DNA of 64,000 bases from Mustelus asterias (taxonomy: Eukaryota). Both the position numbers and the translations under genes were made by a program. This document shows positions 1-64,000 of this stretch, piece after piece. Under the pieces are notes generated by a model. The model searched no databases. It was not told the origin of the DNA and saw only the letters and a program-made list of their open reading frames with translations. The DNA is taken from positions 62,001-126,000 of the forward strand of contig NW_027590699.1 in assembly GCF_964213995.1 (NCBI RefSeq), written 5' to 3'. The number at the start of each line of letters is the position of its first letter. Positions within the stretch are counted from its first letter, which is position 1.

Positions 1-338
1 TACTGTCTGCATAGAGACACATATAACCACTGGTAGAGAATTTAAACATGTATTTCAGATTTAAATATACTTTTTGTACTAAAATGTATACCTTGGCCAA
101 ACTGCAGACTGCCCTAAAGCATAATGGGATAAAAGCTGAGTGAGACAGGCCACATTCTTTCAGAACGGTGAAGCCACAGAACACAGTTTTTATCAGTATG
201 AGTTATAGAAAATACTTGCTTCCCAGACATTAGAATGAATAGAATTATTCATTTTTTACTGATAAGGGATGGCTCAGCAGACAGTGGAAAGGAACTTTTG
301 AACCCTATAAGCTCTGTAATAGAAGTTATCACAGAGTT

Positions 339-647
339 ACAGAATCCTACAGTGCAGAAGGAGGCCATTTGGCCCATCAAATCTGCACCAACCAGAATCC
401 CACCCAGGCCCTATCCCCATTTACCCTAGCTAGTCCGCCTGACACTAAGGGGCAATTTAGCATGTCTAATCCACTTAACCGGCACATCTTTGGATTGTGG
501 GAGAAAACCTGAGCACCCAGAGGAAACCCACGCAGACACGGGGAGAATGTGCAAACTCCACACAGACAGTGACCCAAGCCGGGAATCGAACTCGGGTCCC
601 TGACGCTGTGAGGCAGCAGTGCTAACCACTGTGCCACTGTGTCGCCC
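339..647 (-). mobile_element. HE1-like tRNA-derived V-SINE
   Basis: The minus strand reads GGGCGACACAGTGGCACAGTGGTTAGCACTGCTGCCTCACAGC...GAGTTCGATTCCC (Pol III A/B boxes), then the V-domain GTGTGGAGTTTGCACATTCTCCCCGTGTCTGCGTGGGTTTCC and a CR1-like 3' tail. Confidence 0.9.
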
Positions 648-1450
648 GTGCTGAGAGTCAGTTAGAAAGCAACCTTTGAACCCTCTGGACCTACGTAAGT
701 GAATGTTGCAAAGTAACAGTGGGCAGGAACTTTCAGATTCTACAGACCAATGAATTCCCATTCTTCCAGAAGATAGGATGTTATTGGCCAAGGTAAATAT
801 TGTGCATGAACATGATTGGAGCATCCAGTTAGGATGGCAGAGTGGGAGGATGAAATGAACTTTCAAAATAGTATAACTACATGGCCAATGTATTGTAACT
901 TTAGAAAGGAATTGGACTGCCCAGCTGCCTTTCTCAATAAGTAATGCCTTTAACCAGTATACTGTCTTTTGCAAATCTTTGTATTAACTGGGTTCAGCTC
1001 AATACTTAGCCTCCGAGAAAAACCCCCATCATATGTAAAGTGAAGTAATTGTGGGCCAAGTTTTTTCTGCTCACTCCCGACCCCTTTAGGTTCTGTAGAA
1101 AAGTTAACCCTTTCAGCAGACAGTTCATTTCTTTGTAAATCACCTGGAAACTCATGTGTCTATTTTAGTTTTTGATTGAGGATTTATGGGAACCAGTGAA
1201 ACGTGGAAATTTTAAGCGGAGCCTGGAGGAATTTGGAAGAACTGTGAGGATTTTATCGTGTTGTCACCTCAACCCCAGATAAAGAACAAAGATTTTGCAG
1301 CTGGCAACATGTTTGGGATTTTAAATCAACAAAGACTTGATGTTTCCGATAAAATCAGGCCTTGGAAGTTGGCTAAAAAAAAGTTTAAGTTATAATGAAG
1401 GGGAATGAAGGATCTTGTGTCTTATTTTAATCAAGGAGTTGTGAACTTAG

Positions 1451-2370
1451 ACCATAAGACATAGGAGCAGAAATAGGCCACCAGACCCATCGAGTCTTCT
1501 CCGCTATTCAATCATGGCTGATATTTTTCTCATCCCCATTCTCCTGCCTTTTCCCCATAACCCCTGATCCCCTTATTAATCAAGAACCTATCTATCTCTG
1601 TCTTACAGACACTCAACGAACTGACCTTCACAGCCTTCTGCGGCAAAGAGTTCCAAAGATTCACCACTCTCTGGCTGAAGAAACTCCTCCTCATCTCTGT
1701 TTTAAAGGATCATCCCTTTAGCCTGAGGTTGTGCCCTCTAGTTCTAGTTTTTTCCTACTAAGTTTCAATAAGATCTCCCCTCATCCTTCTAAACTCCAAT
1801 GAGTGCAGGCCCGGAGTCCTCAACCATTCTTCATACGACAAGCTCTTCATTCCAGAGATCATTCTTGTGAAGCTCCTCCAGATCCTTTCCAAGACCAGCA
1901 TATCCTTCCTTAGATGTGGGGCTCAAAACTGCTCACAATACTCCAAATGGGGTCTGACCAGAGCCTTATACAGCCTCAGAAGTACATTCCTACTCTTGTA
2001 TTCTAACCCTCTTGACATGAATGCTAACATTGCATCTGCCTTCCGAACTGCCAACTAAACCTGCACGTTAACTTTAAGAGAATCTTGAACAATGACTCCC
2101 AAGTCCCTTTGTGCTTCTGATTGCCGAAGCATTTCCCCATTTAGAAAATAGTCGATGACTCCATTCCTCCTACCCAAGTGCATAATCTCACACTTTTCCA
2201 CATTGTATTCCATCTGCCACTTTGCCCACTCTCCGAGCCCATCAAAGTCCTTCTGCAGCCCCCCTGCTCCCTCAATACTACCTGTCCCTCCACATATCTT
2301 TGTATCATCTGCAAACTTAGCAACAGTGCCTTCAGTTCCATCTTCCAAATCATTAATGTACATTGTGAAA
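1451..2370 (-). mobile_element. CR1/HER1 LINE, 5'-truncated and degenerate
   Basis: ORF 2055..2363 has YINDL...KFADDTK RT motifs. A CR1 3' UTR and tail lie at ~1451. Confidence 0.88.
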
Positions 2371-2748
2371 CGTTTGTGGTGCTCTGTCGCTTCAAGAAGC
2401 TATCGCTGTGAGAGAGAATGCTGAGGATTCATTGTTTGAAATTTACGAGCTGTGAGAACCTGTGTGTTTCATTTGTTTTATGTGGATGTTTGTAGATGTG
2501 TTTTATCATTGTTTTGGGCTACATTTGTTAAGGTTTATCTTTCTGGGGAATTAACCTTATCTTGAGTCTTTAATTGAAGGCATTTCTGGAAGTTTCGAAA
2601 CAGAACCACAAGAACGCTTAAGGAATTAATTTTGGTCGTCGTTGTTGTAAAACACATGCTAAGTTTCTCTGCTTGTGCATGGATGATATTTGTGGGTTGA
2701 ATGCTTCAAGCTTTCAGGTTTTCTGTCTGTGATTTAAATCAAACAGAT

Positions 2749-3285
2749 TTACAGGGATAGGGCAGTGGAGAGGGCCTGGGTAGGGTGCTCTGTTGGAGAG
2801 ATGGTGCAGACTCGATGGTCCGAATGGTCCCTTCTGCACTGGAGGGATTCTATGATTCAATGAACACAGGAATGGTCAGAATTATTTCACATGTCCCAAA
2901 TTTTAAATAACCATTACAATTAAAACTCTCTCATACTCACATGTCAAACAGATTTAAATCAAGGACGTGTAATTAATAAAGCTTTTTTTCACAAAAGTTG
3001 TGAACCTAGAGCCACATTTACTGGCCAGAGACATGATTCCAGGATACTTTGCTAAACATGTGGGAATTTTAATCCGGATTCAAACTCACACATGTGAGTA
3101 TGAGAGAGTTTTAATTGTAATGGTTATTTAAAATTTGGGACATGTGAAATAATTCTGACCATTCCTGTGTTCATTGAATCATAGAATCCCTCCAGTGCAG
3201 AAGGGACCATTCGGACCATCGAGTCTGCACCATCTGTCTAACAGAGCACCTTACCCAGGCCCTCTCCCCTGCCCTATCCCTGTAA
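2749..3285. repeat. Local inverted duplication (arms 2749-2944 and 3090-3285)
   Basis: The two ~195-bp arms are reverse complements with few mismatches. The left arm is flanked by direct TCAAACAGATTTA (2739-2751, 2944-2956). Confidence 0.9.
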
Positions 3286-3532
3286 TCTCACACATTTTCC
3301 ATGGCTAACCTATCTAACCCACACAGCTTGGGATACTAAGAGGGAATTCAACATTGCAAATCCACCGCACCTGGGCATCTTTGGTCTGTGGGTGGAAACT
3401 GGAGCACCCGGAGGAAGCCCATGCAGACACAGGGAGAACATGCAAACTCCACACAGACACTCACCCAAGGCTGGAATTAAATGCCTGGCGCTGTGAGGCA
3501 GCAGTGCTAACCACTGTGCCACCATGTCACCC
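3176..3532 (-). mobile_element. HE1-like SINE
   Basis: Same head, V-domain and tail as 339-647. Confidence 0.85.
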
Positions 3533-3536
3533 TATA

Positions 3537-3740
3537 GTTGAGGCCAAAACATTGTCTGATTTCAAGAAGATATGAGATATACTCTTGGGGCTAACGGGAT
3601 CAAGGGATATGGGAGGCGGGCGGGCGGTGGGGGGGTGGAATCAGGAAATTGAATTCGATGATCAGCCATGATGAAGATGAGTGGTGGAACAGGCTCAAGG
3701 GGCCGAATGGCCTTCTCCTGCTTCTAGTTTCTATGTATCT
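3537..3740 (+). mobile_element. CR1 LINE 3' end fragment
   Basis: GGGATCAAGGGATATGGG...ATCAGCCATGAT...GGGCCGAATGGCC...TTTCTATGT matches the CR1 3' UTRs elsewhere in the window. Confidence 0.7.
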
Positions 3741-5691
3741 CTCCACTGGGCCAGCATTCCATCCAGTGGCACAGTGGTTAGCACTGCTGCCTCAAAAAAG
3801 CAAATACAGCAATGGCTTTGGCATCTGCTACAATGTGACTGACAGTTTGACAATGGAGTCAACGGCATCAGGAATAAAAGATACCCTGGGAGGTGGAGAA
3901 GAATGTGACGGAGATTACGAGCGGGTCCTTGATAGGTTTTCTAAAGAGATTCAGAAAGGAAATAGCGAGTTGGAAAAAGTCCAGAATAAATTAATTTACA
4001 GTTACATTGGAAACCTGTTGCCTCACAGCTGAGTACAAAATATAAAGAGTTGAGGGAACTGGTGGATAAGCTGCAGAATGGAGCTGATTGCTGGCAGGAG
4101 AGCACGTCTGACCTGGACAATCAGTTACATTGGGAACAGGGGGCAGATGATAGGGTGAGTGGAGCTCAGAAAAATCTACTGCTGTTCGGCCAAACTCTGG
4201 AACAAGATATTGATTTACAATCAGAAAATATCAAATCAAGTGAAGAGTTAGAAGATGCCATGGGGACTTTGAGAAAGGTAATTCAGCCACAAAGTGACAC
4301 CTCCCCTGAAGCAGACCACTCCCAATGTTTAGCTAACATCAAACAACCTGAGACACAAATCAGTCACCAGTGAGCAGATGTAGTTGTTTTCTCCAAAAAA
4401 AGAATCACTGAAAGCACTCCTCCCTCTCCTCTGCCTCTCCTGTGTGATAAGGGAATGCAGGTGTGTGAGGTTAGTCAGGACCTTTGCACCGTCATGATCC
4501 ACAACGCTTACTCCAAGTTGGTTTGCTCAGTTGAAGGAATACCGTACATTTGAGTCATAATTGTTGAGGCAGGGCGTTGTTTGCAGGCATCACAGATTCG
4601 AAGAATTAGTTTGGAAAGGGAATAAAAATTAATTTAATTTGAACAGCCGTGAGTTTCTGTTTGAAATAAATTCAGACTGTACTAAAATGTGAAAGGAATG
4701 TATTTGGGTTTGAAATTAACTTGTTCAAGGTTAGAATTGTGAAGGACAATTTGCTCCCAAAACAGAAAGATAAGGCTGCAGTTTGGCAGCAAACCAGTTC
4801 CAACTTTCCAAAACATTTGAGTTAAAATTGTTGAGATTCAGTTAACAACACATTTCACAAAGTATTTCTTTCAACTTTGATTAAGTAGCAAATATTGAAA
4901 ATTGAAATTGGTGTTCAAAAAAGGATAGATAAAAGAGATGAAATTTGAACAAAATTGAAGAAAATAACACGAGAGAAGTTTTTTAAATTATGTAAGTTGA
5001 TGGAATTGCCAAGTTTCCTCTGCCCACTCCCCGCCTCTCTCGGTTCCACAGAGAAGTTAACCCTTTCAGCAGACAGCTCATTTTTATAAATCTCCACACA
5101 GCCTTTGTTTTTTAATGTAACCTGTGATTGGACACATTAACTCACTGGGATCTTGGCCAGAGCCAGATGGATTGTTTATGGGGTTTTTTTAAACAGGTGA
5201 TGACGGTTTCACTCACAAACAATCCGAGTGAAGGCAGCAGTTTTGAGAATTAAAGCAGAGAATAAAAGACTTTACTTTTCAGAAAGCCAACAAGCCTGCT
5301 TTTGAGATTGGAATTGATAAATATCTGATGTGAGTTGCTATTTCAAGCATTTAAAATGGAAATTACCTGGTGTTTAAGGGAAAGAACAAAGTTGATAATG
5401 CCTGGAATCAAACAGAAATGTTTGGTTTCTGTTAAAAGATATTATGAGAATATTTAATGATTTATTTAACTCTAAAGATTCTCGAGAACTCCTGAAAGTG
5501 TAGTTTAAAGGAATCCATACATTTGGGTGTTTATGAAGATTTGAGTGAAAGGGAAGTCTCGATGAGATGAATGAGGTGACAGTTTTCTCTTGGAGATACT
5601 TGTTTCTTGTCTATGAATTATTTGAGAGAACTGAATTTGATAATCTGGCCTCCATCTGAGACATTATTCCCAGAAATCCTCAATTTTAAAC

Positions 5692-7571
5692 TAAAATAGA
5701 CACATGAGTTTCCGGGCAGTCACAGGAATATGGTCAAGATAGTCCAGTCCCACAATGCCTCACATTCAATCTGCAGTTCTTCAATTATAACACAATATGT
5801 GGCTGTATGTAGCTGCCTTGGCCATGGTCAACCCCAAGGGTGCCTTCTTGAACTGCTGCAATGCCTGAGGTGTACGTACACCCACAGTGCTGTTAGGGAG
5901 GGACTTCCAGTTACTGAGAGAGACAAGAGATGAAATTGCTGGGCCTCTAACAGAAATCTTTGTTTCTTCATTGGACACAGGTGAGGTCCCAGAGGATTGG
6001 AGAATAGCAAATGTGGTCCCGTTATTTAAGAAGGGTAGCAAGGATAACCCGGGTAATCATAGGCCAGTGAGCTTGACGTCCGTGGTAGGGAAATTGTTGG
6101 AGAAGATTCTTAGAGATAGGATCTATACACATTTAGAACTGAATAACCTCATTAGCAATAGACAACATGGTTTTGTGCGAGGGAGGTCATGCCTCACAAA
6201 TTTGGTTGAGTTTTTTGAGGCGGTGACAAAAATGACTGACGAGGGAAGGGCCGTGGATGTCGTCTACATGGATTTTAGTAAAGCATTTGACAAGGTCCCT
6301 CATGGCAGGCTGGTGCAAAAGGTTAAATCTCACGGGATCAAAGGTGAGCTCGCTAGATGGGTACAGAACTGGTTTGGCCATAGAAGACAGAGGGTAGCAG
6401 CGGAGGGGTCTTTTTCTGATTGGAGGTCTGTGACTAGTGGTGTTCCGCAGGGCTCTGTATTGGGACCTCTGCTGTTTGTGATATATATAAATGATTTGGA
6501 AGAAGATGTAGCAAGTCTGATTAGTAAGTTTGCGGACGACACAATGATTGCTGGAGTTGTGGATTGTGATGAACATTGTCAGAGAATACAGCAGGACATA
6601 GATAGGCTGGAAAATTGGGCGGAGAAATGGCAGATGGAACTTAATCCAGATAAATGCGAAGTGATGCATTTTAGTAGATCTAATGCAGGGGGAGCTATAC
6701 AATAAATGGCAGAACCATCAGGAGTATAGACACGCAGAGGGATCTGGATGTGCAAGTCCACAGAACCTTAAAGGTGGCAACACAGGTGGAAAGGGTGGTG
6801 AAGAAGGCATATGGCATGCTTGCTTTTATTGGACGGGGCATAGAGTATAAAAGTTGGGGTCTGATGGTGCAGATGTATAGAACGTTGGTTCGGCCGCATT
6901 TGGAATACTGCGTCCAGTTCTGGTCGCCACACTACCAGAAGGACGTGGAGGCTTTGGAGAGAGTGCAGAAAAGGTTAACCAGGATGTTGCCTGGTATGGA
7001 GGGTATTAGCTATGAGGAGAGATTGAGTAAACTAGGGTTGTTCTCCCTGGAAAAACAGAGGTGGAGGGGCGGCCTAATAGAAGTTTATAAAATTATGAAG
7101 GGCATAGATAGGGTGAACAGTTGGAAGCTTTTTCCCAGGTCAGAAACGACAAACAGAAGGGGTCACAAGTTCAAGGTAAGGGGGGGCAAGGTTCAATACA
7201 GATATGCAGGGGACGTATTTTAATGATAACCATATGAACAGACTGGGAATAGAGGGATACAAACGGATGGTCTCGTTCGGAACACATGATCGGTGCAGGC
7301 TTGGAGGGCCGAAGGGCCTGTTCCTGTGCTGTATTGTTCTTTGTTCTTTAAAATAGACACAAGTTTCCGGGCAGTCTCAGGAATATGGTCAAGATAGTCC
7401 AGTCCCACAATGCCTCACATTCAATCTGCAGTCCTTCAATTATAACAGAATATGTGGCTGTATGTAGCTGCCTTGGCCATGGTCAACCCCAACCCCAAGG
7501 GTGCCTTCTTGAACTGCTGCAATGCCTGAGGTGTACGTACACCCACAGTGCTGTTAGGAAGGGAGTTCCAG
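5692..7571. repeat. ~220-bp direct duplication (5692-5910 and 7349-7571) bracketing a CR1
   Basis: Both copies read TAAAATAGACAC...GGAATATGGTCAAGATAGTCC...GTGCTGTTAGG...TTCCAG. ORF-track peptides 5730.. and 7385.. are near-identical. Confidence 0.9.
5911..7349 (+). mobile_element. CR1 LINE, 5'-truncated, frameshifted RT
   Basis: ORFs 5887..6705 and 6750..7223 contain VPEDWRIANV, DFSKAFDKV, GVPQGSVLGP, KFADDT and VRPHLEYC. The tail is TGTTCTTTGTTCTTT. Confidence 0.95.
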
Positions 7572-8114
7572 CTACATATTCCAGACTTTCACTAGACTGT
7601 AGGTGGATATCAGATTGACATATTCCATTCAACCACACCCAAGGTGAGTTATTCCAATTCCTTTATTGTCCAGGACAATATATTCACAATATCTTTAAAA
7701 CAGAAATTAAACATTCCCATTTGATTTCAGACAGTAACATATTCTGTTAGTTTGTTCTTTATAGTCAATGTCAGGCTGGTGTTGTTTTCCTTGGAGCAAA
7801 GGAGGTTGAGGGGAGATTTGATAGAGGTGGACAAGGTTCTGACAGGTTTAGATAAGGTGGACAAAGAAAAGCTGTTCCCATTAGCTGATGGGACAAGGAC
7901 GAGGGGGGACACAGATTTCTTGTTTTGGGTCAGAGATGCAAGAGAGGGGGAGTGGGGGGCGGGGGGGGGGGGGGGGCGGTGGAGATGTGAGGAAGAATAT
8001 TCTGATGCAGTGAATGGTGATGACCTGGAACTCGCTGCCTACGAGGGTGGAGGAAGTAGCGACAATAAACAATTAAAAAGGAAATTGGATGGGCATTTGG
8101 GATGTTCCAAACAG

Positions 8115-9178
8115 AATGAAGAACAAAGAAAATTACAGCACAGGAACAAGCCCTTTGGCCCTCCAAGCCTGGAGCAACCATGCTGCCCGTCTGAACTAAA
8201 ACCCCCTACCTTTCCGGGGACCATATCCCTCTGTTCCTATGCTATTCATATATTTGTCAAGACACATCTTAAAAGTCACTGCCGTATCTGCTTCCACTAC
8301 CTTCCCCGGCAACGGGTTCCAGGCACCCACCACGCTCTGTGTAAAAAACCTGCCTTGTACATCTCCTTTAAACCTTGCCCCCCGCACCTTAAACCTATGC
8401 CTCTCGTAATTGACTCTTCCACCCTGGGAAAAAGCGTCTGATTATCCACTCTGTCCATGACCCTCATAATCTTGTAGACTTCTATCAGGTCGCCCCCCTC
8501 AACCTCCGTTGTTCCAGTGAGAACAAACCAAGTTTCTCCAACCTCTCCTCATAGCTAATGCTACCAGGCAACATCCTGGTAAATATTTTCCATACCCTCT
8601 CCAAAGCCCCCACTTCCTTCTGGTAGTGTGGTGACCAGAAATGAACACTAGATTCCACGTGCGGTCTAACTAAGGTTCTATAAAGCTGCAACATGACTTA
8701 CCAATTTTTAAACTCAATGCCCCGGCCGAAGAAGGCAAGCATGCCGTATGCCTTCTTGATTATCTTCTCCACCTCATTGCCACTTTCAATAACCTGTGCA
8801 CCTGTACACCCAGATCCCTCTGCCTATGAATACTCTGAAGGGTTCTCCATTGACTGTATATTTCCCATCTGTATTAGACCTTCCAAAATGCATTACCTCA
8901 CATTTGTCCGGATTAAACTTCATCTGCCATCTCTCTGCCCAAGTCTCCAACTGATCTATATCCTGCTGTATCCTCTGCCAGTCCCCATCGCTATCCGCAA
9001 TTCCACCAACCTTTGTGTCGTCCACAAACTTACCAATCAAACCAGTTACATTTTCCTCCAAATCATTTATATATATTACAAACAGCAAAAGTCCCAGCAC
9101 TGATCCCTGAGGAACGTCACTTGTCACAGCCCTCCATTCAGAAATGTACCTTTGCACTGCCAACCTCTGTTTTCTTCT
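8115..9178 (-). mobile_element. CR1 LINE 3' part, degenerate
   Basis: ORFs 8786..9163, 8485..8694 and 8196..8387 encode the RT C-terminus. The tail GAACAAAGAAAATTACAGCACAGG is at ~8120. Confidence 0.9.
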
Positions 9179-9414
9179 GACTCAATATCTCTAAACTTCC
9201 TAACACCCTGTCACTCTGTGATCCTTGTGACATTTGAAACCAGGTATTCACAAAAAGGTTCAAAGAGCATCAGCCCACTGGAGGCTGAGACCGGCCAGTC
9301 CAGCACAAAGAAACCCTCTGACCCTTCCCATTGACCAACTGTGAGAATGAACAAAATGCAATCCTGGATGCAACTGAGAGCAGAAACAATAACAGCAGAA
9401 TCCAACCCCTGTCA

Positions 9415-10089
9415 TCACTCGTGAACTCGCTGGTGTCTCAGCAGCCGGGATGAAACGCTGAAACCCTTCCCACACTGAGAGCAGGTGAATGGCCTCTCCC
9501 CAGTGTGAACTGGCTGATGTGTCCGCAGGGTGGATGACCGAGTGAAGCCCTTCCCACACTGAGAGCAGGTGAATGGTTTCTCCCCTGTGTGAACTCGCTG
9601 GTGTGTCCGCAGGTCGGGTAACCGAGTGAATCCCTTCCCACACTGAGAGCAGGTGAACGGCCTCTCCCCAGTGTGAACTCGCTGGTGTGTCTGCAGGCTG
9701 GATAACTGAGTGAATCCCTTCCCACACTGAGAGCAGGTGAATGGCCTCTCCCCAGTGTGAACTCGCTGGTGTGTCTGCAGGCTGGATAACTGAGTGAATC
9801 CCTTCCCACACTGAGAGCAGGTGAATGGCCTCTCCCCAGTGTGAACTCGCTGGTGTGTCCGCAGGTGGGATGACTGAATGAATCCCTTCCCACATTGAGA
9901 GCAGGTGAATGGTCTCTCCCCAGTGTGAACTCGTTGGTGTGTCCGTAAGCTGGAGAACTGATTAAATCCCTTCTCACACTGAGGGCAGATGAACAGCCTC
10001 TCCCCAGTGTGGCTGCGCCGATGAGCTTCCAGCAGACATGGGGCTCTGTATCCCTTCCCACAGTCCCCACATTTCCATGGTTTCTCCAT
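9415..10089 (-). CDS. C2H2 zinc-finger protein, 8 fingers, no effector domain seen (ZNF-A paralog 1)
   Basis: MEKPWKC start in ACCATGG context, 8 CxxC...HxxxH units with TGERPF/TGEKPF-type linkers, uninterrupted ORF. Confidence 0.85.
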
Positions 10090-10571
10090 GGTGCAGGTTT
10101 CCTTGCCTCACTCTTGGGTGGACAATCAGTTGAAACTTCGTCCACACACAGGACAAGATTACAGTCTCTACCCGCTGTGAATGGTGTGATATTTATTCAG
10201 ACTGTGTAACTGGTTAAAGCTCTTTAGTCAGTGCATTGGAACACTCTCACTCAAGTGTGGCAGTGTGTTGATGCTTTTTCACTCACACTGACATTTCAAA
10301 TCTTTTCAAATCGACAGACTGGACAATCATTTCTCCTTCTGGATTCAAAGTCCGATGATATTGAGGTCCCAAGGAACACGATTCTGTCACGCCGAGACAT
10401 GACGTTTGAGATTTCGGCCTGTGATTCCTCTTTCAATATCCTGAAAATGAGTTTCCAAAAGTCATCAGTGTCAGTACAGGATAGAAATTCAGAACAATTT
10501 CTATGGAACATTCTTTCCTCTCTCATTCCCCAAAAGCTGTAAATCTCCATCCCACACACTCTCTCCCCATT

Positions 10572-10760
10572 CTCAGCAGGTCTGGCAGCACCTGGATGGA
10601 GAGAAAAGAACTGATGTTTCAGAGCTTTGACAAAGGGTCATTTCGTCAAGAAACATCAGCTCTTTTCTCTCCTTACAGATGCTGCTAGACCTGCTGAGAT
10701 TTTCCAGCATTTTCTCCCTTGGCTTCAGACGCCAGCATCCGCAGTAATTTGCTTTTATAA
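10572..10760. mobile_element. Fold-back fragment of a second, probably Penelope-like, repeat family
   Basis: Inverted arms TCTCAGCAGGTCTGGCAGCA...TGATGTTTC / GAAACATCAGC...GACCTGCTGAGA. Related copies are at ~26900-27065, 43070-43165, 57460-57648 and 63200-63365. Confidence 0.55.
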
Positions 10761-11960
10761 GGCTACAGATACCTCCTCCCAAGTAACGAGCGTGTGCCCA
10801 AGACATCACCACTTGTTTCCCTTATTTCTTTAGCCCCCATGGTGCTCTCCGCAGTAAACACAGAGGAGAAGTATTCATTAAAAATCTCACCCATCTCCTG
10901 TAGCTCCACACACAGATGGCCATACTGATTTTTAAGGGGATCTATTCTCTCTCTAGCCACCGTCTTACTCTTAATATAGCTATAGAACCTCTTGGAATTT
11001 TCTTTAATCTTACCTGCCAGATCCATATCATACCCTCTTTTTGTCCTCCTGATTTCCCTCCTCAGTATTTTCTTACACTTTTTATAGTCAGAGTGATTCA
11101 CTTGTCCCCGATTGCCTAAACCCAATGTCTGCTTCCTTCTTTTACCTGACCAGAGCCTCAATGTCCCTTGTCTGCCAGAGATCCTTAAATTTACCATTCT
11201 TTCCCTTCATCTTAACAGGAATATACTGCCCCTGGATTCTTGATATCACACTTTTAAAACCTCCCATTTGCCAGTCATTCCTTTCCCTTCAAACAAACTC
11301 ACCTAATCGACATCTGCTAGATCCTGCCTAATGCCCACAAAAGTGGCCCTGCTCCAGTTTAGGGCCTTGACCTGTGGACCTGTCCTATCTTTTTCCTGAA
11401 CTATTTTGAAACTATTGGTGCTCCCAATAGTGCTCCCTGACTGACACTTCAGTCACTTGCTCCACCTCATTTCTTAACTGTCTAATAGAAAGTGAGTCCA
11501 GGAATTGATAATGAAAAATAAGGAGCTGGGAGATGAATTGAACAAGTATTTTGCCTCGGTGTTCACAATAGAGGTTACAGTTAAAACTCAGAAACAGCTG
11601 GAAATCAGAAAACAGAAGTGTGGGATGAACTCTGAAAAAGCACAATTCCCAGGGAAGTGGTCCTCAGCAAACTGTTGGAGCTGTGGGCTGATGAGTCCTC
11701 GGGTCCTGCTGGGCTTCATTCTCGGGTCTTAACAGAGTGAGATCGTTGATGTGTTGTTCAATTTTCTAAAATTCCCCATCGGGAATTGGATAAAGGGAAA
11801 CCGGTGGATGTGCTGTACTCAGATTTCCAGAAGACATTTGATGAGGTGCCACATCAAAGGTTATTGCAGCAAATAAAAGTTCATGCTGTGGGGATAACAT
11901 ATTGGCGTGGATAGAAGATTGGCTAACAGCAAACAGTGGGCAGAAATGGATCATTTTCTG
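10760..11960. mobile_element. Old CR1 LINE fragments (minus ~10760-11440, plus ~11500-11960)
   Basis: Peptides KENSKRFYSYIKSK, IFNEYFSSVFT and LNKYFASVFT. Confidence 0.75.
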
Positions 11961-12169
11961 GTTCGAGAGAGCGAGAAACCTGGACCAACCTTTCCAGAGT
12001 CTGCACCCTCACTGGATTCACTTCCTTTCTCTTCAGTTGCTGCAAGTCCCCAATTTCCCCCAGAATGAGAAAAGAAATGGAAAGGGGGTTGAAGAGAAAG
12101 TGTTTTACTCACAGATGTTTGAGACAGGAGGAAGTTTGAGTCTGTCTGAAGATCAATCTTCATTCACAC

Positions 12170-12570
12170 AAAGCCCACACTCTGATTGGCTGGAAGACCA
12201 GAGTCCTTCCGGTCCTCCAACTCTTCCCATTGGTCAACACCTCAGCATGAAGATCAGAGGGTGGGTTCTCCCCCGCACATGCGCAGCTTCCCCTCTCCCT
12301 CGCACATGTGTAGTCCTGGGCCGGGGGGAGGGAGAGCTCACTGAGCGGCTTCTCGCTCTTGCTGGAGCCATCAGCCGGTTGCCTGGAAACCTTGGTTCAA
12401 GGAGGTGTAGGGGGAGGGGAACAATGGGTGGGGGCGGGGCTCCTGGGTCCGCGCGCCCGGGCCTGAGAACTGGAACCCGGAGACGTCACCGCGAAGCAGA
12501 GTGATTCCTATTGGCTGATTCAGGCAGGACACTATTGTGACGTCACAATGCGGAAGTTGTCCAATGAGCT
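12170..12570. promoter_or_regulatory. CpG-rich promoter-like cassette upstream of ZNF-A paralog 1
   Basis: Several CCAAT/ATTGG boxes, GC box GGGGCGGGG, NRF1-like CGCACATGCGCA, and the perfect palindrome ATTGTGACGTCACAAT (CRE core) at 12534-12549. Confidence 0.6.
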
Positions 12571-12818
12571 TCAGAGTGAAACTCCCTCCTCTGTTCAACA
12601 TCTGGGAGGAAATCAATGTTTTCCCCTTTCCATTTCTTTTCTCATTCTGGGGGAAGTTGGGGACTTGCAGCAACTGAAGGAAATGAAGTGAATTCGGTCT
12701 GTATATTCCACACATTTTTACTCCAGTAATGTAGACATTTATCTGTCTGGCATCCTGCATGGAAATTTTCAGCTCTCTGCATCCAGGGCAAGAAGCAGTG
12801 AGCATGGATCTGTCAATC

Positions 12819-13205
12819 ACACATGAGGACGGCCTCAACCGGGATCTTGGGTTCATGTCACACTATCTGTAACCCCCACGACTTGCCTGGGCTTGCAAAA
12901 TCTCACTAACTGTCCTGGCTGGATACAATACACATCTCTTTAACCTGTGCTTAACCCTCTCTCCACTCACATTGTCTGTACCTTTAAGACTTGATTACGT
13001 TTAAAGACTCGTATTCCAACCATTATCTTGTAAATTGAGTTTGTGTCTTTATATGCCCTGTTTGTGAACAGAACTCCCACTCACCTGATGAAGGGGCAGT
13101 GCTCTGAAAGCTTGTGGCTTGTGCTACCAAATAAACCTGTTGGATTTTAACCTGGTGTTGTGAGATTACTTACTGTGCTTACCCCAGTCCAACGCCGGCA
13201 CATCT
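12819..13205 (+). mobile_element. Penelope-like element 3' end (GIY-YIG C-terminus plus pseudo-LTR)
   Basis: 12819-12872 encodes THEDGLNRDLGFMSHYL*, resembling the end of PLE endonuclease ORFs. It is followed by a UTR, a hammerhead motif, AATAAA and the CCTGTTGGA(C/T)TTTAACCTGGTGTTGT repeat found about 8 times in the window. Confidence 0.75.
13081..13116 (+). ncRNA. Minimal type-I hammerhead ribozyme motif (PLE-associated)
   Basis: CAC-CTGATGA-A-GGGGC-AGT-GCTCT-GAAA-GC-TT-GTG. Confidence 0.65.
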
Positions 13206-13357
13206 TTGGACTGTGGAAGGAAAACCGGAACATCCGGAAGAAACCCACACAGACACGGGGAGAATGTAGAAACTCTGCACAGACAGTGACCCGAGGCTGG
13301 AATTGAACCCGGGTCCCTGGCGCTGTTAGGCAGCTGCACTAACCACTGTGCCACCGG
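13200..13357 (-). mobile_element. HE1-like SINE 5' part
   Basis: GGTGGCACAGTGGTTAGTGCAGCTGCC...GGGTTCAATTCCAG head on the minus strand. Confidence 0.8.
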
Positions 13358-13412
13358 GCCACATGTCAGTGCCATCGCCCGACTCCAGCCCAGTCTCAGC
13401 TCATCTGGAACC

Positions 13413-13603
13413 CTCACCCATTCCATTGTGACCTCACACCCTCACCCATTCCATTGTGACGTCACACCCTCACCCATTCCATTGTGATGTCACACCCTCA
13501 CCCATTCCATGGTGACGTCACACCCTCACCCATTCCATTGTGACGTCACACCCTCACCCATTCCATTGTGACGTCACACCCTCAGCCATTCCATTGTGAC
13601 GTC
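13413..13603. repeat. 28-bp minisatellite (~6.8 units) built around a CRE palindrome
   Basis: The unit is CTCACCCATTCCATTGTGACGTCACACC. Four units keep a perfect TGACGTCA. Confidence 0.92.
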
Positions 13604-13959
13604 GGGGCTTCACTCTCCGATCACAATCCCTGCCGGCCTCCCACATGCAGCCTCAATGGCGGCAGTCAGCCCGGGTCTAACACTACAAGCTGCCGCTCCA
13701 TTTGGTACAAAGGGGGGGAACCGGGAAGTTCATTTCCGGGGTTTGGGTTTGAACAACATGTTTACAAAGCCTCTCGACCCACCCGCCACATTTATCATTC
13801 CCCGCACGCCGCCCTCTACCTCGTATTGATCTCGCTTCCAAACTAAAACCGGCCGTCCGTCGCCATTACCCGCAGTGATGTGGAGATGCCGGCGTTGGAC
13901 TGGGGTAAACACAGCAACAAGTCAAACAACACCAGGTTAAAGTCCAACAGTTTATCTGG

Positions 13960-14182
13960 TTCACCCGCACTGCGCATGCTTCAGGTCCCGCCCCTCATTC
14001 ATTCCGATTGGTTGGAGGACCAGCCGCTCCCATTCGGTCCTCCAGTCCCGCCCCTCATTCACTCCGATTGGTTGGAGGACCAGCCGCTCCCGTTCGGTCC
14101 CCCAGCCCCCACCCCTCTTCCTATTGGTCCGGAGCTGCCGTCAATCAGTCCCCGGGCATTGTGATGTGGAGCATGCGCAGTG
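13960..14182 (+). promoter_or_regulatory. ZNF promoter cassette (NRF1-like, GC box, CCAAT boxes, TGATTGAC)
   Basis: ACTGCGCATGCT...CCCGCCCCTCATTC..GATTGGTTGGAGGACCAGCCGCTCC (x2)...ATTGGTCCGGAGCTGCCGTCAATCA...GCATGCGCAG. Homologues are at 20010-20150, 32060-32195, 32625-32775 and 46175-46315. Confidence 0.65.
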
Positions 14183-15168
14183 TCATTGCTGTCCTTGGCG
14201 CTTGTTTGTCCCGGAGAAGCGGAGTCAGCGTTAGGCGGTGGCTGGGAGGATTTGGAAACACTTTGTGGATCCGCAAACCCTTCAGAATCATTGTCAGCTC
14301 CCTGGTTTGCAGCTGCGGGGCTTCTCCCTCCCTCCCTCCCGGGAACAGGCCCAGGTTAACGGCCCCATCCTGGCTCAGCCACTGGAGGATGGTTCACATC
14401 AGAGGATGGGGGAGGGGGACAATAAATAAGAGGTTACACTTTGGCCTCAAATCAATGAGGACTCTGATCTCTGGGAAGGAAGGAAACCCTGGGAGGTGGG
14501 CGGGGAGGATTCACAAACACCCGCTGGAGGCCCCAACACCCCCAATAAGACCCATTGGTTTTATTGTCAGTCTGCAGACAGGAGCTGGAGAACTGAATCC
14601 AGACCGAGGAGAGGGAGGGAGAAAACTGGGAGTGGAGGAAAGAAATGGTGAGATGGGTTTGGATTTCAGCCCAGGGAGGAGGGAGAGTGTGTGGGACGGG
14701 GATTTACTGATTTGGGGGAACAAGAAAGGAAAAAATGTTCCAGAGAAACTAGAATTGTCTGTTCAGAGTTTGTATCGTGTTCTGACAGTGATGACTTTTC
14801 TAAACTGTTTTTACAGGATATTGGAAGTGAAAGATTGGCAGACAGAAAACTCAAACCGGACATCACATCTGACAAAGTCATTCAGTTCCTTCGGAGCTGA
14901 ATATCATCGGTCTTTGAATATAGAAAGAGAAATATTTGTCTGTTCTGCCTGTGGGCAAATAAATTAAACATCAGTATGACCGGAAAAGCATCGAGACAAA
15001 CACACACCCGAGTGAGAGTGTTCCAGTGAACTGAATGTGGAAAGAGCTTTAACCAGTTACACAGCCTGAAAAAACATCACAGTTCACAGCAGGGTGAAAC
15101 TACGTGTATGTTGTGTGTGTGGATGTGGCTTGAACTGATCATCCAACCTGGAGAAACACAAGGGCACC

Positions 15169-16315
15169 ATGGAGAAACCGTGGAAATGTGTGGAGTGCGG
15201 GAAAGGATTCGGTTTCCCATCACAACTGGAAGTTCATCGGCGCAGTCACACTGGGGAGAGACCGTTCACCTGCTCTGTTTGTGGGAAGGGATTCACCCAT
15301 TCATACAACCTTCTGACTCACCGACGGGTTCACACTGGGGAGAGGCCGTTCACCTGCCCTGTGTGTGGGAAGGGATTCACTCGCTCATCCCACATTGTGA
15401 CACACCAACTTGTTCACACAGATGAGAGAATGTTTACATGTTCTGACTGTGAGAAGAGTTTTAAATGCAAAAAAGATCTGCTGACGCACCAACGTATTCA
15501 CACTGGGGAGAGACCATTCACCTGCTCTGTGTGGGAAAGGATTCATTCAGTCATCCCACCTGCAGACACATCAACTTGTTCACTCTGATAACAAACTTTT
15601 TAATTGTTCCCACTGTGCGAAGAGCTTTAAAAACAAAAAGGATCTGCTGACGCACCAATATACTCACACTGGGGAGAGGCCATTCACCTGCTGTGTGTGT
15701 GGGAAGGGATTCAGCCGTCCACCTGCCCTATTGAACCACCAGAGAATTCACACTGGGGAGAGGCCCTTCACCTGCTCAGACTGTGGGAAGGGATTCATTA
15801 ATTCATCCAACCTTCTGATACACCAGCAGCTCCATACAGGGGATCGACCGTTCACCTGCTCTGAATGTGGGAAGAGATTCACCCGTTCATACAACCTTCT
15901 GACACACCAGCAGGTTCACAGTGAGGAGATGCCATTCACTTGCTCCGTGTGTGGGAAGGGATTCACTCGTTCATCCAACCTATTGAATCACCAGCGAGTT
16001 CACACTGGGGAGAGGCCGTTCACCTGCTCCATGTGTGGGAAGGGATTCAGTCAGTCATCCAACCTGCTGACACATCAGAGAGTTCACAGTGGGGAGAGGC
16101 CATTTACCTGCTCTGTCTGTGGGAAGGGATTTTCTCATTTATCTTATCTTCTGAAACACCAGCGAGTTCACACTGGGGAGAGGCCATTCACCTGTAATGT
16201 CTGTGGAAAGGGATTTATTCAGTCATCCCACCTGCTAACACACCGGCGAGTTCACAAGGGACTGCAAGGTTTGGATTCTACACTTATTGATGCTGTTAAT
16301 CATATCCAGGTCTGA
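15169..16315 (+). pseudogene. 13-finger C2H2 ZNF with a single 2-bp frameshift (ZNF-B left copy)
   Basis: ORFs 15169..15588 and 15695..16315 join into one array if GT is restored in the GT run at ~15530. The right-arm paralog has TCTGTGTGTGGG there. This could be a real lesion or an assembly indel. Confidence 0.75.
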
Positions 16316-19300
16316 ATCATCTTCACTCTGACTTTTTTCTTCTGTTGAGGTTTGATATTCTGAATAAATGTGAAATAGACATTTGATTGAACCATTGTTG
16401 TAGATTTTTGTCTTTTCCATTTGAGTGTTTAACGTCACCAGGCTGGAGCTCAGAAAGGGCAATCTGAGGGAGGGTCATACAGTAGGAACAGAACTTCATT
16501 CTTGACCCAGTCCTTCAGGGTCACGCTGAGAGGGACAAACAGCACTTTGGTCTTTTTCGTCACTTTTCACTGACAGCAAAGTCCCCGTGTGGGTGAATCC
16601 TGAGGTGTGTGAGAAATGTGTCCCAGTCGTTCTTTTCCATGGTTCCGAGCTCCCAGACACAGAACAGAAGCTCCTTTACAACTGTGTTTAGAGTCAGGAA
16701 GAACAATGGTGAATGCGGGAAACGTGCTGTCAAAGATTGGTGTAAAACTGGGATCTATTCCTGACTGAGAGTGAAACGGCAGGTTTAGGTTTCCAGACTT
16801 AGAATGAAGAAAAGTGTAAAACATTTTAATGTGTGTGTGTGTCAGTCCTGGTTTATTGAACAGAAACTGGCTTCAAATAAATTGGTGGAAGTCTGCATTA
16901 AAGTAGCAGCTGGAGAAGTTCAAAGGAGCCTGTTAACTGCTGGGACAATGAGACAACAATTTGATTCCCAGATAGAGAAGGAGCTGCAGTGTGTGTCCAA
17001 GAATTCTCAGTTTTGTTGATGTGTGCTTCCCATACACTATCCTTTTAAATAAACCTCACTCCTATCAGCCTTTAACCATTATAAACAGAACAGAGAGAAG
17101 CTGAGCAGCAACAGAGCCCTGACTGACCATTTAAGAATGAGTGATGTGTTCAGCTGAAGTTTCCTGTTGGTAGTTTTCTGGGTGATCTCCTTATTTTGAT
17201 CATTCTCAGTGACCCCTGGGTGTGAACCTGCTCTCCTCTCTTTCAGACATTCACTCACTCAACATCTCCTCTCTCTCAGAAACTCAATCACTTAACCTCT
17301 CTCATCTCTCTAACACTCACTGAACATCTCTCTCTCTCTCTCTCTCCAGGCATTCACTCACACGTTACCTTCCATCTCTCTTACATTCTAACCTCGCTCC
17401 TCTCTCATTCACTTAACCTCTTCCCTCTCAGATACTGTGTTCATCACTTAATGTCTCTCTATCTTTCTTTCAAACACTCACTCATTTAACCTTCCTATTT
17501 CAGATCTGCTTAAACTTATTCATTGTTTTCTCTCTCTCGTTACCTCTCTCTGAAAAAGCACAAACACACTTCATCTCTCTTCACTGTCTGAGAAAACATC
17601 TAATTGATGGAGATTCAATCCTCTCTGTTTCTCTCTCCCACTTCCTCTGACAGGCCCTGACTCACTTTAAATCTCCTCTTTTCTAATAACCCTCTTTGGG
17701 AAAACTCATTTGTTCTCTAATTCCTCCTCATTTCTCCCAGTGATGACCCTCAGTCCATCTCCCAATTCAGTGAATGTGTTAAAAATCCAAATAATCTCCT
17801 TTCTTTATTGTTTAAAATGGGAATGGAGCTGAATGTAATGCTGAGACCGGCAGCAATCTGTGTGGTTGTTCTTGATGCTGTCAGAGTGAGTTCACCCTCA
17901 CAGGAAGGAAGACTGTTCACGGTGATAACATCAAACTGACGCCGGCTGTTTCATTCTCAGGTAACACAACTTCCTGTTTCTCTGCTGCCGGCTCCAAACC
18001 TCACATCTCACTTCTGAGCAGAAAATAAATCCAGGGACCACAATCTGGTGAGAACATCTGTCAATGCGGCCGATATCTGTCCACAGAGTCAGGGCAGAGT
18101 CACACAGGTCACATTGTGGTGACATTTACAAATGAACCAGTTATTTCTGTTCAGAGTTTCCATTCGCAGATAAAACCAGCTGTGTCTGTGGATCAGTTAC
18201 TGAGTTCCCTCTGTTCCCTGTAGCTGGGAACTGATAGCCTGCTCCCTTATATTTTATATCATTCTCTCTGTATTGCTTGTTTCCTCTATTTCTCAGCTTT
18301 TATCTTTGACCTTCCTCATCTTTCTGCTTTTTAAAATCTTCCTCAATTTTTCTCTCAGTCTTTCCGTCTCTCTCTTCCTCTGTAACTTTCTCAGGCTCTG
18401 TGTGTTCCTATTTAATCGACATGTTCAAAATCATGAAGAGTTTCTGATTGATTATAGAAGGAAAAACAGGGAGAGAAGCAGAAAAACCCAGCAGATCCGG
18501 CGGCATCTGTTGAGAGAGAAACAGTTAACATTTTGAGTCCATATAATTCTTCAGGGCAGGAAAAACATGGGTTATCCATCTTAGATTAGGGAATGTGATG
18601 GGGCGATTTAATAGAGATGTTTCAAATGACAAATGATTTATGATAGTTTCTCTCCATTGACACTATCTCCCAGGAGCAGGAAGTCTGTCGATGGTGAGAA
18701 TCTATTTCCCAGGTGCAGGAGGGTCTGTAAGCAGAGGATACAGAGATTTAATATAATTGACAACAGAACTGGAGGGGGTGATAAGGAAAATTTTTTACAC
18801 AATAACTGGATATGATCTGGAATGCACAAACTGACAGGTGCTAGAAGCAGGTTTAATAGCAACTTTCAAAGGGAATTGGATAAATACTTGCAGAAGGTAA
18901 ATTGGCAGAGTTATGGTCAATGGGATTAATTGGACAGTTCACTCATCTTTGTGACATTCTGAATGTTTCTCTCCTGAGGTTTTAATGTTTGATCTTTTCA
19001 GTCACAATGTGTCTCAAACAGAAGATTAAACCATTGGGTTTGATGAGCCTTCAGATCTGTTTCCTGTGTGTAACTTGAGAACTGCAGATAACCATGAGAA
19101 GGAACTGATTATTATCAGTTCCTCGAACAGATACACCTCAGATATCAGAAATCCCTGGAGTTCCCCATGTCCTCATTATTCTCCCCTTGAGTATAACAGC
19201 TCTCAGTCAGGCCGAGTCAGTCGCATGTGCCTCTGTCATGATGTTTCCACTTGTATTTTATCACTCACCTCCCAGTGACACTCACCATAACACAGACACC

Positions 19301-19778
19301 TTAAAATATCATTGTTCCCTTACACTTTGTCCTCCTATTATAATCAAATGTTTGTTGGGCCTCTTGTCTCCCTTAATGTCAGATTATCTGCAGTTAAAAT
19401 GACCTCAGAGACACTGAAACCGACTTCAGTGATTATTATACCAGACTCCAATCAGCCCCAGGAGCTGCAGTTGTAAAATACAGTAAGAGTTTTAACAACA
19501 CCAGGTTAAAGTACAGCAGAAATACAGCAGAATGTAAAATACAGCAGAATTGGAATAACAGCCAGGTTATTGTCTGATACTGACAGTGGCAGAGTAACAC
19601 ACACCGGAATCTAAATACATTATATCAATGGACCATGACTCACTCACACTATCAAATGAAACCTAAACTTTGGTTCTGGTGCACGTGATACTGACTGTAT
19701 TACCATTACATTGGATCTAATGCTGTGTTTACTAACAGACTGCAACGTGACTCTTATTATTTGAACAAACATTGTATC

Positions 19779-19960
19779 TGTTACACTCAGAGTAAGTCAG
19801 TGCTTTGCTGTGTTGTCTCTGTGCTCCATCCCCACTCTGATTGTATTGGAGCCTGTGTGTGTCACTGTTACACTCAGAGTAAGTCAGTGCTTTGCTGTGT
19901 TGTCTCTGTGCTCCATCCCCACTCTGATTGTATTGGAGCCTGTGTGTGTCATTGTTACAC
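19779..19960. repeat. 87-bp tandem repeat, 2 units
   Basis: TGTTACACTCAGAGTAAGTCAGTGCTTTG... starts at 19779 and 19866. Confidence 0.9.
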
Positions 19961-20009
19961 TGAGACTCTGTCACTGTGATTATTGGACAAACAGCAAGTT
20001 ACCGTCACA

Positions 20010-20430
20010 ATGCCCAGCTGATTGACGGCAGCGCGGACCAATGGGAAGAGGGGGCAGTACTGGAGGCCCGATCTGGAGCGGTCGGTCCTCCAACCAATAG
20101 AAGTGAATGAGGGGCGGGGCCAGCTTTGACTTGAGCATGCGCAGTGTGAGTAATGGCAATGGAGGCGGCTTTTGTTTTGGGCTCGGAAATCTGTTCGAGG
20201 TGATTGGCGGTACGGAGAGAGCAATGGATCGCCCAGGTGGGTGGAAACGCTGCGTAAGCATGTTGTGTAAGCCGCAAACCGCGGAAGAGAGCTTCCCGGA
20301 CCCAGTTTGTACCGAGCAGGACTGCAGCTCCTCATGTTCGTTAACGTTCGCCATCTTTATTGGGGGCAATATGCAGCAGTGCGCACGTGCGGCCGCCATG
20401 TCTGTAGAGGGCAATGTTGTCAATCAGTGG
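20010..20430. promoter_or_regulatory. CpG-island promoter cassette, probably bidirectional
   Basis: Reverse-oriented homologue of ~13650-14165: TGATTGACGG-9nt-CCAAT, GGGGCGGGG, GCATGCGCAG, plus YY1-like GCCGCCATG. Confidence 0.6.
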
Positions 20431-20597
20431 GAGGCGCTTGTTCCCCAGTGTTCAGAATGGAGACAACTTGTCCATCAAACTGCATCAACCCTCTGAGTCC
20501 CAATATCTTATTGATGAGGCAGAGCAGTGACAGAGAAGGAAAAAGAAAGGGAAAGTAAAACAGAAAATGCTGGAAAATCTCAGCAGATTTGATAGCA

Positions 20598-21189
20598 TAG
20601 AACATAGAATGTTACAGCGCAGTACAGGCCCTTCAGCCCTCGATGTTGCGCCGACCTGTGAAACCAATCTAAAGCCCATCTAATCTACACTATTCCAATA
20701 CCATCCATATGTTTATCCAATGACCATTTAAATGCCCTTAATGTTGGCGAGTCCACTACTGCTGCAGGCAGGGAATTCCACACCCTTACTACTCTCTGAG
20801 TAAAGAACCTACCTCTGACATCTGTCCTATATCTATCACCCCTCAATTTAAAGCTATGTCCCCTCGTGCTAGCTATCACCATCCGAGGAAAAAGGCTCTC
20901 ACTGTCCACCCTATCTAATCCTCTGATCATCTTGTACGCCTCTATTAAGTCACCTCTTAACCTTCTTCTCTCGAATGAAAAATTACACCATAGATAAGTA
21001 AGCCCCACCAACGCCTCTACTTTCTCAGAAGACTAAGGAAATTCGGCATGTCCGCTACGACTCTCACCAACCTTTACGGCTCCCGAGTCAAGGTCAGGGT
21101 CGGAGGATAAACATTCTCTCCACCTCCGGCACCACCCCCGCGCCCCCCCCTCCCCCCGTCCCCGCACGCCCCCAAAGGTCTACACTCAC
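20598..21189. mobile_element. Composite insertion: CR1 3' end (minus, 20598-20980) plus a Rex1/Babar-like scrap (plus, ~21005-21080)
   Basis: ORF 20685..21011 is the CR1 C-terminus. ~21007-21078 encodes HQRLYFLRRLRKFGMSATTLTNLY. The block is absent from the right arm (~43120-43130). Confidence 0.7.
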
Positions 21190-21675
21190 TGGGGAGTGAG
21201 AATAGAACCAACGTTTCGAGACTGGACGACCCATAGTCAGAGTGTACACGCGTAAACAGAGCATGTAAACTTCAACACCCTCCACGTACCCTTGTACACC
21301 TCTATCAATCTACTTTGCTCCAAGGAGAACAACCCCAAGTTATCCAGCCTAACATTGTAACTATAATTCCTCATCCCTGGAACCATTTTGATAAATCTCC
21401 TCTGCACCCTGTCAAGGAGCCTCGCATCCTCCATAATGTGTGGTGTTCACTGGTTTGCACAGACCCAGGTATTCTGTGTTCCTGTCTGTGATCTCATCAC
21501 ATACTTACAATTGCACAGTGACACCACCCCCACTCCCTGGGGATTTCCCCAACTGGGAGATTTTTCTCTGATGCCAATGCTTCTGATATCTTTCCAGCTG
21601 CAGGCTCCAGCAGGAGATTTTAATATTAAAATCAGTTAAATTGTTTCAGAGGTGAGTGTTTGTGACCATTCACAG

Positions 21676-23185
21676 GCACGGGTTCTCGTCATAAACCAGC
21701 TGGTCGCCTCCATGCTGTGGTACCGGCTGGTCCCTTTGACCCCTCCCCCTGGCTTTGTCGCTGATATCCAGAAAACCCTCCTGCGGTTCTTCTGGGGCAA
21801 TCGACTGCACTGGGTCCCTGCTGCGGTTCTGCATCTCCCGCTTGAGGAGGGCGGACAAGGTCTGGTGTGCCTCCGCACTCAGATAGCGACCTTCCGCCTC
21901 CAGGCCCTGCAGAGGTACCTTTACGTTGAGCCCCCTCCACAGTGGTGTGCCATGGCGACGTATTTCTTCCGCCACTGGCACAGCCTCAATTATGACGTGC
22001 AGCTCCTGCATATCGAACTGGGGCGTGCTCCGACCGCCCTGCAGGAGTTGCCCGTCTTTTCCAAGGACCTCCTCACTGTCTGGAACAAGGTCGCCTCGCG
22101 ACGCAGCTCCCCCCCCGTCAGGAGTAGCGGCTCTTGTGCGAGAGCCGCTGCTCAGGAATCCGCTCCTCCAGCCGTATAACTTCAGGTGGCTGGCGGAGAG
22201 GAGGGCTGTGGACGCCGGGGTGACCAGAATCGGGGACGTGCTCGATGGCGGAGGGGCGGGCTGGATGAGCCCCCACGTGCTGGCTGAGCGCGCGGGGACG
22301 TCCGTCCGGCACGCGGCCAAAGCCATCCTAGACCTTAGGACGGTCGTGCTCGGCCCCAAAAGTGCACGCAAACTTGAGGCGGCGCAGGCGTGCGGTGGGA
22401 TCCCGCCCGAGCGTTCCCCTGTTCGGGCGGAATTCCACATTGGCCCAAAACTTCAACCCTCCTCCTCGGGTCAGGTGCCCCACAGCCTGAGCCGTCTCGC
22501 GGAAATGTCCTCCGTGCCTTTTTCTACCGCGCGGAGGCGTTTCCTGTGCGGGCTGCTGCTGCACACCTTCCACTATCGCCTGTCGCCCGGATACACCTTG
22601 GCGGGCCTTGTTTCCGTAGAGGTCCCTCTATGGAGAGATTGCCCCAATTACATCGGGGACCTGGGGTGAAGGGTGATGCATGCAGCAGTTCCGCACAACT
22701 GTAGGATTCACTGGTTCACGGGCTATGAAGCTTGCCCTTTCTGTGGCCTTGTGAAGTCCGTGGACCATGTCAATGTTTGGTGCCTTAGGTGGCACTCTCT
22801 TTTTGTTGGGGTCGGGATGGCGACCTCCTCGTGAACCTGCTCCTGGGCCTGGCGAAACGCGCCATTTACCGGTCCAGGCAGCGGGCGATCGAGGGGGCCG
22901 TCCATCCTGACTGTCTGCCCCTCTACCGCAGCTACGTTCGCGGCCAGGTGTCCCTGGAGAGGGAGCATGCGGTGTCCACGGGCGCGGTTGACGCCTTCCG
23001 TGCCCGTTGGGCACCGCAGGGGTTGGGGTGCGTTATTGACCCGAATAATCACATTTTAATTTGATGTTTTTAAGTTTCCTTTGTACTTTGATTTTGTTCG
23101 GGCTGTTCCCCCTCCTTTTGGGGAGCTGCCCCTTTTACTTTGTCCTGATTTAACTTGAGTTTGTTTATTTGTTTTGACCTAAAAG
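21676..23185 (+). mobile_element. Tx1-clade (L1 superfamily) LINE, 5'-truncated and frameshifted
   Basis: RVLVINQLVASMLWYRL...LHLPLEEGGQGL, a C-terminal CPFCG..SVDHV zinc knuckle, a GC-rich body and a T-rich 3' UTR. Confidence 0.8.
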
Positions 23186-23338
23186 AGGCCAACATTCGTG
23201 AGTAAAACACTTTCTTTTCTCATTCTGGGGGAAATTGGGGACTTGCAGCAACTGAAGGGAAAAGACGTGAATCCAGGGAGGCTGCAGACTCTGTGAAGAT
23301 TGGCCCAGGTCTCTCTCTCTCTCTTAAAGACATTGATA

Positions 23339-23820
23339 TAGAAACATAGAAGATAGGAGCAGGAGGAGGCCATTTGGCCCTTCGAGCCTGCTCCGCCATT
23401 CATTACGATCATGGCTGATCATCCAACTCAGTAGTCTCATCCTGCTTTTTCCCCATAACCTGTGATCCCATTCGCTCCAAGTGCTTTATCCAGCCGCCTC
23501 TTGAATACCTTCAATGTTTTGGCACCAACTACTTCCTGTGGTAATAAATTCCACAGACTCACCACTCTTTGGGTGAAGAAATGTCTCCTCACCTCCGTCC
23601 TAAATGGTCTACCCTGAATCCTCAGACTGTGACCCCCGGTTCTGGACTCCATCGGGAACATCCTCCCTGCATCTATCCTGTCTCGACCTGTTAGAATTTT
23701 ATCAGTCTCTATGAGATTCCCCCCTCATTCATCTGAACTCCAACGAAAACAATCCTAACCTGGTCAATCTCTCCTCCTACATCAGTCCCGCGATTCCCTG
23801 AATCAGCCTGGTGAACATCC
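23339..23820 (-). mobile_element. CR1 LINE 3' end
   Basis: ORF 23437..23661 (RTGGHSLRI...FFTQRVV) and tail TAGAAACATAGAAG. Confidence 0.85.
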
Positions 23821-25493
23821 TTTGCTCCCTCAGCTTGACACATTTATTTGTCTGTCTAAAAGGATGGTCTTTTTCCTCATGTTCACATTAAAGGACAGCT
23901 TTCCTCAGGAGATGGCTGACATTTAAGGGGACAGAACGTTAATATAGGACAGAGATATGTCTGGTGTTATTATATGGTACCCAGATTAGATATATTATTT
24001 ATGTTTCTGTAATAAAATACTTTTATTATTAGTTCTTGCATTGTAATATAATGCTGTAGCGATGTTATACATTTCCAGTCATAAAGTCATTACAGCACAG
24101 AAGGAATCCATTCGGTAACTCGAGTCCATGCTGACTCTCTGTATAACATTCCAGTCCCAATCCCCCTCTATATCCCCATTCTCCTGAAAGTTTATTTCCT
24201 TCAAATGCCCAACCACTTTCATTTTTAAATAGAATCCATAGATATGGATGGAGAGTTACAACTTTTTGGGAATGAAATAGGAAAGAATGTTCCATAGAAA
24301 CTAGAAATGTCTGCTCTGAATTTCTATCCTATACTGACTGTGATGACTTTTGCAAACTCATTTCATAGGATATTGAACGAGGAATCACAGGCAAAAATCT
24401 CAACCGTCACATCTAGGCAGAGTCATATTCCTTGGGATCTGAATATCTTGTAATATGGAACTGTAGCTACGTTATATATTTCCAGACATCTCTTCCCTCA
24501 GAGGGTTGTTAGTCTTTTGGATTTCTCTTCCACAGGGACCAGTGGAGGCTGAGGATCATTGAATATATTCCAGTTAGACAGATCTTTGACTGACAAAGGT
24601 GTCAAGAGTTATGGGGAACAGACAAGAAGATGGAGCAAAAGCTAATATGTGAGGGGATTTCTTCACTCAAGGATGTGCTAAAGCTTTGGAATTCTCAACC
24701 CCTGAGGACAGTGAAGCCTCAGTCATCAACTATTTTCAAGAGAGAGATTGATTGGTTTCTAGATATTGAAGCTATCAAGGGATATGGGTTTAGTGTGGGG
24801 AGAATGATGCTGAGGTAGATGAACGAATTATCTCATTGAATAGTTTAAAAGGCTCGATGGACCAAATGGCCGACTGCAGCTCCAATTTGTTATGGTCTCT
24901 GTGTCCAGGACAGGAAGCAGTGAGCATGGATCTGTCAATCAGCCTCAATCAGCACCTTCAGGAGAATTGGGAGGGTGAATATTAGATACAGCAGAGTGAG
25001 AATGGAGGGAGAGTGTGTGGGATGGAGATTCACAGCTTTTTGGGACTGAAATAGGAAAGAATGTTCCATAGAAACTCGAATTGTCTGTTCTGAATTTCTA
25101 TCCTGCACTGACACTGATGACTTTTGTAAACTCATTTTCCAGGATACTGAAAGAGGAATCACAGACTGAAATCTCAAACTTCACGTCTAGATCTGACAGA
25201 GTCATATTCCTTGGGAGCTGAATATCATCGGCCTTTGAATCCAGAAGGAGAAATGATTGCCCGGTCTGTTGATTTGAAAAGATTTCAAACATCAGTGTGA
25301 CTGGAAAAGCATCGACACACTGCCACACTAGAGTGAGAGTGTTCCAGTGCACTGACTAAAGAGCTTTAAGCAGTTACACAGCCTGAATAAATATCACACC
25401 ATTCACAGCGGGGAGAGACTGTACCCGTGTTCTGTGTGTGGACGAGGCTTCAACTGATTGGTCACCCAAGGGAGAGGCAAGGACACCTGCACC

Positions 25494-26252
25494 ATGGAGA
25501 AACCATGGAAATGTGTGGACTGTGGGAAGAGGTACAGAGTCCCATCTCAGCTGGAAGCTCATCGGCGCAGCCACACTGGGGAGAGGCCGTTCACCTGCTC
25601 TCAGTGTGGGGAGGGATTCACTCGGTCATCCGAACTGCAGAGACACCAGCGAGTTCACACTGGGGAGAGACCGTTCACCTGCTCTCAGTGTGGGGAGGGA
25701 TTCACTCAGTCATCTGACCTGCAGAGACATCAGCGAGTTCACACTGGGGAGAGGCCGTTCACCTGCTCTCAGTGTGGGAAGGGATTCACTCGATCATCCT
25801 ACCTGCAGTCACACCAGCGAGTTCACACTGGGGAGAGGCCATTCACCTGCTCTCAGTGTGGGAAGGGATTCACTTGTTCATCCAGCCTGCGGATGCACCA
25901 GCGAGTTCACACTGGGGAGAGACCATTCACCTGCTCTCAGTGTGGGGAGGGATTCACTTGTTCATCCCACCTGCGGAGGCACCAGCGAGTTCACACTGGG
26001 GAGAGACCATTCACCTGTTCTCAGTGTGGGAAGGGATTCACTCGGGTATCCAACCTGCGGGCACATCAGCAAGTTCACACTGGGGAGAAACCGTTCACCT
26101 GCTCTCAGTGTGGGAAGGGATTCACTCGGTCATGCAACCTGCGGACGCACCACCGAGTTCACACTGGGGAGAGGCCGTTCACCTGCTCTCAGTGTGGGAA
26201 GGGATTCAGAGTTTCATCCGACCTACTGAGACACCAACAAGTTCACAAGTGA
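25494..26252 (+). CDS. C2H2 zinc-finger protein, 9 fingers (ZNF-A paralog 2)
   Basis: ACCATGGAGAAACC start, 9 intact fingers, near-identical 84-bp backbone. Confidence 0.85.
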
Positions 26253-26346
26253 TTCCAGGGGTTGGATTCTGCTGTTATTGTTTCTGCTCTCAATTCCATC
26301 CAGGACTGCATTTTGTTCATTCTCACAGTTGGTCAATGGGGAGGAT

Positions 26347-26750
26347 GCTCTGATTGTGGGAAGGGATTCACTGATTCATCCAACCTGCTGAAACACCAGA
26401 GAATTCATAACGGGGAGAGGCCATTTATCTGCTCCGAGTGTGGGATGGGATTTACTCAGTCATTCAACCTGCTAAAACACCAGCGAGTTCACACTGGAGA
26501 GAGGCCATTCACTTGCTCCAGTTGTGGGAAGGGATTCATTGATTCATCCACCTTGCTGAGACACCAGCGAGTTCACACCAGGGAGAGACCATTCACCTGC
26601 TCTGATTATGGCAAGGGATTCAGTCAATCATCCAACCTGGTAAAGCACCAGCAAATTCACACTGGGGACAGGCCATTCACCTGCTCCGTGTGTGGGAAGG
26701 GATTCACTCAGTCACCTCACCTGCTGAAACACCATCATGTTCACGAGTGA
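26347..26750 (+). pseudogene. Orphan 5-finger C2H2 array fused behind the ZNF-A2 stop codon
   Basis: CSDCGKGF... begins abruptly after 3'UTR-homologous sequence. One finger has C>Y, and there is no ATG upstream of its first finger. Confidence 0.7.
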
Positions 26751-27769
26751 CTGCAAGGACTGAATTTTGCTGTTAATCACATCGAGGTCCCAACCATTTT
26801 CATTGGTGTCTGTTTCTGCTGATGTTAATAAACCCTGGCCCAGTTGTAAGATTTGTATTGTGGATTGTCTTGTCTGAGTCCTGAACTCGTAAATAAAAAC
26901 AAGAAGTGCTGTAAAAACTCAGCAGGTCTGACAGCATCTCTGGAGAGAGAAACAGAGCTAATGTTTTGACACTGAAGAAGAGTCACATTCAACTGGAAAC
27001 ATTAACTGTTCCTGTCTTTACAGATTCTGTCAGACTTACTGAGATTTTGCAGCAACTTCTGTTTTTAGAATGACGGTGAATGCTGGATACATGAATCAGA
27101 GATTGGTGTAAAACTGGGATCTGCTCCTAAATCAAAGTGAAACAGCAGGTTAAAGTTTCCAGTCTGAAAAGTACTTTGGTTATTATACTATATCTACCAT
27201 TTTAAGGCTGGTTTTAACTCATTTAAAATAAACCTATTTAAAATATATTTGTTCAAGTCAGTATTAAAATACGAGTTGGATGAGTTCACAGGAGCCTGTT
27301 AACCGCTGGGACAATTATTCAACAAACATTGGATCTCCAGATAGAGAAGAAGCTGCAGTTTGTTTGCAGGAATTCCCTGTTTTATTGATGTGCGTGTGTT
27401 AGACATCAGGATAACTAAAACTACACAAACCTGGACATCAATGGTGATCTGATTGACAGTTACTCTGGGAATCACTCCCACTGTGAAACTTCAGCACTGA
27501 CACTGCTGAATTTTGTCGGCTCAGGGAGTGGGACCTCCAGGAGTGGACTGTAAAAAAGCTGGGTTTCAGTATCCTGACTAATATATGGTGAGGAACCAGA
27601 AAAATCCTTACTGAGGAACTGCCTGGGGTTTTACCAGTGTCGGTTCAGGGGCGAATGATTCCTGACTCCCTGAAATGTCTGATATTGAACCCAGTTTGGA
27701 ACAAGATTCATTCAGTTTCCAGGAGAATAGGGACAAATATCACCCACAACTGAGAGAGAGAAAAACAGC

Positions 27770-28560
27770 CACCTTGATCAATGACTTGGATGAAGCCAGA
27801 ATTGATGATACAAAGATAGGTAGAAAAGCAAGTTGTGAGGGTGTTACAAAAAATCTGTAAGGGACACAGATAAGTTACCTGAATGGACAGAAAAATGGCA
27901 GATGGAGTATAGTGCGGGAAAGTGGGAGCTTTTCCACTTTGGCAGGAAGAATAGAGAAGCAGAAAATTGTTTAAATATACAGAAACTGAAGAATACTGCC
28001 GTAGAGAGGAATCTGGGTGTCCTTGTACATGAATCGTGAACAAGTAGGATGAAGGTACAGCAAGTAAAGAAGAAGGCAAATGGAGTGTTGGACTTTACTG
28101 CAAGGGGGTGGAGTTTGAAAAAGGGAACTTGCTGCACCTACACAGGACATTGCTGAGATAGCAGCTGGAATACTGTGTACGGTTCTGGTCTCCCTACTGA
28201 TGGAATGACATGTTTTCATTGGAATGAGTTCAGAGAAGGTCCATTCCTCAGATGAAGGTGTTGTCTTTTGAGGAAAGATTGTAAGGTGTAGGTGAGAATT
28301 CTCCCATCCCGCCCACCACAGGTATCGTCGCGGGCAGAGGGGCGGGACCACAAAGGCCCATTGACCTCGGGCAGGATTGTCCAGTTTTGGGGTGAGCGCG
28401 GCCGGAGAATCCAACTCATTGTCTTTTGAGGAAAGGTTGCACCTCTAATCATTAGGTTTAGAAGAATGAGCAGTGAACTTTCTGAAACATATAAGATTCT
28501 CATGGGGGGTTGACAGGCTAGAGGCCAAGAGGATGATTCATGAAGGAGTCTTGAACTTGG
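27770..28560 (+). mobile_element. Highly degenerate CR1 fragment with a GC-rich insert
   Basis: INDLDE..DDTKIG remnants. The insert 28282-28418 lies between 21-bp direct repeats. Confidence 0.6.
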
Positions 28561-29964
28561 TGCCACAGATCAACAAGAGTCAAGGGTATTGTTTCAGCCC
28601 TTACAGACACCAATACTTTATCCTCAGTTTTAGTCATGTTAGCTGGTGTTGTCCACCCAATGGGACAGGCTCTGTTTCACGTGAGAGTTTTTGATTTGAT
28701 TTGATTTACTATTGTCACATGTATTGGGATACAGTGAAAGGTATTGTTTCTTGTGCGCTATACTGACAAAACATACATTCTAAAGTACATCGGGGAAAAG
28801 GAAAAAAGAGGGTGTAGAATATAGTGTTACAGTCATAGCGAGGGTGTAGAATAAGATCAATTTAATATACGTTGGTCCATTCAAAAGTCGGATAGCAGGG
28901 AAGAAGCTGCTCTTGAGTCAGTTGGTACATCACGTGGGTGGGTGGGTGGGAGGATGGCTGCGTGTGTTAGTTTTTGTGCATGAGGATGTTGGTATCTGAG
29001 TGAAGCTGCTTCTCATCAGCTGCAACACAACCTTCGTCCAAGCAGACAATGATAGGTCTCTGATTTTCCAACTGAGTGATTTGAGTGATCCAGAGATTCT
29101 CCATCCAGGCTGACTGTGTGCTGCGTAAAACCTGACATCTACACAACCTGACCCCACTTCTCCTGCAACAATATGAAGTGTCGGCTGCTTTCCTGATCCC
29201 TTCCTTTCCCCTCACCATTATCCTCAGATAGTTCACAAATTCCATTGTACCTCATCCTCCAATGGTCTCCATTTTAAATATTTCCATCAGTCTTGCCAAC
29301 AGATAGCAATGGGATTGCTGCTATCACAGTGATAAACTCTGAAATACTGCCTCTCTGATCTAGATCTCCCCACCATATCATCATGTGTTCCACTTTTTAA
29401 TATGAGGAAATTAATATAATTTAACTTTCAACAGTACCTTCCAACACTGCGACCTTTACCTTCCAATCCTACAAACTCTACCACCTCGAGACAAGGGCAG
29501 CAGATAATTGGCAACATGGACAACTGACGTTATCAAAGAATGAAGAACAGTACAGCAGAGGAACAGACCCTTCACCGAAAAACAATGGCACCCAAGACAT
29601 AAACAATCCTGACTTGGAATCATGTTGCTGTCTTTTCACTGTCGCTGATCAAAAATCCTGGAAATCCCTTCCTAACAGCATCTTCGACTGCGGCAAACTT
29701 ATAAATATAGGAGAGAAGATCATTCAGTCCCTTGACCCATTTAATTAGATCACGGCTGATCTGACAGTAACTTCAAATCTGCAGTTCAAGAAGGCAGCCC
29801 CAACCACCTTCTCAAGAATAATTTGGGGTGGGCGATTGATGCTGGTTGAGTCAGCAATGCCCACATTGTATAAACAAATATAAAACCCCATTAAAACTGA
29901 TTCAGCGCACCCCCTCCCCACAGAATGAAAAAGATTGGCTTTAAGATCAGTTAGAACCACAGAA

Positions 29965-30545
29965 CCGTAGGACATTACAGCACAGAAACAGGCCATTTGT
30001 CCCTTCTTGGCTGTGCCGAACCATTTTTCTGCCTAGTCCCACTGACCTGCACCTGGACCACATCCCTCCACACCCCTCTCACCCATGTACCTGTCCAAGT
30101 TTTTCTTAAATGTTAAAAGTGAGCCCACATTCACCACTTCATCTGGCAGCTCATTCCACACTCGCACCACTCTCTGTGTGAAGAAGCCCCCCCCCTAATA
30201 TTCCCTTCAAACTTTTCCCCCCTCACCCTTAACCCATATCCTCTAGTTATTTTCTCCCCTAGCCTCAGTGGAAAAAGCCTGCTTGCATTCATTCTATCTG
30301 TACCCATCATAATTTTATACACCTCTATCAAATCTCCCCTCATTCTTCTACGCTCCAGGGAATAAAGTCCTAACCTTTCTCTGTAACTCAGTTTCTCAAG
30401 ACCCGGCAACATCCTTGTAAACCTTCTCTGCACTCTTTCAACCTTATTAATATCCCTCCTGTAATTAGGTGACCAAAACTGCACAAAATACTCTAAATTC
30501 GGCCTCACCAATGTCTTATACAACTTCACCATAACATTCCAACTC
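29965..30545 (-). mobile_element. CR1 LINE 3' end
   Basis: ORF 30131..30550 (LYKTLVRPNLEY...ERRRMRGDLIEVYK). Confidence 0.88.
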
Positions 30546-30653
30546 CACACACAGCCTTTCTATTTGTGATTTTGCATGAACTATTAACATCATTTATTTT
30601 CACCAACGCTCCACTATCTGCTCTGGCACTCTGGTTCCCATCCCCCTGCAAAT

Positions 30654-30930
30654 CTAGTTTAAACCCTTCCCAATAACACTAGCAAACCTTCCTGCAAGTA
30701 TATTGGTCCCCTTGTAGTTCAGGTGTAACCCATCTCTCTTGTACAGGTCCCACCTGCCCCAGAAGAGGTTCCAATGATATAGAAATCTGAAACCCTGCCC
30801 CCTACACCAGTTCCTCAGCCACGTGTTCATCCGCCTGAGCATCCTACTCTTACCCTCACTGGCACGTGGCACAGGTAGCAATCCTGAGATTACTCCCCTC
30901 GGGGTCCTGCTTTTTAACTTCCCACCAAGT
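30654..30930 (-). mobile_element. CR1 ORF1 fragment (SGNH esterase-like C-terminus)
   Basis: ISGLLPVPRA...WLRNWC...YKRDGLHLN...GLN*. Confidence 0.8.
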
Positions 30931-30972
30931 TGTTCCTTTGTAGTCACTGATATTTAACTGATATTCCTTTAT

Positions 30973-31013
30973 AGTCACCTGATGAAGGAGCAGCGCTCCG
31001 AAAGCTAGTGGCT
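30973..31013 (+). ncRNA. Minimal hammerhead ribozyme motif in a PLE end (best-preserved copy)
   Basis: AGTCAC-CTGATGA-A-GGAGC-AGC-GCTCC-GAAA-GC-TA-GTGGCT: 6-bp stem I, perfect 5-bp stem II, intact core. Confidence 0.72.
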
Positions 31014-31139
31014 TTTGCTACCAAATAAACCTGTTGGACTTTAATCTGGTGGTGTGAGATTTCTTACTCTATTCTCTCTCCACAGATGGTCAGTCCTGCT
31101 GAGATTTTCCAACATTTACTGTCTTTATCTCAGTGATAA

Positions 31140-31955
<816 letters not shown>

Positions 31956-32034
31956 ATATGATGTAAAGAAAATCAGCCGCAATAAATCCTTTGTGAACAG
32001 AAAAACAAAAACAGCTTTCACAATGATGCAGTTT

Positions 32035-32780
32035 CAGCCAATGAGGGAGACCCGGGCTCAGCCCCGCCCCCATTCACTCTGATTGTTGGAGGACCAGCTG
32101 CTCCTGCTCGGTCCTCCAGCCCCGCCCCCTTTTCCTTGGTCCGGAACCGCTGTCAATCACTGTCCGGTCATTGTGATGTGGAGCATGCGCAGTGCCGCTG
32201 GGAGCTCAGGATTGCGGCGGTGGGAATTTTCAGCTGATCCGACACCGGCGGGTGGGTAATGAGGGGGGGATGGAGCCGGCGGGTGGGGAATGAGGGGGGG
32301 ATGGAGCCGGCGGGTGGGGAATGAGGGGGGGATGGAGCCGGCGGGTGGGGAATGAGGGGGGGATGGAGCCGGCGGGTGGGGAATGAGGGGGGGATGGAGC
32401 CGGCGGGTGGGGAATGAGGGGGGGATGGAGCCGGCGGGTGGGGAATGAGGGGGGGATGGAGCCGGCGGGTGGGTTCGAGGCTTCATAAACACCCCGTGTC
32501 GGCCCCAAGCACCGAATACAAAGCTCGGGTGCGGGTTGTGAAGCGGGGAAATCAGCTCGGGCTTTTCCCCGGAACAGGCCCAGAATCCCTGCCGCCGTCT
32601 TTATCGGGAGCCTCTACGGCTCGGCGCATGCGCACTGAGGAAGCCTCGAGCGAGGCTCCTCCCCTCATTCACTCCGATTGGTTGGAGGACCAGCCGCTCC
32701 CGCTCGGTCCTCCAGCCTCGCCGCCTCTTCCTATTGGTCCGGACCTGCTGTCAATCACCCCGGGCATTGTGATGTGGGCG
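32035..32780 (+). promoter_or_regulatory. Two tandem ZNF promoter cassettes (32035-32200, 32620-32780)
   Basis: Same motifs as 13960-14182, including GCGCATGCGCA and ATTGG-10nt-CTGTCAATCA. Confidence 0.62.
32244..32473 (+). repeat. 31-bp G-rich minisatellite (~7.3 units), potential G-quadruplex
   Basis: The unit is GCCGGCGGGTGGGGAATGAGGGGGGGATGGA. Confidence 0.92.
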
Positions 32781-32873
32781 GGAAGGATTCACAAACACCC
32801 GCTGGAGGCCCCAACACCCCCAATAAGACCCATTGGTTTTATTGTCAGTCTGCAGACAGGAGCTGGAGAACTG

Positions 32874-33023
32874 TTCACAATAAGAAGTCTCAACACCAGG
32901 TTAAAGACCAACAGGTTTATTTGGTAGCAAATGCCATAAGCTTTCAGAGTGCTGCTCCTTCGTCAGATGGAGTCTGACGAAGGAGCAGTGTTCACCCCAG
33001 TCCAACGCCGGCATCTCCACATC
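32874..33023. mobile_element. Short inverted PLE insertion with a hammerhead motif (minus, 32934-32970)
   Basis: TSD AGAACTG at 32867-32873 and 33024-33030. The empty site is in the paralog at ~14590. Confidence 0.75.
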
Positions 33024-33579
33024 AGAACTGAACACAGGCAGAGGAGAGGGAGGGAGCAAACTGGGGGTGGAGGATAGAAATGGTGGAGATGGGTTTGGAT
33101 TTCAGCCCAGGGAGGAGGGAGAGTGTGTGGGATGGGGATTTACAGATTTGGGGGAACAAGAGAGGAAAAAATGTTCCAGAGAAACTAGAATTGTCTGTTC
33201 AGAATTTCTATCCTGGACTGACGGTGATGACTTTTGTAAACTCTTTTTACGGGATCTTAGAAACGATGATTGCAGATGGGAAACTCAAACCAAACTTAAG
33301 TTTGACAGTCAGTTGGTTCATCATGACCTGAATATCATCACCTTTGAGGCTGAAAGGATAATTGTTCGTTTGTTCTGTCTGAGGGAAAATATTTTAAACA
33401 TCAGTGTTACTGGAAAAGCACCAAGAGACACACGCACAGCTGAGTGAGAATGTTCCAGTGAACTGATTGCAGAAAGAGCTTTAACCAGTTCCACAGCCTG
33501 ATAAAACATCACACCATTCACAGTGTGGACGAGCCTTCAACTAATCATCCAACCTGGAGAGACACAAGGACACCGGCAC

Positions 33580-34509
33580 CATGGAACTGTGAGGACTGTG
33601 GGAAAGAATTCAGTTATAGATCCCAGCTGGAATACCATAGACACAGTCACAGTGGGGCCGATGCCTTGGAGAAACCGTGGAAATGTGAGGATTGTGGGAA
33701 AGGATTCAATTACCCATCCCTATTGGACAACCACTGGCGCACTCACACTGGGGAGCGGCCATTCACCTGTTCTGTGTGTGGAAAGGGATTTACTCAGCCA
33801 ACTGGCCTCATGTTACACCAGCGCATTCACACTGAGGAGAGGCTGTTCAGCTGCACTCACTGTGGAAGAAGGTTCAGGTCTTCATCAGACCTCAGTCAAC
33901 ATCATCGCGTTCACACTGGGGAGAGGCCATTCACCTGCTCCATGTGTGGGAAGGGATTCACAAAGTCCTCCAACCTGGTGACACACCAGCAAATTCACTC
34001 TGAGGAGAAGCTGTTCAGCTGCACTTTCTATGGAAAGAGGTTCAGGTATTCACACAGCCTCGAAGAACACCAGCGAATTCACACTGGGGAGAAGCCTTTC
34101 ACCTGTTCAGTCTGTGGACAGGGATTCACTCAGTCATCCAGTCTGGTGAATCATCAGCGAGTTCACACTGGGGAGAGGCCATTCAGCTGCACCTCCTGTG
34201 GGAAGAGTTTCAAGCAGGCATATGCCCTCATTGAACACCAGTGAGTTCACACTGGGGAGAGACCATTCACCTGCTCGGTGTGTGGGAAGGGATTCACTGT
34301 GTCATCCAGCCTCAAGGCATACCAGCAAATTCACGCTGAGGACAAGCCATTCAGCTGCTCTGACTGTGGGAAGAGTTTCAGGACTTCATCTGCTCTCTTT
34401 GTACACCAGCGAGTTCACACTGGGGAGAGACCATTTGCCTGCTCTGTGTGTGGGAAGGGATTCACTCGGTCCTGCAACCTCGTGACACATGAGTGAATCC
34501 ATATGTGAC
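33580..34509 (+). pseudogene. C2H2 ZNF pseudogene (~11 fingers)
   Basis: The ATG at 33580 is out of frame with the fingers. There are in-frame CGA>TGA stops at 34242 and 34494 and a C>Y in CTFYGK. Confidence 0.8.
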
Positions 34510-35646
34510 TGAGAGATTGGATTCAGCTGTTTCTGCTAATGTTCATTACATCCAGGATTGATAGTTGGACAATTTTAAGTTTGTTCCTGGTGATATTAAC
34601 AACCCTATAACTGGCTGAAGTTTAATATTCTGTAGATGTCACTGACCTTCGAGGCTACAGTGTCCCTTTTTAAAGGCACCATCTGTGATCTTTCAGCTGA
34701 ATTCAAGAACTCTCAACGGAAATTTGGTTGCAATAAGACTGAACTTTTTACTTCAATCCTAAATTGATCTTTGATGCAAAATCTACAATTCATTGTCTCC
34801 CAAGAATGTGGGTTCTCATCAAGTGGAGGTGACTTTGCCAGCTTGGGTACATTCACAGGATAGAGGATGGTCACTCCAGCGGCTCAGCAACAAGAGCCAA
34901 CATCGAAAACAACAACTCACAACCAGACCTGAGAACCACTTCATATGTGGCACTTGAAGCAGAACCACCTCTCACAGATTGGTCTCTGCAGCCAACAGTA
35001 TCAGTGAACCAGGGAGTGGGTGGGCCTTGAGGGTGCCAGTGACCAGGAGAGAAAACAATCTTCTTGATTTTGCACAGAGGGGCAAGAGAACTGAAGCCAG
35101 ACAGACTGGAGGGAGGGAGGAAACAGGGAGTGGAGGACAGAAATGGTGGAGATGGTGAGATGGGTTTGGATTTCGGCCCAGGGAGGAGGGAGTGTGTGTG
35201 AGACGGGGATTTACAGATTTGGGGGAACAAGAGAGTAAAGAATGTTCCAGAGAAATTAGAATTGTCTGATATGAATTTCTATCCTGGACTGACCCGTGAT
35301 TAATTTTGTCAACTCTTTTTACAGATCTTACAAGGGAAAGATTTTTAGATGCAAAACTCAAAACGAACATTTTGGTTTAACTCAATTATTCATCAACCTT
35401 TCAATGTGGAAGGAGAAATGTTTATCTGTGGAAAATATTTTAAACATCAGTGCAACTGGAGAAACACCGAGACACACACACCCGGGTGAGAGTGTTCCAG
35501 TGAACTGATTGCGGAAAGAGCTTTAACCAGTTACACATCCTGAAAAAAACATCACACCATTCACAGTGGGGAGCAAACACGTGTTCTGTATGTGGACGAG
35601 GCTTCAACTGATCTCTAGGCTGGAGAGACAGGAAGAGACCCAGACC

Positions 35647-36447
35647 ATGGAGAAACCTTGGAAATGTGGGGACTGTGGGAAGGGATTCAAGTCTTCTTTC
35701 CGGCTGGAAATCCATCGACGCAGTCACACCGGGGAGAAGCCATTCGTCTGTTGTGTGTGTGGGAAGGGATTTACCAAGACAACCTACCTGATGTTACACC
35801 AGAGAATTCACACTGAGGAGAGGCCCTTCAGCTGCACTTACTGTGGGAAGAAGTTCAACAGCACATCCAGCCTCGCTACACACCAGCGGATTCACACTGG
35901 GGTGAAGCCGTTCACCTGCTCTGTGTGCGGTGAGAGATTCACTCGGTCATCCGGCCTTTGGACACATCAGCGAATTCACACCGAGGAGAAACCGTTCAGC
36001 TGCACATCCTGTGGAAAGAGTTTTGGACAGTCATCCACCCTGACTGCTCACCAACGCACTCACACCGGGGAGAGACCGTTCAGCTGCTCCATATGTGGGA
36101 AGAAATTCTCCCAGTCATTCGATCTGGTGAGACACCAGCGACTTCACACCGGGGAGAGACCGTTCACCTGCTCGGTGTGTGGGAAGGGATTCGCTCAGTT
36201 ATTCACACTCCAGTCCCACCACCGCACTCACACGCAGGAGAATCCATTCAGCTGCAGTACCTGTGGAAAGAGTTTCAACCAGTCATCCAACCTTCTGACT
36301 CACCAACGCACTCACTCTGGGGAGAGGCCTTTCACCTGCTCCTTGTGTGGAAAGGCATTCACAAGGTCCACCAGCCTGCTGAGACACCAGCAAATTCATA
36401 ATAGACTGAAAGGATTGGATTCTGCTTTTAATCACAGCGAGGATTGA
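35647..36447 (+). CDS. C2H2 zinc-finger protein, 9 fingers
   Basis: ACCATGGAGAAACC start (alternative in-frame ATG at 35590) and 9 intact fingers. It is a diverged tandem duplicate of the 33030-34790 cassette. Confidence 0.85.
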   Translation: MEKPWKCGDCGKGFKSSFRLEIHRRSHTGEKPFVCCVCGKGFTKTTYLMLHQRIHTEERPFSCTYCGKKFNSTSSLATHQRIHTGVKPFTCSVCGERFTRSSGLWTHQRIHTEEKPFSCTSCGKSFGQSSTLTAHQRTHTGERPFSCSICGKKFSQSFDLVRHQRLHTGERPFTCSVCGKGFAQLFTLQSHHRTHTQENPFSCSTCGKSFNQSSNLLTHQRTHSGERPFTCSLCGKAFTRSTSLLRHQQIHNRLKGLDSAFNHSED

Positions 36448-36524
36448 TAGTCTGACAATATTAGTTCGATTTTCCTGATTAACATCCCTATAACTGGCTG
36501 GAGTTTAATATTCTGGAGATGTCA

Positions 36525-36853
36525 TAGAAACATAGAAACCCTACAGTGCAGAAGGAGGCCATTCGGCCCATCGAGTCTGCACCGACCACAATCCCACCCA
36601 GGCCCTACCCCCACATATTTTACCCGCTAATCCCTCTAACCTACGCATCCCAGGACTCTAAGGGACAATTTTTAACCTGGCCAATCAACCTAACCCGCAC
36701 ATCTTTGGACTGTGGGAGGAAACCGGAGCACCCGGAGGAAACCCACGCAGACACGAGGAGAATGTGCAAACTCCACACAGACAGTGACCCGAGCCGGGAA
36801 TCGAACCCGGGACCCTGGAGCTGTGAAGCAGCAGTGCTAACCACTGTGCTACC
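36525..36853 (-). mobile_element. Young HE1-like SINE
   Basis: TSD GATGTCA at 36518-36524 and 36854-36860. The empty site is in the paralog at ~34635. Confidence 0.93.
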
Positions 36854-37089
36854 GATGTCACTGATTTTCAGGACTGCAATGTCCCTTTTTAAAAACACCT
36901 TGTGTGATCTTCCACCTTAATTCTAGAATCCTCAACAGAACCTGTTTAAACTAAAATTATGAACTTTACCTCAATCCTAAATTAATCTTTGATGCAAATC
37001 AGTGTGTGAATGATTCCTGATTAACATCCCCTATTGGAAAGTGCTGATTAATCCTTGCTGACAATTCTGAGTGACGTCTTCTCAATGAC

Positions 37090-38500
37090 ACCTCCATTAT
37101 GAAGGAACCTAAACAAAATTCCATGAATTCCAATGAAAGGTTATACAGACACGGTAAACATTTACATAAAAACTTTAACAATCAGCATTGATATTGATGA
37201 AACTTGGAAGTTGCTGAGTTCAATCATTTCTGACACAGCAGCAGCAACATTTGGTAAAGGTGGAACCCACAACAAAGACCGGTTTGAGACCCACTCAGCA
37301 GAGATGACACCTGTCATTGAAGCAAAAAAAAGCCTACCTGATGGACAACATAAACCCAACAGCTGGAACATTGCATCAGTTGAAAGAAGTGTTGAAACAG
37401 GGAGATACGCGGCTAATAAACACCGGACAATCCTACACCAATAATTCCAAACTGCCTGTGATAATGAATATCTCTGTTGTGTTTGATGGGATCAAGAAAG
37501 TGGTGCTACCAGCACCAAACTTGGCCCCCTGAAATTGGCAGATGGTGATGTTTTCATCGACAGAAGTCCCGCTGGTTTGAAGTTTAAAGTTTTAAAATTT
37601 ATTTATTGTCACAAATAGGCTTACGTTAACACTGCAACGAAGTTACTGTGAAAATACCCAAGGCGCCACATTCCGGCACCTGTTCGGGTGCACTGAGAGA
37701 GAATTTCAAATTGTGGGAGGAAACCGGAGCACCCAGAGGAAATCCATGCAGACATAGGGCGAACATGCAGACTCCGCACAGCCAGTGATCCAAGCCGGGA
37801 ATCAAACCTCAGTCCCTGCGCTGTGAGGCAGCAGTGTTAACCACTGTGCCACCGGGCCTGTGACCTATACTGAGACACAGACATCACACAATCTCTGTTT
37901 GATTCTCCTGCAGTTTCCTGTCATGGTTGAGTTCTGATGTGGAGATGCCGGCGTTGGACTGGGGTAAACACAGTAAGAGTTTTAACAACACCAGGTTAAA
38001 GTCCAACAGGTTTATTTGATAGCTAATGGCATTTGCTAACAAATAAACCTGTTGGACTTTAACCTGGTGTTGTTAAAACTCTTACATGGTTGAGTTCAAC
38101 AAGGAACCCTCAACATTTGAGCTGGAAAAGGCCATTGATTGCTGAGCAAGTAGAAAGGCTCCCAGCAAGGATGGAATTCCAGCTGAACTGCTCAAACACA
38201 AAGTCCCATCCACTGCCACATCTTCACAACCTCCTCCTCTTTTGGGGTGTGAGACTGGTTCACAGGAGATATGTGACATGAAAATTTTCACAATATACAG
38301 AAACAGCAGTGGTAGAGATTGCAACAACTACAGGGACATCTCACTCCTTAGCATCACTGGGAAGGCCTTCGCAAGGGTCATGTTTAAAAGACTCCAGCTA
38401 CTTGCAGACTGAGTGTATCCAGAAGCACAGTGCGGTTTCTGTGCTGACAGATCTGCAGCGAACATGATCTTCTCCACACACCAGTGACAAGAGAAGTGAA
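37090..38500 (+). mobile_element. Degenerate RTE-clade LINE, interrupted by a SINE (~37580-37855) and a PLE insert
   Basis: Remnants KAPSKDGIPAELLK, NNYRDISLLSITGKAFARV and VYPEAQCGF...MIFS...QEK. Confidence 0.75.
37935..38084. mobile_element. Fold-back PLE mini-insertion
   Basis: ~55-bp inverted arms and TSD CATGGTTGAGTTC at 37922-37934 and 38085-38097. Confidence 0.85.
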
Positions 38501-39524
38501 CAATTGGTATTGAATCTAAAATGCTGCCAGCTCCTGTGCTGAGAAAAGTGAAATGTTCTAATTACTGAGTGAAAGTGAACCTGAAAGTGAATCACAATTT
38601 ACTTGTACAATTGGAAAAGGTGCGAAAATGTTTGATTCCCTGAAAATCAACTTCAGCTTTGAAGTTTTGTCTCGAAACTCACAAGCTGTGAGAGGGTCCA
38701 CCCTCTTTAACTCTTTCGTCTAAGAAGGTTGAAGAGGTACCTTTTTTGGTTTATTTTTTCTTGAGTTATACCAGTTATTTGGAAAGACACTTGAAGAAAA
38801 ACAAAAAAAACATTTGGGCAAAATAAGATCGAAATGGTGATAGGTTCATTTTTGACCTGAGAATCAAATTGACACAATTGTGCATACTTGTGAGCATTTG
38901 CTTCACCCTTTTACGATCAGGCAGCACGGTGACAATTTAATCCAAAGATTCTGTTTTTGAAGATTTTATTTCATCTGATTTGTTGTCATTTAAGACAGAA
39001 TTCCTGGGAACGGGAGATTTGAGTGTTCCCCCCCCCCCCCAAACTGATACATCTGTCTCTGATCTCAATTACACCATTGTGTGAGAGTCTAACTGGACAG
39101 TAAAGTTTCCGCAGTCTCCTGAAACAGACAGAATGGGAAGCCCCATTTGGAATCAAAGATGGAAAAAATTCACACCAGCGATTGGGATTTGGAATAATTC
39201 ACTCTGGGACTCGTTCAATGGAACAGACGAACTGGATATCCACGTACATTCTAGTGAAGTTAGGAAAGTGGAGATGAGACAAGTAATAGTTTTCCCTTGG
39301 AGATGTTTGTATTCTTGCTTGTGAACTTAAAATCAAAACTGAATCTGATAATCTGGCCACTACCTGAAGGAAGAAACTATTGGAACCAAAGAGAGAGATA
39401 AGCAAACATCTTCATAGAGAGACCACCTTAATATCACTTGAAAATTTGAGTGACTGTCTTAGACAGCACATGGACCCATTATTTTGGGATACCGGTGTGA
39501 GTGTGCAGATGTGATATGTTTCTC

Positions 39525-40510
39525 GGACCGGGGACACAGATTCAAGATAAGTGGCAGTAGGTGTAGAGGGGACATGAGAAAAAACTTTTTTATGCAGAGG
39601 GTGGTGGGTGACTGGAATTTTCTGCCTGAGGTGGTGGTGGAGGCAGAGACCCTAAACTCTTTTAAAATGTACCTGGATCTACACCTTAAGTGCTGCCAGC
39701 TACTGAGCTATTGGCCGGGTGCAGGAGGTGGGATTAGAAAGGGCAACGGGGTGTCCTCGGGCTGGCATGGACAAGATGGGCCAAATGACCTCCTTTTGTG
39801 CTATAACTTTTCTATGGTTCTATGTGGTGTAACTAACTCTGCCATTCGATCATGGCTGATATGCTCCTCATCCCCATTTTCCTGCCTTCTCCCCATAATC
39901 CTTCATCCCATAACCAATTAAAAATCTGTCTAACTCCTTAAATTTACTCACTATCCCAGCATCCACTACACTTCGGGGTAGCGAATTCCACAGATTCACA
40001 ATCCTTCGGGAGAAGTAGTTTCTCCTCATCCTTATCCTGAGACTATGATTTCTCATCCTAGAATGCCCCACAAGAGGAAGCATCCACTCCATGTCAACTT
40101 TATCCATACCTTTTATCATCTTGTAAACCTCAATTTGATCTCGCCTCATTCTTCTAAATTCCAGAGAGTATAAGCCTAAACTGTTCAATCTCTCTTCATA
40201 CAACAAACCCCTCATCTCTGGAATCAATCTGGTGAACCTCCTCTGAACTGCCTCCAATGCAACAACATCTTTCCTCAAATAAGGAGGCCAAAACTGTGCA
40301 CAATACTCCAGGTGCGGCCTCACCAATGCCTTGTACAGTTGCAACAATACTTCCTTACATTTATAATCTATTCATTTAACTATAAATGCCAACATTCTAA
40401 TTTGCTTTCTTTATTATCTGTTGTACCTGCATGCTAGTTTTCTGTGACTCATGAGGACACCCAGATCCCTCTGCACCGGAGCATCCCTGAGTCTCTCACC
40501 ATTTAGATAA
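39525..40510. mobile_element. Two CR1 3' fragments tail-to-tail (plus ~39525-39825, minus ~39835-40510)
   Basis: ORFs 39484..39921 and 39868..40347 encode CR1 ORF2 C-termini. Confidence 0.85.
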
Positions 40511-40918
40511 TAAGTTGCAAGGGAGAAGATGGAATAGAATCTGGAGAAAGGTGAGAGTTCAGAGCTCAGAAAAAGAGTCTGGTCCGGCTGGTATAGTGGA
40601 AGGGAGGGAAGCAGCAGAGGCAGCTGATCAGGTTGTCTCAATCTTACAAAGAAGCTCCATGAGCTCCTCACACTTGTTAGAGGTGAGGATGGAGGAGACA
40701 GGGGAGAGGGAGAGATTTTTAAAAGGAGCTAACTCGTGTTAGAGATATTAAAAAGACTCGACACACTGCGTGTTTAACACAAAGCTGATTTATGTGACTT
40801 TTATCCAGAACATTATCCCCTGTAACTGGGCTGGCATTTATAAATACCAGCAGAAACAGACTCCAATGAGCATTGCTCAGTGCTGGATGTGATTATCTAC
40901 ACAATCCAATCACTGTAA

Positions 40919-41620
40919 TTACTTGTGAACTCGCTGGTGTCTCAGCAGGTTGCCTGAGTGAATGAATCCCTTCCCACACTTGGAGCAGGTGAATGGTCTC
41001 TCCCCAGTGTGAACTCGCTGGTGTACAGTGAGTTGAGATGATCGTCTGAACCCAGTCCCACAGTAAGAGCACCTGAATGGCTTCTCGTTAGTGTGAACAT
41101 GTTGGTGGGACACCAGTTCCCCAGAACTTTTAAAGCATTTCCCACAGCCTGGGCATTGAAAAGGTCTCTCATCCGTGTGAACTCTTTGATGCGACACTTG
41201 TTCCCGAGAACTCTTAAAGCACTTCCCACATTTTCTGCATTTAAAAGGTCTCTCATCAGTGTGAATCTGCTGGTGTTTCAGCAGGTGGGTTGACTGAATG
41301 AATCCTTTCCCACACTCGGAACAGGTGAAAGGCCTCTCCCCGGTGTGAACCCGCTGGTGCAGGAGCAGGCTGTATGACTGAGTGAAGCCTAGCCCACACT
41401 CGAGGCAGATGAACGGTCTTTCCCCAGTGTGACTGCGTCGATGCGTTGCCAGTTCAGACGGGTAATTAAACGCCTTCCCACAGTCCCCACATTTCCATGG
41501 TTTCTCCTTGCTGTGACTGCGAATGTGTTTCGCCAGGCCAGATGATCGACTGAAACCTCGTTCACACACACAACACGTGTACAGTTTCTCCCCACTGTAA
41601 ATAGAGTTTTTTCCTTCCAT
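40919..41620 (-). CDS. C2H2 zinc-finger protein, 8 fingers
   Basis: First ATG at 41620, 8 intact fingers, acceptor-like TTTCACAG at ~41730. Confidence 0.82.
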
Positions 41621-43461
41621 CTTCAAAATCCAATAATATTCAGGTTATGATAAACTCCACAACTCTGTCAGATTTTGATGTGATGCTTGGGTGGAATTTC
41701 CCAACTGCAAATACTCCTCTTCTAATTGCCTGTGAAATTGATTTAAAACGGAAAAAAGAGAGTGAGAAAGAGCCCACAAAAACACAAAGGCAGATTGTGA
41801 AATTGAGCTGAATGAATCTGGTAATTTGTGGGGCCGGCACAAGGAAAAAGTGACCATGAAAATTGCTGAATTGTCATAAAAACCAACTGGTTTACGCATG
41901 GCCGTACCTGGGGTTAGAGAAAATGGGCAGGGTTTTTGCTCGCTCTCTGCGCTGTGTTTTGTGGAGATGGGAGGCCGCAGGCCGCCTGCTGGTGACAGGA
42001 TCTTATGATCTCACCGTTGTCAATGGGGCTTCCTGTTGAACACACCCCTCACTCTGGGAGACCCGCAGCAGGGGTGCACTGTCGGCGGAACCGTAAGATC
42101 CTGCCGGTGAGAACAGCAGCAAGATTTCGACGAATGTTTCATGATGTACATAATGATTTCCAGGAGTAAAAACAGTGCAGAATTTGATGGTCAATGTAAG
42201 ATTAGAAGTGGAAGAGAAATGGACAAGAACACAGAAATAAACCATTCCTGACTGAAAAATACTGTGGGTTAGGTTGATCGGCCATGGTAAATTGTCCCGT
42301 AGTGTCAGGGGATTAGCAGGGTAAATACATCGGATTACAGGGATAGGGCTTGGTTGGGATTGTTGTCGATGCAAGCTCAACAGGCCAAATGGCCTCCTGC
42401 ACTGTAGAGATTCTATGATTCTAAGATAAAGCTACTAAACCAGCAGCATAACTAAAATACAACCATTATTAGAGGCAGAGGAAGTTAGACAATGACAGAG
42501 AGGTGATCAGGGAGGGCAGAGGTGAAACAGAGCAATGAATGGACATGGAATCAGATCCACAGTAGTCAGAACAGCCCCAGAGAGGTGGAACCAGAGTACA
42601 GATAACAGAGCACATCATTTAAAACTCTAAATTGTGGGTGAATGGTCACAAACACTCACCTCTGAAACAATTTAACTGATTTCAATATTAAAATCTCCTG
42701 CTAGAGCCTGCAGCTGGAAAGATATCAGAAGCATTGGCATCAGAGAAAAATCTCCCATTTGAAGAAATCCCCGGGGAGCGGGGGTGATGTCACTGTGCAA
42801 TTGTAAGTGTGTGATGAGATCACAGACAGGAACACAGAACATCTGGGTCTGTGCAAACCAGTGATCACCACACATTATGGAGGATGTGAGGCTCCTTGAC
42901 AGGGTGCAGAGGAGATTTATCAAAATGGTTCCAGAGATGAGGAATTATAGTTACAATGTTAGGCTGGATAACTTGGGGTTGTTCTCCTTGGAGCAAAGTA
43001 GATTGATAGAGGTGTACAAGGGTACATGGAGGTGTCAAAGTTTACATGCTCTGTTTACACGTGTACAAGCTCTGACTATGGGTCATCCAGTCTCAAAACA
43101 TTGGTTCTATTCTCTCTCCACAGATGCTGTCAGATCTGCTGAGATTTTCCAGCATTTATTGTTTTTACTTTCCCTTTCTTTTTCCTTCTCTGTCACCGCT
43201 CTGCCTCATCAATAAGACATTGGGACTCAGAGGGTTGATGCAGTTTAATGGACATGTTCGCTTCTCGGCCTTTTGGCTAAGATCAAGTGTAGTATTGACA
43301 TGCTGTGCTTGGTTGAAGTCATGAGGTTACATTTTAGCTGCATTTGAAGCAATTTTTAAAAGCGGCATCTCGGCCTTTTGGCTAAGATGCAAATGAGATC
43401 AAGCCTTGGAGGAGGAGCTATGCCTACTCCAATCAGCTTGGATCAGGTAGATCAAGCCCAA

Positions 43462-43890
43462 TAAGAAGTTTAACAACACCAAGTTAAAGTCCAACAGGTT
43501 TATTTGGTAGCAAATGCCACGAGCTTTCGGAGTGCTGCCCCCTCGTCAGGTGGAGTGGAGATCTGCTTACAAACAGGGCATGATGTGGACATGCCGGCGT
43601 TGGACTGGGGTAAGCACAGTAAGAAGTCTCACAACACCAGGTTAAAGTCCAACAGGTTTATAAACCAGTTGGACTTTAACCTGGTGTTGTGAGACTTCTT
43701 ACAAACAGGGCATACAGAGACATAAACTCAATTTACAGAATAATGATTGGAATGCGAATCCTTACAGGTAATCAAGTCTTAAAGGTACAAACAACGTGAG
43801 TGGAGAGAGCGTTATCACAGGTTAAACAGACGTGAATTGTCTCCAGACAGGACAGCCAGTGAGATTCTGCAAGTCCAGGCAAGCTGTGGG
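43462..43890 (-). mobile_element. PLE 3' end with hammerhead motif (43517-43553), containing a nested fold-back mini-PLE
   Basis: Homologous to 12875-13170. The nested insert 43581-43697 has TSD CTTACAAACAGGGCA. Confidence 0.78.
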
Positions 43891-43891
43891 T

Positions 43892-45712
43892 TTAGAACAT
43901 AGAACATAGAACATAGAACATAGAAAGCCACAGCACAAACAGGCCCTTCGGCCCACAAGTTGCGCCGATCACATCCCCACCTCTAGGCCTATCTATAGCC
44001 CTCAATCCCATTAAATCCCATGTACTCATCCAGAAGTCTCTTAAAAGACCCCAACGAGTTTGCCTCCACCACCACCGACGTCAGCCGATTCCACTCACCC
44101 ACCACCCTCTGAGTGAAAAACTTACCCCTGACATCCCCCCTGTACCTACCCCCCAGCACCTTAAACCTGTGTCCTTTCGTAGCAACCATTTCAGCCCTTG
44201 GAAATAGCCTCTGAGAGTCCACCCTATCCAGACCCCTCAACATCTTGTAAACCTCTATCAGGTCACCTCTCATCCTTCGTCTCTCCAGGGAGAAGAGACC
44301 AAGCTCCCTCAACCTATCCTCATAAGGCATGCCCCCCAATCCAGGCAACATCCTTGTAAATCTCCTCTGCACCCTTTCAATGGCTTCAACATCTTTCCTG
44401 TAATGAGGTGACCAGAACTGCGCGCAGTACTCCAAGTGGGGTCTAACCAGGGTCCTATAAAGCTGCAGCATTATCTCCCGACTCCTAAACTCAATCCCTC
44501 GATTAATGAAGGCTAGTACGCCATACGCCTTCTTGACCGCATCCTCCACCTGCGAGGCCGATTTAAGAGTCCTATGGACCCGGACCCCAAGGTCCTTCTG
44601 ATCCTCTACACTGCTAAGAATGGTACCCTTCATTTTATACTGCTGCTCCATCCCATTGGATCTGCCAAAATGGATCACTACACACTTATCCGGGTTGAAG
44701 TCCATCTGCCACTTCTCCGCCCAGTCTTGCATTCTATCTATGTCTCGCTGCAACTTCTGACATCCCTCCAAACTATCCACAACACCACCTACCTTGGTGT
44801 CGTCAGCAAACTTACCAACCCATCCCTCCACTTCCTCATCCAGGTCATTTATGAAAATGACAAACAGCAAGGGTCCCAGAACAGATCCCTGGGGCACTCC
44901 ACTGGTCACTGACCTCCATGCAGAGAAAGACCCCTCCACAGCCACCCTCTGCCTTCTGCAGGCAAGCCAGTTCTGGATCCACAAGGCAACAGCCCCTTGG
45001 ATCCCATGCCCTCTCACTTTCTCAAGAAGTCTTGCATGGGGGACCTTATCGAACGCTTTGCTGAAGTCCATATAGACCACATCCACCGCTCTTCCTTCGT
45101 CAATGTGCTTGGTCACATTTTCAAAGAACTCAACCAGGCTCGTAAGGCACGACCTGCCCCTGACAAAGCCGTGCTGACTACTTTTGATCATACTAAACTT
45201 CTCTAGATGATCATAAATCCTGTCTCTCAGGATCCTCTCCATCAACTTACCAACCACTGAGGTTAGACTCACCGGTCGGTAATTTCCCGGGCTGTCCCTG
45301 TTCCCTTTCTTGAATATAGGGACCACATCCGCAATCCTCCAATCCTCCGGAACCTCTCCCGTCTCCATCGACGATGCAAAGATCATCGCCAAAGGCTCCG
45401 CAATCTCCTCCCTCGCCTCCCACAGTAACCTGGGGTACATCCCATCCGGTCCCGGCGACTTACCAACCTTGATGCCATTCAATAGTTCCAACACATCCTC
45501 TTTCTTTATGTCCACATGCTCGATCCTTTCTGTCCTCCGCAATCCAGCAGTACAACCACCCAGATCCCTTTCCACCGTGAATACCGAGGTAAAGTATTCA
45601 TTAAGCAGCTCCGCCATTTCTAACGGTTCCGCACAAACTTTTCCCCCTTCACCTTTTAAGGGTCCTATGCCTTCACATCTCATCCTTTTACTCTTGACAT
45701 ATTTGTAGAAAG
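43892..45712 (-). mobile_element. Young 5'-truncated CR1 LINE with an uninterrupted 564-aa RT ORF
   Basis: ORF 43989..45683 and a (TTCTATG)n tail at 43892-43925. Confidence 0.95.
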
Positions 45713-45879
45713 CAGACAGATCAAGCCCAAGACAGGAGGTGAGAGCCCTGTCTTGTCAGCTTGGATCGGGAATGTCTCAACTTGTTGAGACTCTGAATTG
45801 GACTTAATTTGATTGAATTGGAATAGAAACAAAAAAAATGGACAAGCTGTCTCCATTCTGAACTGGGGGAACAAGCTCC

Positions 45880-46315
45880 TCCCACTGATTGACAACATTG
45901 CCCTCGACAAACATGGCGGCCGCACGTGCGCACTGCTGCATATTGCCCCCAATAAAGATGGCGAACGTTAACCCGGGACGAACATGAGGAGCTGCAGCCC
46001 TGCTCGGTACAAACTGGGTCCGGGAAGCTCTCTTCCGCGGTTTGCGGCTTACACAACATATTTACGTAGCGTTTCCACCCACCTGGACGATCCATTGCTC
46101 TCTCCGTACCTCCAATCACCTCGAACAGATTTCCGAGCCCAAAACAAAAGCAGCTGTCCATCGCCATTACTCTGTGCGCATGCGCCGATCAAAGCTGGCC
46201 CCGCCCCTCATTCGCTCCTATTGGTTGGAGGACCGGCCGCTCCAGATCGGTCCTCCAGCACTGCCCCCTCTTCCCATTGGTCCGCGCTGCCGTCAATCAG
46301 CTGGGCATTGTGACG
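45880..46315. promoter_or_regulatory. CpG-island promoter cassette (mirror of 20010-20430)
   Basis: TGCGCATGCGC, CCCCGCCCC, ATTGG boxes, CCGTCAATCA. Confidence 0.6.
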
Positions 46316-46356
46316 GTAACTTGCTGCTTGTCCAATAACAAGTGACAGAGTCTCAG

Positions 46357-46620
46357 TGTAACAATGACACACACAGACTCCAATACAATCAGAGTGGGGA
46401 TGGAGCACAGAGACCACACAGCAAAGCACTGACTTACTCTGAGTGTAACAATGACACACACAGGCTCCAATACAATCAGAGTGGGGATGGAGCACAGAGA
46501 CAACACAGCAAAGCACTGACTTACTCTGTGTAACAATGACACACACAGGCTCCAATACAATCAGAGTGGGGATGGAGCACAGAGACAACACAGCAAAGCA
46601 CTGACTTACTCTGAATGTAA
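46357..46620. repeat. 85-87-bp tandem repeat, 3 units
   Basis: Units start at 46357, 46444 and 46529. Mirror of 19779-19960. Confidence 0.9.
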
Positions 46621-49600
46621 CAAATACAATGTTTGTTCAAATAATAAGTCACGTTGCAGTATGTTAGTGAACACAGCATTTGATCCAATGTAATGGTAAT
46701 ACAGTCAGTATCTAGTGCACCATAACCAAAGTTTAGGCTTTATTTGATGGTGTGAGTGAGTCATGGTCTATTGATATAATGTATTTAGATTCCAGTGTGT
46801 GTTACTCTGCCACTGTCAGTATCAGACAATAACCTGTCTGTTATTCCAATTCTGCTGTATTTTACAACTGCAGCTCCTGGGGCTGATTGGAGTCTGGTAT
46901 AATAATCACAAAGGTCGGTTTCAGTGTCTCTGAGGTCATTTAACTGCAGGTAATCTGACATTAAGGGAGACAAGAGGCCCAACAAACATTTGATTACAAT
47001 AGGAGAACAAGGTGTAAGGGAGCAATGATATTTTAAGGTGTCTGTGTTATGGTGAGTGATAAAATCGAAGTGGAAACATCATGACAGATACATGTGACTG
47101 ACTCGGCCTGACTGAGAGCTGTTATACTCGAGGCGAGACTAATGAGGACATGGGGAACTCCAGGGATTTCTGATATCTGAGGTGTGTCTGTTAGAGGAAC
47201 TAAAAATAATCAGTTCCTTCTCATGGTTATCTGCAGTTCTCAAGTTACACAGACACACAGGAAACAGGTCTGATAGCTCATCAAACCCAACGTTTTAATA
47301 TTCAGTTTGAGACACATTGTGACTGAAAAGATCAAATATTAAAACCTTAGGGGAGAAACATTCAGAATGTCACAAAGATGAGTGAACTGTCCAATTAATC
47401 CCATTCACCATAACTCTGCCAATTTACCTTCTGCAAGTATTTATCCAATTCCCTTTGAAAGTTAATATTAAACCTGCTTCTAGCACCTGTCAGTTTGTGC
47501 ATTCCAGATCATATCAAGTTATTGTGTAAAAAATTCTCCTTATCACCCCTTCCAGTTCCGTTGTTAATTATATTAAATCTCTGTGTCCTCTGCTTACAGA
47601 CCCTCCTGCACCTGGGAAATAGATTCTCTCCATCGACAGACTTCCTGCTCCTGGGAAATAGTGTCAATGGAGAGAAACTATCATAAATCATTTGTCATTT
47701 TAAACATCTCTATTAAATCACCCCATCACATTCCCTAATCTAAGATGGAAAGCCCATGTTTTTCCTGCCCTCAAGAATTATATGGACTCAAAATGTTAAC
47801 TGTTTCTCTCTGAACAGATGCCGCCGGACCTGCCGGGTTTTTCTGCTTTTCTCCCTGCTTTTCCTTCGAAAATCAATCAGAAACTCTTCATGATTTTGAA
47901 CATCTTGATTAAATAGGAACACACAGAGCCTGAGAAAGATACAGAGGGGGAGAGAGAGACGGAAAGACTGAGAGAAAAATTGAGGAAGAATTTAAAAAGC
48001 AGAAAGATGAGGTGGTCAAAAATAAAAGTTGAGAAACAGAAGAAACAAGCAATACAGAGAGAACAATCTAGAATAAAAGGGAGCAGGCTATCAGTTCCCA
48101 GCTGTGGGGAGCAGAGGGAACTCAGTAACTGATCCACAGACACAGCTGGTTATATCTGCGAATGGAAACTCTGAACAGAAATAACAGGCTCATTTGTAAA
48201 TGTCACCACAATGTGATCTGTGTGACTCTGCCCTGACTCTGTGGACAGATATAGGTCACATTGACAGATGTTCTCACCAGATTGTGGTCCCTGGATTTAT
48301 TTTCTGCTCAGAAGTGAGATGTGAGGTTTGGAACCGGCAGCAGAGAAACAGGAAGTTGTGTTACCTGAGAATGAAACAGCCGGTGTCAGTTTGATGTTAT
48401 CACCGTGAACAGTCTTCCTTCCTGTGAGGCTGAACTCACTCTGACAGCATCAAGAACAACCACACAGATTGCTGCCAGTCTCAGCATTACATTCACCTCC
48501 ATTCCCATTTTAAACAATAAAGAAAGGAGATTATTTGGACTTTTAACACATTCACTGAATTGGGAGATGGACTGAGGGTCATCACTGGGAGAAGTGAGGA
48601 GGAATTAGAGAACAAATGAGTTTTCCCAAAGAGGGTTATTAGAAAAGAGGAGATTTAAAGTGAGTCAGGGCCTGTCAGAGGAAGTGGGAGAGAGAAACAG
48701 AGAGGATTGAATCTCCATCAATTAAATGTTTTCTCAGACAGCGAAGAGAGATGAAGTTTGTTTGTGCTTTTTCAGAGAGAGGTAATGAGAGAGAGAAAAG
48801 AATGAATAAGTTTGAGCAGATCTGAAATAGGAAGGTTAAATGAGTGAGTGTTTGAAAGAAAGATAGAGAGACATTAAGTGATGAACACAGTATCTGAGAG
48901 GAGAGAGGTTAAGTAAATGTGAGAGAGGAACGAGGTTAGAATGTAAGAGAGATGGAAGGTGAGGTGTGAGTGAATGCCTGGAGAGAGAGAGAGAGAGAGA
49001 GAGATGTTCAGTGAGTGTGAGAGAGATGTTGAGCGATTGAGTTTCTGAGAGAGAGGAGATGTTAAGTGAATGATTGTCTAAAAGAGAGGAGAGGAGGTTC
49101 ACACCCAGGGGTCACTGAGAATGATCAAAATAAGGAGATCACCCAGAAAACTACCAACAGGAAACTTCAGCTGAACACATCACTCATTCTTAAATGATCA
49201 GTCAGGGCTCTGATGCTGCTCAGCTTCTCTCTGTTCTGTTTATAATGGTTAAAGGCTGATAGGAGTGAGGTTTATTTAAAAGGATAGTGTATGGGAAGCA
49301 CACATCAACAAAACTGAGAATTCTTGGACACACACTGCAGCTCCTTCTCTATCTGGGAATCAAATTGTTGTCTCATTGTCCCAGCAGTTAACAGGCTCCT
49401 TTGAACGTCTCCAGCTCCTCCTTTAATGCAGACTTCAACCAATTTATTTGAAGCCAGTTTCTGTTCAATAAACCAGGACTGACACACACACATTAAAATG
49501 TTTTACACTTTTTTTCATTTTTAGTCTGGAAACCTAAACCTGCCGTTTCACTCTCAGTCAGGAATAGATCCCAGTTTTACACCAATCTTTGACAGCACGT

Positions 49601-50006
49601 TTCCAGCATTCACCGTTGTTCTTCCTGACTCTAAACACAGTTGTAAAGGAGCTTCTGTTCCGGGTCTAGGAGCTCTGAACCATGGAAAAGAACGACTGGG
49701 ACACATTTCTTACACACCTCAGGATTCACCCACACGGGGACTTTGCTGTCAGTGAAAAGTGACGAAAAAGAACAAAGTGCTGTTTGTCCCTCTCAGCGAG
49801 ACCCTGAAGGACTGGGTCAAGAATGAAGTTCTGTTCCTACTGTATGATCCTCCCTCAGATTGCCCTTTCTGAGCTCCAGCCTCGTGACGTTAAACACTCA
49901 AATGGAAAAGACAAAAATCTACAACAATGATTCAATCAAATGTCTATTTCACATTTATTCAGAATATCAAACCTCAACAGAGGAAAAAAGTCAGAGAGAA
50001 CATGAT

Positions 50007-51328
50007 TCAGACCTGGATATGATTAACAGCATCGATAAGTGTAGAATCCAAACCTTGCAGTCGTTTGTGAACTTGCTGGTGTGTTAGCAGGTTAGAAATC
50101 ATAGAAATCATAGAAACCCTACAGTGCAGAAGGAGGCCATTCAGCCCATCGAGTCTGCACCGACCACAATCCCAACCAGGCCCTACCCCCACATATTTAC
50201 CCGCTAATCCCACTAACCTACGCATCTCAGGGGCAATTTTTTTAACCTGGCCAATCAACCTAACCCGCACATCTTTGGACTGTGAGAGGAAACCGGAGCA
50301 CCCGGAGGAAACCCACGCAGACACAGGGAGAACGTGCAAACTCCACACAGACAGTGACCCGAGCCGGGAATCGAACCCGGGACCCTGGAGCTGTGAAGCA
50401 GCAGTGCTAACCACTGTGCTACCGTGCTACCGTTAGATGACTGAATAAATCCCTTTCCACAGACGTTACATGTGAACGGCCTCTCCCCAGTGTGAACTCA
50501 CTGGTGGTTCAATAGGTTGGGTGAAAGAGTGAATCCCTTCCCACATACGGAGCAAGTGAATGGCCCTTCCTCACTGTGAACCTGCTGGTGTGTCAGAAGG
50601 TTGTATGAACGGGTGAATCCCTTCCCACATTCAGAGCAGGTGAACGGTCGATCCCCTGTATGGAGCTGCTGGTGTATCAGAAGGTTGGATGAATTAATGA
50701 ATCCCTTCCCAGGGATTCTGAGCAGGTGAAGGGCCTCTCCCCAGTGTGAATTCTCTGGTGGTTCAGTTGGGCAGATGGGCGGCTGAATCCCTTCCCCCAC
50801 ACACAGCAGGTGAATGGCCTCTCCCCAGTGTGAGTATATTGGTGCATTAACAGATCCTTTTTGTTTTTAAAGCCCTTCTCACAGTCAGAACAATTAAAAA
50901 GTTTGTTATCAGAGTGAACAAGTTGATGTGTCTGCAGGTGGGATGACTGAATGAATCCTTTCCCACACACAGAGCAGGTGAACGGTCTCTCCCCAGTGTG
51001 AATGCGTTGGTGTGTCAGCAGATCTTTTTTGCATTTAAAACTCTTCTCAGTCAGAACATGGAAACAGTCTCTCATCAGTGTGAACAAGTTGGTGTGTCAC
51101 AATGTGGGATGAGCGAGTGAATCCCTTCCCACACACAGGGCAGGTGAACAGCCTCTCCCCAGTGTGAACCCGTTGGTGAGTCAGAAGGTTGTATGAATGG
51201 GTGAATCCCTTCCCACAAACGGAGGAGGTGAACGGTCTCTCCCCAGTGTGACTACAGCAATGAACTTCCAGTTGTGATGGGAAACCGAATCCTTTCCCGC
51301 ACTCCACACATTTCCACGGTTTCTCCAT
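50007..51328 (-). pseudogene. ZNF-B right-arm pseudogene
   Basis: Frameshifts (~51050, ~50712), C>S and C>W changes, CGA>TGA at 50498-50500, two fingers missing, a SINE in the last finger, and the promoter deleted. Confidence 0.9.
50097..50431 (-). mobile_element. Young HE1-like SINE inside a ZNF exon
   Basis: TSD GTTAGA at 50091-50096 and 50432-50437. Confidence 0.93.
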
Positions 51329-52169
51329 GGTGCTGGTGCCCTTGTGTTTCTCCAGGTTGGATGATCAGTTGAAACCTCGTCCACACACACAACATACATG
51401 TAGTTTCACCCTGCTGTGAATTGTGTGATGTTCTTTCAGACTGTTAAAGATCTTTCCTCAGTCAGTTCACTGGAACACTCTCAATCGGGTGTGTGTTTGT
51501 TTCACTGCTTTTACGGTCACACTGATGTTTAAAATCTTTGCCGACAGACAGAAGAGTCAAACATTTCTCCTCCCATATTCAAAGACCAATGATATTCAGC
51601 TCCGAATGAACAAAATGACTTTGCGAGTCATGATGTTCGGTTTGAGTTTTCTGTCTGCCAATCCTCCACTTCCAATATCCTGTAAAAAAAATTTGGAAAA
51701 GTCATCAGCGTCAGTCCGGGATAGAAATTCTGAACAGACAATTCTAGTTTCTCTGGGACATTTTTTCCTCTCTTGTTCCCCCAAATCTGTAAATCCCTGT
51801 CCCACACACTCTCCCTCCTCCCTGGGCTGAAATCCAAACCCATCTCAATGGGTGAGGGTGTGACGTCACAATGGAATGGGTGAGGGTTCCAGATGAGCTG
51901 AGACAGGGCTGGAGTCGGGCGATGGCACTGACATGTGGCCCGGTGGCACAGTGGTTAGTGCAGCTGCCTAACAGCGCCAGGGACCCGGGTTCAATTCCAG
52001 CCTCGGGTCGCTGTGAGGAATTTGCACATTCTCCCTGTGTCTGTGTGGGTTTTCTCCAGGTGCTCCGGTTTCCTCCCACAGTCTAAAGATCTGCAGGTTA
52101 GACGGATTGGCCATGATAAATTAAATTAACCCTTGGCATCAGCAGGATTGTATTCTGTAACTTGATTTT

Positions 52170-52984
52170 AGAACATAGAGAACATAGAAAAACAATGGAA
52201 TACATAGACATAGAACAGTACAGCACAGAACAGGCCCTTCGGCCCACGATGTTGTGCCGAGCTTTATCTGAAACCAAGATCAAGCTATCCCACTCCCTAT
52301 CATCCTGGTGTGCTCCATGTGTCTATCCAATAACCGCTTAAATGTTCCTAAAGTGTCTGACTCCACTATCACTGCAGGCAGTCCATTCCACACCACAACC
52401 ACTCTCTGCGTAAAGAACCTACCTCTGATATCCTTCCTATATCTCCCACCACGAACCCTATAGTTATGCCCCCTTGTAATAGCTCCATCCACCCGAGGAA
52501 ATAGTCTTTGAACGTTCACTCTATCTATCCCCTTCATCATTTTATAAACCTCTATTAAGTCCCCCCTCAGCCTCCTCCGCTCCAGAGAGAACAGCCCCAC
52601 CTCCCTCAACCTTTCCTCATAAGACCTACCCTCCAAACCAGGCAGCATCCTGGTAAATCTCCTCTGCACTCTTTCCAGCGCTTCCACATCCTTCTTATAG
52701 TGAGCTGACCAGAACTGCACACAATATTCCAAATGTGGTCTCACCAAGGTTCTGTACAGTTGCAGCATAACCCTACGGCTCTTAAACTCCAACCCCCTGT
52801 TAATAAAAGCTAACACACTATCGGCCTTCTTCACAGCTCTATCCACTTGAGTGGCAACCTTTAGAGATCTGTGGATATGGACCCCAAGATCTCTCTGTTC
52901 CTCCACAGTCTTCAGAACCCTACCTTTGACCCTGTAATCCACATTTAAATTAGTCCTACCAAAATGAATCACCTCACAATTATC
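52170..52984 (-). mobile_element. CR1 LINE 3' ~0.8 kb
   Basis: ORF 52280..53011 (NCEVIHFG...RVVVVWNGLP) and a TAGAACA-type tail. Confidence 0.92.
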
Positions 52985-53196
52985 ATGGAATGGGTGAGGG
53001 TGTGACGTCACAATGGAATGGGTGAGGGTGTGACGTCACAATGGAATGGGTGAGGGTGTGACGTCACAATGGAATGGGTGAGGGTGTGACGTCACAATGG
53101 AATGGGTGAGGGTGTGACGTCACAATGGAATGGGTGAGGGTGTGACGTCACAATGGAATGGGTGTGGGTGTGACGTCAGAATGGAATGGGTGAGGG
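52985..53196. repeat. 28-bp CRE minisatellite, 7 perfect TGACGTCA
   Basis: TGACGTCA at 53003, 53031, 53059, 53087, 53115, 53143 and 53171. Confidence 0.93.
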
Positions 53197-53244
53197 TTCC
53201 AGATGAGCTGAGACTGGGCTGGAGTCGGGCGATGGCACTGACAT

Positions 53245-53545
53245 GTGGCCCGGTGGCACAGTGGTTAGTGCAGCTGCTTAACAGCACCAGGGACCCGGGT
53301 TCAATTCCAGCCTCGGGTCGCTGTCTGTGCAGAGTTTCTACATTCTCCCCGTGTCTGTGTGGGTTTCCTCCGGGTGTTCCGGTTTCCTTCCACAGTCCAA
53401 AGATGTGCTGGTTAGACGGATTGGCCATCATAAATTGCCACTTGGTATCAGGGGGATTAACAGGTAAATATGTGGATAAGGCCTGGATGGGATTGTTGTC
53501 GGTGCAGGCTCGATGGGCTGAATGGCCTCCTTCTACACTGTATTT
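53245..53545 (+). mobile_element. HE1-like SINE (partial direct copy at ~51935-52120)
   Basis: GGTGGCACAGTGGTTAG head, V-domain and GGCTGAATGGCCTCC tail. Confidence 0.85.
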
Positions 53546-53957
53546 TATTATTCATTCTTATAAATTAATTACTTCTTTGAATGAAGGTGGTCTTGATGAT
53601 GATGTGGACGTGGCTGGAAGCTCATCTTGGGATGAACTATTTCACCCTGGTTGTGAACAGCCTGGTTCAGCCTCAGACAGTTGCCAGGAGGAGAGATAAA
53701 GTTGGCGAGGGAGTGGAGTTTGTAGTGGGGACTGAACACAATGGGTTCAGTCTTCCCAGTATTTATATGAAATAAATTTCTGTTCTTTCAGTACTGGATG
53801 TCAGACAAGTCCGGATGGTGTGTGGGTTGGAGAGGAACTTGGAGCTGATGCTGTTCACAGGGTTTGGAAATTCTGTCAAAGTTCCTGTTGAGTTGTAGAT
53901 GTATAAAATCTCTCTCCTCACTTCCGGCCTCCTACTTCCCTCTGTTTCCACTCAGAG

Positions 53958-54340
53958 TGTGGAGATGCCGGCGTTGAACTGGGGTAAGCACAGAAAGAAG
54001 TCTCACAACACCAGGTTAAAGTCCAACAGGTTTATTTGGTAGCACAAGCCTTTCGGAGCGCTGCTCCTTCATCAGGTGAGTGGGAGTTCTGTTCACAAAC
54101 AGGGCACAAAGACACAAACTCAATTTACAAGATAATGGTTGGAATGCGAGTCTTTACAGGAAATCAAATCTTAAAGGTACAGACAATGTGAGTGGAGAGA
54201 GGGTTAAGCACAGGTTAAATAGATGTGTATTGTCTCCAGCCAGGACAGTTAGTGAGATTTTGCAAGCCCAGGCAAGTCGTGGGGGTTACAGATCGTGTGA
54301 CATGAACCCAAGATCCCAGTTGAGGCCGTCCTCATGTGTG
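53958..54340 (-). mobile_element. PLE 3' end (mirror of 12819-13205); hammerhead has a deletion after GAAAG
   Basis: The minus strand reads CACCTGATGAAGGAGCAGCGCTCCGAAAGGCTTGTG. Confidence 0.75.
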
Positions 54341-54589
54341 ATTGACAGATCCATGCTCACTGCTTCCTGCCCTGGACGCAGAGTGCTGAAACTTTCCATG
54401 CAGGCGGCCAGACAGATAAATGTCTACATTACTGGAGTAAAAATGTGTGGAATATACAGACCGAATTCACTTCATTCCCTTCAGTTGCTGCAAGTCCCCA
54501 ATTTCCCCCAGAATGAGAAAAGAAATGGAAAGGGGGAAACATTGATTTCCTCCCAGATGTTGTCCAGAGGAGGAAGTTTCACGCTGAAG

Positions 54590-54990
54590 CTCATTGGACC
54601 ACATCCACATTGTGACGTCACAATAGAGCCCTGCCTGAATCAGCCAATAGGAGTCACTCTGCTCCGCGGTGATGTCTCCGGGTTCCAGTGCGCAGGCCCG
54701 GGCGCGCGGACCCGGGAGCCCCGCCCCCACCCATTGTTCCCCCTCCCCTTACACCTCCTTGAGTCAAGGTTTCCAGGCAACCGGCTGATGGCTCCGGCCA
54801 GAACGAGAAGCTGCTCGGTGATCTCCCCCTCCCCCTGGCCCGGGACTGCGCATGTGCGGGGGAGAGGGAAAGCTGCGCATGTGCGGGGGAGAACCCACCC
54901 TCTGATCGTCATGCTGAGGTGTTGACCAATGGGAAGAGTTGGAGGACCGGAAGGATTCTGGTCTTCCGGCCAATCTGAGCGCAGGCTTTG
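54590..54990. promoter_or_regulatory. CpG-rich promoter-like cassette (mirror of 12170-12570)
   Basis: ATTGTGACGTCACAAT, several CCAAT boxes, CCCCGCCCCC, TGCGCATGTGCG x2. Confidence 0.6.
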
Positions 54991-55719
54991 TGTGAATGAA
55001 GATTGATCTTCAGACTGACTGAAACTTCCTCCTGTCGCTAATATCTGTGAGTAACACACTTTCTTTTCTCCCCCTTTCCATTTCTTTTCTCATTCTGGGG
55101 GAAATTGGGGACTTGCAGCATCTGAAGGGAAAGGAAGTGAATCCAGGGAGGGTGCAGACTCTGGAAAGGTTGGCCCAGGTCTCTCTCTCTCTCTCTTAAA
55201 CCAGAAAATGATCCATTTCTGCCCACTGTTTGCTGTTTGCCAATCTTCTATCCACGCCAATATGTCATCCCCGCAGCATGAATTTTTATTTGCTGCAATA
55301 ACCTTTGATGTGGCACCTCATCAAATGTCTTCTGGAAATCTAAGTACAGCGCATCCACTGGTTTCCCTTTATCCAATTCCCGATGGGGAATTTTAGAAAA
55401 TTGACCGACACATCAACTATCTCACTCTGTTAAGACCCGAGAATGAAGCCCAGCAGGACCCGAGGACTCATCAGCCCACAGCTCCAACAGTTTGCTGAGG
55501 ACCACTTCCCTGGGAATTGTGCTTTTTCAGAGTTCATCCCACACTTCTGTTTTCTGATTTCCAGTTGTTTCTGAGTTTTAACTGTATCCTCTATTGTGAA
55601 CACCGAGGCAAAATACTTGTTCAATTCATCTCCCAGCTCCTTATTTTTCATTATCAATTCCTGGACTCACTTTCTATTAAACAGTTAAGAAATGAGGTAG
55701 AGCAAGTGACTGAAGTGTC

Positions 55720-57460
55720 AGTCGGGGAGCACTATTGGGAGCACCAATAGTTTCAAAATAGTTCTGGAAAAAGATAAGACAGGTCCACAGATCAAGGCCC
55801 TAAACTGGAGCAGGGCCACTTTTGTGGGCATTAGGCAGGATCTAGCAGATGTCGATTAGGTGAGTTTGTTTGAAGGGAAAGGAATGACTGGCAAATGGGA
55901 GGTTTTAACAGTGTGATAAAGAGTCCAGGGGCAGTATATTCCTGTCAGGATGAAGGGAAAGAATGGTAAATTTAGGGATCCCTGGCTGACAAGGGACATT
56001 GAGGCTCTGGTCAGGTAAAAGAAGGAAGCAGACATTGGGTTTAGACAATCGGGGACAAGTGAATCACTCGATGTCTCTTAAAAGTGTAAGAGAATACTTA
56101 AGAGGGTATGATATGGATCTGGCAGGTAAAGTTAAAGAAAATTTAACTTTAACACAGTCCAAAGATGTGTGGGTTAGGTTGATTGGCCATGCTAAAATTG
56201 CCCCTTAGTGTCCTGAGATGCGTAGGTTAGAGGAATTAGCGGGTAAATATGTCGGGATATGGGGGTAGGGCCTGGGTGGGATTGTGGTCGGTGCAGATTC
56301 GATGGGCCAAATGGCCTCTTTCTGCACTGTATGGATTCTATGAAAATCCCAAGAGGTTCTATCGCGATATTAAGAGTAAAAGGGTGGCTAGAGAGAGAGA
56401 GAATAGGTCCCCTTAAAAATCAGCATGGCTATCTGAGGATGGAGTCACAGGAGATGGGTGCGATTTTTAATGAATATTTCTCCTTGGTGTTTCCTGAGGA
56501 GAACATGATGGATGCTGAAGAAATAAGAGAAAGAAGCTGTGATGTCTTGGACCACATGCATATTACTCGGGAGGAGGTATCTGCAGCCTTAAAGTGCATT
56601 AAGGTGGATAAATCCCCTGGGTCTGATCAATTATATCTTCAGATCTTGTGGGAGGCTCAGGAAGGAATTACAGAGCCCCTTGCAGAGATATTTGTTTCAT
56701 CTCTTTCTCCTGGTGAAGTTCTGGAAGAATAGAACATGTTAATGTTGTTCTGTTGTTTAAGAAGCGTAGCAAAGAGAAGCCTGAGGATTATAGGCCGGTA
56801 GTCTGACATCAGTGGTGGGTAAGTTACTGGAGGGGATTGTGAAGGACAGAATCTACCAACATTTGGATTCTGACGGTGTGATTAGGGATAGTCAGCACCG
56901 CTTTGTGCACGGGAAGTCATGTCTGACAAATCTTTTATTGTTTTCCGAAGAGGTAATCCAGAGGATGGATGAGCAGGGCCACTTTTGTGGGCATTAGGCA
57001 GGATCGAGCAGATGTTGATTAGGTGAGTTTGTTTGAAGGGAAAGGAATGACTGGCAAATGGAAGGTTTTAAAAGTGTGATATCAAGAATCCAGGGCAGTA
57101 TATTCCTGTTAAGATGCAGGGAAAGAATGGTAAATTTAGGGATCTCTGGCAGACAAGGGACATTGAGGCTCTGGTCAGGTAAAAGAAGGAAGCATTCATT
57201 GGGTTTAAAGATTAAAGAAAATTCCAAGAGGTTCTATAGCTATATTAAGAGTAAAAGGGTGGCTAGAGAGAGAATAGATCCCCTTAAAAATCAGTATGGC
57301 CATCTGTGTGTGGAGCCACAGGAGATGGGTGAGATTTTTAATGAATACTTCTCCTCTGTGTTTACTGCGGAGAGCACCATGGGTTCGAAAGAAATAAGGG
57401 AAACAAGTGGTGATGTCTTGGGCACACGCATGTTACTTGGGAGGAGGTATCTGCAGCCTT
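55720..57460 (+). mobile_element. Old CR1 fragments with an internal direct duplication (~55808-56045 and ~56971-57207) and a SINE 3' part (~56150-56345)
   Basis: GAGCAGGGCCACTTTTGTGGGCATTAGGCAGG occurs twice, and ORFs 56259.., 56812.. and 57058.. give CR1 peptides. Confidence 0.75.
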
Positions 57461-58132
57461 ATAAAAGCAAATTACTGCGGATGCTGGAATCTGAAACCAA
57501 GAGAGAAAATGCTGGAAAATCTCAGCAGGTCTGGCAGCATCTGTAAGGAGAGAAAAGAGCTGATGTTTCTTGTCTCGATGACCCTTTGTCAAAGCTCTGA
57601 AACATCAGTTCTTTTCTCTCCATACAGATGCTGCCAGACCTGCTGAGAATGGGGAGAGAGTGTGTGGGATGGAGATTGACAGCTTTTGGGGAATGAGAGA
57701 GGAAAGAATGTTCCATAGAAATTGTCTGTTCTGAATTTCTATCCTGTACTGACACTGATGACTTTTGTAAACTCATTTTACAGGATATTGAAAGAGGAAT
57801 CACAGGCTGAAATCTCAAACGTCACGTCTAGATCTGACAGTCATATTCCTTGGGAGCTGAATATCATCGGACTTTGAATCTAGAAGGAGAAATGATTGTC
57901 CGGTCTGTTGATTTGAAAAGATTTCAAACATCAGTGTGACTGGAAAAGCAGCAACACACTGCCACACTCGAGTGAGTGTGTTCCAGTGCACTGACTAAAG
58001 AGCTTTAACCAGTTACACAGTCTGAATAAACATCACAACATTCACAGCGGGGAGAGACTGTACTCGTGTTCTGTGTGTGGACAAAGTTTCAACTAATTGT
58101 CCACCCAAGAGAGCGGCAAGGACACCTGCACC

Positions 58133-58723
58133 ATGGAGAAACCATGGAAGTGTGCGGACTGTGGGAAAAGATACGGATACCCATCTGAGCTCGAAGCGCA
58201 TTGGCGCAGCCATACGGGGGAGAGGCCGTTCACCTGCTCTCAGTGTGGGGAGGGATTCAGTGATTCATCCGGCCAGCAAAGACACCAGCGAGTTCACACT
58301 GGGGAGAGACCGTTCACCTGCTCTCAGTGTGGGCAGGGATTCACTCAGTCATCCAACCTGCGGACTCACCAGCGAGTTCACACTGGGGACAGACCATTCA
58401 CTTGTTCTCAGTGTGGGAAGGGATTCAGTAATTCATCAGGCCTGCGAAGACACCAGCGAGTTCACACTGGGGAGAGACCATTTACCTGCTCTCAGTGTGG
58501 GAATGGATTCACTCAGTTATCCAGTCTGCGGACACACGAGCGAGTTCACACTGGGGAGAAACCATTTATGTGCTCTCAGTGTGGGAAGGGATTCACTGAC
58601 CTCTCAAACCTCTGCACACACCAGCGAGTTCACACTGGGGAGAGGCCATTCACCTGCTCTGTGTGTGGGAAGAGATTCAGAGTTTCATCCCACCTGCTGA
58701 GACACCAACAAGTTCACGAGTGA
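58133..58723 (+). CDS. C2H2 zinc-finger protein, 7 fingers (ZNF-A paralog 3)
   Basis: ACCATGGAGAAACC start and 7 intact fingers. Positional mirror of 9415-10089. Confidence 0.85.
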
Positions 58724-58961
58724 TTCCAGAGGTTGGATTCTGCTGTTACTGTTTCTGCTCTCAATTACACCCAGGACTGCATTTTGTTCATTCTCACAGT
58801 TGGTCAATGGGGAGGGTCGGAGGGTTTCTTTCTGTTGGACTGGTCGGTCTCACAACTTTGCCTCCAGTGGGCTGATGCTCCTTGAGTCTTGTTGCGAATA
58901 CCTGGTTTCAAATTTCACACAGATCACAGAGTGACAGGGTGTGAGGAAGTTCAGAGATATT

Positions 58962-61900
58962 TAGAACATAGAACATAGAACATTACAGCGCAGAACAGGC
59001 CCTTCGGCCCACGATGTTGCACCGACCAGTTAAAAAAAAAAAAAACTGTGACCCTCCAACCTAAACCAATTTCTTTTCGTCCATGAACCTATCTACGGAT
59101 CTCTTAAACGCCCCCAAACTAGGCGCATTTACTACTGATGCTGGCAGGGCATTCCAATCCCTCACCACCCTCTGGGTAAAGAACCTACCCCTGACATCGG
59201 TTCTATAACTACCCCCCCTCAATTTAAAGCCATGCCCCCTCGTGCTGGATTTCTCCATCAGAGGAAAAAGGCTATCACTATCCACCCTATCTAAACCTCT
59301 AATCATCTTATATGTTTCAATAAGATCCCCTCTTAGCCGCCGCCTTTCCAGCGAAAACAATCCCAAATCCCTCAGCCTCTCCTCATAGGATCTCCCCTCC
59401 ATACCAGGCAACATCCTGGTAAACCTCCTCTGCACCCTCTCCAAAGCCTCCACATCCTTCCTGTAATGTGGGGACCAGAACTGCACACAGTACTCCAAGT
59501 GCGGCCGCACCAGAGTTGTGTACAGTTGCAACATAACGCTACGACTCCTAAATTCAATCCCCCTACCAATAAACGCCAAGACACCATATGCCTTCTTAAC
59601 AACCTTATCTACTTGATTCCCAACTTTCAGGGATCTATGCACACATACACCTAGATCCCTCTGCTCCTCCACACTATTCAAAGTCCTCCCGTTAGCCCTA
59701 TACTCAACACATCTGTTATTCCTACCAAAGTGAATTACCTCACACTTCTCCGCATTAAACTCCATCCGCCACCTCTCGGCCCAACTTTGCAACCTGTCTA
59801 AGTCTTCCTGCAAACTACGACACCCTTCCTCACTGTCTACCACACCACCGACTTTGGTGTCATCAGCAAATTTGCTAATCCACCCAACTATACCCTCATC
59901 CAGATCATTAATAAATATTACAAACAGCAGTGGCCCCAAAACAGATCCCTGAGGTACACCACTTGTAACCGCACTCCATGATGAATATTTACTATCAACC
60001 ACCACCCTCTGTTTCCTATCCGCTAGCCAATTCCTGATCCAATTTCCTAGATCACCCCCAATCCCATACATCTGCATTTTCTGCAGAAGCCTACCATGGT
60101 GAACCTTATCAAACGCCTTACTAAAATCCATATATACCACGTCCACTGCCTTGCCCCCATCCACCTCCTTGGTCACTTTCTCAAAAAACTCAATAAGGTT
60201 AGTAAGGCACGACCTACCTGCCACAAAACCATGCTGACTATCACCTATCAATTCATTACTCTCCAAATAACTATAAATCCTATCCCTTATAATTTTTTCC
60301 AACATCTTGCCGACAACAGAAGTGAGACTCACCGGTCTATAATTCCCGGGGAAGTCTCTGTTCCCCTTCTTAAACAATGGGACAACATTCGCTAACCTCC
60401 AATCTTCTGGTACTATACCAGAGGCCAACGACGACCTGAAGATCAGAGCCAGAGGCTCTGCAATCACTTCTCTTGCCTCCCAGAGAATCCTTGGATAAAT
60501 CCCATCCGGACCAGGGGATTTATCTATTTTCAGACCCTCCAGAATATCCTGCACATCCTCCTTATCAACTGTAATACTGTCTATTCTACTCCCTTGCAAC
60601 CCAGTGTCCTCCTCAGCTATATTCATGTCCCCTTGCGTGAACACCGAAGAGAAATATTGGTTCAATGCTTCACCAATCTCCTCCGGTTCCACACATAACT
60701 TCCCTCTGCCATCTATAACTGGCCCTAAACTTGCCCTAACCAACCTTCTGTTCTTGACATACCTATAGAACGCCTTAGGATTCACTTTAACCCTATCCGC
60801 CAAAGTCTTCTCATGTCCCCTTTTAGCCCTTCTAAGCTCGCTCTTCAACTCCCTCTTAGCCAATCTAAAGCTTTCTAGTGCACTACCCGAGTGCTCACGT
60901 CTCATCCGAACATAAGCCTCCTTTTTCTTTTTAACCAACAAAGAAACTTTTTTGGTGCACCACGGTTCCCTAGCCCTACCAATTCCTCCTTGCCTGACAG
61001 GGACATACCTATCACAGACTCGCAGTAGCTGCTCCTTGAAAAAACTCCACATGTCGGACGTTCCCAGTCCCTGTAATCTCCTAGTCCAACCTATGTTTCC
61101 TAATTCTCTCCTAATAGCCTCATAATTACCCTTCCCCCAGCTAAAACCACTGGCCCGAGGTTCATGCCTATCCCTTTCCATCACTAAGGTGAACGTAACC
61201 GAATTGTGGTCACTATCACCAAAATGCACACCAACTTCCAAGTCTAGCACCTGGTCTGGCTCATTTCCCAGCACCAGATCCAATATAGCCTCACCTCTAG
61301 TTGGCCTGTCTACATACTGAGTCAAAAAACCTTCCTGCACGCTTTGAACAAAAACTGACCCCTCTAACGAGCTAGAGCTATAACAATTCCAGTCAATATT
61401 AGTCAAGTTAAAATCCCCCATAACAATTGCCCTATTACTTTCACTCCTAAGCAGGATTGACTCCGCAATCCTTTCCTCAACCTCTCTAGAACTTTTAGGA
61501 GGTCTATAAAAGACTCCCAACAGGGTGACCTCTCCTCTCCTATTTCTAATCTCCGCCCATACTACCTCAACAGATAAGTCCTCATCAAACCTCCTCTCTG
61601 ACACTGTGATACAATCTCTGACCAATAATGCTACCCCTCCCCCTCTTCTACCTCCTTCCCTACTTCGACTAAAACATTTGAACCCCGGGACCTGCAGCAT
61701 CCATTCCTGCCCCTGCTCTATCCATGTCTCTGAAATAGCCACAACATCGAAGTCCCAGGTACTGATCCACGCTGCAAGTTCACCCACTTTATTGCGAATA
61801 CTCCTGGCATTGAAGTATACACATTTCAAACCCTGCTCCACCCCACCTCTGCAATGCCGTGCATTGCAGTCCCCATCCATGCATCCCTCACTTTCAGCCC

Positions 61901-62047
61901 CACTACTCAGGATCCCTCCCCCCCCCCGAATCAGTTTAAACCTCCCTGCATGGCCTTAGCAAATTTACCCCCCAGGATATTGGTCCCCTTCTGATTAAGG
62001 TGTAGACCATCCTTCTCATAGAGGTCACACCTTCCCCAGTACGAGCC
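58962..62047 (-). mobile_element. Near full-length young CR1 LINE: ORF1 C-terminus plus intact ORF2 (APE endonuclease and RT, 59061-61880)
   Basis: The 939-aa ORF has NARS, SETW, YRPP, GDFN, SDH and RT motifs. The ORF1 end DGLHLN..GLN* is at 61933-62047. It has a (TTCTATG)n tail and flanking TTTAG at 58960 and 62048. Confidence 0.97.
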
Positions 62048-63679
62048 TTTAGGCAGCATTTCTGTTTGAAACCCCCCAAACGCCCATCCAATTTCCTTTG
62101 TAATTGTTTATTGTCTCCACTTCCTCCACCCTCGTAGGCAGCGAGTTCCAGGTCATTACCATTCGCTGCATCAAAATATTCTTCCTCACATCACCCCCCC
62201 CCCCTCAACTGCATCTCTGATCCAAAACCTTAAATCTGTCTCCCCCTCATCCTTGTCCCATCAGCTAATGGGAACAGCTTTTCTTTGTCCACCTTATCTA
62301 AACCTGTCAGAATCTTGTCACCTCTATCAAATCTCCCCTCAACCTCCTTTGCTCCAAGGGGAACAACCCCAGCCTGACATTGACAATAAAGAACAAACTA
62401 ACAGAATATGTTACTACCTGAAATCAAATGGGAATGTTTAATTTCTGTTTTAAAGATATTGTGAATATATTGTCCTGGACAATAAAGAAATTGGAATAAC
62501 TCATCTTGGGTGTGGTTGAATGGAATATATCAATCTGGTATCCATCTACATTCTCCCTCTCTAACAGCACTGTGGGTGTACTTACACCTCAGGCATTGAA
62601 GCAGTTCAGGAAGGCAGTGTTGGGGTTGACCACGGCCGAGGCAGCTACATACAGCCACATATTCTGTTATAATTGAAGGACAGCAGATTGAATGTGAGGC
62701 ATAATGGGACTGGACTATCTTGACCACATTCCTGTAACTTCTCAGTTTCTGCAATCATGGACCATTAAAGCTGCTTAGCAGGGTCCCAACAGAGGACCTG
62801 GTGAGAATATTGACTCAGAATGAGTTCAAATTAAACTTATTCCAGGACCGGCTGGTGTTCAGCGGCTGAGAGACCTGAATCTGTAAAAAAGGGGTCCGAC
62901 CAATCAACAAACAGTGGTAGGTAGTTGGTTAAGAAGTTAAAAAGCGTTCTGAGGCATTGCTTAACCTATCGTCAATTTGTGATAAGAACTGTGAGGGACT
63001 TGTGACCCGATATTTGGTGAAGTGATGGTATTCTCCAAGTAGCACTGGTCTGAAAAGCAGATCTCTGAGAGTAGATTCTAACAGTTATAATCCTATCCAC
63101 GCATGGCCAGTGAAAAACCAGAGCTCGAGTGGGGACCGGACAGGTCTCTTACCTGCCATTTGGAAACTAAGAACAAGAAGCTTATCGATAAAATGATTAG
63201 AGAATAGAAACAACGTTTCGATTCTGGATGACACTTTGTAAGAAGCTCATCCAGACTCAAAACATTGGCTCTATTCTCTCTCCAAAGATGCTGTCAGACC
63301 TGCTGAGATCTTCCAGCATTTTCTGTTTTCGTTTCAGATTCCAGCATCCGCAGTATTTTACTTTTATGATAATTTGATTAGTTCTGATTGGAATCCCCAC
63401 GACCCTCCCGCAAAACAGAGGGAGTGGTGGCAAAGGGAGAAAAAATAAGGATGATAAAGTCTGGGTTCTGATTCTCGAGCCCATGTAGAATTAACAAAAT
63501 GAGTGAACCAGTTTATAAAGAACAGAAGTTAATCATCCCTCACAATAACTGATCAAATTAAAATAATTAGGTTGATGAATAGAACAAAAAAATTAATGGA
63601 TGCAGTTTAACATCAAGTTTGTTTTGTTCTTAGGGAAGTTTTTTAAACTTGTAAGAAGGGACTCGCATACTGTTAAAGG

Positions 63680-64000
63680 TTTAGACGGGGTAGAGTTTGT
63701 AAAATGTGTTCAGGAGAATTTTCTGCATCAGTATATAGAGGTGCCAACTAGAGAGGATGCGATATTGGATCTCCTATTGGGAAATGAGTTAGGGCAGGTG
63801 ATGGATGTGAGTGTGAGGGAACACTTTGGATCCAGTGATCATAATGCCATTAGTTTCAACCTGATCGTGGATAAGGATAGATCTGGTCCTCGGGTTGAAG
63901 CTCTGAACTGGAAAAAGGCCAAATTTGATAAATGAGAAGGGATCTGGGAAGTGTGGATTGGCACAGGCTGTTCTCTGGTAAGGATGTAAATGGAAAGTGG
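63680..64000 (+). mobile_element. CR1 LINE fragment (end of APE domain), running off the window
   Basis: FVKCVQENFL...PTREDAILDLLLGN...SSDHN. Confidence 0.85.

Follow-up and report, generated by a model that had tools for sequence, protein, structure and literature searches.

Contact-residue change and partial backbone homogenization in ZNF-A, a probably young zinc-finger subfamily of an elasmobranch gene cluster

Known fast-evolving zinc-finger systems

PRDM9 (PMC2794550, PMC5519329) features 84-bp finger units, identical finger copies, a variable finger number, distinct terminal fingers, and diversity centered on contact residues—all of which recur in the ZNF-A genes described here. It differs from ZNF-A by carrying KRAB, SSXRD, and PR/SET domains, whereas ZNF-A is a multigene family without these; in addition, homogenization is gene-specific in PRDM9 but extends across paralogs in ZNF-A.

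The KRAB-ZNF genes of tetrapods and the FiNZ-ZNF genes of cyprinids (PMC10547256) form clusters of tandem C2H2 genes specific to their lineages. Each gene has a single finger exon, many copies are broken, and young clades show positive selection at the residues that contact bases; ZNF-A resembles them in these respects. KRAB-ZNF genes bear a KRAB exon, whereas translation of ZNF-A apparently begins inside the finger exon. The fingers within a ZNF-A gene are also far more alike than those of ordinary tandem ZNFs. The elasmobranch models termed zinc finger protein 239-, 271-, or 850-like (Heterodontus, Carcharodon, Scyliorhinus, Mustelus, and Amblyraja) share the WK-type first finger and the finger-only make-up with ZNF-A, but the type A CSQCG backbone is rare among them. 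According to the supplement of PMC10547256, ZNF ORFs number 3586 in Scyliorhinus canicula and 1851 in Carcharodon. Judged against these systems, ZNF-A is probably a young effector-less variant of the rapid tandem families (KRAB-ZNF and FiNZ-ZNF) and not a PRDM9 relative.

Gene models and setting of ZNF-A

The window—the whole 64-kb stretch of DNA analyzed—is an elasmobranch zinc-finger cluster. Its features are as follows:

9181..20475, left arm of a segmental duplication in inverted orientation, carrying A1 and B1
45838..58964, right arm of this duplication, split by insertions and carrying B2 and A3
9415..10089, minus strand, ZNF-A1 ORF, 224 aa, 8 C2H2 fingers and no other domain
9678..9845, minus strand, A1 fingers 4 and 5, nucleotide-identical 84-bp units
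10090..10440, minus strand, decayed fingers making up the 5' portion of the A1 finger exon, putative 5' UTR with 4 upstream ATGs
12107..12420, minus strand, putative first exon (non-coding) of A1 with its splice donor, as read off the sequence
25143..25493, plus strand, decayed fingers making up the 5' portion of the A2 finger exon, one upstream ATG
25494..26252, plus strand, ZNF-A2 ORF, 252 aa, 9 fingers
26346..26750, plus strand, five older-type finger units 3' of the A2 stop codon, putative recombination scar
57784..58132, plus strand, decayed fingers making up the 5' portion of the A3 finger exon, one upstream ATG
58133..58723, plus strand, ZNF-A3 ORF, 196 aa, 7 fingers
15169..16315, plus strand, ZNF-B1, frameshifted after finger 4, near-neutral control together with B2
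about 50432-51328, minus strand, ZNF-B2, broken mirror of B1, near-neutral control
11505..11732, plus strand, dead CR1-like piece within the intron proposed for A1, the earlier comparator
55430..55657, minus strand, mirror copy of the CR1-like fragment

The ZNF-A proteins consist of fingers only. All three ORFs are open with every zinc ligand present and start at an in-exon ATG in a strong Kozak-like context (ACCATGG), downstream of decayed fingers. Like other tandem C2H2 families, they feature at least five fingers, TGE(K/R)P linkers, and clustered paralogs; finger number shifts between paralogs by whole 84-bp units, and the first and last fingers of the arrays hold to their own type. The finger counts of 8, 9, and 7, the recognition helices quoted in the preliminary description, and the identity of 9678-9761 with 9762-9845 were all recovered. 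The identical pair sits in a stretch of 117 nt that repeats exactly with period 84; by its sequence it appears to stem from a tandem duplication or a conversion event that is very recent, but it may instead be an assembly artefact. In A2, older-type fingers join A-type 3' sequence approximately 92 nt past the stop codon, a junction that may represent a scar of recombination.

In the A1 finger exon, the 5' portion lies downstream of a putative splice acceptor and probably serves as 5' UTR. Stops interrupt it in all frames, and any exon joined to the acceptor from upstream, such as a 28-aa FiNZ exon, would therefore not be translated into the fingers; likewise, no KRAB-encoding exon precedes the ATG in frame with the fingers. 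The putative first exon of A1 is 92% alike in the A3 arm, and an A1-type donor region is also present upstream of A2 at 23191-23219. The remark that no KRAB domain is visible was borne out: KRAB, SET, SSXRD, and SCAN gave no Pfam match in the three ORFs (best 25 families), in 60 upstream peptides of at least 38 aa, or in the Pfam annotation of those 4 of the 59 longer matches that are chondrichthyan proteins. The closest named relative is P0043 of Mustelus asterias (81%). Of 274 retrieved proteins, 3 contain fingers with the uniform type A backbone (CSQCG), only 5 fingers in all, of which 3 belong to P0043. The constant first finger starts with Trp-Lys-Cys and, among retrieved proteins, carries Pro at +1 in 14/15 and an acidic residue at +5 in 15/15.

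Homogenization of the arrays and divergence of neighboring DNA

The 18 internal ZNF-A fingers have a mean identity of 85.9%, rising to 92.4% in the 20 backbone codons; for the remaining five arrays in the window, the ranges are 61-77% and 69-80%, respectively. The 84-bp unit, described at first as almost invariant, thus stands well above its neighbors in uniformity but falls short of invariance. Helix variation is high at -1, +3, +6, +1, and +5 and low at +2, which is Ser in 16/18 fingers, so that the helices differ widely, as claimed, at the former positions but not at the latter. Backbone distance does not differ within and between arrays (permutation p=0.23); the helices are slightly more alike within arrays (p=0.006). 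Synonymous departures occur at 8/105, 7/136, and 8/78 in the ZNF-A arrays (5-10%)—lower than in the other four arrays counted (19-25%) and higher than in human PRDM9 (2/228). DNA diversity is 0.12-0.19 versus 0.079 in human PRDM9. Homogenization of ZNF-A is partial, subfamily-wide, and not gene-specific, and calling it PRDM9-like was an overstatement on this count and on that of the synonymous departures.

The PRDM9 statistic P is 0.32-0.38 with all fingers and 0.43, 0.51, and 0.39 without the first finger—thus 0.32-0.51 versus 0.687 in human PRDM9. For 115 of 124 retrieved proteins of many species, its median is 0.25 and its 95th percentile 0.35; complete PRDM9 orthologs range from 0.33 to 1.0 (PMC5519329, Table 1).

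The internal fingers of the three paralogs belong to one common pool, and their nearly shared backbone is under purifying selection. The arrays may be rebuilt again and again by unequal crossing-over and by ectopic gene conversion, both between fingers and between paralogous exons, and diversifying selection would favor new DNA specificities. ZNF-A is more probably than not a young, lineage-restricted subfamily of the large elasmobranch tandem C2H2 repertoire.

Contigs of four sequencing runs, three of them presumed RNA, were aligned (1020, 5330, 3766, and 14614 contigs, none spanning the stretch). Among the 15 of 214 joints listed, none is a splice joint, an outcome neutral with regard to expression; a few swap just a finger helix, and at a likeness of 85%, these joints may come from other ZNF subfamilies.

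The CR1-like pieces, labeled by likeness to CR1 ORFs of the window, differ at 2/228 nt and 1/75 residues, in agreement with the preliminary description. With 0.9% divergence, the piece is more similar than the remainder of its intron (64/1414 nt; Fisher p=0.006), and 200-nt windows along this arm diverge by 2.0-8.5%. The untranslated exon parts of A1 and A3 differ at 57/583 nt (9.8%) and the intron at 66/1642 (4.0%; p=8e-7), and exon and flank therefore have different histories. Site patterns pair A1 with A3 at the intron end and A2 with A3 in the exon (p=0.02). Because the 228-nt piece is unusually similar and the histories differ, the comparison by which the helices were said to evolve faster than neutral flanks is invalid.

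Selection at contact positions and its meaning

A maximum-likelihood codon model was fitted to the 17 distinct internal fingers of the three genes of the window; A1 finger 5 (identical to finger 4) and the first and last fingers (different types) were left out. With the all-site tree and a CpG term, omega is 2.65 at -1, 3, and 6, 1.27 at other helix positions, and 0.24 in the backbone (likelihood ratio test, p=0.0015). Under the other three tree/CpG settings, the contact value is 2.9-6.8, and backbone omega is 0.21-0.27 across settings. The observed ratio was reached in 1/600 null simulations, for which one tree was used. Gene conversion violates the single-tree model, a breach of which PMC5519329 warns. 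Contact residues of ZNF-A change faster than silent sites over a constrained backbone, the combination that marks rapidly evolving tandem C2H2 families. Contact divergence at or below the synonymous level, one outcome that the preliminary description named as refuting its reading, was not observed: dN/dS is 2.65-6.8 at -1/+3/+6. The pairwise contact-site ratio is strongest in A2 (6.1), 2.9 in A3, and 1.25 in A1, which has little excess. The broken pair B1/B2 features no contact-codon excess (5/37 differences, 90/839 nt differing, p=0.59); the direct contrast of the A fingers, with 20/65 extra alleles at -1/3/6, to this control yields p=0.059. The non-contact positions +1 and +5 are variable too (pN 0.37 and 0.32). 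Older arrays in the window share some contact triplets with ZNF-A, which may thus have been imported by conversion.

Relaxed helices of young finger duplicates, CpG hypermutation (CGG/CAG and CGN/TGN), and short conversion tracts that bring in helices of older shark ZNF families could together produce an apparent excess in the absence of any arms race. The fitted CpG term of 2.1-3.1 points in this direction, as do the greater difference of same-residue codon pairs in the helix (0.205) than in the backbone (0.126), the contact triplets common to ZNF-A and the B, C, and D arrays, and the strongly relaxed selection that is general among new repeats (PMC5120217). This account is nevertheless unlikely: omega above 1 is retained at the contacts with the CpG term and a separate helix rate, which is fitted at 0.99 (p=0.0105), and position +3, without any CpG codon in the internal fingers, yet displays 8 residues in 18 fingers, next to the conserved Ser at +2.

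That the ZNF-A genes are mostly untranslated or dying copies in a segmental duplication, with the selection signal stemming from active relatives elsewhere, is very doubtful. B1, B2, and C within the same cluster are broken, A1 has its four upstream ATGs and unusual residues in three of its fingers (1, 2, and 7), and the stretch scanned 3' of A1 or A3 contains no AATAAA/ATTAAA; against this stand the three open ORFs with full zinc ligands, the Kozak-like start codons, and the low backbone omega. Most improbable is a role in meiotic recombination or centromere conflict like that of PRDM9, for example as effector-less competitors for hotspot motifs. In its favor, the P values obtained when the first finger is omitted fall within the lower range of complete PRDM9 orthologs; against it, PR/SET, KRAB, and SSXRD are absent from ORFs and upstream peptides, the skate PR-domain ZF protein P0010 has a different finger type, homogenization is not gene-specific, and P with all fingers is 0.32-0.38.

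By analogy, the chances that the moving targets are transposons appear about evenly balanced. A motif predicted for A2 from a recognition code has 6 matches at 3 mismatches, 2 of them mirror copies, versus 2.0 expected, a measure so crude that it carries no weight. Putative repression without KRAB might act by occluding the DNA or by recruiting a partner; the constant first finger, with its Pro at +1 and acidic +5, is a candidate dock for the latter. The wider proposal that sharks possess a KRAB-free anti-transposon or DNA-surveillance system—many finger-only genes drawing variable fingers from a common conversion-homogenized pool, akin to a PRDM9-like cassette library distributed across a family, with the constant first finger docking a silencing complex in place of KRAB or FiNZ—is decidedly speculative and unlikely to hold.

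The ZNF-A pattern is weaker than that in PRDM9 and familiar for young zinc-finger families; the surprise is limited because its core, contact-residue selection, is already well known from young ZNF clades of other vertebrates. In sharks, genes other than PRDM9 can come close to its "fast finger" statistic. Cartilaginous fishes have no KRAB-ZNF genes yet approximately 500-3600 tandem zinc-finger ORFs, and the selection signal, the finger-only make-up, and the constant first finger of ZNF-A offer handles for studies of how non-KRAB vertebrates would recognize and silence mobile DNA.

Cluster layout and gene anatomy

A six-frame scan of the window yields nine C2H2 finger arrays, interspersed with CR1-type retroelement ORFs. 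In an inverted duplication, 9181–20475 is paired, in several pieces, with 45838–58964; the ZNF-A paralogs A1 and A3 occupy mirror positions, as do the broken genes B1 and B2.

A1, 9415–10089, −: ZNF-A paralog
A2, 25494–26252, +: ZNF-A paralog
A3, 58133–58723, +: ZNF-A paralog
C, 33462–34520, +: ZNF gene, two in-frame stops
D, 35527–36447, +: ZNF gene, open, 9 fingers
E, 40919–41644, −: ZNF gene, open, finger retained ahead of its WK-type (Trp-Lys-Cys) finger
59061–61955, −: young CR1-type ORF, 964 aa open
43989–45755, −: young CR1-type ORF, 588 aa open

The best match of A2 among named proteins is a Mustelus asterias model (P0043, 81%), followed by ray and shark models. P0043 carries a fused CR1 tail that equals the window CR1 at 43989–45755 at 228 of 229 residues. 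These matches make a carcharhiniform shark, Mustelus or a close relative, the most likely source of the window. At 31479–31955 (+), a 29-bp minisatellite precedes an ORF of 158 aa, intact and without introns, that belongs to the ribosomal S17/uS17 family (RPS11-like); with the AATAAA and A-rich tail that follow, it is a retrocopy with an open frame. A promoter-like unit with ATTGG (CCAAT) boxes recurs close to CpG-rich spots (13985–14117, in tandem; 20005–20146; 32059–32194; 32658–32777; 46197–46313), and GC-rich ORF fragments at 21640–22669 (+) resemble, by inspection only, the end of an L1/Tx1-type ORF2.

The ORFs of A1–A3, B1, B2, and D start at an ATG in ACCATGG context, located at a linker reading TMEKP. 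The roughly 350 nt of exon upstream, behind a putative acceptor, are alignable decayed fingers with stops; in gene E, the finger ahead of this point is still open. Such decayed fingers can be aligned in seven genes (10090–10440, 25143–25493, and 57784–58132, plus B1, B2, C, and D). All three A genes share a short upstream ORF of 15 aa, and a conserved translational control element upstream of the start codons is possible. Among the best 25 Pfam matches, the ORFs feature zinc-finger-type families only, and 60 upstream peptides gave no Pfam domain except a reverse-transcriptase trace. KRAB and SCAN are absent from the Pfam lists of four chondrichthyan proteins (among 59 longer hits); KRAB-domain families are reported as lost in cartilaginous fishes (PMC8455134).

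Over 60 backbone nucleotides, the first fingers depart from all other fingers at 20–30 and from one another at 3–6. Modules in Heterodontus, Carcharodon, and Amblyraja models also open with this first finger. Ten of 331 retrieved proteins together contain 15 fingers of this kind: Pro occupies +1 in 14 and an acidic residue +5 in all, +3 is variable, and 14 have no preceding finger. Since +1 and +5 point away from the bases in C2H2 geometry, their conservation suggests, as a hypothesis, a cap or a role in protein binding. The last fingers share the helix Val-Ser-Ser-x-Leu-Leu-Arg. The reading frame goes on past the A2 stop codon through five finger units of an older type (26253–26750, +); were the stop lost or read through, a 14-unit array would result.

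Partly homogenised backbones and a selection signal at contact residues

The finger counts of the preliminary description (8, 9, and 7) are right, every helix it quoted is present, and the finger pair 9678–9761 and 9762–9845 is indeed nucleotide-identical. The 84-bp unit is more alike than in neighbouring arrays but not near-invariant as described: the 18 internal type A fingers have a mean identity of 85.9% over the whole unit and 92.4% over the 20 backbone codons, compared with 61–77% and 69–80% in five other arrays of the window. This higher identity marks type A as clearly younger or more homogenised. Its uniform backbone recurs in only five fingers, in 3 of 274 proteins retrieved from databases holding few shark proteins, a rarity consistent with an expansion that is recent and confined to one lineage.

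Pairwise pN is 0.486 at the contacts (−1, +3, and +6), 0.372 at +1, 0.316 at +5, 0.110 at +2, and 0.043 in the backbone, where pS is 0.188. Corrected ratios per gene are 1.25 (A1), 6.1 (A2), and 2.9 (A3). When 17 distinct internal fingers are fitted, on a tree from all sites, to a codon model that has three site classes and a CpG-transition term, omega is 2.65 for contacts (p = 0.0015 versus omega = 1), 1.27 for the other helix positions, and 0.24 for the backbone. On a backbone-only tree, contact omega rises to 5.4–6.8; if the whole helix is allowed its own rate, the fitted value is 0.99 and omega > 1 still has p = 0.0105. The observed ratio was equalled in 1 of 600 null simulations. The signal is limited by the sample of three genes and by gene conversion, under which, as PMC5519329 points out, no single tree exists. 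In the broken B1/B2 pair, 5 of 37 differences fall in contact codons, as length predicts (p = 0.59); the direct contrast of type A with this pair reaches only p = 0.059. The fast contact-residue change claimed earlier is supported on its proper comparator, the synonymous sites.

Differing histories of exons and flanks

The preliminary description had measured this change against neutral flanks, an argument that is invalid. Its comparator, the mirror CR1 pieces 11505–11732 and 55430–55657, is nearly identical as claimed (2 of 228 nt differ) but fails as a yardstick: elsewhere in the same intron, 64 of 1414 nt are mismatched (p = 0.006). Between A1 and A3, untranslated exon parts differ at 57 of 583 nt and the intron at 66 of 1642 (p = 8e-7). 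A1 groups with A3 at the intron end (unique sites: A2 7, A1 2), and A2 with A3 in the 5' part of the exon (A1 24, A2 14, A3 8). B1 and B2, with fingers in register, show a similar patchwork (5' part 40/347, fingers 37/839). As read from these alignments, exons have been swapped with other family members, or flanks converted; the flank is therefore no clock for the arrays.

Comparison with PRDM9 and proposed mechanism

Of the claimed PRDM9-like evolution, contact selection stands, but the likeness was overstated: fingers of one array are no more alike in the backbone than fingers of different arrays (p = 0.23), and homogenisation, unlike in PRDM9, extends over the whole subfamily. Synonymous departures amount to 8/105, 7/136, and 8/78 in the three type A arrays and to 19–25% in four others. 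Computed over sites −2, −1, +3, and +6, as given in the supplement header of PMC5519329, that paper's statistic P is 0.34, 0.38, and 0.32 for A1, A2, and A3 when every finger is counted, and 0.43, 0.51, and 0.39 once the first finger is dropped. Human PRDM9 has a P of 0.687 with a DNA diversity of 0.079, and complete orthologs span 0.33–1.0 (PMC5519329). In the 115 of 124 retrieved proteins that have at least four fingers in tandem, P has a median of 0.25 and a 95th percentile of 0.35; second and third place in this set go to the Mustelus relative (0.46) and a stingray model (0.43). Type A is intermediate between ordinary ZNFs and PRDM9. The skate protein P0010 (Rhinoraja longicauda), with a PR-type domain (PF21549), homogeneous fingers, and P = 0.39, is probably a PRDM9 ortholog.

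Relaxed and positive selection are described as general among new repeats (PMC5120217). In zebrafish FiNZ-ZNF genes, four of seven clades are under positive selection and knockdown derepresses transposons; chondrichthyan ZNF ORFs number 475–3586 across the seven assemblies looked up (PMC10547256). No shark figures in the binding test of that work and its main text never uses the word, though its supplementary files 3–5 may bear on sharks. The literature searched, which lies largely outside the subscription journals and also took in PMC2794550 (on the PRDM9 zinc-finger minisatellite), PMC11603059, and PMC10380595, yielded no study of how ZNF arrays evolve in sharks.

Most likely, 84-bp units would be gained and lost through slippage and unequal crossing-over, fingers and exons transferred between paralogs by ectopic conversion, the fold kept by purifying selection, and the contact residues renewed under diversifying selection. 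The variable fingers are predicted to bind DNA, and, by analogy with other vertebrates, transposons are the leading guess for their targets. ZNF-A is a real feature: a finger-only, partly homogenised form of an already known type of family.

Follow-up and report, generated by a model that had tools for sequence, protein, structure and literature searches.

Organization of the hammerhead-bearing copies

The window (the whole 64,000-nt stretch of Mustelus asterias DNA analysed) contains five hammerhead motifs, carried by copies of one Penelope-like element (PLE) family in which the order is ORF end, ~210 nt of pseudo-LTR (pLTR), hammerhead, AATAAA and tail. As a first-pass annotation had proposed, the motifs are at the places claimed, with C3 at 13085(+), 30979(+), 32966(-), 43549(-) and 54075(-); four are complete and one (copy 5) is broken by a 6-nt deletion. 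The fragments show the traits of PLE insertions, namely 5' truncation, inverted copies, an optional 30-40-nt tail and variable target-site duplications, and no full-length copy with two pLTRs was found in the 64,000-nt window.

Copy 1 (12819..13200, + strand) is a 5'-truncated PLE made up of the ORF end, the pLTR and part of the tail; it lies in a ZNF-gene-like stub, where 12774-12819 matches 24896-24941 at 91%. Its minimal hammerhead (min-HHR, 13081..13117, +) has stem I at 13081-84/13114-17, the core at 13085-91 and an extra A at 13092, followed by stem II at 13093-97/13101-05 with two G.U pairs (C11.1 changed to U), GAAA at 13106-09, G15.2-C16.2, U16.1 at 13112 and H17=U at 13113. The AATAAA at 13130..13135 (+), 16 nt past the cut site, is a candidate pLTR poly(A) signal; ATAAA is invariant in 8/8 aligned fragments of the family. 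The tail (13174..13200, +) has its 3' end clipped in copy 1, while other copies end at its 5' boundary.

Copy 2 (30975..31068, +) is short, 5'-truncated and tailless, and has the best-preserved min-HHR (C3 at 30979, H17=A at 31007, 5-bp Watson-Crick stem II); its stem I reads 6 bp because two bases differ from the other copies, and these two bases are probably host flank. Copy 3 (32874..33023, -; min-HHR at 32934-32970, stem I CCAU/AUGG, H17=U) includes a short inverted duplicate of its own core, forming a 16-bp hairpin that locks the min-HHR, plus an inverted tail; it is flanked by a 7-bp target-site duplication (AGAACTG) and lies antisense within the 5' region of a ZNF gene. Copy 4 (43454..43890, -) is a 5'-truncated pLTR with a min-HHR at 43517-43553 (G as the extra nucleotide, 4-bp stem II, H17=C); the hammerhead-less inverted pair nested in it (~43590-43705, 16-bp target-site duplication) represents insertion of the element into its own pLTR.

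Copy 5 (53966..54339, -) is the counterpart of copy 1 in an inverted segmental duplication (10996-13200 versus 56143-53966, 93% over 2212 nt), with 352/370 identical positions and 1046/1118 in the flank. Copies 1 and 5 are thus one insertion duplicated together with its flank, so the five motifs represent four insertions and five independent insertions were rejected. The deletion past GAAA took away G15.2-C16.2-U16.1-H17 and part of stem I; with its cut site deleted, copy 5 therefore cannot cleave in cis. The family also occurs without a hammerhead, as a head-to-head pair (37935..38084) with a tail on one arm only and a 12-13-bp target-site duplication, as a 3' fragment with tail in a ZNF promoter region (13876..13960, -; ~7-bp target-site duplication), and as a 40-nt fragment without tail (19480..19519, -) with an empty site in a duplicated region.

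Identity of the motifs

The window was scanned with a min-HHR descriptor (stem I of at least 3 bp, CUGANGA, 0-1 extra nt, stem II of at least 4 bp, GAAA, 0/2/4 nt, UH), which gave exactly four matches, the four intact copies. Dinucleotide shuffles of the window (200) gave 0.02 matches per shuffle (no match in 196, a single one in 4), ruling out a chance match as the origin of the motifs; because the copies are one repeat family, the matches count as roughly one independent event, which still clearly exceeds chance. Judged by their sequence, the motifs are confirmed as minimal type I hammerheads. The core CUGANGA ... GAAA ... UH is complete and in type I order in 4/5 copies, copy 5 being without UH, and the reduction of stem III to an AGCU palindrome holds in 4/4 intact copies, where a palindromic 15.2/16.2 is seen with no loop 3. 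An extra A after the core had also been described: one unpaired nucleotide is present between 9 and 10.1, being A in 4/5 copies but G in copy 4. The bases at the cleavage site are U, A, U and C as reported; "never G" is true of these four copies, although its chance is ~0.32 under equal base use. Helix II is 4-5 bp long across copies, with G10.1-C11.1 as G-C in copies 2, 4 and 5 and changed to G.U in copies 1 and 3 through CpG decay, and the loop-closing C-G pair of stem II is broken (C.A) in copies 3 and 4.

The Rfam hammerhead models, suggested earlier as a check, did not recover the motifs: there was no hammerhead family among the matches of the whole window (E<=1) and no hammerhead match around copy 2 (E<=10). 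Having neither a helix III nor an Rfam match, the motifs fall outside the canonical type I hammerheads, which are marked by a helix III and by a tertiary contact between loop and bulge. The Rfam microRNA matches in the window are the inverted arms of the PLE family and other palindromes, all below the gathering score.

The parent element

The proposal that the motifs lie in the ends of a shark PLE was borne out, since they belong to the pLTR of a 5'-truncated element whose ORF end is identical to GIY-YIG proteins. Copies 1 and 5 both start with the last 17 codons of this ORF; in copy 1 these codons and the stop (12819..12872, +) give the GIY-YIG C-terminus THEDGLNRDLGFMSHYL*, with 100% identity over 17 aa to 5/5 candidates, one of them with Pfam GIY-YIG. 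C3 of copy 1 is 213 nt past the ORF stop, i.e. in the pLTR downstream of the ORF, and upstream loose ends of contigs in two runs extend the same ORF. Pfam GIY-YIG was found in protein P0004 and RVT_1 in P0006 and P0007, both aligning to the same C-terminus, while P0005 has CX4CxxC and CCHH, the marks of Neptune/Nematis; the CX4CxxC linker is present in P0005, P0006 and P0007 and is of a type common to Nematis too. The full-length RVT_1-bearing relatives have 63% and 52% identity to P0005. These proteins point indirectly to a single ORF with RT and, at its C-terminus, a GIY-YIG (CCHH), of which the window holds the last 17 aa, and suggest a parent element of Neptune type, told from protein marks rather than from a tree and with a linker shared with Nematis. 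Contig loose ends place the likely ATG after the tail, ~95 nt past the cut site. A spliced pLTR intron ending before the end of the tail was rejected, weakly, as no GT-AG joint occurred among 15 of 41 joints.

The PLE family carrying the motifs is very abundant: contigs matching copy 1 numbered 53,998 of 20,984,476 in run X1 and 4,232 of 468,826 in run X15. Reads matching the family were 0 in X22 and 8 in X21, and conservation was looked at on contigs instead of raw reads. Scans of metagenome, viral and prokaryote collections with a pLTR pattern returned 0 loci, and protein-based locus searches returned 146, 36 and 146 pattern matches, 0 of them confirmed.

Covariation and conservation

Stem I had been said to covary, and one C-G to U-A change does exist, in one copy; 34/36 cells are paired, with 1 two-sided change among 9 pairs (n=4 copies), but 125/500 shuffles reach an equal score. 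Linked changes between paired sites are not displayed by the read table. The covariation claim is thus overstated and its support weak. Regarding the view that stem II changes are G-U tolerant, a G.U is indeed found at C11.1, but those changes (C11.1 to U) are CpG transitions, as are the changes at the loop-closing pair, and G-U changes were rejected as proof of selection.

Conservation was read from 40 of 122 variant rows of the read table, in which depth is not copy number. Among these 40 rows 0/11 invariant sites were polymorphic (P=0.42), so the predicted excess of core conservation over the flanking pLTR background is not significant. Also among the 40 rows, N7 and H17 were alone in the core in showing 10-85% other letters in X1; they are its two free positions, an outcome with a chance of 1 in 78. 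G12 to A makes up 5% of depth in X1 and 15% in X15, versus ~32% and 45% for C11.1 to U, and the comparison CpG at 12879-80 gave 20%/30% and 79%/8%; this CpG asymmetry test is reference-biased, suggestive in X1 only, and was given no weight. In X21, another organism, 5 reads keep GAAAGCUUGUG and the sequence past it differs. Signs of decay are seen in the CpG transitions (C11.1 of copies 1 and 3, the loop-closing pair), in G12 to A, in the deletion of copy 5 and in the hairpin of copy 3.

Folding and the possible cutting of zinc-finger transcripts

As a monomer, copy 1 has a modelled stem I pair probability of <=0.001; that of copy 2 is 0.86 in a 54-nt fragment and 0.04 in an 86-nt fragment, and the hairpin fold of copy 3 (-34.6 kcal/mol) leaves its hammerhead with a pair probability of 0. 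In models that leave out tertiary contacts, Mg2+ and protein, double hammerheads were less stable than the best competing fold by 7-16 kcal/mol, short fragments included.

The suggestion that some copies could cut ZNF transcripts found no support, with orientation, folding, distance and the inactivity of published monomers all against it, and cutting of neighbouring zinc-finger transcripts by scattered single copies is unlikely. We would give a very small chance to the idea that some copies cut or regulate such transcripts, either as protein-helped monomers or by trans pairing with element RNA. By putative gene models a ZNF-like stub holds copy 1 in sense orientation, ~600 nt beyond a promoter-like region rich in CCAAT, and the ZNF at 40919-41644 may have copy 4 in an intron, also in sense; the hammerhead of PAc, the Poseidon element of the lizard Anolis carolinensis (Frangieh et al. 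2024, PMC11167929), cleaves only when the element's protein is bound, and the family may have abundant RNA, if X15 with its 4,232 contigs is an RNA run, as guessed. Yet copy 3 lies antisense and is locked in a hairpin, the cut site of copy 5 is gone, stem II of copy 1 contains two G.U pairs, one of them G10.1.U11.1, and copy 4 combines a G at the extra position with a 4-bp stem II. In-context stem I pair probabilities are 0-0.04 in the folding model, and intact copies on the same strand are separated by 17.9 kb (1-2) and 10.6 kb (3-4), with other promoters in the interval. Published min-HHRs (PMC4209133) have no helix III of their own, show no detectable cleavage singly and cleave weakly as dimers, in agreement with the earlier statement that PLE minimal hammerheads are thought to need a dimer. 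Copies near genes are moreover expected because the family is so abundant. A narrower version, slightly less probable still, would make the sense copies in ZNF transcription units (1, perhaps 4) conditional cut sites, silent on their own and completed by trans AGCU/AGCU pairing with the element's RNA or by its protein as a chaperone. If true, host zinc-finger transcripts would be cut or shortened whenever a Neptune element is active, so that a transposon would trigger a switch on genes of a class that may hold transposons in check; the finding would matter far more if host transcripts were cut by dispersed copies that depend for this on protein or trans RNA.

Interpretation

We favor, with a probability of about 0.85, the reading that these are pLTR min-HHRs of one abundant shark Neptune-type PLE, cutting in dimers of the parent and scattered as passengers. 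The 5'-truncated insertions would carry the pLTR min-HHR along; in the tandem transcript of the parent element two motifs may join by AGCU/AGCU pairing to form a double hammerhead that would cut after H17, probably with the assistance of the RT-endonuclease protein. Selection would hold the core in active lineages and tolerate change in N7, H17 and the stems, whereas the copies scattered in the window would decay neutrally with no useful cutting of host RNA.

The most credible competitor, still improbable, is that even the parent element has the motif as a vestige, never cleaving in vivo, and that this stretch of the pLTR matters for the AATAAA, promoter or protein-binding sequence next to the motif. 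The non-significant excess of core conservation would suit it, PAc inserts in vitro with no need of hammerhead cleavage and no reads ended at its cut site (PMC11167929), and whole PLE clades thrive without canonical hammerheads (PMC8557442). Against a vestige, the within-family variation falls on N7 and H17, the X21 reads retain GAAAGCUUGUG while the following sequence differs, and, in hosts ranging from cnidarians to a turtle (PMC4209133), the core, the extra nucleotide, G10.1-C11.1 and the palindrome are retained with differing stems. That the short copies form a retrozyme or SINE family, non-autonomous but amplifying independently, rather than plain truncations, seems the least probable of all. 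Copies 2 and 3 do start within a few bases of stem I, and one chondrichthyan genome is reported to contain tandem non-LTR retrozymes (Li et al. 2026 preprint, 10.64898/2026.07.22.740005); still, 5' ends are staggered (12819, 43890, 30975, 32970-equivalents and three hammerhead-less starts), the window has no tandem array of units, and the read table has no site where many molecules begin or end, contigs being weak for this.

Comparison with known systems

Non-LTR retrozymes (10.64898/2026.07.22.740005) share type I hammerheads from PLE pLTRs with the window motifs, but they are tandem units each with a hammerhead while the copies here are single and dispersed, the nearest two motifs being 2 kb apart on opposite strands; a tandem retrozyme identity was therefore rejected. 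PAc (PMC11167929) likewise has its hammerhead near the pLTR-ORF junction; copies stop on one or the other side of the tail, which agrees with two start sites of reverse transcription as in PAc, and insertion into its own pLTR is paralleled by copy 4. PAc belongs to a different clade and its ORF starts inside the hammerhead, whereas here the ATG likely comes after the tail.

With the Neptune clade of endonuclease-bearing PLEs (Craig et al. 2021, PMC8557442) the family shares a C-terminal GIY-YIG with CCHH, 5' truncation, inverted arms, a 30-40-nt tail and a hammerhead in the pLTR; the clade has a CX2-5CxxC linker and P0005 has CX4CxxC, although the window holds 17 ORF codons and the linker is seen in database proteins sharing them.

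Min-HHRs in pLTRs of metazoan PLEs were reported in 2014 (Cervera & De la Peña, PMC4209133), with no chondrichthyan in Table S1 or in part of the Fig. S3 rows (supplement parts 1-2 of 3). Our observations extend that report to a shark Neptune-type family, which adds little, but the abundance of this family offers statistical power for testing selection on min-HHR cores and H17 ends in vivo. The short stem III and extra A, put forward as a family hallmark, are both already in the published consensus, where the nucleotide between 9 and 10.1 is H. Like the min-HHRs of that report, the window motifs are type I, with CUGANGA and one extra nucleotide, G10.1-C11.1, GAAA, a palindromic 15.2/16.2 without loop 3, UH and a short helix I, and are mostly single dispersed copies out of truncated elements. 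The nearest listed example is the painted turtle Chrysemys picta bellii (5-bp helix II, 4-bp helix I), from which the window motifs differ in stem sequence, 3-nt loop II and host; both have G15.2-C16.2 (AGCU), and CCAAAUAAA lies downstream of the min-HHR in copy 1 as it does in the turtle.

Hammerhead-bearing insertions in the window

The first-pass annotation had described minimal type I hammerheads (min-HHR) in the ends of Penelope-like elements (PLE), and direct reading of the sequence confirmed all five motifs at the positions claimed, within insertions at 12819-13200(+), 30975-31068(+), 32874-33023(-), 43454-43890(-) and 53966-54339(-) (copies 1 to 5). The copy 1 motif comprises stem I UCAC, core CUGAUGA, an extra A, stem II GGGGC/GCUCU with a 3-nt loop, GAAA, GC, UU and GUGG. 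Copies 2, 3 and 4 share this layout, with A, U and C respectively as cleavage-site base (H17), and in copy 5 a 6-nt deletion directly 3' of GAAA has removed the cut site. A min-HHR descriptor scan matched the four intact copies in the window versus 0.02 matches per dinucleotide shuffle (200 shuffles); Rfam hammerhead gave no match in the whole window and none in the 200 nt around copy 2.

The element runs from an ORF end through a pseudo-LTR (pLTR) of ~210 nt to the hammerhead, an AATAAA located 16 nt 3' of the cut site, and a tail present in some copies and absent from others. Eight fragments of the family, with staggered 5' ends, were found in the window. The copy 3 insertion, flanked by a target-site duplication of 7 bp, carries a second, inverted version of its core as well as a tail in inverted orientation. 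Target-site duplications of 12-13 bp and 16 bp belong, respectively, to a head-to-head pair at 37935-38084 and to a member of the family nested within copy 4. The duplicated region has an empty site at the counterpart of fragment 19480-19519. Staggered 5' ends, inverted arms, optional tails and target-site duplications are all features described for PLEs. The family is very abundant: 53,998 of 20,984,476 contigs of sequencing run X1 and 4,232 of 468,826 of run X15 were placed on copy 1, depth not being equivalent to copy number. Against copy 1, run X22 had no reads, and the 8 from X21 belong to a related form.

The parent element

At their 5' end copies 1 and 5 carry 17 codons plus the stop codon, THEDGLNRDLGFMSHYL* (12819-12872 in copy 1). 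When a 45-aa window frame containing these codons was used as query, 5/5 candidate proteins were 100% identical over the 17 residues, including P0004, which has a Pfam GIY-YIG domain, in support of the placement of the hammerheads in PLE ends; the E-values were weak (0.09-1.0), as expected from so short a match. P0005, annotated in Mustelus asterias, includes an RT-EN linker bearing CX4CxxC and an endonuclease of the CCHH type; two full-length relatives (881-882 aa) with RVT_1 are 63% and 52% identical to it, and loose ends upstream of 12818 in X1 and X15 extend the same reading frame. Taken together, protein identities, linker, RVT_1 relatives and loose ends indicate a PLE with an endonuclease, of which the repeat represents the 3' end. 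The CX4CxxC-type linker is reported in the accessible text of Craig et al. 2021 (PMC8557442) for Neptune and Nematis and not for Penelope/Poseidon; judged from sequence, the clade is most likely Neptune.

Pieces of the endonuclease also lie in frame within annotated shark proteins P0005 and P0008-P0011 (XRCC5, PPP1R12A-like, USP8 isoforms and two uncharacterised), with 77-95% identity in P0008-P0011, and represent either exonisation or gene-model artefacts.

Covariation and selection

The case for covarying stems is thinner than first proposed. Paired cells amount to 34/36 across the four intact copies, a two-sided change affects only one of nine pairs (C-G to U-A in stem I of copy 3 alone), and 125/500 shuffles reach the observed score. 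C11.1 to U in copies 1 and 3 is a transition at CpG, as are the changes at the loop-closing pair (loop base in copy 1; copies 3 and 4), which break the pair in copies 3 and 4. Moreover, copies 1 and 5 represent a single insertion, since both lie within an inverted duplication (2212 nt, 93% identity) and the element (352/370 identical) is about as similar as its flank (1046/1118).

A large inverted segmental duplication (~9400-20500 versus ~45800-58700; 88-94% identity) includes two zinc-finger (ZNF) genes; the duplicate at 50432-51847 has nothing corresponding to the promoter region 13450-14649 and is apparently frameshifted. Each arm has a near-perfect palindrome (10587-10683 and 57539-57629) with sub-threshold Rfam microRNA matches.

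Of 122 variant rows, 40 were listed, and 24 of the 40 had 10-85% other letters in X1. None of these 24 was at the 11 invariant core positions (P=0.42, not significant alone), and they included both free positions, the variable core position N7 (18%) and H17 (43%), an outcome that random variation at two core sites would give with a chance of 1 in 78. Catalysis should be abolished by the change G12 to A, which reaches 5% of depth in X1 and 15% in X15 and fits CpG decay in dead copies. Set against the refuting condition of the first-pass annotation, no excess conservation of CUGANGA/GAAA over flanking pseudo-LTR, these patterns lean, short of a significant excess, towards selection on the core in source lineages followed by neutral decay after insertion.

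Possible effects on ZNF transcripts

The further proposal that the copies could cut ZNF transcripts, and so regulate host ZNF genes, fared poorly, and we consider it very improbable. In its favor, copy 1 lies in sense orientation within a ZNF-like stub, and ZNF 40919-41644 may have copy 4 in an intron, also in sense, according to gene models built on linker arrays, CCAAT/CpG clusters and the alignment of paralogs rather than on RNA. However, copy 3 is antisense to the plus-strand ZNF 33462-34500, inside its 5' region, and on the strand of copy 3 itself the core is predicted to be hidden in a 16-bp hairpin; copy 5 lacks the cut site; and in the same models copy 2, the best motif, lies 4 kb beyond the preceding ZNF, with the following promoter ~1.1 kb downstream. 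Folding in 86-nt context also predicts first stem I pair probabilities of only 0, 0.04, 0 and 0.016 for copies 1-4. For all 10 pairings, a double hammerhead is predicted to be less stable than the best alternative fold, by 7-16 kcal/mol when flanks are short and by 17-72 kcal/mol when they are longer, in a model that omits tertiary contacts, Mg2+ and protein. Intact copies that share a strand are separated by 10.6 and 17.9 kb. Any effect of sense copies on host RNA would more likely come from AATAAA than from cleavage. We favor, with a probability of about 0.85, the reading that these are pLTR hammerheads of a Neptune-type PLE, which in the parent transcript probably function as dimers aided by protein and would be inert as the single dispersed copies seen here.

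The antisense of stem I and core start resembles a consensus 5' splice site in copy 1 (13079-13087, CAG|GTGAGT) and copy 2 (30975-30981, CAG|GTGACT); in copy 3, antisense inside its ZNF gene, a stem I change has removed this resemblance.

Other features of the window

Just beyond the end of copy 4, 43257-43400(+) carries a U2 snRNA 5' fragment of ~37 nt ending after the branch-point helix (Rfam, 50.6 bits), with a second, altered U2-like stretch ~90 nt further on; these may be part of a U2 pseudogene or the edge of a U2-targeting element, the U2 site being common to Keno and Utopia elements. An intronless RPS11-like retrocopy at ~31530-31955(+), its frame open and matching Pfam Ribosomal_S17 and S17_N, lies between a tandem repeat (~31146-31500) and a ZNF promoter just downstream. 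GC-rich frames at 21640-22669(+), without a Pfam match, appear similar to a Tx1/L1-type retrotransposon ORF in its C-terminal part. Long open frames at 59061-61955(+) and 43989-45755(-), of 964 and 588 aa, encode apparently young LINE endonuclease-RT, which we take to be CR1-type.

Comparison with published hammerheads

The short stem III and extra A had been considered special to a shark family. Both are the published min-HHR norm as far as the accessible text of Cervera & De la Peña 2014 (PMC4209133) goes: min-HHR are defined there as being without helix III or loop 3, and the recurring traits include a nucleotide between 9 and 10.1, G10.1-C11.1 and a palindromic 15.2-16.2. The motif listed for the painted turtle combines G15.2-C16.2 with helices II and I of 5 and 4 bp and is followed downstream by CCAAAUAAA; its GAAA column, detached in the extracted text, is positioned through the consensus line. 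According to the same text, most published motifs are single and probably derived from truncated PLEs, and single min-HHR show no cleavage and dimers low cleavage. In the available portion of Frangieh et al. 2024 (PMC11167929), cleavage by the hammerhead of a lizard Poseidon element depends on that element's protein, and insertion in vitro does not require the hammerhead. A 2026 preprint (10.64898/2026.07.22.740005), in the part accessible, describes tandem retrozymes from one chondrichthyan and reports that 1/9 frog dimers cleave. In the literature searched, whose coverage leaves out most subscription journals, no paper was found that deals with hammerheads of shark PLEs as such. The feature is real and was rightly recognized in the first-pass annotation, and it is of a kind described since 2014.

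Follow-up and report, generated by a model that had tools for sequence, protein, structure and literature searches.

A U2-headed retroposon family in Mustelus asterias, likely copied by a Keno-type LINE and likely transcribed from captured U2 promoters

How can a retroposon that begins with a piece of U2 snRNA be transcribed, when snRNA gene promoters lie upstream, so that every jump leaves a U2-headed SINE without a promoter? The question is raised by a locus in the 64,000-nt stretch of Mustelus asterias DNA analysed here as a whole (the window; GCF_964213995.1, NW_027590699.1, positions 62,001-126,000, forward strand). The window carries one copy, of subfamily A, of a ~310-bp U2-headed retroposon family, its halves parted by a nested insertion. 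The elements of this locus are as follows:

43248..43257, + strand: 5' TSD copy, 10 bp; its final base occupies the position of U2 nt 1
43258..43295, + strand: U2 snRNA head, exact nt 2-39
43303..43328, + strand: complement of U2 nt 11-36, forming a fold-back arm; in folds of uninterrupted family copies it is predicted to cover the branch-point sequence and the stretch that pairs with U6
43351..43359, + strand: AATTTTTAA, a single change from what we take to be the Sm consensus; contains a T5 run
43368..43388, + strand: second U2 piece (nt 7-27), inside an extended stem-loop I
43387..43394, + strand: ATGCAAAT octamer, presumably an snRNA enhancer motif (putative function)
43396..43444, + strand: hairpin A (GATCAAGC ... 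TCA GCTTGG)
43449..43461, + strand: hairpin B, 5' arm; the nested insertion duplicated these 13 bp as its TSD
43462..45730, no strand assigned: nested younger insertions, outside the SINE proper
45718..45767, + strand: hairpin B, which duplicates hairpin A (0/500 shuffles as high)
45774..45791, + strand: hairpin C
45792..45837, + strand: TTGA-repeat 3' region and A-rich tail
45838..45847, + strand: 3' TSD copy
20466..20475, - strand: empty site, in the paralogous inverted arm of 94% identity

The original prediction had described a SINE headed by exact U2 nt 2-39, and the match at 43258-43295 is indeed exact. That the U2 part ends at nt 39 is true of the window copy, but family members keep U2 identity to nt 40. 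Rfam scores U2 at 50.6 bits over 43257-43455, with the identities nearly all in the first 39 nt. Most other structural details were found where they had been placed: the repeat of U2 nt 7-27 at about 43369; the recurring motifs, AGATCAAGCC three times (43396, 43449 and 45718) and CAGCTTGGATC twice (43434 and 45757); two 3' hairpins (45729-45754 and 45774-45791) with an A-tail; and a flanking TSD, put at 8-10 bp and in fact of 10 bp (43248-43257 and 45838-45847). Uninterrupted copies elsewhere, such as those at G000:C10:55495303 for subfamily A and G000:C4:119793308-119793629 for subfamily B, join both halves, confirming a single ~310-bp element under the nested inserts, which consist of a short repeat that occurs at other places in the window and a LINE fragment on the minus strand, in which a 588-aa frame is RT-like. 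The empty site in the left arm is present as well, but at 20466-20475 rather than 20467-20476, one base off; each TSD copy differs from it by one base, and 7 bp are exact.

The element belongs to a family. One 25-nt family motif has 4,895 exact matches in the genome, against none for the reversed control, so that the copy number is at least 4,895, whereas a one-off chimera would have left one or two copies. TSDs flank 65 of 138 copies (5-11 in mismatched controls). Members are ~310 bp long and A-tailed, and their U2 nt 1-40 are identical to the U2 genes of the same genome. In our sample, which the searches used had enriched for full-length and U2-linked copies, 119 near-full copies fall into 21 clusters; two young subfamilies, A and B, are ~82% alike, and each has copies 97-99% identical. 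The non-autonomous U2-headed family that had been proposed is thus real, large and recently active. A genome-wide A>G excess (113 vs 91 T>C) was not significant (p = 0.14).

With no internal Pol III promoter in its head, the family is not a classical SINE with a tRNA, 7SL or 5S head. Transcription by Pol III is unlikely, because there are four internal T4+ runs and no tRNA head: a T5 run, such as that in AATTTTTAA, would terminate Pol III, and ARAGORN detected no tRNA in 3/3 loci. In five loci, the only Rfam family over the cut-off was U2, with no U1, ribozymes or other families.

The closest descriptions are those of SINEU-1, -2 and -3, crocodilian snRNA-headed SINEs, of which Kojima 2015 (PMC4494074), as far as its account goes, reports none outside crocodilians. 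Our family shares with them a U2-derived head, repeated U2 pieces, a length below 500 bp, poly(A), TSDs, tandem insertions, oligo-T runs that exclude Pol III, and a Tx1 partner able to carry a U2 head. Thus, the features that characterize SINEUs, namely a U1 or U2 head, <500 bp with poly(A) and TSD, subfamilies, and no Pol III promoter, are found here; for mobilisation by the Tx1 clade, which we infer, the evidence is the common target. The crocodilian partner, Tx1-Mar, is described as targeting a Mariner transposon, Mariner-N4_AMi (PMC4494074), whereas the present partner targets U2 and its SINE homes into U2 genes. Moreover, copies of our family stand at +1 of U2 promoters, whereas no promoter is reported for the crocodilian elements, whose transcription is called an open question in Kojima 2015 (PMC4494074) and not yet demonstrated in Kojima 2018 (PMC5786205). 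The two origins are probably independent; in the literature, taken without Repbase or Dfam, we found no U2-headed SINE family outside crocodilians.

The genome carries a candidate partner, a U2-targeting Tx1 LINE of the Keno type that is itself U2-headed. Its ORF1 has RRM/CCHC and its ORF2 APE and RT domains; a Tx1-named relative is 40% identical, and the name Keno is absent among the 120 matches listed. The LINE is near-intact, with no copy established as having both frames fully open. In U2 arrays it stands directly before U2 nt 38, as would be expected from accounts of Keno, a member of the Tx1 clade that inserts in U2 genes, and of Utopia at the same site (PMC4640811, PMC4494074). It resembles Keno in its APE endonuclease, its RT and the U2 sequence from nt 38 onward at its 3' flank, and differs in also inserting dispersed full-length copies with their own TSDs and in having a likely non-autonomous passenger, of which there is none in the Keno literature examined. 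Among 16 dispersed U2-headed copies, starting at U2 nt 1-12, eight have a readable 3' end; six of these carry their own TSD and none is followed by U2, so that specificity for U2 is not strict. Four of the 16 are in direct tandem with SINEs.

SINE tails abut the same base. The 29 A-tail/U2 junctions include 15 annotated ones (seven SINE tails, seven Keno tails and one that is neither), and the remaining 14 fall within an 8,035-bp Keno array. A second junction pattern gave 29 matches, 17 of them SINE tails and 12 due to chance; of the 17, 14, two duplicates among them, run on in U2 past the eight forced bases. Only some 14 of the at least 4,895 SINE copies are at the U2 site. Because SINE tails abut Keno's site at U2 nt 38 and SINE-Keno tandems occur elsewhere, Keno-type proteins likely mobilise the SINEs, which narrows the Tx1 machinery originally proposed to a Keno-type element. 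The SINE tail lacks similarity to the Keno 3' UTR above shuffles (57-393/500 as high), and therefore much of the copying might be the work of another Tx1 or L1 family.

The original prediction had also derived the body from the U2-targeting element. This found no support: beyond the U2 head, no alignment to the Keno 5' or 3' UTR exceeded shuffles in 6/6 tests, and an internally deleted form of this LINE, of the SIDE kind, is accordingly rejected. As described for Drosophila, R2 and the R2/R1 SIDEs resemble the present system in that non-autonomous elements reach a multicopy RNA gene by means of a site-specific LINE and depend on the transcription of that gene (PMC3414825). SIDEs are there internal LINE deletions with a self-cleaving ribozyme, confined to rDNA (PMC3414825), whereas the U2-headed SINE shows no Keno UTR homology, is mostly dispersed, and would need no cleavage if its transcripts start at +1.

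Where, then, do transcripts start? Among 75 sites with motifs that we take to be those of U2 promoters, nine have a SINE at +1: 8/17 variant-promoter sites and 1/58 main-promoter sites. Keno follows the promoter at 5/17 variant sites. Promoter function at the SINE +1 sites we infer from position and these presumed motifs. The eight variant-promoter SINEs are 83-94% alike. Their nearest clusters number at least five, and one of the eight matches the dispersed young subfamily B at 99% identity; since they match different subfamilies, SINE source copies have likely resided repeatedly in U2 arrays. Copies of the family do stand behind U2 promoters, but none of subfamily A is among them at any of the 75 sites.

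Seven of the eight are dispersed read-through retrocopies that include promoter DNA. Their transcripts therefore began upstream, which places the source in a U2 array and does not in itself demonstrate initiation at +1. In situ, there are just two promoter-linked copies: C21, of subfamily B and lying in the unit at G000:C21:28064054-28064791 on the minus strand, and the internally deleted C24. Retrocopies carry U2-array DNA either 5' or 3' of the SINE: in L132, L198, L200 and L213, a truncated SINE is followed by U2 38-94, 38-155 or 38-186, without upstream U2, so that SINE-U2 transcripts must have existed. Template jumps to U2 RNA occur as well: in L171 and L274, mid-promoter sequence is joined to U2 12-52 and 6-48. 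We dropped as support the 14 copies with an additional U2 5' piece that ends near nt 50-55, because the search pattern admits only ends at 49-57 and template jumps would account for these pieces equally well.

Our best reading, which we consider probable, is that the ~310-bp elements, in at least 4,895 copies, form a U2-headed non-coding family that inserts into U2 at the same base as Keno, is likely copied by it and is likely transcribed from captured U2 promoters. In the cycle proposed with it, the Keno endonuclease would nick the U2 gene at nt 37/38, and SINE RNA would be reverse-transcribed from its A-tract. The end of the cDNA, being the complement of U2 nt 1-40, would then anneal to the 5' part of the same gene, which would place the full SINE directly after the promoter, with U2 from nt 38 to the end behind it. 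Pol II would initiate at U2 +1 and read through SINE, A-tract and U2 remainder; since Keno here has relaxed specificity, later priming would mostly use the internal A-tract and hit dispersed sites. Dispersed copies would lack a promoter and be dead unless a U2 gene is hit again. Going a step further, we lean slightly towards a self-renewing, promoter-less SINE that homes to promoters: its U2 head would serve as a homology arm and take the place of a U2 gene's 5' end at the Keno cut, the snRNA machinery would transcribe it from +1, the head would be hidden in a fold-back, and each re-entry into a U2 array would found a new subfamily. Such a SINE may also bring its own enhancer, the ATGCAAAT octamer being present in 106/119 family copies.

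A rather unlikely competitor keeps the family and its Tx1 partner, but has most SINE RNA arise when transcription of host genes, Keno or tandem trains reads through into it, with promoter-linked copies as by-products of targeting; in a variant included in the same estimate, this part falls to a promoter within the SINE, around the octamer, that has gone unrecognised. The seven read-through retrocopies, the missing subfamily A behind promoters and the common tandem trains (10/99 neighbour gaps <500 bp; 0.07 expected) all fit it, and flanking transcription has been proposed for crocodilian SINEU-2 (Kojima 2015, PMC4494074). Read-through should, however, leave common 5' flanks, and none abuts the junction among 66 non-U2, non-SINE, non-Keno flanks. 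Starts cluster at U2 nt 1-4 (86 of 118 scored copies, 65 of them at nt 1-2), and recurrent 5' transductions point to U2 arrays.

It is very unlikely that the sequence is a host-maintained U2-like ncRNA, a variant snRNA or splicing regulator whose copies are processed pseudogenes. This would suit the strong fold (z = -4.3; over 30 diverse copies, 97.5% of cells are paired), the Sm-like site near its U2 position, the near-identical sequence in 9 organisms and a weak likeness of hairpin A to the variant-U2 3' half (11 and 27/500 shuffles as high). Nevertheless, no dedicated gene array was seen, the copies linked to promoters have inserted into U2 genes, with U2 from nt 38 onward after them, subfamilies are many and diverging, the body aligns to U2 41-191 no better than shuffles (195/300 as high), and the branch-point sequence is predicted to be masked and is often mutated. 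A variant U2 snRNA gene was likewise rejected: the full-length U2 homology, Sm site and stem-loops II-IV included, that such a gene would show was not found, beyond the weak 3'-half signal.

Independent chimeras, in which the RT jumps each time from a headless RNA to U2 snRNA, are the least probable reading and largely refuted: such jumps do occur in this genome and are described for R2 and SINEU-2 (PMC3414825; PMC4494074), but each subfamily has a fixed junction of head and body and a fixed loop, some subfamilies share changes inside the U2 head, the body contains an arm complementary to the head, and at position-sampled loci 25/34 copies are near full length. Tailless or chimeric U2 retropseudogenes, 30-55-nt 5' U2 fragments fused to other RNA as described in PMC4494074, occur here too; those are one-off, whereas the SINE is self-propagating, with subfamilies.

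The suggestion that the RNA might interact with splicing fared poorly. Pairing of U2 nt 25-36 with the downstream SINE arm has a predicted mean probability of 0.96 (112 copies), against 0.03 in U2 itself, and GTAGTA is retained in only 87/119 copies. Since the branch-point sequence would, by this prediction, be masked by the arm, interference with splicing is unlikely, and the same fold-back likely conceals the U2 head from partners in the spliceosome. This call comes from folding with G-U pairs; in plain alignment, nt 41-110 match antisense U2 weakly (20-162/500 shuffles as high). Two-sided covariation is weak (3/74 pairs; 134/500 shuffles as high), with pair 229-274 alone showing A-U/G-U/G-C across subfamilies, and whole-structure tests are marginal (11-312/500). 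The Keno 5' UTR is predicted to hide its own U2 head likewise, by unrelated sequence.

With this family, SINEU would no longer be confined to crocodilians, and Keno would have its first passenger. If the SINE does home to promoters, the open question of SINEU transcription would be solved, and snRNA-headed SINEs would have a second, independent origin, in cartilaginous fish. Named +1 loci, a near-intact co-resident LINE and young subfamilies make that question directly testable here. The young insertions, numbering in the thousands, lend themselves directly to use as phylogenetic markers. Annotation pipelines will mistake copies for U2 genes, several passing the Rfam cut-off.

Two further observations concern other sequences of the window. 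Its RPS11 copy is nearest, of 14 compared proteins, to that of a stingray (149/158; the next, 148/158), and in a zinc-finger search the top identity among the 120 matches listed was 60%, to a sawshark protein.

The anatomy described in the original prediction is correct: the U2 head (nt 2–39, at 43258–43295) has the same sequence as the genome's own U2 genes, and an A-tail closes the SINE after its interruption. The empty site claimed for the other arm is likewise present.

43462–45730: nested insertion with its own 13-bp duplication; it splits the SINE, which resumes at 45731
Both sides of the SINE: target-site duplication (TSD) of 10 bp
20466–20475: empty site in the inverted paralogous arm, which is 94% identical

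The identical insertion was seen in five further segmental duplicates (loci L001 and L003–L006), which are excluded from every count. The window carries a C2H2 zinc-finger exon cluster in a large inverted duplication (9286–26800 and 33460–58850; arms 94–97% identical), and a GC-rich, promoter-like stretch with CCAAT (45900–46300) lies ~100–350 bp from the SINE. It also holds an RPS11 copy that lacks introns and has an open reading frame (31479–31955), adjoining a 29-bp tandem repeat, and a young LINE (59061–61955) with a 964-aa endonuclease/RT-like frame free of stops, kin to the LINE fragment that interrupts the SINE.

The U2-headed SINE is a real family, a variant of SINEU-type elements. Genome-wide, 4,895 sites match a 25-nt 3′ motif exactly (reversed control, 0), a lower bound on copy number that rules out an element of only one or two copies. 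Searching with the 5′ half brought up 2,228 candidates at first look, and 34 of the 40 scored were unrelated loci at 97–98% identity. A second subfamily, B, is ~82% identical to that of the window copy, A, and just as young. From loci L007–L194, 138 distinct copies were drawn; 119 are near full-length, with 21 clusters at 7% distance. TSDs were read in 65 of the 138, against 5–11 in mismatched-pair controls. Copies also cluster in tandem (gaps below 500 bp in 10/99 cases on contig C1; expected 0.07). At least half of the sampled SINE words are present in 20 public runs (13 studies, 9 organisms), one of them possibly the assembly's source. The host is tentatively placed among cartilaginous fish.

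By the features given in the main text of Kojima (2015), whose supplements may hold further sequences, the family is SINEU-type; it differs from the elements described there in lineage, partner, target, and in having promoter-linked copies. R2 SIDEs, as summarized in the literature, likewise borrow a site-specific LINE and the transcription of a host RNA gene, whereas the present SINE lacks homology to its LINE, the defining SIDE trait. Literature listings and abstracts yielded neither a U2-headed SINE in cartilaginous fish nor a passenger of Keno, though the SINE may have a library entry. In passages of PMC5786205 and PMC7245038, the crocodilian work is still the sole citation for snRNA-headed SINEs, and PMC5499810, on the SINEs of shark and chimaera, nowhere mentions snRNA.

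U2 genes are arrayed on contig C24 in units of 1,833 bp and 8,035 bp, the latter containing a LINE followed by U2 nt 38–191. Its ORF1 (RRM and CCHC) and ORF2 (APE, RT and zf-RVT), together with the insertion site, assign it as Keno-type; a relative, "transposon TX1 149 kDa protein", is 40% identical, and passages of PMC4640811 and PMC4494074 report Keno and Utopia at this same U2 site. The SINE shares this target. Among 29 junctions of an A-tail with U2, 14 sit in the Keno array, and the 15 annotated comprise seven SINE tails, seven Keno tails and one that is neither. At L138, the end of the main array, a SINE lies within a real U2 gene, between a Keno tail and U2 38–191, with U2 38–55 duplicated. 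A second junction pattern gave 29 matches, 17 SINE tails and 12 by chance (reversed control, 8); 14 of the 17 run on in U2 beyond the eight forced bases, two being duplicates. U2-site SINEs thus make up ~0.3% of copies, yet far more than chance for a single site. Separately, 9 of 42 main-array units (C24:43020091–43053400; L287–L290) have a rearranged U2, in which nt 18–36 are duplicated, nt 37–48, including the Keno cut site, are lost, and the branch-point sequence reads GTAGTG; such units may be scars of repair, or alleles that lack the target and were spread by array homogenization. Insertions near nt 28/29 of the SINE's own U2 head (L265, L066 and L113; SINE in SINE, and opposite-orientation Keno in SINE) suggest a second hot spot.

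The specificity of the LINE itself is relaxed, as its dispersed copies show. The LINE is U2-headed, beginning with U2 nt 1–33/35 (L061:1545–1610, L172). Its head junction has 44 matches, 17 in the C24 arrays and 27 elsewhere; the 16 dispersed copies inspected start at U2 nt 1–12, and four stand in direct tandem with a SINE. Where the 3′ end was readable, six of eight have their own TSD and none is followed by U2. This agrees with the passenger SINE being mostly dispersed. The prediction had derived the family from a chimera with a U2-targeting element, but neither tail nor body resembles Keno UTRs above shuffles, which counts against a simple partner story. The Tx1 mobilization proposed with it keeps the support of the shared site at U2 nt 38 and of the tandems, and it is very probable that Keno mobilizes the SINE.

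Capture of a U2 promoter is, judging from the arrangement of copies, the likely main source of SINE RNA; Pol III transcription is unlikely. A variant U2 gene type on contig C21 (28050871–28081852; L156–L159), among Keno copies, is ~88% identical to the main type, with a different upstream sequence and a 450-bp unit; only four copies are intact, the others being occupied by Keno or SINE. Its promoter-proximal motif (n=17) is followed by a SINE at +1 in eight cases, Keno in five and intact U2 in four, while the main motif (n=58) precedes an internally deleted SINE once and U2 otherwise. The eight SINEs, 83–94% identical to each other, are nearest to at least five clusters, and one matches dispersed young copies at 99% identity. 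The C21 copy is in place (promoter, SINE, A-tail, U2 38–189, next spacer). The other seven lie in dispersed, 5′-truncated blocks of array DNA, four of which have readable flanking TSDs (L126, L171, L274 and L131, the last holding two of the copies). The blocks show that source copies of many subfamilies once resided in U2 arrays, but they stem from read-through and are no proof that transcription began at +1. Initiation there has indirect support: starts cluster at U2 nt 1–2 (65/118 scored) or 1–4 (86/118; one mismatch allowed, after removal of 17 truncated and 3 unanchored copies), and none of 66 other SINE flanks is shared. Retrocopies in which a truncated SINE runs into U2 38–94 or 38–186, without upstream U2 (L132, L198, L200, L213), show that SINE–U2 chimeric RNAs had been reverse-transcribed. 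The family thus has copies behind U2 promoters, but none at the 17 variant and 58 main sites is of subfamily A; tandem arrays are frequently collapsed or polymorphic, yet the gap is a real one. As a separate observation, the octamer ATGCAAAT (43387–43394) is present in 106/119 copies; a tandem train would place it ~200 bp upstream of the following copy's start, the usual enhancer distance in snRNA genes.

A single subfamily-A copy folds with z = −4.3. When 30 diverse copies were folded as an alignment, the structure had a long hairpin pairing U2 nt 11–36 with the first arm of the body, a lengthened copy of stem-loop I, two hairpins that are duplicates of each other and another, smaller one; 97.5% of alignment cells are paired, mainly via one-sided changes, and two-sided covariation is marginal. 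When the first 110 nt of each of 112 copies were folded, U2 nt 25–36 were predicted to pair downstream with mean probability 0.96, versus 0.03 in U2, and GTAGTA is kept in only 87/119 copies (13/23 position-sampled loci). Both results speak against the suggested interaction with splicing, and masking of the U2 head is the likelier role. The Keno 5′ UTR is also predicted to fold back over its own U2 head, using different sequence. The hairpin B loop reads TTGCA, similar to U1A/U2B″ binding loops, in several subfamilies (L114, L171, L073) but not in the two youngest.

Two of the 119 copies (L068:1231–1540, L092:946–1270) are A>G hypermutated, with 14 and 13 A>G against 5 and 3 other changes; L181:1230–1519 is weaker. 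Over the three copies with at least five A>G changes, the 5′ neighbor order is U>A>C>G, an ADAR-like pattern. Predicted stems of the SINE show no excess of edited sites. A-to-G clusters are described as an ADAR hallmark (passages of PMC2873906), and the pattern fits SINE RNA edited by ADAR before insertion, these copies being apparent genomic fossils of the process.
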